A DNA stretch of 32,000 bases from Candidatus Methanophagaceae archaeon (GTDB lineage: Archaea > Halobacteriota > Syntropharchaeia > Alkanophagales > Methanospirareceae), in assembly GCA_003194425.1 (NCBI GenBank), contig PQXB01000003.1:30001-62000 (forward strand), read 5' to 3'. The notes under the pieces were generated by a model, which was not told the DNA's origin, ran no database searches, and was given only the letters and a program-made list of their open reading frames with translations. The position numbers and the translations under genes were made by a program. How positions within the stretch are numbered: position 1 is the first letter of the stretch; every line of letters begins with the position of its first letter. Below are positions 1 through 32,000 of the stretch, one piece after another.

Positions 1-306
1 CTCCGAGTCGGCGACGAGGTCACAGTTTACGGGTCTCTAAAGAAAGGGGCGGTAAATCTTGAGAAGTTGGAGGTGAGGAAATTGAACCTGCTGGAAGTGA
101 GGAATCCCAGGTGCGAGAGGTGCGGTAAGGCAATGAAATCGGCTGGCAGGTCGCAGGGCTACCGGTGCAAACGCTGCGGGACTTTCTGTGCGGAGAAGGA
201 GGTGAAGGAGGAGGAAAGGGGAGTTTTGAAGGGGTTTTACGAAGTCCCGCCGGTTGCGAGGCGGCATATTTCTAAACCCTTGGTTCGCACTCGTCCGAGC
301 AAATGA
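1..306 (+). CDS. tiaS: tRNA(Ile2) 2-agmatinylcytidine synthetase TiaS, C-terminal part (5' end outside window)
   Basis: Frame 1 is open from base 1 (LRVGDEVTVYGSLKKGAVNLEKLEV...), so the listed 67..306 ORF (TTG) is only the tail. An OB-fold-like segment is followed by a CxxC...CxxC zinc ribbon (CERCG...CKRCG) and an RRHISKP tail, as in TiaS/DUF1743 C-termini. The stop overlaps the next ATG (ATGA at 303-306). Confidence 0.55.
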   Translation, partial: LRVGDEVTVYGSLKKGAVNLEKLEVRKLNLLEVRNPRCERCGKAMKSAGRSQGYRCKRCGTFCAEKEVKEEERGVLKGFYEVPPVARRHISKPLVRTRPSK

Positions 307-956
307 TTTTTGAGACGCTGGGAAGGGCGGTAGTAATTTTTGCAGTAGCGTTCGCGGTTCTCTTAGTACTCGCGCTCCTCTTCTGCCTTTTCATTTTTCA
401 CACCAACCGAATAATTTTCCCGAACTTCGTGCTATTCGCAACAAGCCTGCTTTACGAGCCTTTACGCAGGCTGCTCTCGTTCTTTCGTGTTGACCCGACG
501 CTGATTGACCGCGTCTCGGTAGAAATAAGAAACGCACTTAACTACCACGAGTTTGCGGCTACGCGTGTGGACGAGCGAGTTTTACTGCTACCGCAGTGCC
601 TCCGCAGTCCTGAGTGTCCTGCGAAACTGAGTGCGGTGGACGGGCTTCACTGTGCGGGAAAAGAGGCGTGCGGGCGGTGTGCGATCGCGGAGCTGAGCGC
701 TGCCTGCGAGGAGCTCGGGGTCAAGGTCTTCGTCTCGCCAGGCGGGACATTTGCAAAGCGGATTCTCCTGCAGAGCCAACCAAAAGCGGTGGTTGGCGTT
801 GCCTGCTACAACAACCTCGCTGAAGGAATGTTGAACGCAAAACTCGTGGGTGTTCCAGCGCAGGGAGTGCCTCTCACGACCCCGGGCTGCGTTAGCACCA
901 CCGTCGACATTGACAAAATAATTGAGAAGTGCAAAATGCAAAAGGAAACGAAATGA
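303..956 (+). CDS. DUF116-family Cys-rich membrane-anchored protein, paralog 1
   Basis: ATG start. N-terminal hydrophobic helix, then LLLPQCLRSPECPAK...CGRC...VVGVAC...PGC with 8 cysteines conserved with the next ORF. Pattern recalled from the DUF116 (COG1852) family. Confidence 0.6.
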   Translation: MIFETLGRAVVIFAVAFAVLLVLALLFCLFIFHTNRIIFPNFVLFATSLLYEPLRRLLSFFRVDPTLIDRVSVEIRNALNYHEFAATRVDERVLLLPQCLRSPECPAKLSAVDGLHCAGKEACGRCAIAELSAACEELGVKVFVSPGGTFAKRILLQSQPKAVVGVACYNNLAEGMLNAKLVGVPAQGVPLTTPGCVSTTVDIDKIIEKCKMQKETK

Positions 957-971
957 AAAAGAGGATAAAAA

Positions 972-1640
972 ATGATTTATGAGTGGGTAGGGAAGATTTT
1001 TGTAGTCGCGGTTGGCGTGTTGGCGGCGTTAATTCTGACCGCTGTCTGCCTCGCGATTTACAAAAGAGACCTGTTCCCGAGGTTCACGCTCTCCGTGCTC
1101 AACCTCTTCTACCAGCCCGCCAAACTGCTGTTCGGCTACTTCCGCGTAAATCCCGTGCTCGTGGACGAGCTCGGAATTGCACTGATGAACTCGGTTTACC
1201 GAGACGCGTACGGGAAGACGCCGTTGGAGAGGCGGTTGTTGTTTCTGCCGCAGTGCCTTCGCAGTCTGGAGTGCCCGGCGAAGACCTCGTCGCAGGAGGG
1301 AATAATTTGTAGGGAGTGTGGCAAGTGCGGGATTTCGGAGATTAAGCGGCTCTGCGACGAGCACGGAGTGGGGCTTTGCATTGCTCCCGGCGGTGAGTTC
1401 GTGAAGCGGGCGGTGAGGGACAAGAAGCCGCAGGCTGCGGTCGGCGTTGCGTGTCAGCACGACCTTTACGAGACGATGAAATATGTCACTTCGCAGGGCG
1501 TGCCGATGCTCGGCGTGCTGCTTTCAAAGACCGGCTGTGTGCTGACCGAGGTGGACTGGGAGGAGGTGAAAAGGGTGTTAGATTTAACTTTAGCTCACGC
1601 CAATTATCGCACTGTTCCCCGTGGGGTCGTCAATTATTAA
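972..1640 (+). CDS. DUF116-family Cys-rich membrane-anchored protein, paralog 2
   Basis: ATG preceded by GAGGA. LFLPQCLRSLECPAK...CRECGKCG...AVGVAC...TGC is colinear with 303..956 over the whole length. The 3' end overlaps the convergent ZPR1-like gene by 51 nt. Confidence 0.6.
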   Translation: MIYEWVGKIFVVAVGVLAALILTAVCLAIYKRDLFPRFTLSVLNLFYQPAKLLFGYFRVNPVLVDELGIALMNSVYRDAYGKTPLERRLLFLPQCLRSLECPAKTSSQEGIICRECGKCGISEIKRLCDEHGVGLCIAPGGEFVKRAVRDKKPQAAVGVACQHDLYETMKYVTSQGVPMLGVLLSKTGCVLTEVDWEEVKRVLDLTLAHANYRTVPRGVVNY

Positions 1641-2096
1641 AGTCACTTTCTCCTCTCCTTCGCCCGATTTTATTTTCTCTAACCGCTTCAAAACCGCTTC
1701 TGCACGCTTCTTTTCTTCGTTCCTTGCATTTCTGCTCAGCATTTTCACCACCTTCTCCACCCGCTTCAAGACGCCTTCAACCGTAGAAATAAACGCCTCC
1801 CCTCTCCTCGGCTCTACGCTGACGCCCAGCTCGGGAATTTCAATCCGCCCGAACGACGACCTCACTACCCGAGCATTTAAGTCCCGCACCGACGAAATCT
1901 CAAACTCGCACCTCCTTCCCCGCCCACTCCGCTCTCCGCTCTCTCCCTCCCCCGCCAGCAACATCAAATCGGCAGACCGAAACCCACACAAGGGGCAGAC
2001 AGCGGTAAAAAAAAGAGCCTCGCCAAAGTGCGGGATTTCGTACGGCAGAAACTCCAACTCGCTCTCCGCCCCGCAAATCGGGCAACGCTCCTTCAC
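1590..2096 (-). CDS. ZPR1-type C4 zinc-finger protein
   Basis: CPICG...(IPHFGE)...CPLCG zinc finger followed by a beta-rich domain ending IDDPTGNS, as in archaeal ZPR1-like proteins (COG1779). GTG start lies 4 nt after the sepF stop. Carries a GEGESGERSGRGRR low-complexity insert. Confidence 0.7.
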   Translation of the reverse strand: MKERCPICGAESELEFLPYEIPHFGEALFFTAVCPLCGFRSADLMLLAGEGESGERSGRGRRCEFEISSVRDLNARVVRSSFGRIEIPELGVSVEPRRGEAFISTVEGVLKRVEKVVKMLSRNARNEEKKRAEAVLKRLEKIKSGEGEEKVTLIIDDPTGNSAIIGVS

Positions 2097-2100
2097 CTCC

Positions 2101-2505
2101 CTACCTCACATTCAACTTCTTCCGTTCCAACTTAATCCCAGTCGGCGCTACAACAACCAGGTCGTCTCCAATTCCCGCAATGTCGCCTCGCACATCAAGC
2201 GCCGCCATTTTCAAGTCTTTCACCGCCTTCTCTACTAAAACCTTGTCCTGCTTCGCCCGCGAAATGTCCAAGATTAAAATATTGCCCGCGTAAATTTCCT
2301 TCTTTAACTCAGGAATGTCAAACAGACCCGTCAACTCCGCCGTTTTTATGTACAACCTCGCACGTTCGTCCTCCAGGTCCTCCTCGTACTCCTCAATGTC
2401 CAAGTCCAGGTAGTCCTTTTCAATCCCTACCCCTTCCCCTTCTCCTACCCCTCCCTCTCTCTTCCCCTTCGGAAGCAGCTTTCCTAAACCGCCTTTTAGC
2501 CTCAT
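2101..2505 (-). CDS. sepF: cell division protein SepF (archaeal FtsZ anchor)
   Basis: C-terminal core YIKTAEL...GNILILDISRAKQD...GDIAGIGDDLVVVAPTGIKLER matches the SepF/DUF552 pattern. Basic N-terminus MRLKGGLGKLLPKGK is followed by a GVGEGEGVG linker. Confidence 0.7.
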   Translation of the reverse strand: MRLKGGLGKLLPKGKREGGVGEGEGVGIEKDYLDLDIEEYEEDLEDERARLYIKTAELTGLFDIPELKKEIYAGNILILDISRAKQDKVLVEKAVKDLKMAALDVRGDIAGIGDDLVVVAPTGIKLERKKLNVR

Positions 2506-2534
2506 TTTCCCCTTCCCTCTCCTTTTCTCCTCAT

Positions 2535-3416
2535 TTATTTAAATAAAAAAATCTTCTCTTTTATCCTTTTTATCCGCCCAACCACTTCCGCAGTTGCGCC
2601 TGCTTCCGCGTCCAACGGAGCCGTCCCTTCCAAATCCGCCTTCACCAACGCCTGCTCGTAAGGAATGGTCTCAAGCAGCGGAATGCCGAACTCCCGCAAC
2701 TTCGCCTCCACCTTCTCCACCGCACCCGAGTCCGTAACCTTGTTCAGCACCGCCACGACTTTTTTAATACCAATGTCTTCGGCGAGTTTTTTTATTCTGT
2801 CCACCGTCTCAACTGACCTCATTCCCGGCTCCACCACAGCAAGCATCAAGTCAACGCCCTTCGCAGTCCCCCGCCCCAAATGCTCTACGCCCGCTTCCAT
2901 ATCCAGCACGACCGTGCTCTCGCGCTCCTTGAACAACAAATGCCGCAGCAGAGCGCGTAGAAAAGCGTTCTCAGGGCAGACGCACCCCGTCCCGCCCTGC
3001 ACCACCGTTCCCATCACCAGCAGCGTCACTCCATCCGGACCCCTCGCACCGTACCGCTCAATTATGTCGCTCACCTTCGGGTTCAGCCTGTAGACGCCAG
3101 TCCAGGCGGCAGAGGCAGAAGCAGAGGCAGAGCCAGAGCCAGAGGCAGAGGCAGAGCCAGAGCCAGAGGCAGAGGCAGAGCCAGAGCCAGAGGCAGAAGC
3201 ACCAGCAGCAGTCCGCTCGAAAATCAAGTCCTTCAGTTCCGAAATCGGCGCAGGGTTCTCTTTAACGCCCAACGCGAACTTCAAATTCATCGCAGGGTCG
3301 GCGTCTACTGCAACTACGGTTTCCCCTTCCTTCGCCTCCCTTGCGAAAAGGCGAGCCAACGTGCCCGCGATCGTCGTCTTGCCGACTCCTCCTTTTCCCG
3401 CAACCGCTATTTTCAT
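2535..3416 (-). CDS. cooC: CooC-type nickel-insertion P-loop ATPase (MinD/ParA superfamily)
   Basis: N-terminal deviant Walker A (KIAVAGKGGVGKTT) and the CooC-type GCVCP (CxC) motif. Carries a 31-aa (AS/GS)n insert. Confidence 0.75.
   Translation of the reverse strand: MKIAVAGKGGVGKTTIAGTLARLFAREAKEGETVVAVDADPAMNLKFALGVKENPAPISELKDLIFERTAAGASASGSGSASASGSGSASASGSGSASASASAAWTGVYRLNPKVSDIIERYGARGPDGVTLLVMGTVVQGGTGCVCPENAFLRALLRHLLFKERESTVVLDMEAGVEHLGRGTAKGVDLMLAVVEPGMRSVETVDRIKKLAEDIGIKKVVAVLNKVTDSGAVEKVEAKLREFGIPLLETIPYEQALVKADLEGTAPLDAEAGATAEVVGRIKRIKEKIFLFK
3109..3200. repeat. hexamer array with 24-nt higher-order unit (gcagaggcagagccagagccagag x3 perfect, 3121-3192) inside cooC
   Basis: Read directly. 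Encodes ASASGSGS repeats on the minus strand. Confidence 0.95.
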
Positions 3417-3441
3417 TCTTACTTCAACAAACCTCCCTCCT

Positions 3442-3714
3442 TCACGGCGAGAGAATTTCCATTACTTTCACCGCAACGATTAGTGCGAAAATAATTAGCA
3501 TCGGCACGATTGTGATTGCCAGGCTTCCTGTCAGAGATTTTAGCCGCTCCTTGACGAGGGGGTTGTAGACTTCATTTTCGTAGGCGCTGCTCAGCTCCTT
3601 GGCGATCAACGCGAAAATCAAGATCCATGTACCAATTACACTCAAAGCGGCTGTGATTCCTAACGAGGTGGTGGCAACTACTACGGTAGTAGTGGTAACG
3701 GTGATGACGCTCAT
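3442..3714 (-). CDS. small hypothetical membrane protein (2 TM)
   Basis: The ORF track starts at TTG 3738; the first ATG is at 3714. Two hydrophobic segments and a T/V-rich N-terminus. No family recognised. Confidence 0.35.
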   Translation of the reverse strand: MSVITVTTTTVVVATTSLGITAALSVIGTWILIFALIAKELSSAYENEVYNPLVKERLKSLTGSLAITIVPMLIIFALIVAVKVMEILSP

Positions 3715-3793
3715 TTTTTTCTTATATTTATAGGACAAGGGGCTTTAAATAGTTTTTGTAGTTAAAATAAAACAGGTGCAAGAGGAGCTAAAA

Positions 3794-5434
3794 ATGGAGT
3801 TGGAATATTTGTTGGCGGGGCTGTACGCATTTCTGATTTACTGGGTTGTCGTGTTAGTTCTAAACAAGCGGGGCGTTCTGCAGCGGTACAACATCGCCGC
3901 GTTCGGACCGATTTTGATGTTAAGGACGACGCGAGGGCAGAAGTTGTTGGAGTGGTTGGCGAGGGGGCGAGCAAGAGAACGGTTTTGGCGGGCGTTCGCA
4001 AACATAGGGACGGTTTTAGTGTTTTTCGCGATGGTTTTTATGTTTGCTCTCGTCGTGCTCGGAGCGGTTGCTACTTTCACGGTTCAGCCGGAGCTGACGG
4101 AGTTGCACTCGCCCAAGAACTGGCTGCTTATTCCGGGGTTGAACGATTTTATTCCGCTCTGTGCTTGGTTTGGGTTTGTGGTTGCGTTGGTGGTGCACGA
4201 GCTCGCTCACGCGGTCTTGAGCACGGTGGAGGGGATAAAAGTGAAGTCAATGGGGCTTTTGGTCGCAGTTGTGCCTGTAGGAGCGTTCGCAGAGCCAGAC
4301 AGCGAGCAACTCTTCGGCGAGAAAGAGGAAGGGAAAGTGAAAGTAAAAGTGAAACCAAAAGCAACAGCCCGCGAGAGAACCCGAATTCTCGCTGCAGGCG
4401 TGACGAGCAACTTCTTCGTGGCTTTCCTCGCTTTTGCTCTCTTCTTCTCGATTTTGTCCGCGGTTCAGCCGGTCAGCGAGGAGGTGCTGTTTGTTCAGGA
4501 GGTGGTGCCAGGCAGCACAGCGGAGAAGGCAGGACTGCAGCCCGGAATGTTCGTCACAAAGGTCAAGAACACAAGCACGGCGGAAGTGAATCTGGACAGA
4601 GCGGTCGAGCGGAGAGAAGCGGTTGTTTTAAGCGTCTTAGACAAAACAGGGAAGGCGAGCGAGGTAGCGGTGGAAGGGGGTTACGAAAGTGAGGGCGTTA
4701 GAGTAGTGCAAGTTGTGGACGGGTTTCCAGCCGCGGACGCGGGCATTTGTGCAGGAATGAGTATAATAAAAATGGACGGCGTGAATGTCAGTGGCTACCG
4801 CGATTTTCGAAATTTTATGCAGCACACCGTTCCGGGTCAGACCGTAGAAGTGCAGACGAAAGGCGGCGAGAAGTTCTCTGTAAAGTTAGCAGTAGCCCCG
4901 AACGGGAGCGAGGACGAAGACGAGGCAAAAGGCTTCTTGGGTGTCTCGCTTCTCGCAAACAACGGATTAGGAATCTGCGTTACTGAGTTTCCAACGAGAG
5001 GCTACTTGGAACACCTGCGGAGCATTCCCTCCTCTCTCGCGTCGTTTTCAAGTCACAGCAGAGGCTGGCTGTGGCTGACAGCCCTACCATTTTTACCACC
5101 TCCCAACGGCTTCCGCAGTTTCAACCCTCTGCTCTCGCATTTCTACGAGCCAGTGGGTACTGCAGCGTCGTTTCTGGGCGACGGTATTTTCGTGGTCGCT
5201 GACTTGCTGTTTTGGGTGGGCTGGATAAATTTTTATGTCGGGCTGTTTAACTGCCTGCCCGCGGTTCCTCTCGACGGCGGCTACGTGTTCCGCGAGCTGC
5301 TGAACCCTGTGCTGCGGCTGGGCATAAAAGACGAGCGGAGGAAAGAGAAGGTCTCAAAAGCAATTACCGCAGCGCTCGCGCTTTTTGTCGCCGCTTCCAT
5401 CGCCTTCACTCTGGTCGGCCCTCGTCTCTTGTAA
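3794..5434 (+). CDS. site-2 protease family (M50) zinc metalloprotease with PDZ domains
   Basis: HELAH (HExxH) in a TM helix, two PDZ-like segments (GSTAEKAGLQPGM, FPAADAGICAGM) and the C-terminal NCLPAVPLDGG motif. ATG 3794 with GAGGAG 7 nt upstream is preferred over GTG 3776. Confidence 0.85.
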   Translation: MELEYLLAGLYAFLIYWVVVLVLNKRGVLQRYNIAAFGPILMLRTTRGQKLLEWLARGRARERFWRAFANIGTVLVFFAMVFMFALVVLGAVATFTVQPELTELHSPKNWLLIPGLNDFIPLCAWFGFVVALVVHELAHAVLSTVEGIKVKSMGLLVAVVPVGAFAEPDSEQLFGEKEEGKVKVKVKPKATARERTRILAAGVTSNFFVAFLAFALFFSILSAVQPVSEEVLFVQEVVPGSTAEKAGLQPGMFVTKVKNTSTAEVNLDRAVERREAVVLSVLDKTGKASEVAVEGGYESEGVRVVQVVDGFPAADAGICAGMSIIKMDGVNVSGYRDFRNFMQHTVPGQTVEVQTKGGEKFSVKLAVAPNGSEDEDEAKGFLGVSLLANNGLGICVTEFPTRGYLEHLRSIPSSLASFSSHSRGWLWLTALPFLPPPNGFRSFNPLLSHFYEPVGTAASFLGDGIFVVADLLFWVGWINFYVGLFNCLPAVPLDGGYVFRELLNPVLRLGIKDERRKEKVSKAITAALALFVAASIAFTLVGPRLL

Positions 5435-5467
5435 CCCTCTCCCTCATTTCACGAAGTCTCTTCTAAC

Positions 5468-5983
5468 TTATTTCACGAAAACGCGGATTACATCGGCTCT
5501 CGCGATTATTCCGACCAGCCTGCCGCCCCTTCTTCCGCCGCCCGCCTCCACCTCGTTGACCACAGGAATCCTGTTAAAGTCGTTCTTGTGCATTATCCGA
5601 GCAGCGTCCGAGATTGAGGCGTCGGGCGAAATCGTTACCGGCTTTCTCGTCATCACTTCCCTCACCTCCCCCTCAAACAACGCCGCAACCTCCTCTGGAA
5701 CCCGCTCCACCTCTTTAAAGTAGGCGGAGATAGGGAAGACGCCAAAAGGGTTGAGCGGGTCGACGACGGGGAACGGAATTGTCGCGTTCAATTTCATAAT
5801 GTCCGCCTCGCTAACCACGCCGACAACCCTTCCCTGCTCGTCAACCACTGGCGCACCGCTAATTCTCTTCGCCCTGAGCGTCTCTGCGACTTCCCTAATC
5901 TTGTCGCTGGGCTTGAACGTCACTACTTCGGTCGTCATCAAGTCCTTGACCTTTACATTTAGTTTTGCTTTTGTTTTTTGCAT
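5468..5983 (-). CDS. CBS domain pair protein
   Basis: Two CBS motifs (ISGAPVVDEQGRVVGVVSEADI; FNRIPVV...LVGIIARADV). ATG start lies 5 nt after the upstream CBS gene's stop. Confidence 0.8.
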   Translation of the reverse strand: MQKTKAKLNVKVKDLMTTEVVTFKPSDKIREVAETLRAKRISGAPVVDEQGRVVGVVSEADIMKLNATIPFPVVDPLNPFGVFPISAYFKEVERVPEEVAALFEGEVREVMTRKPVTISPDASISDAARIMHKNDFNRIPVVNEVEAGGGRRGGRLVGIIARADVIRVFVK

Positions 5984-5988
5984 TTTCC

Positions 5989-6474
5989 TTACACGTCGTA
6001 AAGCGAGGCGATTATGTCCGCCCTCGTAACAATTCCGACCAACCTGCCCGTTCCCTCGCTGTCCACAACGGGCAACCTGTTGAAGCCCGTGTAGTGCATA
6101 ACAAACGCAGCGTCGTCAATCGAAGTGTTCGGCGAGACCGTTCGAGGATCCTTTGACATTACTTCTTTCACTCTCGTCTCCCCCGCTCTCTCGATCTCCT
6201 GCTGCAGATCGTGCAACTTCTCGCCACCGCCACCACGGCCACGCAAATGCAGAATCTCCAGAGCAGTGAAGAACGGCGTGTACCACTTGAAATTGTCCAA
6301 GAGCTTCAAAATGTCCGCCTCGCTAACCACTCCAACCACCTCCCCTCGTTCGTTCACAACCGGCGCACCCGATATCTTCTTCTCTCTGAAGACCTCCGCG
6401 ACCCTAACCACCGTGTCCTCCTCTTTCACCGTAACCACCTCCCTCGTCATAATTTCCTCCACTTTCTCCTTCAT
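5989..6474 (-). CDS. CBS domain pair protein
   Basis: ISGAPVVNERGEVVGVVSEADI and FNRLPVVDSEGTGRLVGIVTRADI. The track start is TTG 6525; ATG 6474 (MKEKVEEIMTREVV) is more plausible. Contains an RGRGGGGEK insert. Confidence 0.8.
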   Translation of the reverse strand: MKEKVEEIMTREVVTVKEEDTVVRVAEVFREKKISGAPVVNERGEVVGVVSEADILKLLDNFKWYTPFFTALEILHLRGRGGGGEKLHDLQQEIERAGETRVKEVMSKDPRTVSPNTSIDDAAFVMHYTGFNRLPVVDSEGTGRLVGIVTRADIIASLYDV

Positions 6475-6500
6475 TTTTCCTTTTTTACTCTCCCCGTACT

Positions 6501-6567
6501 CTCTTACCCCTTCACTACTCTCCAATCTACACTACTCTTACCCCTTCACTACTCTTACCCCTTCACT
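6501..6567. repeat. intergenic 17-nt repeat (actcttaccccttcact x2 tandem at 6534-6567, plus a third copy at 6501-6520)
   Basis: Read directly. Lies between the DUF106 stop and the CBS gene ATG. Confidence 0.9.
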
Positions 6568-6591
6568 ACTCTTCAACTTACATTCCAACCC

Positions 6592-7278
6592 CTACACCGC
6601 ACTCCTTATCCCCAACGCTTTTCTAATCACAACTGTCAAAGGAAACGAGCAGACGAGATACCAGAACATCCAGTACGGCAGGGAGAAGACAAAAGTCTCC
6701 GTGAGTTCTTTCGTTCCGATTAGAGGAAAAATCACCGTTCCGCCGCCGGAATAAACTGCTGCGTACTTCCAGAGCCACATAAAAACTGGAAAAGTGATAA
6801 TGCCGATGTAAGCCATCGGTTTCATCTGCTGCTTCATCAACTCGCCCGAGAACTGCGCCTGCTTGCTCATCACCTCCGCCCGCCTCTTCTCAAGCCGCTT
6901 CATCCTGTGGCTGTTCTTCTCCTTCCTCGCCTCAAAATACTCCTTCTGAATCTCCCGCATCTGCTTCTGATATTTCTTCGACTTCTCCATCAGTTCCCAG
7001 TTCATCGTGTATTTCTGCACTAGCGAGGTGTAAATGCCTGTGACCACGGTTAAGAGCAGGACAGTAACCAAGAAATTATCAGGACCCACGAACTCTGCGA
7101 GCGGTCCAAGAACGACGTTCAGGGCAGTCCCCATTTTTTCGCGGAGCCCTGGAATTATGACAATGCCGAACAGGACGAAGAAACCCAAGCCCATTCCTGC
7201 TCCCTCTACAAGCTTCTTCAACTGCTCTCTCTTTTTCTTTTCTTTCTGCTCTGCCTGTTTATTTTTCTTGGTTGCCAT
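6592..7278 (-). CDS. DUF106 / archaeal YidC-Oxa1-like (EMC3/TMCO1 family) membrane protein
   Basis: TM helix, a long K/E/R-rich coiled segment (KKYQKQMREIQKEY...KRLEKRRAEVM), then two more TM helices, the DUF106 topology. Confidence 0.6.
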   Translation of the reverse strand: MATKKNKQAEQKEKKKREQLKKLVEGAGMGLGFFVLFGIVIIPGLREKMGTALNVVLGPLAEFVGPDNFLVTVLLLTVVTGIYTSLVQKYTMNWELMEKSKKYQKQMREIQKEYFEARKEKNSHRMKRLEKRRAEVMSKQAQFSGELMKQQMKPMAYIGIITFPVFMWLWKYAAVYSGGGTVIFPLIGTKELTETFVFSLPYWMFWYLVCSFPLTVVIRKALGIRSAV

Positions 7279-7366
7279 TTTCTTGTCTCTGTTTGTTAAG
7301 AGTTTGAGAAATAAAAGAGAAGAGCAAGTATTTAAAGTTTAAGTAAAGGAAAAAAGAGGAGCGGAA

Positions 7367-8098
7367 ATGTTTGTTTTTGGGCATCTCGGGGTAACGCTGG
7401 GAGTCGTATTTTTGGCGCTACGGCTCTTAAAATTAAGAACAAAACTTGAAATCAAGTTCAACCGCCGTCTCTATCTTTTTGTCTTCACGGGCTCGCTCTT
7501 GCCTGATTTAATTGACAAGCCAGTAGGCGAGATTTTGCTGGCAGGTTCAATCTCAAACGGCAGAATCTTCGCCCACACGCTCCTCTTCAACTTTCTCCTG
7601 CTACTCTTTTGTCTTTGGCTGTACAAGCGAAGCGGCAGCCGAGAAGGGAGAGAAGGGAGCAGAGAAGAGAGAGAAGGGAGAGAAGGGAGCAGAGAAGAGA
7701 GAGAAGGGAGAGAAGGGAGCAGAGAAGAGAGAGAAGGGAGAGAAGGGAGCAGAGAAGAGAGAGGGCTAGGAGGAAACAAGAATGGTTTTGGGTTTCTGCT
7801 CTTCAGTTTTGCTTCTTTTCTTCACCTCTGCGAGGATCGGATGTGGCTCACTCCAGAGACGCTGTTCTTCCCTGTTTTTGGGTTTGAGTTTCCGCAAGGC
7901 GCGGTAGAATCGCACTGGTGGGACTTTTTTTTAGGCTGCTTTTTCGGGACTTACTCGCCTTTGAGGGGTGCTGAACTCTCGTACGTGTTTGTCTCTGAAA
8001 TGGTAGGCTTTTCGGTCCTGCTGGCGTTCGGTTTGCATCATTTCCACAGTTTTATCCTCCGCTACCGAATGTCGAACCAGAGGTGGAGTTCGCGGTAA
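7367..8098 (+). CDS. membrane-bound metal-dependent hydrolase-like protein (DUF457/YdjM-like)
   Basis: N-terminal FGHLG...SLLPDLIDKP pattern and a polytopic membrane profile. Interrupted by a 40-aa (EGREGSREER)4 insert. Confidence 0.45.
   Translation: MFVFGHLGVTLGVVFLALRLLKLRTKLEIKFNRRLYLFVFTGSLLPDLIDKPVGEILLAGSISNGRIFAHTLLFNFLLLLFCLWLYKRSGSREGREGSREEREGREGSREEREGREGSREEREGREGSREERGLGGNKNGFGFLLFSFASFLHLCEDRMWLTPETLFFPVFGFEFPQGAVESHWWDFFLGCFFGTYSPLRGAELSYVFVSEMVGFSVLLAFGLHHFHSFILRYRMSNQRWSSR
7641..7760. repeat. 30-nt tandem repeat x4, perfect (gagaagggagagaagggagcagagaagaga)
   Basis: Read directly. In frame in the DUF457-like gene; encodes (EGREGSREER)4. Confidence 0.97.
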
Positions 8099-8826
8099 GG
8101 CTCGGCTGCTGCAGCATTTTCACTTGGATTTCCGCTTAGTCTGAACAAGAGGAACTCCAGTTTCTTCATTCCGTAAATGTCCAACCAGCCGTCGTCCTTC
8201 TTTTTGACTTTTAGCCCGTAAGTTTTGTTGCTGCCGCTGATTTTTACGGTCGCTCTTTCCTCTTCCGTGTCGAGAACTATTCTGGCAAAGTTTTCGTCCT
8301 TAACAATGAAAATATTTTCCTCGTCCGCGGACTTGAAGATTTCCACACCCTCTTCTCCCGCCCACTCAATTTCAAGCGCGTCCACGAGGTAGTTTAAGAG
8401 CTGCTCGCTCTCGTCTCCGGGAACGTTCTGCCAGCGAAATAAGTAAGTTCCGTACACTTTACCTTCTCCTGCCCCTGTTCCTGACGCGGTAAAAGAAAAA
8501 GGGAACTCCACAGTTTCGTTGTGTGGCAGCCGTATTTTCTTCTCGGCGATTGTTTTGTTTTCCACCACCACCCTGAGCAGGTAGGAGACGTTCTCGTATT
8601 CGTGGTTGCCCACGCCAATTATTAGATTTCCCTGCTCGCCTGCTGAAAGGCTTGAGGGGTAGCCAGCCGCTTTACCGCTCTCGTTGAGAATGTAGAATTC
8701 GGTGAATTCTTCGCCCTTCTTTGGCGTTACGACCACATAAATAATGAGCACAAGTGCTACGAGAATAGAAATAATCAGGAGTGCGGAGAGGATTTTGTCA
8801 CGAGTTTTCGGTTTAGACTTGGGCAT
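8062..8826 (-). CDS. DUF1616-like archaeal membrane/surface protein
   Basis: Start moved to internal ATG 8826 (MPKSKPKTRDKILSALLIISILVALVLIIYVV...TEFYILNESGKA...GVGNHEY), typical of DUF1616. The longer 8940 form would translate a polypurine tract as S/P-rich sequence. Confidence 0.45.
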   Translation of the reverse strand: MPKSKPKTRDKILSALLIISILVALVLIIYVVVTPKKGEEFTEFYILNESGKAAGYPSSLSAGEQGNLIIGVGNHEYENVSYLLRVVVENKTIAEKKIRLPHNETVEFPFSFTASGTGAGEGKVYGTYLFRWQNVPGDESEQLLNYLVDALEIEWAGEEGVEIFKSADEENIFIVKDENFARIVLDTEEERATVKISGSNKTYGLKVKKKDDGWLDIYGMKKLEFLLFRLSGNPSENAAAAEPYRELHLWFDIR

Positions 8827-8853
8827 AGAAAATTTTAGAGCGTTTAGAGCGGT

Positions 8854-8928
8854 GAGAGGAGAAGGAGAGGAGAAGGAGAGGTGTGGAAAAGGAGGAGAAG
8901 GAGGAGAGGAGAGGGAGAGAGAGGAAAG
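8854..8928. repeat. ~75-nt polypurine/polypyrimidine tract (interrupted only by tgt at 8882-8884)
   Basis: Read directly. Lies between the mtd stop and the preferred DUF1616 start. Confidence 0.9.
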
Positions 8929-8936
8929 CAGCTCAC

Positions 8937-9803
8937 TCACGCACTCGGTTTCTCCAGCAACCCGACCTTCCTCATTATTTCTCCGCTCCTTGCGTGCGGC
9001 TCGCGGACGAGGCTGTCGGTCTGCTTCTCCATTTCCCGTGCCTCGAAAGCGAGTTTCGCGGCTTCACGCAAGAGTTCGTGCGCCGCCGCTACAACAGGCA
9101 CGTACTCCTCAGGCTTCTGCATCATAAAACAGCCCTTCACATCCAGCTCCGCCACCTTCTCGGTCATACTGTAAGCCGCGAGAGCCTTCGCTTTTGCGTA
9201 CGGGTTCGAGAACCCCGCCCGTTCTACCGACTTCTCCGCGGTCGCGATTATCTGCGGTAATTTCACTTCCTCGCCGCTTGCACCGCTCGGACCGCTCGCT
9301 CCGCTCTTCACAGCTTCTACGACCGCGTCAATCTCCTCCTGCAACAACTTCGCCACGCCCGTAATTGAGAGCACCGAGAGTACGTCGGCGTTAAACAGGC
9401 TCATTTCTACGGGGTCTAAAAACTCCCGCCTCGCTCCGATCATCGGGTCGCCGGGAATAATAATGTAGCCAAAACCACCCTCCTTCAACTTCGGCACCGC
9501 CTTCTTCGCAGGTGCGTCCGAGATAACAATGCACGGCTTGCCCTTCTCTTTCGCCATCTCACGCGCTCGCTTCGGTCCTGGAAGAGCCGCGTTCGGGCTC
9601 ACTACCACCACCAAATCCGGGTCCCAGTCAAGCAACCGCGAAGCGTCCGCAGCGCAGTCTGGCGTCATTTTCGCTCCCGTCCCCAGCACACGAACATCCA
9701 CATCCTCTCTGTCCGCTCTCTCGTCCAGCAACAAATCCACAATCCTCGAAGCACCGATGTTCCCCAATTTCACAAATCCTACTTTCACTATTTCCTTCGC
9801 CAT
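8937..9803 (-). CDS. mtd: F420-dependent methylenetetrahydromethanopterin dehydrogenase
   Basis: Full-length colinearity with Mtd as I recall it: KLGNIG...LLLDERADREDVDVRV...GARREFLDPVEM...NPYAKAKA...YVPVVAAAHE...AREMEK. Confidence 0.93.
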   Translation of the reverse strand: MAKEIVKVGFVKLGNIGASRIVDLLLDERADREDVDVRVLGTGAKMTPDCAADASRLLDWDPDLVVVVSPNAALPGPKRAREMAKEKGKPCIVISDAPAKKAVPKLKEGGFGYIIIPGDPMIGARREFLDPVEMSLFNADVLSVLSITGVAKLLQEEIDAVVEAVKSGASGPSGASGEEVKLPQIIATAEKSVERAGFSNPYAKAKALAAYSMTEKVAELDVKGCFMMQKPEEYVPVVAAAHELLREAAKLAFEAREMEKQTDSLVREPHARSGEIMRKVGLLEKPSA

Positions 9804-9899
9804 TTTAATCTCTCTTACCTTTTGCGCAGGCGGGCATAAAAAGATATTTCTTTTCTTTTAAAATCAAAAACCAAAATAAAAAATACAAAAAAGTAAAAA

Positions 9900-9972
9900 A
9901 GTCCCGTGGTGTAGCGGTCAAGCATACAGGCCTTTGGAGCCTGTGACAGGGGTTCGAATCCTCTCGGGACTA
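9900..9972 (+). tRNA. tRNA-Gln (anticodon UUG)
   Basis: Hand-folded cloverleaf: acceptor AGTCCCG/CGGGACT with A1-U72, D arm GTGT/GCAT, anticodon stem CAGGC/GCCTG with loop CT-TTG-GA, T arm AGGGG-TTCGAAT-CCTCT, discriminator A. No encoded CCA. Confidence 0.9.
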
Positions 9973-10060
9973 CTTTTGTCAAAATCGGTTCTTTTGGTAA
10001 AGATTTTCTTTTCCGCGATGCATTTTAATCAAACTTTTAAAAAGTTTGAAATAAAAGGTT

Positions 10061-10759
10061 TTACTTCAGCACCTCCAGCAATGCAACCCGCTCCAAGACC
10101 AACTTCCCTAACTTCTCCTCGCCCTTCCCCTTTCCCTCACCCTTTCCCTCACCCTTTCCCTCACCCTCACCCTTTCCCTCGCCCTCGCCCTTTCCCTCGC
10201 CCTTTCCCTCTCCCACCGCCCTCAACTCCGCTTCGGTTACGCCAAAGAACTTTTTTATTCGCTCCCTCTTCGCCTCATTCAATTCTAAAACCGCCTCTTC
10301 CTCCAACCCCGTCTTCCTCTTCACCTCCGCCGCCACCGCCTCCAAATCCAACTCCTTCTTTCTCTTGCCCTCTCCCTCCCTCACTGCGTCAAAAATAACG
10401 ACCGCAACACTCTTCTCGTCGCCTTCGCGCTCTGACGCCGAGACGCCAATTTCCAACGCCCGTCCAATCTGCCTTCTACCCGCAGCGTACAAGAGAACCT
10501 CCAAGCCCAGGTCGCTCGTTAGGTTTCTTCCGCTCTTTTCGGCTCTCACCGCCTTCTGAACCGCTGACTTTAAGTGCTCCTCGCCTGCCACTAAGTTCGC
10601 GTTCAGAGCTTGCACCACCACGCCGTCGTAGTTGGAGGCAACGCTTTTCAGCGTAGCAAGAAAAGCCTTTAAATTCGGAATGCGGACTTTACCGGCGAGT
10701 ATTTTGGTGTTTATTTTGGAGTTTTGTTCCCGCTCTAAATATTTTTCTTGGTTTTGCAT
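10061..10759 (-). CDS. cgi121: KEOPS complex subunit Cgi121
   Basis: VVQALNANLVAGEEHLKSAVQKAVRA...LGLEVLLYAAGRRQIGRALEIG matches the Cgi121 core. The C-terminal half contains a (GEGK/GEGE)n insert. Confidence 0.6.
   Translation of the reverse strand: MQNQEKYLEREQNSKINTKILAGKVRIPNLKAFLATLKSVASNYDGVVVQALNANLVAGEEHLKSAVQKAVRAEKSGRNLTSDLGLEVLLYAAGRRQIGRALEIGVSASEREGDEKSVAVVIFDAVREGEGKRKKELDLEAVAAEVKRKTGLEEEAVLELNEAKRERIKKFFGVTEAELRAVGEGKGEGKGEGEGKGEGEGKGEGKGEGKGKGEEKLGKLVLERVALLEVLK
10129..10212. repeat. 12-nt (6-nt sub-unit) tandem array cctttccctcac / cctttccctcgc inside cgi121
   Basis: Read directly. Encodes a GEGK/GEGE run on the minus strand. Confidence 0.93.
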
Positions 10760-10760
10760 T

Positions 10761-10792
10761 TTGCATTTTTTTACAGTTGCATTTTTTTACAG
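10761..10792. repeat. intergenic 16-nt perfect tandem duplication (ttgcatttttttacag x2)
   Basis: Read directly. In the divergent region between cgi121 and the methyltransferase. Confidence 0.95.
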
Positions 10793-10845
10793 TTTGTTAT
10801 TGTTTTGCTTTACTAGTTAACAAATAAAGGGAAATAAATGGGAAA

Positions 10846-11406
10846 ATGAGTGGTAAAAAAGAACGAGTCTGCCCTGTTGAAAGAGCAGGGATGCTTGATA
10901 AGAGGATAAGAAAATTATTGCAGAACCCCAAAAAGATTTTAGAAAACTATGTTAAAGAAGGGGCGACAATTTTGGATTTAGGCTGCGGTCCCGGATTCTT
11001 TTCTGTGGAAATGGCTAAAATGGTCGGTAAATCCGGCAAAGTTATTGCTGCCGACCTGCAGGAAGGAATGCTTCAGAAATTGAAGAACAAGATTCAAGGA
11101 ACAGAAATTGAAAAGAGAATTGAGTTACACAAATGCGAAAAGGATAAAATTGGAATTTCGGAGAAAGTAGACTTTGTTTTGGCTTTTTATATGTTTCACG
11201 AAGTTCATAATCAAGAAAAATTCTTGGAAGAGATAAAATCGGTTCTAAAGCCAAGTGGGAAATTTTTTATCGTAGAGCCAAAATTTTTTCACGTTTCAGA
11301 GCAGGCATTTGAAGAAACGATAAAAAAAGCCAAAAAAGTAGGATTTAAACCCACCGAAAGACCAAAAGTATTTTTTAGCAGGGCTGTTGTTTTGAAAGTA
11401 TTATGA
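10846..11406 (+). CDS. class I SAM-dependent methyltransferase
   Basis: Motif I ILDLGCGPGFF, acidic post-I residue (AADL), FVLAFYMFHEV, PSGKFFIVEP. Visibly lower GC than its neighbours. Stop overlaps the asd ATG (ATGA at 11403-11406). Confidence 0.8.
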   Translation: MSGKKERVCPVERAGMLDKRIRKLLQNPKKILENYVKEGATILDLGCGPGFFSVEMAKMVGKSGKVIAADLQEGMLQKLKNKIQGTEIEKRIELHKCEKDKIGISEKVDFVLAFYMFHEVHNQEKFLEEIKSVLKPSGKFFIVEPKFFHVSEQAFEETIKKAKKVGFKPTERPKVFFSRAVVLKVL

Positions 11407-12569
11407 AAAACAGGAAGAAGATAAAAGTAGGGGTCTTGGGAGCGACGGGAAGCGTGGGGCAGAGGTTCGTGCAGCTTTTAGACGGACACCCCTGGTTCGA
11501 GCTCGCGGGGCTCTTCGCATCTGAGAGGAGTGCAGGGAAAAAATACCGCGAGGTGGCGAAGTGGTTCCTGCCGTCTGAAATGCCAGAGGAGGTTGCGGAG
11601 ACGGTAGTACGGTCAGTGGACGAGGCGGGTGCTTCAGTGAGAGGAGACGGAGGAGACGAAGATGAAATCGCAATTATGTTTTCCGCTCTGCCGGGGTCGG
11701 TTGCGAGCGAAGTGGAGAAGAGGTGCGCGGCTGCGGGTTTCGCGGTCTGTACAAATGTCTCGGTGCACAGAATGGATCCCGACATTCCGCTGGTCATTCC
11801 GGAGTTGAACGCTGACCATTTGGCTTTGATCGAGGTGCAGAAGAAGAGGAGGGGCTGGGACGGACGGGGCGGGTTCATCGTGACGAACCCGAACTGCTCT
11901 GCGATTGTTCTGACTTTGAGTCTGAAGCCGCTGATGCAATTAGGGAACGGGATAAGGGAGGTGCGGGTAGCGACGATGCAGGCGGTCTCGGGCGCCGGTT
12001 ACGCAGGCGTGCCCTCGATGGCGATTATTGACAACGTGCTCCCTTTCATCGGAAACGAGGAGGAGAAAATGGAGACCGAGCCACTCAAGATTCTCGGCAC
12101 GCTGGAAGTGGAAGCGGGAGCGGGAGCAGGAGCGGGAGCGGGAGCAGGAGCAGGCTGGAAGAGAATAAAAAATGCTGAGTTCAAGGTCTGTGCCTCTTGC
12201 CACCGCGTTCCTGTTTTAGACGGGCACACAGAGGCGGTCTGGGTGCGGTTTGAGGACGGGGAAGGAGGGGAGGATGGGGAGAGTGTGGGGGTGGAAGAAG
12301 TGAAATCGGCGTTCAGAAACTTCGCTACGCCACTAAAAACGCCGTTCGCACCTGAAAACCCGATAATTCTGCGTGAAGAGCCGGACAGACCGCAGCCGAA
12401 GTTGGACAGGGACGCGGGTGGGGGAATGAGCGTCTCGGTCGGTCGGGTGAGAAAAGGGCGGGCGGAGAACGAAGTGAAATTTATCACGCAGGGGCACAAC
12501 ACAGTGAGGGGCGCTGCCGGTGCCTCGATTTTAAACGCCGAGGTGCTGGTTGAGAGGGGCTACATTTAA
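11403..12569 (+). CDS. asd: aspartate-semialdehyde dehydrogenase (archaeal type)
   Basis: VGVLGATGSVGQRF Rossmann N-terminus, active-site NPNCS, SGAGY, CHRVPVLDGH. Contains an E(AG)7 insert. Confidence 0.88.
   Translation: MKNRKKIKVGVLGATGSVGQRFVQLLDGHPWFELAGLFASERSAGKKYREVAKWFLPSEMPEEVAETVVRSVDEAGASVRGDGGDEDEIAIMFSALPGSVASEVEKRCAAAGFAVCTNVSVHRMDPDIPLVIPELNADHLALIEVQKKRRGWDGRGGFIVTNPNCSAIVLTLSLKPLMQLGNGIREVRVATMQAVSGAGYAGVPSMAIIDNVLPFIGNEEEKMETEPLKILGTLEVEAGAGAGAGAGAGAGWKRIKNAEFKVCASCHRVPVLDGHTEAVWVRFEDGEGGEDGESVGVEEVKSAFRNFATPLKTPFAPENPIILREEPDRPQPKLDRDAGGGMSVSVGRVRKGRAENEVKFITQGHNTVRGAAGASILNAEVLVERGYI
12114..12155. repeat. 6-nt / 18-nt tandem array (gcgggagcgggagcagga x2.3) inside asd
   Basis: Read directly. 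Encodes (AG)7. Confidence 0.93.
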
Positions 12570-12759
12570 ATTTAAATTGGAAGGGAAGGATTGAAGAAAC
12601 CTAAAAAGCAAGAGGCTCTTTAGCAAGAAAGAGAGTTGTTATTGAACAACTTTGTGACTATGAAATGAGGAGGGCTGCAGAGTCCACGTTCTCTTGTTTA
12701 AACGCAGATTCGGTGTGTTTGTGAGAGCAACCAAGTTTGAGAATATTGTTAAAGAAGTT

Positions 12760-12789
12760 GTGCTGAATTATGCTGTGCTGAATTATGCT
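12760..12789. repeat. intergenic 15-nt perfect tandem duplication (gtgctgaattatgct x2)
   Basis: Read directly. In the convergent spacer between asd and the beta-helix gene. Confidence 0.95.
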
Positions 12790-12834
12790 GATTTGTTACT
12801 TATTAGACAAACCAGTAGCAAACGCCACTTTAGG

Positions 12835-15630
12835 TTAGGCGGCGAACTCTACTCCTTCCAGCTCTTTTCCAATCTGCTTTGCGATCTCCTCGGGTTCTGC
12901 TTTTGCTTCTGCTTCTTGCGTGGCTCTTGGGTTGTACTTCCAATTTGCTGTCTCGCTGCTGATCGTCGCGTACGGCGCCGTCGGCTCCAACAACGCAACG
13001 TACCACACCGCGTCAAACCCCACCGCACCCCAGTTTCCTACCAGAATCGAAAAGTTGTAGGTCTGGTCGAAGTTTGGCGGCAGCGTGAGCGGCGTGACCA
13101 ACATTTGCGACCAGTAGCCGTAACTTGGCAATCCTAAGTACCAGACGAAATAAGAGTCTACGTCCACCGCGGTTGGGTTTTTTAAGCCGATTGTGACTGT
13201 CATCGTCTCGCCGGGTTTGTAGCTCGGTTTGTTTGTTGTGACTAAGACTGTTGGTTGTTTGGGTGTTGAGGGTACCAAAGGCAAATAATCCCCTCCTTTT
13301 ATTATCTCTCCTGAGCAATTGTAGGGTATCTGCCAATCCCCGATACCGTCCTCGTCTACGTCAAACCCTTTGTAGTCGCTCCAGTAGTTTCCGCCCAGGT
13401 AAGGACCGCCGATTATGCTCGTTCCCGCAGTTTTTGTGATGTTCCAACGGTTGTTGCCGTCGTCATAGGCGTTGTTCGTGTTGTTTGCGAAGTAGTTGTT
13501 GTAGATGAGATTGTTGTTACTCAAATTCCACAACCCAATGCCGTAGCCGTTGTCAAATATGTTGTTGTCAGAGATTGTGTTGCTGGCGGAATTTTCAAGA
13601 CCGATTCCCTCCTCATCGTTTGAATAGATGCTGTTATTCGAGATTATATTGTTGTTACTCAAATTCCACAACCCAATGCCGTAGCCATTGTCAGATATGA
13701 TATTGTCAGAGATTGTATTGCTGGCGGAATTTTCAAGGTCAATTCCCTCCCCATTGTTTGATATGTTGTTGTCAGAGATTGTATTGCTGGCGGAATTTTC
13801 AAGGTCGATTCCCTCCTCATCGTTTGAATAGATGCTGTTATTCGAGATTGTATTTCTGCTCGAATTATAATGCCAGAGGCCATCGTCGTTTGAATAGATA
13901 TTGTTATTCGAGATGAGGTTGTTGTCGGAAGAATCCAAGGCAATGCCGTCGCCACTGGTGTCGAAAATGTTGTTATTCGAGATTGTGTTGCTACTTGGAT
14001 TGAAAACAAGGAGGATTCCATGCTCATTGTTTGAATAAATGCTGTTATCTGAGATTATGTTATTTTTACAAAACGGATGCCCCAACTCAAAGCCACTGTT
14101 GTCGTTAGATGCAATGTTGTTAGTCAAAATGTTGTTTGAACCTGTTATGAAGAAGCCGTCGTAATTGTATGATGCACTGTTATTCGCTAAAGTGCAGTTG
14201 CTTGAATGTAGGGAAAAGCCATCGCCATCGTTGTTATAGTTTGCAGTATTATCAGTTAAAATGCTGTTGTTAGAAGAGGACAGGAAAAAGCCTCCGCCGT
14301 TGTTATAGTTTGCAGTATTATCAGTTAAAATGCTGTTGTTAGAAGAGGACAGGATGATGCCCTTCCATTTGTTGTTTGAGCAGTTATTTTTTGTTATCTC
14401 GTTGTTGTTTGAATAATAGAGGCTGATGCCATAACCATCGTTGTTTTCGCATTTGTTGTTTGTTATCTCGTTGTTGTTTGAATAATAGAGGTCGATGCCA
14501 TCCTTGTTTGAGCAGATGTTGTTTGATATGGTGTTGTTGTTTGAATCCCTGAAGAAAATGCCAGTCCCTCTGTTTGAGGAGCAATCGTTGCTGGATATGC
14601 TACTGTTGCTTGATTCCACGAGAGAGATGCCAGTCCCTCTGTTTGAGGAGCAATTGTTGTTAGTTAAAGCATTGTTGCTCGAAACAGATAGGTCGATGCC
14701 GCCCCAGTTGTTGTAGTCAGCGGTGTTGCTGGTGAGCGTGTTGTTACTTGAATCTCTCAACGCGATGCCATCCCAATCGTTAGAATTCACGATATTGTCA
14801 GTGAGAATATTGTTGCCACCTCCAAAGATAGAGATTCCTCTCCTATTGTTACCAGAAACAATGTTGTTAGTTAAAGCATTGTTGCTCGAAGAATCCAGCC
14901 GGATGCCGTGGCTGTTGTTATTGGCGGTGTTGCCGGTTAAAGTGTTACCGCTCGAATCCTGCAAGTAGATGCCGTAGTTGTTGTTCGCAGCGGAGTTACT
15001 GGTAAGGGTGTTGTTGTTTGAATCCCTGAAGATGATGCCATAGCCATTGTTTGAGTCTGCGGTGTTGCCAGTGAGCGTGTTGTCATTCGAAAAACCCACG
15101 CTGATGCCGCCGCCGTTGTTTGATACGATGTTGTTCGTGAGTGTATTACTGGGCGCCCACCACAGAGAGATGCCTGCGTCGTTCATCTTTACATTGTTGT
15201 TAGAAATGTTGCAGTGGCTCGTGCTGTTTGTTGGTAATGTAGAAAGCGTTGTGACGAGGTAAATACCTGCTTTTCCTGGTCCAGCCGCACCTGTTACCGT
15301 GAACCCGATGATGTTCACATATTCCGCGGTTACACAAAAGACATAGTCGTTTGGATTTGCTGCCCGAACAGTGGTCGTGGCGGGACCGTTCTCCGAGCGG
15401 ATCGTGAGCCGCTGCTTGCTCACATCCACGTTCTCGGTGTAGGTGCCGTCGCGCACGACGATTGTGTCGCCGGGCGAGGAGGCATTCATCGCCTGCTGAA
15501 TTGTTGTGTAGTCGTCGGGCACGTAAATTGTTGCTGCACTCACGGCAGCAGGCGCAAGGGCAAGGGCTACAAGTAGCGAAATCGCAAAAACTGTAGTCGC
15601 TATTTTTCTGTTGCTTATTTTGGTTTTCAT
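12835..15630 (-). CDS. secreted surface protein with about 30 right-handed parallel beta-helix (PbH1/NosD-like) repeats
   Basis: Signal peptide (ISLLVALALAPAAVSAA), NosD-like head (IYVPDDYTTIQQAMNASSPGDTIVVRDGTYTENV), then long runs of ~22-23 aa N/S/T/G/I-rich repeats. The GGNYWSDY...DEDGIGD motif and a beta-rich C-terminal domain follow. ATG 15630 is preferred; GTG 15645 is possible. Confidence 0.8.
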   Translation of the reverse strand: MKTKISNRKIATTVFAISLLVALALAPAAVSAATIYVPDDYTTIQQAMNASSPGDTIVVRDGTYTENVDVSKQRLTIRSENGPATTTVRAANPNDYVFCVTAEYVNIIGFTVTGAAGPGKAGIYLVTTLSTLPTNSTSHCNISNNNVKMNDAGISLWWAPSNTLTNNIVSNNGGGISVGFSNDNTLTGNTADSNNGYGIIFRDSNNNTLTSNSAANNNYGIYLQDSSGNTLTGNTANNNSHGIRLDSSSNNALTNNIVSGNNRRGISIFGGGNNILTDNIVNSNDWDGIALRDSSNNTLTSNTADYNNWGGIDLSVSSNNALTNNNCSSNRGTGISLVESSNSSISSNDCSSNRGTGIFFRDSNNNTISNNICSNKDGIDLYYSNNNEITNNKCENNDGYGISLYYSNNNEITKNNCSNNKWKGIILSSSNNSILTDNTANYNNGGGFFLSSSNNSILTDNTANYNNDGDGFSLHSSNCTLANNSASYNYDGFFITGSNNILTNNIASNDNSGFELGHPFCKNNIISDNSIYSNNEHGILLVFNPSSNTISNNNIFDTSGDGIALDSSDNNLISNNNIYSNDDGLWHYNSSRNTISNNSIYSNDEEGIDLENSASNTISDNNISNNGEGIDLENSASNTISDNIISDNGYGIGLWNLSNNNIISNNSIYSNDEEGIGLENSASNTISDNNIFDNGYGIGLWNLSNNNLIYNNYFANNTNNAYDDGNNRWNITKTAGTSIIGGPYLGGNYWSDYKGFDVDEDGIGDWQIPYNCSGEIIKGGDYLPLVPSTPKQPTVLVTTNKPSYKPGETMTVTIGLKNPTAVDVDSYFVWYLGLPSYGYWSQMLVTPLTLPPNFDQTYNFSILVGNWGAVGFDAVWYVALLEPTAPYATISSETANWKYNPRATQEAEAKAEPEEIAKQIGKELEGVEFAA
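14230..14354. repeat. perfect 56-nt direct duplication (14230-14285 and 14299-14354, offset 69 nt = 23 codons) inside the beta-helix gene
   Basis: Read directly. Similar near-identical blocks lie at about 13500-13850 (for example attgttgttactcaaattccacaacccaatgccgtagcc twice). Confidence 0.9.
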
Positions 15631-15791
15631 TTTTTTTGTTTTCACCTTCTAATTTTTTTATTTTTGTGTGCTCTTGTCGCGCCGAGCGTTTGGATTTCTC
15701 TTTCTTTCCCCCTTCTCGCCCACACCCACACAACAATATTCACACATAATTAAAGATAAAACTTAACGCTATAAAATGGTTAAAGTTTAAC

Positions 15792-18790
<2,999 letters not shown>

Positions 18791-18818
<28 letters not shown>

Positions 18819-19960
18819 ACTACTGCGTCGTATTTCTTACGACCCAAAATCTGCTCGATTTCTTTTGACTGCGCACCTTTAATCAGGTCTATTTCAGAGG
18901 AGGAGTAGTTTGAGATGCCCTTTGCGAATTCCACGCCACCTGCGTCGGCAATGCTCACCGGGTCGCCACTCGCGAACTCGCCTTCAACACCAACGACGCC
19001 AGAAGCGAGTAGGCTGCAGCGGTTTTCTGTCAACGCCGTCTTTGCACCTTCGTCCACCTTAACCTTGCCCTTCACTGCGGAAGCGAACCTGAGCCAGTGC
19101 TTGCGGTCGTTAATCTTTTCTACGGCGTCAGCCTCTGGAAGAAAAATTGTCCCGACGCGTTCGCCTGCTACGATTCGTGCAAGAATGTCCGCCTTGTTGC
19201 CGTTCGCGATGACGAGAGGAATGCCTGCTCGGGTTGTGATTTTGGCGGCTTGAATCTTTGTCTTCATTCCGCCCACCCCTGTTTTTCCGCCACTGCCCGC
19301 TGCTGCGAGACGCTCAATCTCAGGCGTCACTTCCTCTACAATCGAGATGATTTCTATTTTCTTTTTCTTGTTCCTCCCCTCCTTCTTACTCTTGTTCCTC
19401 CCCTCTTTCTTACTCCTTGGGTCGTGAGTGTACAAGCCTTCGGTGTCGGTAAGAATGACAAGCAAGTCTGCACCGAGGTTGCTCGCTACCAGGGCGGACA
19501 AGTTGTCGTTGTCGCCGAGTTTGATTTCGTCCACCGCGACGGTGTCGTTCTCGTTGATTATTGGGACTACACCGGACTTGAGCAACGCGAGGAGCGTGTT
19601 TCGGAGGTTGAGGTAGCGGCGTCTGTTGAAGAAGTCCTCGTGGGTGAGCAAGAGTTGGGCGATTGTCTGCCCGTGCTTGGTGAAAAACCTGTCGTAAGTG
19701 CTCATCAGGACGCTCTGACCGACTGCAGCGGTTGCCTGCAGCACTTTAATGTCGCGAGGACGCTGTTTTATGCCGAGTTTCCCAATTCCTGCACCGATCG
19801 CACCCGACGAGACTAAAATAACCTCTTTACCCTGCTTCTTCAGTTCAACCACCTCTCTGGCGAGTTTCTCGACTTTTCGTGGCTCAAGCCGGTAGCTCTT
19901 GTCGGTTAGGCTGCTGGTTCCGACTTTTACTACGACCCTCCTCATTTTTTTATTTCTCAT
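18791..19960 (-). CDS. proB: glutamate 5-kinase with C-terminal PUA domain
   Basis: VVKVGTSSLT, VSSGAIGAG, NENDTVAVDEIKLGDNDNLSA, GGMKTKIQAA, then a PUA-like tail (DEGA...GVVGVEGEF.SGD). ATG 19945 is an alternative start. Has a tandem SKKEGRNK insert. Confidence 0.88.
19367..19414. repeat. 24-nt tandem duplication (1 mismatch) inside proB
   Basis: cttgttcctcccctccttcttact / cttgttcctcccctctttcttact. Encodes SKKEGRNK twice on the minus strand. Confidence 0.93.
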
Positions 19961-20666
19961 TCTCCAAATCCAAAGCCCAGAGAACCCCTCGCAAGTCTGT
20001 CAGAACGAACTCCTCTTCTTTCCTCCCGCTTCTCACCTCTCTTCTCTCCCCGCTTCTGCCCTTGCTTCTGCTCCTCTCCAGAAAGAAGGAATTCATTCCG
20101 ATTTTTCGCGGGTTGAGAAAATCGAAGACCCAGTGGTCACCTGTGTGAACGACCGCCTGCGGCTCCACACCCAGAATCTCGCAGACCCGCTCGTAAAAAC
20201 CGTTTGACTTCTTCACCGCTCCGAAGTCAGAGGTTGCGGAAAAGGTGTGGGAAAAGAACTTTTTTATCCCACGAATTTGAAATTCAACGAACTCCGTCGG
20301 CGCGTTCGAGCAGACAACCAGCTCAAACCCCGCCTCCTTCAAAACCCTCAAAACCTCCTCCGCCTCCTCGTAAATCCTCACCTCTCCCTCGCACCGCCTA
20401 AACAACTCCTCACGCGTTACCTCCCCCTCCAAGCCAAACTCCCGCAGCCAGTAGTCAATTTTGTACCACTCGACCCGCTCCTCGCCCACTCGGTCGTACC
20501 TGCTCTTCACGAACTCAAACGCCTGCTCAAAGCTCAACCCCTGCTTCGCGGCGTAAGCCTCTGGAACGCCTCGCAGCCAAACGCAGTCCGCAAAGCCCTG
20601 ACTCACCAAAGTACCGTCAAGGTCGAACGAGAAGACCGCTAACTCTTTAGCCCTCAGTTTTTCCAC
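19950..20666 (-). CDS. HAD-superfamily hydrolase
   Basis: Motif I FSFDLDGTLV, motif II CSNA, motif IV HTGDHWVFD. GTG start. R/S/K/E-rich insert near the C-terminus. Confidence 0.7.
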   Translation of the reverse strand: MEKLRAKELAVFSFDLDGTLVSQGFADCVWLRGVPEAYAAKQGLSFEQAFEFVKSRYDRVGEERVEWYKIDYWLREFGLEGEVTREELFRRCEGEVRIYEEAEEVLRVLKEAGFELVVCSNAPTEFVEFQIRGIKKFFSHTFSATSDFGAVKKSNGFYERVCEILGVEPQAVVHTGDHWVFDFLNPRKIGMNSFFLERSRSKGRSGERREVRSGRKEEEFVLTDLRGVLWALDLENEK

Positions 20667-20681
20667 CTCCCTCTACCTCTT

Positions 20682-21833
20682 CTACCACTTCTCTACCTCT
20701 TCTACCACCTGCTCTAACGCCTCGATTGTCCTCGAGACCTCGTCCTCGGTTATGTTTCCCATCGTGGCGATTCGGAAAATCTTGCCCTTCAGCCGCCCCT
20801 GCCCGCCTGCTACTCTTACGCCTCTCTCCAGCATTCCGCCCCGAATCTGCTCGTCCCCGTCCACAAGCCCCTTGCCTTCAGGAATCTTGACCGCGGTAAC
20901 CGTGTTTGAGTAACTGCTCACCTCGTTCAGCCGTGGGAACAACTCAAGCCCAAGCCCTCTAACTGCGTTTCGAACCGTCTCCGCCAGCCTTCTGTGCCGT
21001 TCTACCCGCCTCGTCAGCCCCTCCTCTTTTACCACCTCCAACGCCTCGTGCAGTGCGAAGAAGAGAGGCAGAGCGGGCGTGTAGGGCGTCTGCCGCTTCT
21101 CAAAACTCTTCTTGTAAGCCACGAGGTCAGCGTAGTAAGGTCGTTTTTTATTTTTCTTTTCTTTCTCTTTTTCCTCTTTGTTCTCCTGAATCAAGTCCCA
21201 CGCCTTCTCGCTGACCGAGACCGCAGACAGCCCTGGCGGAGCACCTAAGCATTTCTGCGAGCCCACGATCGCGATGTCCACGCCGAACTCGTCCACCAGA
21301 ACTTCGTCTCCCCCAATTGAAGTGACGCAGTCAAGCACAAAGACCGCGTCGTGCTTCCTCGCAAGCCGCCCTACTTCCCTCGCGGGATTGAGAATGCCCG
21401 TTGAGGTCTCGTTGTGCACCAGCGTAACCACTTTGGGTGCGGAGCTGGGACTTTCTTCCAAAGCCGCCTTCACCACTTCTAACTCAATCGGGCTTCCCCA
21501 GTCAAAGTTCGCCTCTCTTTTACGCTTCCCGCCTCCGCCCCCCGCCGCGATCTCAGAGAACCGCTCTCCAAATTTGCCGTTCGCTACGCAGACCACTCTC
21601 GTCCCCTCTGCAGCGAGGTTTTCTACTGCCGCTTCCATCGCGCAAGTTCCCGACCCGCTCAGCACAAAGAGGTCGTTCCTCGTCTGAAAAATCTCTTTCA
21701 GCCCCTCCACAATCTCCGCGTACAACTGCCCGAATTCTTCTCCCCTGTGAAAAATCATTGGCTTTGACATCGCCTCTCGAATCCGCGGCAGCACCGGCAC
21801 CGGTCCCGGAATCATCAACAACTCCTCTTCCAT
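20682..21833 (-). CDS. class V PLP-dependent aminotransferase (serine-pyruvate / phosphoserine aminotransferase-like)
   Basis: MIPGPVPV N-terminus, NETSTG, FVLDCVTS, SQKCLGAPPGLS (PLP lysine). Two low-complexity inserts (GGGGGKRKRE; ENKEEKEKEKKNKKR). Confidence 0.8.
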   Translation of the reverse strand: MEEELLMIPGPVPVLPRIREAMSKPMIFHRGEEFGQLYAEIVEGLKEIFQTRNDLFVLSGSGTCAMEAAVENLAAEGTRVVCVANGKFGERFSEIAAGGGGGKRKREANFDWGSPIELEVVKAALEESPSSAPKVVTLVHNETSTGILNPAREVGRLARKHDAVFVLDCVTSIGGDEVLVDEFGVDIAIVGSQKCLGAPPGLSAVSVSEKAWDLIQENKEEKEKEKKNKKRPYYADLVAYKKSFEKRQTPYTPALPLFFALHEALEVVKEEGLTRRVERHRRLAETVRNAVRGLGLELFPRLNEVSSYSNTVTAVKIPEGKGLVDGDEQIRGGMLERGVRVAGGQGRLKGKIFRIATMGNITEDEVSRTIEALEQVVEEVEKW

Positions 21834-22132
21834 ATTTCTCTCAAATCCTTTCTTTCATTTAATCACAAGCAAATGCGACCCTTCGCCAAGCTCCGTTGAA
21901 TTCTGCAACTTCATATTCCGCCCATCCAAAGTCAACGCAACCTCCTCTGGAACCTCCGAAGCTTCCCATGCCAAAGTCGTCCTCTCTCCTGCCGGAACCC
22001 CTACGCTGAGATTCCAAGTTCCTCTCTCCCGGTCTTTGTTTAGCTCAGTTGCAAAAAACTTATTCTCTCTTTCGCTTTTGCATCGTTTTCGCTTTCTTAT
22101 TTTATTCTTCTTTTAGCACTTTTTAAAAAGTT

Positions 22133-23008
22133 ATGAAAGAGGTGCTGAGGCGGTTTGCGAGCGGGAAAATAAGTCTGGAAGAGGCGTGCGAGGTGTTGAA
22201 GACAGAGTTGAGGTTAGAGTTGAGGTCAGAGTTGAGGTCAGAGTTGAGGTCAGAGTTAAAGTCAGAGTTGAAGTTAGAGGGGGTGAGAAGAGTGAAGGAT
22301 TTTGCGAGAATTGACGCGGACCGACTGCAGAGGACGGGCGTGCCAGAAATAATCTTTGCCGAGGGGAAGAGCAGCGACGAGGTGGCGGAAATCGCTGTGG
22401 CACTCGCAACCGCAAAGGGCTTTGCGTTGGTGAGCAGGGCGAGCGGAGAAGACGCAGCCGCGGTAAAAGCTGCAGTAAAAGTGCGTGTAAAAAAAAATAA
22501 AAATAAAAGTAGAGATGCAGAAGTAGAATTTGAGGTTGACTACAACGGTGCTGCGGGGACGGTTGTGGTGAAGAGGAGGGGGCACGAGTTTGAGAAGGCG
22601 GGAAAAATCGGCTTAATCGCGGCTGGAACCGCGGACATTCCTGTCGCCGAGGAGGTGAGGGTTGTGGCTGAGGTCTGCGGGTGTGAGGTGGTAAAAGCGT
22701 ACGATGTGGGAATTGCGGGCTTGCACAGGCTTGTAGAACCGCTTGAAAAGATTTTAAGGGCTGGCGTGGCGGCGGTCGTCGTGGTCGCAGGAATGGAGGG
22801 TGCGTTGCCCTCGGTTGTAGCAAGTCTTGTGGACGTGCCTGTAGTAGGCGTTCCGACTTCGGTGGGCTACGGGTTGGGCGGCGAAGGAGTAGCAGCGATT
22901 CTTTCGATGCTGCAGAGCTGCTCGCCTGGTTTGGCGGTGGTAAACATTGACAACGGCGTCGGAGCGGGGACGTTCGCTGCAAAATGCGCGCGATATTTTC
23001 TCCGTTAA
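22133..23008 (+). CDS. larB: LarB-like (PurE/AIR-carboxylase family) nickel-pincer cofactor biosynthesis protein
   Basis: DRLQRTGVPEIIFAEGKS, GLIAAGTADIPVAEE, VVVAGMEGALPSVVA, VVGVPTSVGYG, VNIDNGVGAG. Carries an (ELRS)n insert and a K-rich insert. Confidence 0.75.
   Translation: MKEVLRRFASGKISLEEACEVLKTELRLELRSELRSELRSELKSELKLEGVRRVKDFARIDADRLQRTGVPEIIFAEGKSSDEVAEIAVALATAKGFALVSRASGEDAAAVKAAVKVRVKKNKNKSRDAEVEFEVDYNGAAGTVVVKRRGHEFEKAGKIGLIAAGTADIPVAEEVRVVAEVCGCEVVKAYDVGIAGLHRLVEPLEKILRAGVAAVVVVAGMEGALPSVVASLVDVPVVGVPTSVGYGLGGEGVAAILSMLQSCSPGLAVVNIDNGVGAGTFAAKCARYFLR
22205..22279. repeat. 12-nt tandem array gagttgaggtca x6.25 inside larB
   Basis: Read directly. The three central copies are perfect and the edges diverge. 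Encodes (ELRS)n. Confidence 0.95.
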
Positions 23009-23015
23009 ATAACCT

Positions 23016-23678
23016 TCAATCTAGCAAAACCCCGTCCCGCATCCTTTTTGTCATTCCTGCGCGTGCTGCAATCTCGGCGTCGTGCGTTACCACAATCACC
23101 GTCCGTCCCTCGCGATTCAGTCCCTCCAAAATCTCCATTATTGCGTTTCCCGCCTCTGTGTCCACATTTCCAGTCGGCTCGTCGCCGATGACGATTTCGG
23201 GGTCGTTTGAGAGTGCACGTGCGATCGCGACGCGTTGCTGCTGCCCGCCGCTCAGCTCCGCGGGTTTGTGTTGCAGCCGGTCGCCGAGCCCGACCTTTGC
23301 AAGCAGTTCCTCCGCCCGCTCCGTTCGTGTCTCGTGCCGCACGCCCGCGAAGAACATTGGAAGCGCGACATTTTCAAGTGCGTTTAAGGTGTGAATGAGG
23401 TTGAACTGCTGGAAGATGAACCCGATTTTCTCACGCCTTATTTCCGCAAGCTCGTTCTCGGTCAGCGACGCGGTGTCGGTGCAGCCGATGAAAACCGCCC
23501 CGCTCGTCGGCTTGTCCAAGCAGCCGAGCATATTTAGGAGAGTGGATTTTCCGGAGCCAGACGGGCCAATTATCGCAAGAAATTCGCGGTCCGCAATCTC
23601 CAAATTCACATCCCGAAGTGCTTGGACCTCCACCTTGCCCATTTTGTAAATTTTTGTTAGGTGCTCGGTGCGAATCAT
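23016..23678 (-). CDS. ABC transporter ATP-binding protein (MacB/LolD/FtsE-like)
   Basis: Walker A GPSGSGKST, Q-loop, signature LSGGQQQRV, Walker B IVIGDEPTG, H-loop VTHD. ATG 23678 (MIRTEHLTKIY) is preferred over GTG 23696. Confidence 0.9.
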   Translation of the reverse strand: MIRTEHLTKIYKMGKVEVQALRDVNLEIADREFLAIIGPSGSGKSTLLNMLGCLDKPTSGAVFIGCTDTASLTENELAEIRREKIGFIFQQFNLIHTLNALENVALPMFFAGVRHETRTERAEELLAKVGLGDRLQHKPAELSGGQQQRVAIARALSNDPEIVIGDEPTGNVDTEAGNAIMEILEGLNREGRTVIVVTHDAEIAARAGMTKRMRDGVLLD

Positions 23679-23716
23679 TCTAACAATGTTTTTCACGCAT
23701 TTTTGTTTTTTCTTTT

Positions 23717-23755
23717 GCGTGTTTGTTTTGCGTGTTTGTTTTGCGTGTTTGTCTT
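23717..23755. repeat. intergenic 13-nt tandem repeat gcgtgtttgtttt x3
   Basis: Read directly. Lies upstream of the ABC ATPase in the divergent region. Confidence 0.93.
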
Positions 23756-23818
23756 GTTTTTATAAAAGGAAAAAACATTTTTTAAAGGAAGGAACATTTA
23801 TTTAAGTGGTGAGAAAAA

Positions 23819-24208
23819 ATGGCAGAAACCATAATATTGTGCAAGGAGGGGACAATAAGCTCGTATTTGGACAGTCTTGTTGTCGCCGCAAACCGAAAGA
23901 AGGCAGGAGAAGACATAGCAGTGGTATTTATGGACGAAGGCTTGGCAGCGCTGGTGGACGGGAAGTTCAGGTTCCCTGCAGGGTTGGAGAGCTACGCGGA
24001 GGAGATAAAGAAGAACGCAGCGCGGATGGGTGTTCCTTCAGACCCATTCGAACTGATAAAAATGGCGAGCGGTGCGGGGGTGCCCTTGTACGCGAATTTT
24101 GCGTGGGCGAAACTCTTGGGGGTAGAAGTCCCGGAAGGGCTGCAGAAGATGGAGTTGAAGGAGTTTTTGGCGGAGTTAGGCAAAGCTAAACAGGTTATCT
24201 CGTTTTAA
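23819..24208 (+). CDS. DsrE/DsrF-like family protein
   Basis: 129 aa with a DsrE-like layout (IILC..G......SLVVAA......EDIAVVFMDEGL... and C-terminal GVPLYAN......LG.........KQVISF). GGTGA lies 7 nt upstream of the ATG. Confidence 0.45.
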   Translation: MAETIILCKEGTISSYLDSLVVAANRKKAGEDIAVVFMDEGLAALVDGKFRFPAGLESYAEEIKKNAARMGVPSDPFELIKMASGAGVPLYANFAWAKLLGVEVPEGLQKMELKEFLAELGKAKQVISF

Positions 24209-24213
24209 CCGAC

Positions 24214-24241
24214 CTAACCTGACTCCGCTAACTTGACTCCG
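24214..24241. repeat. intergenic 14-nt tandem duplication (ctaacctgactccg / ctaacttgactccg)
   Basis: Read directly. Lies just after the DsrE-like gene's stop. Confidence 0.9.
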
Positions 24242-24303
24242 CTTTTCTTCCCTCCTACCTCTCCTCTTAGGGAAAGGTGGAGAAGGGGGAAGGGGGAAGA
24301 CTA

Positions 24304-24316
24304 TTTTTTTATTTTT
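24304..24316 (+). terminator. oligo-T tract (T7 A T5), candidate archaeal terminator for the DsrE-like gene
   Basis: T-run on the + strand in the convergent spacer about 96 nt past the stop. Archaeal termination commonly uses oligo-T. Confidence 0.3.
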
Positions 24317-24325
24317 GTCTTTGTT

Positions 24326-25909
24326 TCAGTCCTTTCCGAACTGCTCCACCGCACTCTCCGCAGCGTCGACCATAACATCCCGATGCAACGAGACGCAGGG
24401 GTCAAAGCTCTTCTCCATTCTGCTCAACTCCTTCGCTGTCACCCCTTTTCTGATTGCGTTGCAGAGCCCGTCAATTCTGTCCGCAACCATTTCCTCGGAG
24501 ACTAACTGCGCACCTACCAACCGCTCGGAATAAGAGTCGAAGAGCAATTTCACCGCCATTGTTTTCCTCCCTTGGTAGAACCTCGCTCTCGTTGGCTTTT
24601 CCTTCTTTCCGCTCACCACTTTCATCCCGAACCTCGCAGCGGTCTCGGTTGTAATTCCTACCGTGCCTACTTGGAAGTCTGAGATCGTCGCCACCGCGGG
24701 GCTCAGGGCAGGCTCAAGCGAGTAGCCGACGCCCGTCAAATTATTTGCAACGACTTTCGCCTGCACCAGTGCGGAAGAGGCGAGTTGGCTCAGTCTCGGG
24801 CGAAGCGTAATTGCGTCTACGACCTCTACACAGTCGCCGAGTGCGTAGACATTTTTTATGTATTTTCCCCCCTCCGCCTGCCCCTGCCTTCTTTTAACCT
24901 GTAGGTACTGGTTGGTTACAATTCCGCCAGTCTCGCCGATTTGCAGACCTGCCTTCTCTGCCAATTCTGTATTTGGAATCATCCCTCTCGAAATCACGAC
25001 AATATCTGCAGGAATTTCCTCTCTTTCTCCCTCTCCCTCTCTTTCTCCCTCTCCCTCTCTTTCTCCCTCTCCCTCTCTTTCTCCCTCTCCCTCTCTTGCC
25101 TCTGGCCCTCCTACCACGACTGACTTCACCTTTGACTTCACCTTCGCACCGTCGCCTTTTATCTCCTTCACCTGTTTTCCAAAAATGAACTCAACCCCCT
25201 CCTTCTCCAGCCTTGCACGAACTAAAGAGCCCATATCGGGGTCTAAAATGCTGGAGAGCGGTGTTGGATGCCCGACTACAACCCTCGTCTTCAACCCCTT
25301 TTTCAAGAAAGCGAGAGCCACCTGCAGCCCAATCGTACCACCGCCGAGAACCACTGCGTTCTTCGCTTCCGGAGAATTCATCGCCGCCTCTATCTTCTCG
25401 CCGTCTTCTACGGTGCTCATTGTGTAAACCCCTGCCAGTCCTCTCCCTTCTCCTTCTGCTCCAGGTATTTTAAGGACATCAGGGACACGAGGTCGCCGCC
25501 CGGTCGCGATTACGAGAAAATCATATTTTATCTCCTCTTCACTCCCGAGACTTCCAGGACTCCCAGGACTCCCGAGACTCCCAGGACTCCCGAGACTCCC
25601 AGGACTCCCGAGACTCCCAAGACGCACGCTGCTCTCTTCTAAATTAATTCCCGTCGCTTCGGTCTCTGTTCGGTAGTCAATGCCGTGGCTAACGAAGGTC
25701 TCTGGCGGGTCAATCTCCGCGACCTCCTTCATATTAAAAACCCCTTGCAATGCAAGTGGCACCGCGCAAATAGATGCAGAACCGCCCTTCTCCTTCTTCA
25801 CAAGCGTTATCTCAAACTGCTTGAGAACCTCCGCCCCTTTCTTAAATAGTGCTTCCACCGTGTATGTCCCCGCGTCACCACCGCCAATTATCACTAATTT
25901 TTTCGCCAT
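24326..25909 (-). CDS. FAD-dependent pyridine nucleotide-disulfide oxidoreductase (NADH oxidase / CoA-disulfide reductase-like)
   Basis: KLVIIGGGDAG dinucleotide fold, single redox Cys context (SASICAVP), second Rossmann VVLGGGTIGLQ, YALGDC. ATG 25909 with AAGGAGGG upstream is preferred over 25927. Two perfect-repeat inserts. Confidence 0.8.
   Translation of the reverse strand: MAKKLVIIGGGDAGTYTVEALFKKGAEVLKQFEITLVKKEKGGSASICAVPLALQGVFNMKEVAEIDPPETFVSHGIDYRTETEATGINLEESSVRLGSLGSPGSLGSPGSLGSPGSPGSLGSEEEIKYDFLVIATGRRPRVPDVLKIPGAEGEGRGLAGVYTMSTVEDGEKIEAAMNSPEAKNAVVLGGGTIGLQVALAFLKKGLKTRVVVGHPTPLSSILDPDMGSLVRARLEKEGVEFIFGKQVKEIKGDGAKVKSKVKSVVVGGPEAREGEGEREGEGEREGEGEREGEGEREEIPADIVVISRGMIPNTELAEKAGLQIGETGGIVTNQYLQVKRRQGQAEGGKYIKNVYALGDCVEVVDAITLRPRLSQLASSALVQAKVVANNLTGVGYSLEPALSPAVATISDFQVGTVGITTETAARFGMKVVSGKKEKPTRARFYQGRKTMAVKLLFDSYSERLVGAQLVSEEMVADRIDGLCNAIRKGVTAKELSRMEKSFDPCVSLHRDVMVDAAESAVEQFGKD
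25021..25092. repeat. 18-nt tandem repeat ctctttctccctctccct x4, perfect, inside the oxidoreductase gene
   Basis: Read directly. Encodes (REGEGE)4 on the minus strand. Confidence 0.97.
25541..25621. repeat. 9-nt tandem array (actcccgag / actcccagg) x9 inside the oxidoreductase gene
   Basis: Read directly. Encodes (LGS/PGS)9 on the minus strand. Confidence 0.95.
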
Positions 25910-25946
25910 TTTCCCTCCTTTAAACATTCTCTATTTCAGTATAAAA

Positions 25947-26900
25947 ATGCAGGAAAGCCTGATGATGGAGTGCATACAGCGCATACAATGCGCCGAGGCG
26001 GTAGTAGAGTTAGAGGAAAACTGCGACCTCGTGTGTAAACGGCGAGTAGCGAAGCGGTACAGGGTAAAGGAAATAGACGAGCGGCTAAGGCGGGAGAGGA
26101 CGAAGAGCGAAGCGAAAATAATCTCGGAAGCGAGGCGGAGAGGCGTCCTTACGCCAATTATTTTCGACATTTCCGACTACGAAATCGTGATGGAGCGGGT
26201 AGAGGGGGTCTTGGCGAGAGAGGTGTTTGAGCGGGAGGGCGAGGCAGACGAGGGCAGCGAAGTGGGTGAGGGCAGCGAAGTGGGTGAGGGCAGCGAAGTG
26301 GGTGAGGGCAGCGAAGCGGTAAGCGAGAAAATAGGCGAGTTTGTCGGCGTCTTGCACGAGAACGGGATAATTCACGGCGACTTGACTACCTCTAATATCA
26401 TCGTCGTGAGACGGGACGGTAGGGAGAGAACCGTCTATTTCATTGACTTCGGGCTCTCCTTCTACGAATCGAGCGTAGAAGCGAGGGGCGTAGACGTGCA
26501 CGTATTTTTCCAGAGCCTTCAAGGCACGCACGAAAGACACGAGCGTTTAAAGGACGGCTTTGTGCGGGGCTACAAAAAATCCTCCCCTGACGCAGCACGA
26601 GTGCTGAAAAGGGTAGAGGAAATCGAGCATCGGGGGCGGTACGTGAAGAGGAAGAGAGAGAAGACAGAGAACTGGAGAAGAGAGAAGACAGAGAACTGGA
26701 GAAGAGAGAAGAAGAAGAAAACTTCAACTCCAAAATTCCAAGACACTCACGTACGAGAGCGTTACAACCACCCCAGCGAGCAGCACGCCTGCAAAAATAG
26801 CACTAAACGCGTGCCTGCTGCGAATGCCGAAGACGAACGCGACTGCACACGCCGTCCAGGCTCCTGTTACGGGCAGAGGAACGGCGACGAACGGAATTAG
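25947..26900 (+). CDS. bud32: KEOPS subunit Bud32 (Kae1-associated kinase/ATPase) with an atypically long C-terminal tail
   Basis: K(R)RY..K..DE.LR..RT..EA.I...AR..GV, IIHGDLTTSNI, YFIDFGLS, GVDVHVF, IE.RGRY. The track ORF from 25680 is antisense overlap with the neighbour; ATG 25947 gives the Bud32 N-terminus. The first in-frame stop is only at 26898-26900. Confidence 0.8.
   Translation: MQESLMMECIQRIQCAEAVVELEENCDLVCKRRVAKRYRVKEIDERLRRERTKSEAKIISEARRRGVLTPIIFDISDYEIVMERVEGVLAREVFEREGEADEGSEVGEGSEVGEGSEVGEGSEAVSEKIGEFVGVLHENGIIHGDLTTSNIIVVRRDGRERTVYFIDFGLSFYESSVEARGVDVHVFFQSLQGTHERHERLKDGFVRGYKKSSPDAARVLKRVEEIEHRGRYVKRKREKTENWRREKTENWRREKKKKTSTPKFQDTHVRERYNHPSEQHACKNSTKRVPAANAEDERDCTRRPGSCYGQRNGDERN
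26250..26321. repeat. 18-nt tandem repeat gagggcagcgaagtgggt x4 (last copy 1 mismatch) inside bud32
   Basis: Read directly. Encodes (EGSEVG)n. Confidence 0.96.
26655..26714. repeat. 24-nt tandem repeat agagagaagacagagaactggaga x2.5 in the bud32 tail
   Basis: Read directly. Encodes REKTENWR twice. Confidence 0.95.
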
Positions 26901-27209
26901 CCCCAGAGACCCGTATTTTTCCATTCGGTCGTTGTACCGCCTCGTTCGTGAGAAGAGCCAGTCAAAGAACCTGTCGAATGCCGAGAATCGCCGCAGCCAG
27001 TTTGAGACCGGCTCGAGAAAGAGGAGTAAAAGCACGACCGGCAGCATATTTCCTACTACCGAGAGAAGAAAGGCTCGTGAGGGCGGCATTCCGAAAAAGC
27101 TGATTGCAAACGGAATGGAAGTCCGGAGCTCGCCAAACGGGACCGTAGCCATCAAGACCACCTGCAGGCTCTCCAACGCTGCTCCAGCAACAGCAAAACT
27201 GAAAGGCAT
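26724..27209 (-). CDS. small membrane protein, putative small multidrug-export family (COG2426-like)
   Basis: 161 aa with 4 TM segments; FGELRTSIPFAI and PLPVTGAWTA motifs as I recall for that family. ATG start. Confidence 0.5.
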   Translation of the reverse strand: MPFSFAVAGAALESLQVVLMATVPFGELRTSIPFAISFFGMPPSRAFLLSVVGNMLPVVLLLLFLEPVSNWLRRFSAFDRFFDWLFSRTRRYNDRMEKYGSLGLIPFVAVPLPVTGAWTACAVAFVFGIRSRHAFSAIFAGVLLAGVVVTLSYVSVLEFWS

Positions 27210-27229
27210 ACTTCTTAATTAAGTTCGCA

Positions 27230-27241
27230 CTTTTATAAAAG
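27230..27241. promoter_or_regulatory. perfectly palindromic TATA-like element cttttataaaag shared by divergent genes
   Basis: Self-complementary 12-mer in the 49-bp spacer. Its centre is about 24 nt from the sepS ATG (27259) and about 27 nt from the minus-strand ATG (27209). No SD-like sequence precedes either start. Confidence 0.4.
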
Positions 27242-27258
27242 CAGGATAAAACCAAGCG

Positions 27259-28962
27259 ATGAAATTCGACCCAAAGCAGATAAGAGAAGAGACGAGGAGG
27301 GATTTTGAAGCCGCGTGGTTGGCGGGAACGAAATACGCGGGCGAGCGAAGCCTGAACGATAAATATCCGAGGTCCTTACTGCGTTTAGGTGTAGGAAAGC
27401 CGCACCCTGTTTTTGAGACGATTCAAAAGTTGAGAGAGGCGTACTTGCGGCTCGGGTTTGAGGAGGTGCTGAACCCGGTTGTGATTGAGGAGGCGGAAGT
27501 GAAGCGGCAGTTTGGAAAGGAGGCGCTTGCGGTTCTTGACCGCTGCTACTACCTCGCGGGTCTGCCTCGTCCTGACATCGGAATTTCAGACGAGCGGGTG
27601 AAGCGAATGAACTCGTTCCTCGAGGGGAAAGCGTTCTCGAAGGAAGCGGAGGAGGTAGAGGCGCTCAGGAGAACCTTGCACCGCTACAAGAAAGGCGAAC
27701 TTGACGGCGACGACCTGGTCTTTGCGGTGGCGGAGAGTTTGGACGTGGCGGACACGGAGGTGACGAAACTGCTTGACGGCGTCTTCCCGGAGTTGAAGAG
27801 CCTTGCTCCTGTCCCGCTCGGTTCAGCCGACTCGGGCAGTGGCAGGAGCACACTGCGAAGCCACATGACTTCAGGTTGGTTCTTGACACTTGCTGAGGTT
27901 TGGAAGAAGAGACCGCTGCCGCTGCGACTCTTCTCGGTGGACAGGTGCTTCAGGCGAGAGCAGCGCGAGGGCGAAATCCGACTCCGCAACTACCACTCCG
28001 CTTCTTGCGTGCTACTCTGCGACGAGGCTGGTGACGAGGCTGGTGACGAGGCTGGTGACGAGGCTGGGGCAGGAAGAGGGGGAGTGAGCGTGGACGACGG
28101 CAAGGAGGTCGCGACGGGGCTGCTTCTGCAGTTCGGGTTCGATAAAATGCGGTTCAGGGCGGACGAGAAGCGGTCAAAATATTACATTCCAGACACACAG
28201 ACAGAAATTTTCTGCCACCACCCACGAATCGGGTGGGTGGAGGTGGCGACTTTTGGGATTTACTCGCCCACCGCCCTCGCACAGTACGACATTCCTTACC
28301 CTGTGCTGAATCTCGGGTTGGGCGTGGAGCGGTTGGCGATGATTCTGCACGACGCGGACGATGTGCGGGCGTTGGCGTTTCCGCAGTTCCACGCCGAGTG
28401 GCGACTGAGCGACTTGGAGTTGGCGGGGCTGGTGAGCGTTGCCGAGACGCCCTGCACCGCGGAGGGTGAGGAAATTGCGAGGGAAATTGTTCGGGTCTGC
28501 GAGGAAAAGGGCGGGGAGGAGTCGCCTTGCGAGTTCCTCGCTTGGCGTGGGTGCGTGTCTGGAGGAGGAGAGGGGAAGGGGGAGGTAGAGGTGTGGGTAG
28601 TGGAGTTGGAGGAAAAGACGCTTTTGTGCGGTCCCGCGTGCTTGAACGAGGTGGTCGTGCACGAGGGTTCGGTGCTTGCCGTGCCGAGGGGGAAGAAGGA
28701 GTGGGAAGCGGTCTTTGAGGCGGGCGTGCCGACTGGGATAAGATTTTTGGACGCTTTTGCTGCTCTTGCGGCTCGCAAGATTGAACTGTGGGGGGAGAGG
28801 GGGGAGGAGAAGAACTGCGAGGTGAAGGTAAAAATGGTGAGGAGTGGGGCGGACGTGAACATAAAAATAGACGACTTGGCGGTGCGTTTTGTCACCTCGT
28901 GGAAGAAGAAGGTGGATTTGAGGGGACCTGTTTTTGTTACGGTGGTAGCTAAGCGGATTTGA
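27259..28962 (+). CDS. sepS: O-phosphoserine--tRNA(Cys) ligase (SepRS)
   Basis: GKPHPV..TIQKLREAYLRLGFEE, LDRCYYLAGLPRPD, TLRSHMTSGWF, FSVDRCFRREQRE, YHSASCV, KYYIPDTQTE, NLGLGVERLAM. Colinear over the full length with SepRS as I recall it. Confidence 0.93.
   Translation: MKFDPKQIREETRRDFEAAWLAGTKYAGERSLNDKYPRSLLRLGVGKPHPVFETIQKLREAYLRLGFEEVLNPVVIEEAEVKRQFGKEALAVLDRCYYLAGLPRPDIGISDERVKRMNSFLEGKAFSKEAEEVEALRRTLHRYKKGELDGDDLVFAVAESLDVADTEVTKLLDGVFPELKSLAPVPLGSADSGSGRSTLRSHMTSGWFLTLAEVWKKRPLPLRLFSVDRCFRREQREGEIRLRNYHSASCVLLCDEAGDEAGDEAGDEAGAGRGGVSVDDGKEVATGLLLQFGFDKMRFRADEKRSKYYIPDTQTEIFCHHPRIGWVEVATFGIYSPTALAQYDIPYPVLNLGLGVERLAMILHDADDVRALAFPQFHAEWRLSDLELAGLVSVAETPCTAEGEEIAREIVRVCEEKGGEESPCEFLAWRGCVSGGGEGKGEVEVWVVELEEKTLLCGPACLNEVVVHEGSVLAVPRGKKEWEAVFEAGVPTGIRFLDAFAALAARKIELWGERGEEKNCEVKVKMVRSGADVNIKIDDLAVRFVTSWKKKVDLRGPVFVTVVAKRI
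28021..28068. repeat. 12-nt tandem repeat gacgaggctggt x4 inside sepS
   Basis: Read directly. Encodes (DEAG)4. Confidence 0.97.
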
Positions 28963-28970
28963 GTCTCTAA

Positions 28971-30530
28971 TCAAGACCCTCCCGCCGCCGCCCCACCGAC
29001 CAAAATCCTCTTCACCCGCACGTGCGGTGCGAATTCCGAGACCGGGACTTCTTGACCGTCCTTACCGCAGAACCCGATTGAACCTCGCTTCTTCTCCTGC
29101 CCCACCGCGTCAATTTCTTTCAACACCTCCAGCGTCCTGCCCGAGAGCGAGACATTCTTCAGCCGCTTCGTGAGCCTGCCTTTCTCAATCAGGAACGCTT
29201 CTTCGGCGCTGAACTGAAACTCGCCCCGCACCGTGTCCACCTGCCCCCCACGCATTCCCTTCGCGTAAATCCCAAACCGCACCCCCTCCAGCATTTCCTC
29301 AAAACTCCAACCTCTTCCCGCTCCCGCTCTCGAACCCGCTTCAACCACAGTGTTACTCATTCTGACCAGCGGAACTTCGGAATAATCAGCAGCCCTTGCG
29401 TTCGCAGTCGGCGTCGCCTCCAACCTGCCCGCGGTCTCCCTCGTGTGCAAGTAGGAGACCAGAACGCCGTTCTTTATTATTTCTGTCCTCCTCGCCCGCA
29501 GCCCCTCGTCGTCGTACTTGTAGTAGCCGTGCGACCCCACGACGGTCGGGTCGTCGGCAACGGTCAAGCCCTCGTAAGCTACCTGCTCGCCCAGTTTGTC
29601 CTTCAGAATTGACTCACCGCATAAAACGTGGTCGGCTTCCGCGGCGTGCCCGAGTGCCTCGTGCATAAAAACACCCGTGAGCTTGCTGTCCATTATTACA
29701 GGGAACTCGCCAGCAGGAGGCTGTTCAGCGTCAAGCAGCCTGACCGCCTTGTCCGCGGCCTTTACACCCACTACCTCGGGATTCCCCTCCGCTGCCACTC
29801 CCTCCGCTGCTACTCCCTCCGCTGCCACTCCCTCCGCTGCCTCTCCCTTCGCTACCTCTCCCTCTTCTGCCACGACCTCAAACCCAGCCACCGCTCCCAC
29901 GCTCTCCACGCCTTCCTGCAGAACGCTGCCTTTCTTTGCAACTACACGCACGCGCAAAAAAACCGCAGGCATCTCAGTTACGACAAAACACCCCTCAGAG
30001 TCCGCGTAGGTCTTCTCCTCGTAGCCGTCCAAATACAAAATAGAAACGCTTTTTACGAGTGGGGAGTGCTGCGTTGCCGCTTTGTACGCTGCCTTAACCA
30101 GCCTCTTTTTCTCCTCTACGCTAACATCCTCAGGATTTATTTTCGGCTTCAGTTTAAAATGGTCGCTCCGCGGCTTCGCACCTGCCATTTTTACGGCTTC
30201 CTCCTCCCTCTTCTTCTCTAATTCTGACTTCTCCGATTCTAACTTCTCTGATTCTGATTTTGAGAGCGACAACGCCCTTCCAACCCTTAAAGCGTCCTCA
30301 AAAGCAGCCTTTATTCTGGGCTTTGAGAGCTCGTTAGAGGAGGAGAAGCCCCACGAGTTTTTGTAGAGCACTCTTACGCCCACGCCCTCGTCAATTCCGT
30401 AACTCATTTCTCTGAAGACGCCGTCTCTCAATTCGAGGGTAGTTGCGTAACCTTTTTCGAGCCGAATGTCCGCGAATCTCGCCCCCTCCGAAATCACAAA
30501 ATCCACTGCCTTTTTTATCTCTTCTTGCAT
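28971..30530 (-). CDS. tldD: TldD/PmbA-family metalloprotease
   Basis: ADIRLE...GVGVRVL N-domain, HEALGHAAEAD metal-binding motif, C-terminal GEFQFS...AYLIE-like block. ATG 30530 (MQEEIKKA) is preferred over 30575. Two repeat inserts. Confidence 0.8.
   Translation of the reverse strand: MQEEIKKAVDFVISEGARFADIRLEKGYATTLELRDGVFREMSYGIDEGVGVRVLYKNSWGFSSSNELSKPRIKAAFEDALRVGRALSLSKSESEKLESEKSELEKKREEEAVKMAGAKPRSDHFKLKPKINPEDVSVEEKKRLVKAAYKAATQHSPLVKSVSILYLDGYEEKTYADSEGCFVVTEMPAVFLRVRVVAKKGSVLQEGVESVGAVAGFEVVAEEGEVAKGEAAEGVAAEGVAAEGVAAEGNPEVVGVKAADKAVRLLDAEQPPAGEFPVIMDSKLTGVFMHEALGHAAEADHVLCGESILKDKLGEQVAYEGLTVADDPTVVGSHGYYKYDDEGLRARRTEIIKNGVLVSYLHTRETAGRLEATPTANARAADYSEVPLVRMSNTVVEAGSRAGAGRGWSFEEMLEGVRFGIYAKGMRGGQVDTVRGEFQFSAEEAFLIEKGRLTKRLKNVSLSGRTLEVLKEIDAVGQEKKRGSIGFCGKDGQEVPVSEFAPHVRVKRILVGGAAAGGS
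29785..29874. repeat. 15-nt tandem array ccctccgctgccact x6 (progressively degenerate) inside tldD
   Basis: Read directly. Encodes (AAEGV)n on the minus strand. Confidence 0.93.
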
Positions 30531-30598
30531 TTTTATAGAAACAAAACAGAATTTGTAGAAATAAAACAAAAGCAAAACAAAATCTAAAAAAGAAGAAG

Positions 30599-30672
30599 GG
30601 GGCTGTAGCTCAGACTGGGAGAGCGCTCGGCTGAAGACCGAGTTGTCCCGAGTTCAAATCTCGGCAGCCCCA
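30599..30672 (+). tRNA. tRNA-Phe (anticodon GAA)
   Basis: Hand-folded: acceptor GGGGCTG/CAGCCCC, D arm GCTC-AGACTGGGA-GAGC, anticodon stem CTCGG/CCGAG with loop CT-GAA-GA, variable TTGTC, T arm CCGAG-TTCAAAT-CTCGG, discriminator A. Confidence 0.92.
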
Positions 30673-30693
30673 CTACGCCACTCTACCCAAGAA

Positions 30694-32000
30694 ATGATAA
30701 CAATTGCGTTGGCAGGGAAGCCGAATTCAGGAAAATCAACATTCTTCAAGGCTGCTACGCTCGCCGATGTTGAAATCGCTTCGTACCCGTTCACGACGAT
30801 TTCGCCAAATGTCGGGGTCGCCTACGCGAGGGTAAAATGCCCCTGCAAAGAGAGAGAGGTTCTGGAGGCTGTAGGAGGTGGTGGAGACGGCAGCGGAGAC
30901 GGTGGAGACAGTGGAGACGGTAGAGACGGTAGAGACGGTAGAGACGGTGGAGACGGTGGAGACAATGGAGGTGGCGGAGGTGGCGGAGGCGGGTGTGGGA
31001 ATTGCGTCGACGGGGTTCGCTTCGTGCCTGTAGGTCTCTTAGATGTTGCAGGTCTTGTCAGGGGTGCGCACGAGGGAAAGGGGCTGGGAAACGAGTTCCT
31101 GGACGAGCTCAGGCAGGCAGAGGCGATAATTCAGGTCGTTGACGCTTCTGGCGGGACAGACGCAGACGGGAATGTGGTGGAGCGCGGGACGCACGACCCC
31201 TACGAAGATGTCCTTTTTTTCCGGGAAGAACTGACCGAGTGGGTAAAGGGGATTTTAAGCAGAAACAAGCGGAAACTGGAGCGAAAATCTGAATTAGAGA
31301 CAGGAGCAGGAGCGGGAGGCGGTGCGAAGACCGCACGGCTGCTTGCCGAGCAGTTAGCCGGCGTTGGCGTGACCGAGGAGCAGGTAAAAATCGCTATTTT
31401 GAAATCCCTCGTCGCGGGCAAGCCCAACCTAAAATCGTGGGACGGAGACGACCTCAAAGATTTAGCCGCGCAGTTGGTAAAGCAGAGTAAAAAAATGGTA
31501 CTTGCCGCAAACAAGGCGGACGCAGCACCAGAGGCGGAGGAGAACATAAAAAAGCTGAAGGAACTTTGCGAAATTGAAGGAGAGGGCGAGGTAGTCCCGT
31601 GCTCTGCGGAGGCGGAGCTTGCGTTGAGAACTGCTGCAAAGAACGGGTTCGTAAAATACCTGCCCGGCGACACGGATTTTGAAATCTCTCCCTCTGCGTC
31701 GGCAGAAATTACAGAGAAGCAGAGACGAGGGCTGGAAAAAATACGAAAACTAATTCAAAATTTTGGCGGCACAGACGGCGGCACAGACGGTAGCGGCACA
31801 GACGGCACAGGCACGGGAACTGGAACGGGCGTTCAAGCAATTATAAATCGTGTGGTCTTCGATTTGCTGGACTACGTGGTTGCGTACCCTGTAGAAGACG
31901 AGCACAACTTCAGCGACGGCTCGGGCAGAGTCCTGCCAGACGCGTTTCTTTTGAAGAAAGGTAGCACCGCGAGAGACCTTGCCTACGCAATTCATTCAGA
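30694..32000 (+). CDS. ychF: Obg-like/YchF-type P-loop GTPase-ATPase with TGS-like C-terminus (3' end outside window)
   Basis: Not in the ORF track because it has no stop. I translated it by hand and it is open from ATG 30694 to base 32000. G1 GKPNSGKSTFF, G2 YPFTT, G3 LLDVAGLV, G4 ANKAD, and a late VAYPVED...LPDAFLLKKGSTARDLAYAIHS block. A CPC...CGNC knuckle is split by a G/D-rich repeat. Confidence 0.75.
   Translation, partial: MITIALAGKPNSGKSTFFKAATLADVEIASYPFTTISPNVGVAYARVKCPCKEREVLEAVGGGGDGSGDGGDSGDGRDGRDGRDGGDGGDNGGGGGGGGGCGNCVDGVRFVPVGLLDVAGLVRGAHEGKGLGNEFLDELRQAEAIIQVVDASGGTDADGNVVERGTHDPYEDVLFFREELTEWVKGILSRNKRKLERKSELETGAGAGGGAKTARLLAEQLAGVGVTEEQVKIAILKSLVAGKPNLKSWDGDDLKDLAAQLVKQSKKMVLAANKADAAPEAEENIKKLKELCEIEGEGEVVPCSAEAELALRTAAKNGFVKYLPGDTDFEISPSASAEITEKQRRGLEKIRKLIQNFGGTDGGTDGSGTDGTGTGTGTGVQAIINRVVFDLLDYVVAYPVEDEHNFSDGSGRVLPDAFLLKKGSTARDLAYAIHS
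30880..30993. repeat. 9-nt tandem array (ggtRgagac) grading into a ggaggtggc run inside ychF
   Basis: Read directly. Encodes GDG/SGD/GRD repeats then poly-Gly. Confidence 0.93.
31765..31830. repeat. 12-nt tandem array ggcggcacagac x2 plus degenerate copies inside ychF
   Basis: Read directly. Encodes GGTD GGTD GSGTD GTGTGTGTG. Confidence 0.9.

Follow-up and report, generated by a model that had tools for sequence, protein, structure and literature searches.

Short tandem arrays pervade a 32,000-nt stretch of an ANME-1 chromosome (hereafter the window), both within conserved housekeeping genes and between them. We explain them best, with a probability of about 0.65, by tandem duplication and slippage that act on purine/pyrimidine-rich seeds at a rate raised across the lineage, the products of which are filtered by selection. 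The host is a methane-oxidising archaeon of Guaymas Basin hydrothermal sediments, the GC-shifted ANME-1/Methanophagales species "ex4572_4" (GC 52.6%). The source is a cellular chromosome with tRNAs and with SepRS, Mtd and KEOPS genes, gene order is kept in other ANME-1, and Pfam upheld the identities of the array-bearing genes. Three ORFs (DUF1616, one CBS gene and bud32) extend too far at their 5′ ends.

Counting arrays with TRF (score at least 50, period at most 60), we obtained 27 short-period arrays in the window (0.84 per kb, 5.3% of bases), 20 of them within CDS and spread over 14 of the 31 CDS. An earlier note on this DNA had named arrays in at least 12 CDS, and TRF recovered every one at the period given; for larB the 12-nt period stood, while the copy number proved to be 7.1 and not six. 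The seven intergenic arrays lay outside that list. The coding arrays, and one that lies across a stop codon, are given below with their variation among conspecific assemblies (TRF calls, unless orthologues are named).

2426..2470, − strand: SepF, N-terminal degenerate GA-rich array (KGKREGGVGEGEGV); about 10 aa missing in the aligned ANME-1 orthologue of L060; length constant across 8 assemblies.
3108..3201, − strand: CooC, 6/24-nt units, 24 nt x3.8, (GSGSASAS)n; 34 aa inserted where residues 73 and 74 adjoin in CooC 3KJE; 5 length alleles in 7 assemblies, with an N-gap here in L119.
4321..4361, + strand: S2P protease linker, 6/12 nt (GKVKVKVKPK); 4 length alleles (0, +6, +12, +18).
7641..7763, + strand: YdjM (DUF457), 30 nt x4.1, perfect (100% matches), (EGREGSREER)n; 5 length alleles in 8 assemblies.
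9274..9306, − strand: Mtd, degenerate array of period 9 nt (GASGPSGASG), which adds 9 aa over the L039 orthologue; length constant in 9 assemblies (window plus 8); the Mtd cluster includes a 284-aa member.
10117..10214, − strand: Cgi121, 12 nt x7.2, (GEGK)n; 4 length alleles (−54, −48, −12, 0).
12113..12151, + strand: Asd, (GA)n, 6/18 nt; 14 aa inserted by comparison with M. jannaschii Asd 1YS4; 3 length alleles.
15933..15952, − strand: RibC, low-complexity segment (10 aa); +21 nt allele in L035.
16413..16439, + strand: DUF3160, 12 nt x2.2 (NGTG); one unit fewer in 4 of 11 assemblies.
16935..16968, + strand: DUF3160, 15 nt x2.3 (EAEEA); 15 nt shorter in one assembly.
18571..18606, + strand: DUF3160, 9 nt x4, (GEA)n, not in ANME-1 orthologues; longer in all 11 other assemblies (+9, +18 or +27 nt), making 4 length alleles in 12 assemblies, window included.
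19359..19415, − strand: ProB, 24 nt x2.4, (SKKEGRNK)x2, not in the L022 orthologue; one copy in L033, with TTCTT partial repeats on the flanks.
20012..20074, − strand: HAD hydrolase, degenerate 12/24-nt array; constant length, 6 sequence alleles.
20671..20708, no strand: 20-nt array across the aminotransferase stop codon; alleles 0, +20 and +40 nt, the added copies lying 3′ of the stop.
22195..22279, + strand: LarB, 12 nt x7.1, (SELR)n; 4 length and 9 sequence alleles in 9 assemblies.
25018..25097, − strand: FAD oxidoreductase, 18 nt x4.4, perfect, (EGEGER)n, not in orthologues; 3 length alleles; pLDDT<50 coil at model residues 273–292.
25541..25623, − strand: FAD oxidoreductase, 9/18 nt, (LGSPGS)n, grown from SLGTEEE of the orthologues; 3 length alleles; pLDDT<50 coil at model residues 102–122.
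26250..26316, + strand: Bud32, 18 nt x3.7, perfect, (EGSEVG)n, not in 5 ANME-1 orthologues; 3 length alleles.
26655..26712, + strand: bud32 3′ array, 24 nt x2.4, perfect, directly after the ancestral stop, now AGA in place of TGA, and within an ORF extension of 82 aa; alleles 0 and −24 nt.
28021..28067, + strand: SepRS, 12 nt x3.9, perfect, (DEAG)4, with CNE(D/E)(GE) at the site in relatives; 4 units in the window against 3 in 8 of 8 conspecific assemblies; predicted pLDDT<50 coil at residues 259–272 (AlphaFold).
29785..29873, − strand: TldD, 15 nt x5.9, (AAEGV)n; 6 length and 9 sequence alleles in 9 assemblies.
30213..30257, − strand: TldD, 15 nt x3 (SEKLE); 4 length alleles.
30891..30989, + strand: YchF, 9/18-nt arrays (GDG[RG])n, then poly-G; 5 length and 9 sequence alleles in 9 assemblies; the ORF is unbroken, though split by gene callers.
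31765..31810, + strand: YchF, 12/15 nt, (GTDG)n; 6 length alleles.

The NosD gene also carries large repeats (66–204 nt); these are structural beta-helix repeats, distinct from the short arrays.

Within-gene codon shuffling left 7.05 ± 0.67 arrays and, because these are the seven unshuffled intergenic ones, about zero are expected in CDS. Array density in the window is about 20-fold above that of other ANME-1 (0.04 per kb in 253 kb) and of GC-matched control loci (50–56% GC; 0.035 per kb in 113 kb), and conspecific sequence beyond the window gave 1.01 per kb (37.6 kb). Under the stringent criterion used for Borg elements, which counts perfect tandem repeats (TR) of at least 50 nt with at least three units and no mismatch, the YdjM array among them, perfect TR made up 1.28% of window bases compared to 0.012% in other loci (1.08 Mb); values here ranged from 0.37 to 1.28%, and the excess over other loci was 30–100-fold. 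By either measure repeat density exceeds that of relatives, as the earlier interpretation requires; the two other outcomes that would have refuted it, shared inserts in orthologues and assembly artefacts, likewise did not appear (below). Intergenic DNA is at least as array-dense as coding DNA, and other Syntropharchaeia (P0040, P0042, P0056) bear a milder, independent repeat load.

The copy number of the arrays is polymorphic. Across about 20 independent conspecific assemblies (0.76% site divergence from the window), length varied in 20 of 25 CDS arrays and in all five intergenic arrays compared, assembly pairs were unequal in array length in 46% (CDS) and 67% (intergenic) of cases, and nearly all indels of at least 3 nt fell inside arrays. 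The implied rate of length change per array is roughly 60–90 times the per-site substitution rate, which is modest relative to classical contingency loci and counts against the reading preferred below. Recent or ongoing expansion, previously proposed from the perfect copies, is borne out by ProB (one versus two copies), SepRS (three versus four), and the nine sequence alleles among nine assemblies in both TldD and YchF. Because exact copy numbers depend on short-read metagenomes assembled from mixed populations, single alleles may be mis-assembled: De Bruijn assemblers can miscount units, gene callers mis-split YchF at its array, and the scaffolded L119 assembly has N-gaps exactly at three arrays. 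That the arrays as such are assembly or sequencing artefacts is nevertheless very improbable, as identical array sites recur in about 20 assemblies from differing projects and assemblers (JGI, ENA MEGAHIT, SPAdes, NCBI MAGs), unit-level SNP patterns agree across them, differences involve whole units only, and most arrays are shorter than both the k=141 used and the read length.

Comparison with orthologues bore out the claim that relatives lack these segments. Inserts are missing in ANME-1 orthologues (60–78% identity) of SepRS, FAD oxidoreductase, Bud32, ProB, DUF3160, Mtd, SepF and ZPR1, and those of Asd and CooC are missing in the solved structures 1YS4 and 3KJE; they are likewise missing in the orthologues of about 20 ANME-1 species and in a 40-sequence consensus of wider homologues. 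The HSASCV and VSVDDGK blocks of SepRS, described in the earlier note as near-adjacent, are indeed so, being 4–6 residues apart in relatives (HSASCV-LCNEE-VSIDDGK). Signs of local growth include CNEDGE to C(DEAG)4 in SepRS, SLGTEEE to (LGSPGS)n LGSEEE in FAD oxidoreductase and, as a further example, AKVKS to AKVKSKVKS. These alignments show the arrays to be lineage-specific insertions grown out of local residues. Degenerate inserts had also been proposed; ANME-1 orthologue alignment confirmed them in Mtd, SepF and ZPR1, and the +21 nt allele supports the one in RibC. In the S2P protease, the orthologue has a low-complexity linker at the same site, longer than that in the window. This shared linker could be taken as a sign that the segments are ancient, conserved family features, as could the SepRS loop that follows HSASCV, where insertions recur in several lineages (P0040 and the window). 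Given that the inserts of other lineages differ in sequence, and that neither the ANME-1 species, the wider consensus nor the Asd and CooC structures hold the segments, we accord this reading next to no probability; for the genes aligned, it is refuted by orthologues without inserts.

AlphaFold models of SepRS and FAD oxidoreductase contain three segments each with pLDDT<50, comprising the two oxidoreductase arrays, the one SepRS array and three short lineage-specific inserts, and none other. Every such segment is a coil between regular elements, and the arrays are located in loops predicted to be disordered.

Reading frame separates coding from intergenic arrays. The period is a multiple of three (3n) in 19 of 20 CDS arrays versus one of seven intergenic arrays, the other six being non-3n, and among assemblies none of 198 length differences in CDS was non-3n versus 15 of 42 in intergenic DNA. 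The intergenic loci, all TRF calls, are as follows.

6501..6573, no strand: period-17 array upstream of a CBS gene; length differences −46, −15, 0 and +30 between assemblies.
8854..8925, no strand: GA/CT-rich array in the mtd-DUF1616 gap, periods 6–16; 5 length alleles; conspecific gene calls begin DUF1616 downstream of the array.
10761..10794, no strand: 16 nt x2.1, perfect; one copy fewer in L114.
16281..16299, no strand: 9 nt x2.1; extra copy in the window only, 9 of 9 other assemblies being 9 nt shorter.
23700..23805, no strand: divergent promoter region with a 13-nt and a 19-nt array; a different length allele in each of 9 assemblies, with non-3n differences from −31 to +41.

Since intergenic arrays are mostly non-3n and also change length by non-3n steps, the frame kept in genes is a filter imposed by selection and not a property of the process itself. 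Arrays such as that at 23700–23805 may be functional, for example in promoter spacing.

Composition is skewed as well. Among array residues, G accounts for 25%, E for 23% and S for 11%, with none of M, I, F, C, H, Y or Q. Purines make up at least 75% of one strand in 17 of the 27 arrays, versus 5% of background windows; their share of the coding strand is 78% within arrays and 57.5% elsewhere, and the bias tracks gene orientation on both strands. It could reflect either selection acting on the peptide or a mutational bias tied to transcription or to triplexes. The strong lean to disorder-promoting G, E, S, R and K, together with the frame kept in all assemblies, might mean that the inserts are positively selected, disordered charged loops being beneficial in hot sediment (solubility, 'entropic bristles', binding sites, condensates) and intergenic arrays tuning expression. 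The host population is abundant and successful (PMC5569505), which counts against simple genetic decay, and the Borg authors favour selection on similar repeats. However, length is unconstrained (up to six length alleles per nine assemblies), sequences are unrelated between genes, unrelated enzymes are struck indiscriminately, non-coding DNA is no poorer in arrays, and in-frame persistence indicates that frameshifts are lethal without proving inserts useful. We consider positive selection distinctly unlikely.

Under the reading that we prefer, elevated duplication and slippage filtered by selection, tandem duplications of 6–30 nt would form, and afterwards gain or lose units through slipped-strand mispairing, at a much higher frequency than in relatives. 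Seeding would draw on local sequence, preferably purine/pyrimidine-asymmetric stretches, in coding and non-coding DNA alike. Inside genes, the only survivors would be 3n units encoding flexible residues that are small or charged (G, E, S, R, A, K) in surface loops, linkers or termini, leaving perfect in-frame repeats in the loops of conserved enzymes. Turnover would shift copy number between strains, and later point mutation would yield degenerate low-complexity inserts. Slippage is the probable molecular step, the inserts would be near-neutral, and the cause may lie in a lineage-specific change in replication/repair or in the strength of selection.

Plasmodium falciparum and Dictyostelium likewise carry lineage-specific, biased, slippage-prone inserts in surface loops of conserved enzymes, which mirror genome nucleotide bias and grade from repeats into degenerate low complexity. 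Those are eukaryotes of extreme AT content with Asn/Lys or Gln/Asn tracts, whereas the window belongs to an archaeon whose GA-rich arrays encode G, E, S and R. Low-complexity regions of prokaryotes owe their origin mainly to replication slippage and give fast short-term gene evolution, yet 30–50% of orthologous groups, largely housekeeping or essential, lack any such region (Persi et al. 2023, PMC10120016); in the window, arrays occupy 14 of 31 CDS including SepRS, Asd, ProB, Bud32, Cgi121 and YchF. A bacterial case from 2005, as cited in PMC10710844, resembles the window in active genome-wide TR expansion and contraction on a prokaryotic chromosome, with strain differences. It concerns a bacterium that is intracellular and reduced, has a very low coding ratio and is targeted in its non-coding regions, and that citation reports no in-frame inserts across many housekeeping enzymes.

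The closest precedent is the TRs of Borgs, extrachromosomal elements of Methanoperedens, so that the phenomenon is not unprecedented. In both systems (Schoelmerich et al. 2023, PMC9879509), tandem direct repeats, perfect or nearly so, are pervasive, units are 3n in ORFs (all of them in Borgs) and mostly non-3n between genes, each array is unique and locally derived with partial repeats on its flanks, unit number varies within populations, purine-type enrichment falls on the ORF-carrying strand, and the repeats encode disorder-promoting residues missing in homologues. Perfect-TR density by the same criterion is also similar, 0.62% in Borgs and at most 0.01% in Methanoperedens, against the 0.37–1.28% found here. 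These parallels, with the abrupt step of about 20–100-fold over sister lineages and GC-matched DNA, raise the possibility of a process dedicated to forming repeats, whether identical or analogous to the Borg TR builder (a particular polymerase or an unknown enzyme), in place of generic slippage and relaxed constraint. We regard this as possible but unlikely: a candidate gene is absent from the window and its flanks, the ANME-1 bias is G+A (47% G) and not A alone as in Borgs, slippage on existing short direct repeats covers all events seen, including the one-to-two-copy birth in ProB, and the milder independent versions in P0040, P0042 and P0056 suggest a quantitative trait and not one particular machine.

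The systems differ further in that Borgs are giant linear elements of ANME-2d, mainly extracellular or membrane proteins are affected, and the residues are P, T, E and K; here the carrier is an ANME-1 cellular chromosome, core cytoplasmic enzymes are hit, the residues are G, E, S and R, and many arrays are imperfect or decayed. The earlier statement that no mechanism had been described was overstated, because of this close precedent, and stands insofar as our literature search on archaeal chromosomes and ANME-1 found no description of the cellular-chromosome, housekeeping-gene version. A repeat density so far described only for Borg elements, those of another methane-oxidising archaeon, is now seen on an ANME-1 chromosome.

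At a TRF score of at least 50 and a period of at most 60, the window holds 27 short-period tandem DNA repeats (arrays), or 0.84 per kb, covering 5.3% of its bases; every array listed in the earlier note was recovered at the period it gave. Twenty of the 27 lie inside coding sequences (CDS), spread over 14 of the 31 CDS that Pfam and NCBIfam scans mapped alongside two tRNAs.

Genes of the window
CDS, part 1: two DUF116 genes, ZPR1, SepF, CooC, S2P protease, two CBS genes
CDS, part 2: EMC3/DUF106, YdjM (DUF457), DUF1616, Mtd, Cgi121, methyltransferase, Asd
CDS, part 3: NosD-like beta-helix protein, RibC, DUF3160, ProB, HAD hydrolase, class-V aminotransferase
CDS, part 4: LarB, ABC ATPase, small ORF, FAD/pyridine-nucleotide oxidoreductase, Bud32
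CDS, part 5: PF06695 membrane protein, SepRS, TldD, YchF
tRNAs: tRNA-Gln, tRNA-Phe (an Rfam scan of the window returned nothing beyond these two)

When codons were shuffled within genes, 7.05 ± 0.67 arrays remained, equal to the seven unshuffled intergenic ones, so essentially no CDS array is expected by chance. The earlier note's reading presupposed a repeat density above that of related archaea, and the window does stand above other ANME-1 by this measure. We also applied the stringent criterion used for Borgs, the giant linear extrachromosomal elements of Methanoperedens, which admits only repeats of at least 50 nt with at least three units and no mismatch (PMC9879509).

Array density and perfect-repeat content
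Arrays per kb, window: 0.84
Arrays per kb, other ANME-1 (253 kb): 0.04
Arrays per kb, loci of 50-56% GC (113 kb): 0.035
Arrays per kb, conspecific assemblies: 0.4-1.2
Arrays per kb, conspecific sequence outside the window (37.6 kb): 1.01
Bases in perfect repeats, window: 1.28% (5 regions)
Bases in perfect repeats, conspecific loci: 0.37%
Bases in perfect repeats, 1.08 Mb of other loci: 0.012%
Bases in perfect repeats, Borgs: 0.62% (PMC9879509)
Bases in perfect repeats, Methanoperedens: at most 0.01% (PMC9879509)

Beyond the window, conspecific arrays occur in the genes for FBPase, TiaS, a CobQ-like protein, PHP, EMC6, a RuvC-family protein (PF02075) and others, and the trait is thus not confined to this locus. 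High GC was considered as a cause of the repeat density, as the window has 52.6% GC versus 39-46% in 26 loci of other ANME-1; controls of comparable GC (50-56%) are nevertheless as poor in arrays as the figure above indicates, and this explanation was rejected.

ANME-1 was the closest source for all window proteins searched, and the nearest relatives of SepRS, DUF3160 and the oxidoreductase were ANME-1 (Methanophagales) proteins with merely 72-74% identity. Array-free window proteins are identical to entries of 'ANME-1 cluster archaeon ex4572_4', among the most abundant MAGs of Guaymas Basin hydrothermal sediment (PMC5569505), and of 'Methanophagales archaeon'. A scan of GTDB representatives at this locus returned no conspecific, the best relatives having at most 78% identity; conspecific sequences were drawn from a metagenome scan and from exact matches of array-free proteins. 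We considered a Borg-like or other extrachromosomal element as the carrier of the repeats and ruled it out: the core genes, the tRNAs and the order PyrRedox-Bud32-PF06695-SepRS, which is kept on other ANME-1 chromosomes, identify the window as chromosome rather than a mobile element.

The proposal that the inserts are missing from relatives was borne out by alignments for SepRS, the oxidoreductase, Bud32, ProB, DUF3160, Mtd, SepF and ZPR1. At the SepRS site, about 20 ANME-1 orthologues read HSASCV-LCNE(D/E)(GE)-VSIDDGK and the window reads C(DEAG)4AGRGG, with extra small inserts (GSADSGSG, GGGEG). ANME-1 orthologues likewise lack both oxidoreductase arrays, the Bud32 array, the ProB duplication, the DUF3160 arrays and the degenerate inserts of Mtd, SepF and ZPR1. 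The oxidoreductase has 533 aa in the window and 506 aa in one conspecific, and its length in most other ANME-1 is 455-461 aa. Against solved structures, the (GA)n tract of Asd is a 14-aa insertion (1YS4) and the CooC tract a 34-aa insertion (3KJE). The unit sequence differs at every array in the window, and local seeds can be recognised, as in SLGTEEE giving (LGSPGS)n LGSEEE and AKVKS giving AKVKSKVKS.

AlphaFold models of SepRS (mean pLDDT 80) and the oxidoreductase (pLDDT 85, pTM 0.85) fall below a pLDDT of 50 only in arrays and inserts, all of them predicted as coil between regular secondary-structure elements; on these models, the encoded repeats would match the intrinsic disorder of Borg-type repeats. 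That the short arrays are structural repeats is contradicted both by their absence from orthologues and by the predicted coil. The NosD-like gene (13503-14686) carries large 66/69/138/204-nt repeats that correspond to beta-helix structural repeats (PF13229, PF05048), and these 66-204-nt repeats fit as the sole member of the structural-repeat class in the window, distinct from the short arrays.

The arrays share a strong compositional bias. In 17 of the 27, purines make up 75% or more of one strand, which holds for 5% of background windows, and coding-strand purine reaches 78% inside arrays (47% G, 31% A) compared with 57.5% elsewhere, G contributing more than A to the enrichment. The bias tracks the direction of the gene, whichever DNA strand carries it. 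In the encoded peptides G accounts for 25% of residues, E for 23%, S for 11%, R for 9%, A for 8.5% and K for 7%, and M, I, F, C, H, Y and Q are missing altogether. A sense strand made of purines specifies hydrophilic, flexible residues and one made of pyrimidines would specify S, L, F and P, so that a bias of mutational or transcription-linked origin cannot be told apart here from selection acting on the peptide.

We then compared array lengths, located via unique flanks, across about 20 independent conspecific assemblies (JGI, ENA, NCBI), in which 0.76% of aligned sites differ from the window. The copy-number polymorphism anticipated earlier is present between assemblies, with length differences at 25 of 30 arrays (20 of 25 in CDS and all five intergenic ones), although these copy numbers derive from metagenomes of mixed populations assembled from short reads and one compared assembly, L119, has N-gaps at arrays. 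The arrays thereby show the hallmark of VNTRs and slipped-strand mispairing, head-to-tail copies that differ in number between close relatives by whole units. CooC has five length alleles in seven assemblies, TldD has six length and nine sequence alleles in nine assemblies, and ProB has one or two copies. SepRS has four DEAG units in the window and three in all other assemblies, and an exact-match search found no protein on record identical to the window's SepRS. Nearly all indels of at least 3 nt between the assemblies and the window fall inside arrays. At a CDS array, 46% of assembly pairs are of unequal length, which implies that an array changes length at upwards of about 60 times the rate at which a single site is substituted. 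The ABC ATPase gene diverges from the small ORF at 23819, and the arrays in the promoter region between them (23700-23805; units of 13 and 19 nt) have a different length in each of nine assemblies, and promoter spacing therefore varies between strains.

Periods are divisible by three in 19 of 20 CDS arrays, the exception being a degenerate array with indels, and in only one of seven intergenic arrays, the other six having periods of 11, 13, 14, 16, 17 and 20 nt. Length differences between assemblies follow the same division: none of 198 in CDS breaks the frame, whereas 15 of 42 in intergenic DNA are not multiples of three. A 20-nt array that crosses the aminotransferase stop codon has grown only downstream of the stop. 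The earlier description of the arrays as frame-preserving thus stands for coding sequence and fails as a property of the process: frame preservation is a selection filter. Phase-variable contingency loci, in which coding units that are not multiples of three, or promoter repeats, switch genes on and off, offer another reading of length-variable coding repeats, and the absence of any frameshifting allele among the 198 CDS observations speaks against it. Split gene calls had suggested frameshifts in YchF; this was rejected, since every assembly keeps an unbroken ORF.

Automated annotation seems to suffer from the repeats. In seven of eight assemblies (L120, L122-L127), gene callers cut the intact ychF (30694-31998) at its GDG array into ORFs of 48-57 aa and about 357 aa. 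For many of the proteins that carry arrays no precomputed Pfam hit is recorded, which may be linked to the arrays, and arrays interrupt scaffolds, as at the N-gaps in L119.

Several other differences between strains were observed at this locus. The segment 12585-16299 is a strain-variable junction with a breakpoint near 12735-12760, and reflects either a hot spot in the genome or, in one of the records, an assembly join. In conspecifics L112-L116, DegT/DHQS/DeoC/proteasome genes follow asd in place of the NosD gene; the NosD protein has 525 aa in L120 and L121 versus 936 aa in the window; and different genes adjoin ribC in L122 and L124. In L035 the NosD-RibC block is inverted, with extra inverted copies of the block ends, and within the window no inverted repeats border this block. 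Some strains carry a Pol-beta nucleotidyltransferase/HepT toxin-antitoxin-like pair between the CBS and S2P protease genes (L113 14302-15133, also L114 and L118; window about 5434-5468) that is not in the window.

An insertion of about 1.5 kb lies between the methyltransferase gene and asd in some strains (L113 5703-8971, also L114 and L116; window about 11400). Its cargo is a 288-aa EVE + NucS_C-like PD-(D/E)xK nuclease and a duplicated 67-aa 5' asd fragment, and the whole resembles an integrated element that rebuilds its own target. The 'NucS_C' gene was set aside as evidence on mismatch repair because it is an EVE + PD-(D/E)xK fusion scoring 53 bits against a NucS cut-off of 216 and lies in an island that varies between strains.

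In the window, bud32 no longer has its stop codon (26640-26900): other ANME-1 proteins end ...RGRYVERK-TGA, and in the window AGA stands in place of this TGA. Behind it comes a GA-rich 24-nt array, within a putative 82-aa ORF extension that overlaps the 3' end of the convergent PF06695 gene (26724-27209) in antisense. At the position of the window's GA-rich array, immediately past the bud32 stop, repeat-poor ANME-1 (L023 at about 9300-9340, L025 and L002) have a short (GCGGTTTA / GGTTAGC)n run in which every frame is closed by stops.

The best-supported account combines three steps. Short tandem duplication and slipped-strand mispairing would occur at a raised rate, lineage-wide and everywhere in the genome; selection would then retain only units that are multiples of three and encode tolerable residues in loops, linkers and termini; and arrays would later decay into degenerate low-complexity sequence. 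Slippage as the molecular step and the cause of the lineage specificity are inferred rather than observed. Related lineages point to milder forms. In Syntropharchaeia, the SepRS of P0040 has an independent insert, DRDRDRDSDG, at the same loop as the window array; that of P0056 (Alkanophagales) has an independent simple-repeat insert, RARARAGAAAAVAGAG, near the N-terminus; and that of P0042 has its own independent insert. A GGEE tail is among the independent SepRS inserts of these other Syntropharchaeia lineages (loci L030/L031 = SRR27899006/7, L029 and L028). Together with 0.43 arrays per kb at an Alkanophagales locus of 60% GC, these inserts suggest a quantitative, recurrent trait within the class.

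Literature searches that paired ANME-1 with tandem repeats, low complexity, disorder or microsatellites found no report, and variants of at most 50 bp were left out of a 2026 study on genomic hot spots in ANME-1. Active repeat turnover in Ehrlichia ruminantium is described, as PMC10710844 summarises it, as non-coding. Prokaryotic housekeeping genes are the class that normally lacks low-complexity sequence (PMC10120016), a general rule broken here by 14 of the window's 31 genes, whose low-complexity inserts are still changing between strains. The arrays also yield length markers that resolve strains of a methane oxidiser dominant in its ecosystem.

The nearest known counterpart is the set of tandem repeats in Borgs (PMC9879509). 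Perfect repeats cover about 0.6% of a Borg genome and virtually none of related genomes, and the same criterion picks out the window. In Borgs, ORF units are always multiples of three and most intergenic units are not (PMC9879509), which the window matches but for one degenerate CDS array; in Borgs, as here, arrays arise from local sequence, are unique to each locus and are missing in homologues (PMC9879509). Unit number varies within or between Borg populations (PMC9879509), and here between assemblies. Strand bias is comparable in part: Borg repeats are A-enriched on the ORF strand (PMC9879509), and the purine enrichment here owes more to G than to A. The rule of three, local seeding, population variability, predicted disorder and density agree, strand bias in part, and the location differs: the window carries tRNA-Gln, tRNA-Phe and the genes for SepRS, Mtd, Asd, ProB and KEOPS. 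We entertain as an improbable extension that Borg-style repeat formation is a transferable or evolvable cellular trait, in which a replication or repair change or an unknown enzyme started genome-wide seeding, along with a 10-point GC rise, in one ANME-1 lineage, with milder independent versions in other Syntropharchaeia. If so, comparison with repeat-poor sister lineages could reveal the factor that work on Borgs could not pin down. The question of how such repeats form becomes testable by setting one ANME-1 species against its many sequenced repeat-poor relatives, since the window supplies a second, independent case, a cellular example of the repeat phenomenon that marks Borgs as unusual.

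Follow-up and report, generated by a model that had tools for sequence, protein, structure and literature searches.

Short tandem arrays in an ANME-1 archaeon keep strictly to multiples of three in gene bodies and show flat periods elsewhere

Arrays in and between the genes of the window

The 32,000-nt stretch of DNA analysed here (the window) comes from a single species of methane-oxidising ANME-1 (Methanophagales) archaeon; its genes were mapped with Pfam hits and the gene calls of syntenic contigs, and its tandem arrays were called with TRF (Table 1). Between positions 6501 and 24241, where the preliminary description had listed 16 coding arrays with periods that are all multiples of three (3n), TRF returns exactly 16 short-period ones, with periods of 6–30 nt (YdjM, 30; Mtd, 9; Cgi121, 12; aspartate-semialdehyde dehydrogenase, ASD, 9, 18 and 9; β-helix C-terminus, 12; RibC, 9; DUF3160, 12, 15, 9 and 9; ProB, 24; HAD, 24; aminotransferase, 15; LarB, 12). 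The six intergenic arrays reported alongside them (periods 17, 16, 15, 13, 14 and 9) have precisely the sequences described, and all six fall between genes on our map. The peptides encoded by the coding arrays are strongly enriched in G, E, S, K and R. The older, diverged domain repeats of the NosD/β-helix protein are a class distinct from these young arrays.

Two non-3n coding arrays are only apparent exceptions: a period-17 TRF call in SepF (2426–2470), where the actual spacing is 18 nt within a polypurine tract, and a 7-nt ×2.4 array in ZPR1 (1927–1943), which is at chance level. The GA-rich composite in the Mtd–DUF1616 spacer is ambiguous in status: against the flat intergenic pattern described below, all strain indels there are 3n, so that it could be part of the coding sequence as an N-terminal extension.

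Table 1. Tandem arrays and related features of the window. Coding arrays were called by TRF; alleles are length differences among strains, in nt; for the longest arrays (~120 nt), short-read assemblies may misstate the number of copies.
Feature	Position	Strand	Unit and copies	Details
CooC/MinD-like ATPase	3108–3201	-	24 nt (6-nt sub-unit) ×3.8	(GSGSAS)n; alleles -54, -48, -30, -18, 0
M50 site-2 protease	4321–4361	+	6/12 nt	(KV)n; alleles +6, +12, +18
Between CBS2 and EMC3/DUF106	6501–6573	.	17 nt, TRF ×4.3, composite; exact ×2 at 6534–6567	spacer 6475–6591; strain spacers 66, 97, 112, 142 nt; net -46, -15, +30; anchor catalogue +19
YdjM-like membrane hydrolase	7641–7763	+	30 nt (9+12+9) ×4.1	(EGREGSREER)n; alleles -60, -48, -39, -36, -27, -9
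GA-rich composite, Mtd–DUF1616 spacer	8834–8925	.	9, 11, 9, 15 nt	alleles -9, +6, +15, +30; not in preliminary list
Mtd	9274–9306	-	9 nt ×3.7	GASGPSGASG; fixed in all strains
Cgi121	10117–10214	-	12 nt ×7.2	(GEGK)n; alleles -54, -48, -12
Between divergent Cgi121 and methyltransferase genes	10761–10794	.	16 nt ×2.1; ×2 at 10761–10792	spacer 10760–10845; single copy (-16) in one strain
ASD	11641–11658	+	9 nt ×2	
ASD	12113–12151	+	18/6 nt	(GA)n; alleles +6, +12
ASD, imperfect	12252–12281	+	9 nt	EDGEGGEDGE
Within dispersed element of ~190 nt	12759–12790	.	15 nt ×2.1; ×2 at 12760–12789	spacer 12570–12834
β-helix protein C-terminus	12895–12919	-	12/6 nt	
NosD/β-helix protein, old diverged domain repeats	13503–14686	-	66–69, 138, 204 nt	TRF; 71–93% identity; Pfam Beta_helix/NosD ×8
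Riboflavin synthase (RibC)	15933–15952	-	9 nt ×2.2	
Between RibC and DUF3160	16281–16299	.	9 nt ×2.1; ×2 at 16282–16299	spacer 16272–16304
DUF3160	16413–16439	+	12 nt ×2.2	NGTG
DUF3160	16935–16968	+	15 nt ×2.3	
DUF3160	18232–18249	+	9 nt ×2	not polymorphic
DUF3160	18571–18606	+	9 nt ×4	(GEA)n; alleles -9, +9, +18, +27
Glutamate 5-kinase (ProB)	19359–19415	-	24 nt ×2.4	KKEGRNKS
HAD hydrolase, imperfect	20012–20074	-	24/12 nt	
Class-V aminotransferase stop	20671–20708	.	20 nt, TRF ×1.9	3 and 4 copies in other strains; not in preliminary list
Class-V aminotransferase, imperfect	21276–21308	-	15 nt ×2.2	
LarB/AIR-carboxylase-like protein	22195–22279	+	12 nt ×7.1	(ELRS)n; alleles -36, -24, -12, +12
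Between divergent ABC ATPase gene and hyp129	23709–23756	.	13 nt ×3.7; ×3 at 23717–23755	spacer 23697–23818; 1 to 6 copies across strains
Same spacer (ABC ATPase–hyp129)	23765–23805	.	19 nt, TRF ×2.1	1 or 2 copies across strains; not in preliminary list
14-nt array	24214–24243	.	14 nt ×2.1; ×2, 1 mismatch, at 24214–24241	spacer 24209–24325; not polymorphic
CTCTT duplication polymorphism and 7-nt array	24257–24299	.	5 nt; 7 nt ×2.6 (24282–24299)	7-nt array not in preliminary list
NADH-oxidase/CoA-disulfide-reductase-like protein	25018–25097	-	18 nt ×4.4	(EGEGER)n; alleles -18, -36
NADH-oxidase/CoA-disulfide-reductase-like protein	25121–25144	-	12 nt ×2	not polymorphic
NADH-oxidase/CoA-disulfide-reductase-like protein	25541–25623	-	18/9 nt	(GSLGSP)n; alleles -45, -27, -9
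Bud32 kinase	26250–26316	+	18 nt ×3.7	(EVGEGS)n; allele -18
Bud32 C-terminal tail	26651–26723	+	24 nt ×2.9	allele -24
O-phosphoseryl-tRNA synthetase	28021–28067	+	12 nt ×3.9	(DEAG)n; allele -12 in 10/10 strains
TldD	29785–29873	-	15 nt ×5.9	(AAEGV)n; alleles -45 to +30
TldD	30213–30257	-	15 nt ×3	SESEK; alleles +15, +24, +30
YchF-like GTPase arrays	30891–30989	+	9 nt	(GDG)n; alleles -48, -9, +9, +18
YchF-like GTPase	31765–31810	+	12/15 nt	GTDG; alleles -15, -12, -6

Repeat periods and strain alleles

For counting we used exact tandem arrays of at least two copies and at least 16 nt, with codon-preserving shuffles providing the chance expectation. In the window, coding arrays divide 21:1 into 3n and non-3n periods and intergenic ones 4:6 (Fisher p = 0.0014), where the shuffles yield 0.66 and 0.51 in coding and 0.04 and 0.10 in intergenic DNA; the single non-3n coding array is at chance level. 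It had been predicted that the 3n enrichment would extend to coding sequence beyond this DNA and that intergenic periods would be flat. Both expectations hold in ~50 kb of further sequence, including contigs L115 and L118, which probably belong to the same species, judging from the element they share, their GC content and the sample series: the ratios there are 34:1 and 4:10. Over the ~82 kb of this species examined in total, they reach 55:2 in coding and 8:16 in intergenic DNA (Fisher p = 2.6e-9), 8/24 (33%) of the intergenic arrays being 3n, which is a flat distribution. Intact gene bodies, as anticipated, hold no non-3n arrays, the sole out-of-sample exception lying in a truncated methyltransferase fragment, which holds an 11-nt duplication.

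Non-3n units are found in coding sequence only where they include a stop or start codon or where the gene is already broken. The 20-nt unit at the end of the class-V aminotransferase gene includes the stop codon, so that extra copies fall after the first stop, and the protein remains unchanged at 383 aa across strains despite the copy changes; in the fructose-1,6-bisphosphatase (FBPase) gene it is the start codon that lies within a 17-nt unit. The strain comparison also revealed a 1-nt deletion at the very end of the CooC-like gene, within its last 3 codons. All these cases, at gene edges or in a broken gene, agree with a filter on reading frame.

The same division is seen among 19 strain-level contigs of ~98.5% identity, in which the 54 length alleles recorded over 21 gene-body sites are 3n without exception, as opposed to 7 of 28 at 11 intergenic sites (p = 6e-14). 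Alleles differ by whole units, and nearly all arrays of at least three copies are polymorphic, while those of two copies mostly are not. No frameshifted gene-body allele was seen directly in these data, which are consensus metagenome assemblies in which rare variants cannot appear. That the pattern is an assembly artefact or a chance effect of small numbers is hardly credible: one MAG (GCA_029935775.1) does have N-gaps exactly at arrays, and the sample first described held only six intergenic arrays, but these arrays recur at identical sites, with whole-unit differences, in ~20 independent assemblies (ENA, JGI, NCBI, Logan), the majority of arrays are shorter than 100 nt, and the statistics hold in the out-of-sample ~50 kb.

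Probable origin in place and its alternatives

The excess of arrays is specific to this lineage and affects coding and non-coding DNA alike, at a density ~10 times that of relatives. Coding arrays occur at 0.75/kb, compared with 0.06 for relatives within ANME-1 and 0.05 for other archaea, and intergenic ones at 2.8/kb, compared with 0.3–0.4; in the nearest relatives, whose TldD is 74% identical, the figure is 0–0.05 arrays/kb. When YdjM, Mtd, Cgi121, Bud32 and TldD are compared with their ANME-1 orthologues, the arrays prove to be clean insertions that extend local residues (e.g., AVGES to AVGEGKGEGK): that of YdjM is missing from the orthologues, that of Mtd is a 9-aa insertion relative to proteins of 81–85% identity, that of Cgi121 accounts for 30 inserted aa that the L027 orthologue does not have, the first Bud32 array is lacking in the L038 orthologue, and the longer TldD array is an insertion relative to all relatives. 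The 15-nt unit in the dispersed element is present once in the L118 paralogue, and the behaviour of the coding arrays is shared by intergenic ones whose units are AT-rich and unrelated. Distinct units, clean insertions and the ~10-fold density argue for duplication in place over imported modules, and thus uphold the preliminary description in its preference for a mutational driver. We give almost no credence to an import of pre-formed coding modules by recombination or a mobile element, in favour of which there is nothing specific, many units looking alike merely through purine richness; no unit is common to two arrays, and a 12-mer is shared by only 3 of 595 pairs, all of low complexity.

Mutational bias alone, by which codon periodicity would space coding microhomologies at 3n so that slippage yields 3n arrays without selection, has more in its favour but is still improbable. 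Direct-repeat seeds (≥5–8 nt, 4–30 nt apart) in coding sequence outside arrays are indeed 53–77% 3n, versus 23–31% in intergenic DNA, so selection is not the sole source of the 3n bias, and codon-shuffled sequence too yields slightly more 3n than non-3n arrays. However, even against an input of 0.77, the observed 55/57 coding arrays (p = 5e-5), 54/54 alleles (p = 7e-7) and 21/21 sites (p = 0.004) stand out; selection is still needed on top of the seed bias (p ≤ 5e-5 even against 0.77). The longest seeds may moreover be decayed arrays already filtered by selection, and non-3n units do occur in coding sequence, at gene edges and in broken genes. Slightly less probable again is that the arrays are kept as useful, those in genes serving as flexible linkers or charged loops under selection and those in promoters as expression tuners, like contingency loci. 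The biased composition of the peptides would fit this, as would the 13-, 16- and 19-nt arrays, which lie between divergent genes at expected promoter sites and vary among strains, and the independent insertions in the identical TldD loop of other ANME-1 lineages. Yet the arrays are spread over dozens of unrelated housekeeping enzymes, their copy number varies freely between near-identical strains, and close relatives do without them; the parallel rise of non-coding arrays speaks for supply, not demand, and the lack of on/off (frameshifting) alleles excludes classical phase variation for the coding arrays.

A lineage-specific burst probably filtered by reading frame

We therefore regard as very probable an account in which short duplications strike in place everywhere and those that survive in genes are the frame-keeping, tolerated ones; the claim of one mutational driver with purging of frameshifts is supported by the period counts, the strain alleles and the orthologue comparison. 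This ANME-1 DNA is exceptionally rich in young, short tandem duplications (units of 5–30 nt), which would be generated by slipped-strand mispairing or short-range template switching during replication or repair and seeded by microhomologies of a few bases, and the duplication rate is probably raised in this lineage. From three copies upwards, an array would rapidly gain and lose whole units in a VNTR-like manner. The process would hit coding and non-coding DNA alike, with only 3n events surviving in gene bodies, where they would add flexible, hydrophilic peptides in tolerant loops, and with non-3n events lasting only between genes or at edges where the unit brings its own stop or start codon. 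From their absence, we infer that frameshifting events are removed by purifying selection rather than missing through lack of mutational input. Reading frame is not the only filter: arrays are only about one quarter as dense in coding as in intergenic DNA and their peptides favour G, E, S, K and R, so many in-frame events must have been purged as well.

That the reading frame filters repeats is a textbook principle, seen here with unusual clarity and numbers. The point of interest is the lineage-specific burst of arrays, which comes with a rise in GC content of 8–10 points.

Gene map and array census

The window encodes 32 protein genes and two tRNAs, as judged from Pfam scans and from the genes called on syntenic contigs, and just 2.07 kb of its 32 kb are non-coding. 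Its genes include those for the F420-dependent methylene-H4MPT dehydrogenase (Mtd), O-phosphoseryl-tRNA synthetase, Cgi121, Bud32, aspartate-semialdehyde dehydrogenase (ASD), glutamate 5-kinase, riboflavin synthase, TldD, a YchF-like GTPase and a NosD/beta-helix protein; over-long ORFs were trimmed on the map. The nearest Mtd matches in a scan of species-representative genomes are Methanophagales/ANME-1 MAGs, at 73-85% identity. Rfam and tRNA scans of the window returned only a tRNA-Gln and a tRNA-Phe, and none of the arrays coincides with an RNA family. Automatic calls break the YchF-like GTPase gene at its (GDG)n array, giving a 356-aa gene and an ORF of 35-57 aa in a different frame, although from the P-loop N-terminus onwards the true frame stays uninterrupted.

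The 16 short-period coding arrays of the preliminary description were recovered by TRF, with periods of 9, 12, 15, 18, 24 and 30 nt, and its six intergenic arrays have exactly the sequence given there; on the refined map each of them falls in an intergenic spacer. Exact arrays (two or more copies, length of 16 nt or more, unit of 4 nt or more) were also catalogued independently. There are 32 in the window, all head-to-tail, compared with about 1.3 in shuffles that preserve codons and spacer composition, and period class differs between coding and intergenic DNA (Fisher p=0.0014). With a TRF score of at least 50, 28 arrays were found in the window versus 0.3 in shuffles, and the coding/intergenic picture was unchanged. 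The sole coding exact array with a period not divisible by three (non-3n) lies in ZPR1, spans 17 nt with a unit of 7 nt and is at chance level. Two apparent coding counter-examples were rejected: the period-17 TRF call in SepF is really an 18-nt spacing within a polypurine tract, and the 20-nt-unit array at the aminotransferase gene spans its stop codon. A CRISPR array was likewise discarded, every array being contiguous and head-to-tail, without spacers. The beta-helix gene, with periods of 66-204 nt and Pfam Beta_helix/NosD matches, contains old structural repeats, a class separate from the young arrays.

Intergenic arrays absent from the preliminary list have units of 20, 19 and 7 nt, and there is also a GA-rich composite in the spacer beside DUF1616. 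All strain indels in this composite are 3n, which may be a coincidence, since its polymorphic units happen to be 9 and 15 nt; alternatively, the spacer may encode a low-complexity extension at the N-terminus of DUF1616.

The genome-wide period histogram proposed earlier was run on about 82 kb in all, including about 50 kb of additional sequence of the same species from strain-contig flanks and from two regions reached via a dispersed element (L115 and L118, with gene starts set from Pfam domain positions). At that scale both the coding 3n excess and the flat intergenic distribution held: the intergenic 3n share is exactly one third (coding vs intergenic, Fisher p=2.6e-9), and the only new coding non-3n case, an 11-nt duplication, is found close to where a truncated N6/N4-methyltransferase fragment ends.

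Array counts, length alleles and array densities in coding and intergenic DNA (densities of the window, the ANME-1 relatives and the other archaea from one pipeline)
Data set	Coding	Intergenic
Exact arrays in window, 3n:non-3n	21:1	4:6
Shuffle mean for window, 3n:non-3n	0.66:0.51	0.04:0.10
Strain-contig flanks, 3n:non-3n	16:0	2:6
L115 and L118, 3n:non-3n	18:1	2:4
All, about 82 kb, 3n:non-3n	55:2	8:16
Polymorphic sites among strains	21 (gene bodies)	11
Distinct non-zero length alleles that are 3n	54/54 (gene bodies)	7/28
Arrays per kb, window	0.75	2.8
Arrays per kb, about 82 kb	0.76	3.3
Arrays per kb, 25 ANME-1 relatives (homologous loci)	0.06	0.30
Arrays per kb, 55 other archaea	0.05	0.41

Positions of the features discussed
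Feature	Window position	Other contigs	Details
727-bp cassette	5434-5468		M50 protease/CBS1 junction; overlaps M50 3' end; 5/9 strains
CBS2, trimmed start	6474		
16 short-period coding arrays	6501-24241		
'+1' length difference	7364		within A-run directly 5' of YdjM ATG
DUF1616, trimmed start	8826		
GA-rich composite spacer	8834-8925		
DUF1616, GTG from which ORF is open	8940		
Mtd	8937-9803		minus strand
16-nt array	10760-10845 (spacer); array at 10761		A/T-rich, between divergently transcribed genes
ASD 5' insertion, 1533 bp	11401-11511	L002 5703-8414; also L003, L005	three strains
Two-copy arrays, fixed	11641; 18232; 24214; 25121		
Dispersed intergenic element, about 190 nt	12585-12775	L118 6061-6251; L013 3806-4012; L115 1-182	
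End of strain synteny	12722-12734		
Arrays with strain coverage close to nil	12760; 16282		within 12.7-16.5 kb
Secreted NosD/right-handed beta-helix protein	12835-15645		936 aa; eight Beta_helix matches
Beta-helix coil repeats	13503-14686		66-69 nt (about 22-23 aa), 71-93% identical
RibC, trimmed start	16271		
20-nt array	20671-20708		unit includes aminotransferase stop codon
13- and 19-nt arrays	23697-23818 (spacer); arrays at 23709 and 23765		A/T-rich, between divergently transcribed genes
Bud32, trimmed start	25947		
Bud32 C-terminal tail	26640-26900		about 80 aa past orthologues' ...RGRY end; contains 24-nt array
YchF-like GTPase	30694-32000	L011 5119-6347	

Length polymorphism among strains and the probable frame filter

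About 20 independent strain contigs, with about 98-99% identity to the window, were obtained from ENA, JGI, NCBI and Logan by exact-protein look-ups with three repeat-free proteins. In their gene tables, the lengths of repeat-bearing proteins vary among strains (CooC-like, 275-293 aa; YdjM, 223-243 aa; TldD, 504-537 aa; NOX-like, 506-533 aa) and those of repeat-free proteins are constant (Mtd, 288 aa; SepF, 134 aa; EMC3, 228 aa). When length differences were catalogued by anchor chains across 19 contigs (about 98.5% identity), indels proved almost confined to arrays, with 32 polymorphic sites. This strain comparison is the strongest evidence for the frame rule: all distinct length alleles in gene bodies are 3n, whereas only a minority of the intergenic ones are (Fisher p=6e-14 for alleles, 1.7e-7 for sites), and across the 19 contigs no frameshifting allele was found in a gene body. 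Strains differ by gain or loss of whole units, from one to six copies of the 13-nt unit, two to four of the 20-nt unit, and one or two of the 16-nt and 19-nt units. Qualitatively, copy number is polymorphic in nearly every array with at least three copies and fixed in most arrays with two; strain coverage is close to nil for two arrays because the RibC look-up gave a single short contig. In the assembly GCA_029935775.1 (L008/L104), runs of N fall precisely at the arrays of the CooC-like, M50 and YdjM genes, so hypervariable arrays evidently break short-read assemblies or leave scaffold gaps in them.

The non-3n events that touch coding sequence are confined to its edges, which is what a frame filter predicts. 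Because the 20-nt unit at the end of the aminotransferase gene includes the stop codon, additional copies fall beyond the first stop and leave the protein length constant at 383 aa. In L103, the fructose-1,6-bisphosphatase (FBPase) gene has its start codon inside a 17-nt unit, the CooC-like gene of one strain has a 1-nt deletion within its last three codons, and a single-nucleotide gain lies just upstream of YdjM.

Both the array periods over the 82 kb and the strain alleles support the earlier proposal that frameshifts are purged from coding sequence. Codon periodicity could by itself favour 3n periods, as direct repeats with a minimum length of 5-8 nt, 4-30 nt apart and outside arrays, are 3n in 53-77% of cases in coding sequence vs 23-31% in intergenic DNA. 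It thereby biases the raw material, so the part of the excess left to selection is smaller than the naive one-third expectation suggests; codon periodicity alone cannot, however, yield 55 of 57 arrays (p<=5e-5) or 54 alleles out of 54. Frame is not the only filter. Coding array density is about one quarter of the intergenic value, and the array peptides consist of 25% G and 21% E and are depleted in hydrophobic residues; most in-frame insertions are presumably lost as well, and the survivors are flexible hydrophilic loops.

Outside genes, the A/T-rich spacers with 16-, 13- and 19-nt arrays probably hold promoters, and since copy number there varies among strains, the arrays could alter promoter spacing. 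The C-terminal tail of Bud32 shares 177 nt with a convergent small multidrug-export gene; the tail is possibly a read-through that arose once the original stop codon was lost.

The strains also differ by larger insertions and rearrangements. On both sides of the insertion in the 5' end of ASD lies a 111-bp direct repeat, 94.6% identical, which is a copy of ASD codons 1-37. The insertion carries a 288-aa gene of the EVE/NucS_C-like PD-(D/E)XK nuclease type, with the former 5' end of ASD persisting as a 67-aa fragment. The 727-bp cassette encodes a toxin-antitoxin pair of a Pol-beta-type nucleotidyltransferase and a HepT-like protein. Downstream of ASD, other strains have different genes (DegT, DHQS and DeoC), so the beta-helix gene marks a rearrangement.

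Probable duplication in place and its lineage-specific supply

The view that the arrays are not pre-formed coding modules finds support in both their units and their setting. Arrival as mobile or imported modules (MITE-like elements or cassettes) was rejected because the units are idiosyncratic: a 12-mer in common was found in 3 of 595 array pairs, all three of polypurine low complexity, and only low-complexity 10-12-mers recur. In alignments with ANME-1 orthologues, conserved blocks flank the arrays, which are clean insertions and grow from local residues, as in Cgi121, where the orthologous 'AVGES-KL' has become 'AVGEGKGEGK...EEKL', and YdjM, where 'KRNGSEEKG' has become 'KRSGSREGREG...'; Mtd has gained 9 aa and TldD three inserts. 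For the 15-nt intergenic array, the L118 paralogue of the dispersed element served as outgroup and has a single unit followed by identical downstream sequence. This element occurs in at least four genomic contexts, its window copy sits where strain synteny stops, its fold is no better than that of shuffles (z=0.16), and it has no Rfam match.

In an alignment of TldD with its orthologues, the (SESEK)n loop at residues about 90-115 has unrelated insertions in 'Ca. Methanospirare jalkutatii', and the Alkanophagales TldD has an insertion in another loop; individual permissive loops seem to have been struck repeatedly. The AlphaFold2 model of TldD, from a 13-sequence alignment, has a mean pLDDT of 45, too low for use.

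Array density in the window is about ten-fold above that of relatives and other archaea, in coding and non-coding DNA alike. This parallel rise argues for supply rather than selection for protein repeats, and supports the mutational driver proposed in the preliminary description. The nearest relatives found (TldD identity of 74%) have no array in 17 kb and one in 21 kb, and the burst coincides on one branch with a GC rise of 8-10 points, from 0.41-0.45 in the nearest relatives (Mtd identity of 81-85%, TldD 74%) to 0.526 in the window's species (window vs L021-L045, L108, L109 and L111). High GC was rejected as the cause, given that other ANME-1 loci with a GC of 0.50-0.56 have few or no arrays. 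Array-rich Methanosarcina loci (L088, L073 and L078) were set aside as a different phenomenon, their arrays having an 11-nt period and lying in AT-rich, probably intergenic sequence; this period corresponds to about one helical turn.

The best-supported course of events would start with slipped-strand mispairing, or short template switching, between microhomologies, giving a first duplication; arrays would then expand and contract unit by unit, and purifying selection would purge frameshifts and disruptive inserts. New two-copy arrays have an extra partial copy of 1-2 nt, up to 10 nt. As to why the rate rose, it is a tentative and rather doubtful idea that the lineage is a natural tandem-duplication mutator, in which a heritable change in replication or repair would have produced about ten-fold more short duplications across the genome, on the branch where GC rose by 8-10 points. 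Core enzymes, methanogenesis-pathway and translation proteins among them, would now be having their surface loops remodelled by low-complexity inserts that vary in length. Candidates for the change, as leads only, might be archaeal mismatch handling or flap processing (compare yeast rad27/FEN1 mutants).

Relation to known repeat systems

Restriction of coding repeats to 3n periods is already known, and the present case is an unusually dense and clean instance of it. VNTRs in ORFs occur in Bacillus anthracis (vrrA, 12-nt unit), Yersinia pestis and Mycobacterium (MIRU-VNTR), at a few tens of loci per several Mb. The arrays described here resemble them in their head-to-tail units of about 9-60 nt, whole-unit strain differences and 3n periods in ORFs, but differ in their density of about one per kb, their archaeal host and their presence in the core enzymes Mtd, SepRS, ASD, ProB, Bud32, Cgi121, TldD and YchF. 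Selection against frameshifts reportedly limits non-triplet microsatellites in coding sequence, with 3n periods prevailing there and all periods outside, as here; while those surveys were statistical and covered mono- to hexanucleotide repeats, units here are 5-30 nt long and the filter is visible allele by allele in one natural population.

For the flood of inserts, the closest likeness is to Plasmodium falciparum, whose housekeeping proteins are said to carry low-complexity insertions, and which likewise shows a lineage-specific flood of length-polymorphic hydrophilic inserts in loops of conserved enzymes. The Plasmodium inserts, attributed to slippage and tolerance, are N/K-rich and belong to a eukaryote with extreme AT bias, whereas those described here encode G, E, S, K and R from purine-rich units, in an archaeon whose GC has risen to 53%. 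Yeast rad27 (FEN1) mutants reportedly have a duplication mutator phenotype, and their spectrum of tandem duplications of about 5-100 nt flanked by short direct repeats is similar, which may serve as a lead only. Contingency loci of Haemophilus, Neisseria and Campylobacter use simple repeats to switch genes on and off. The arrays share with them hypermutable repeats that differ between close strains, some in promoter regions, but are not contingency loci, because no coding allele switches frame; the genes, moreover, are cytoplasmic housekeeping rather than surface or restriction genes. We know of no report of a comparable repeat load in this archaeal lineage.

As the 3n rule is textbook knowledge, its confirmation teaches little. 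What is worth keeping is that an uncultured methane-oxidising archaeon has about one hypervariable array per kb, many of them inside essential and otherwise conserved enzymes, while its sister lineages are nearly without them, so that mutational supply (intergenic DNA and gene edges) and selective filtering (gene bodies) are measurable side by side in one natural population. The arrays are ready strain markers for ANME-1 populations and a warning for annotation, with the YchF-like gene split by gene callers and one MAG broken at arrays. Should a definable change in replication or repair prove to lie behind the burst, this would be a rare natural duplication mutator among archaea.
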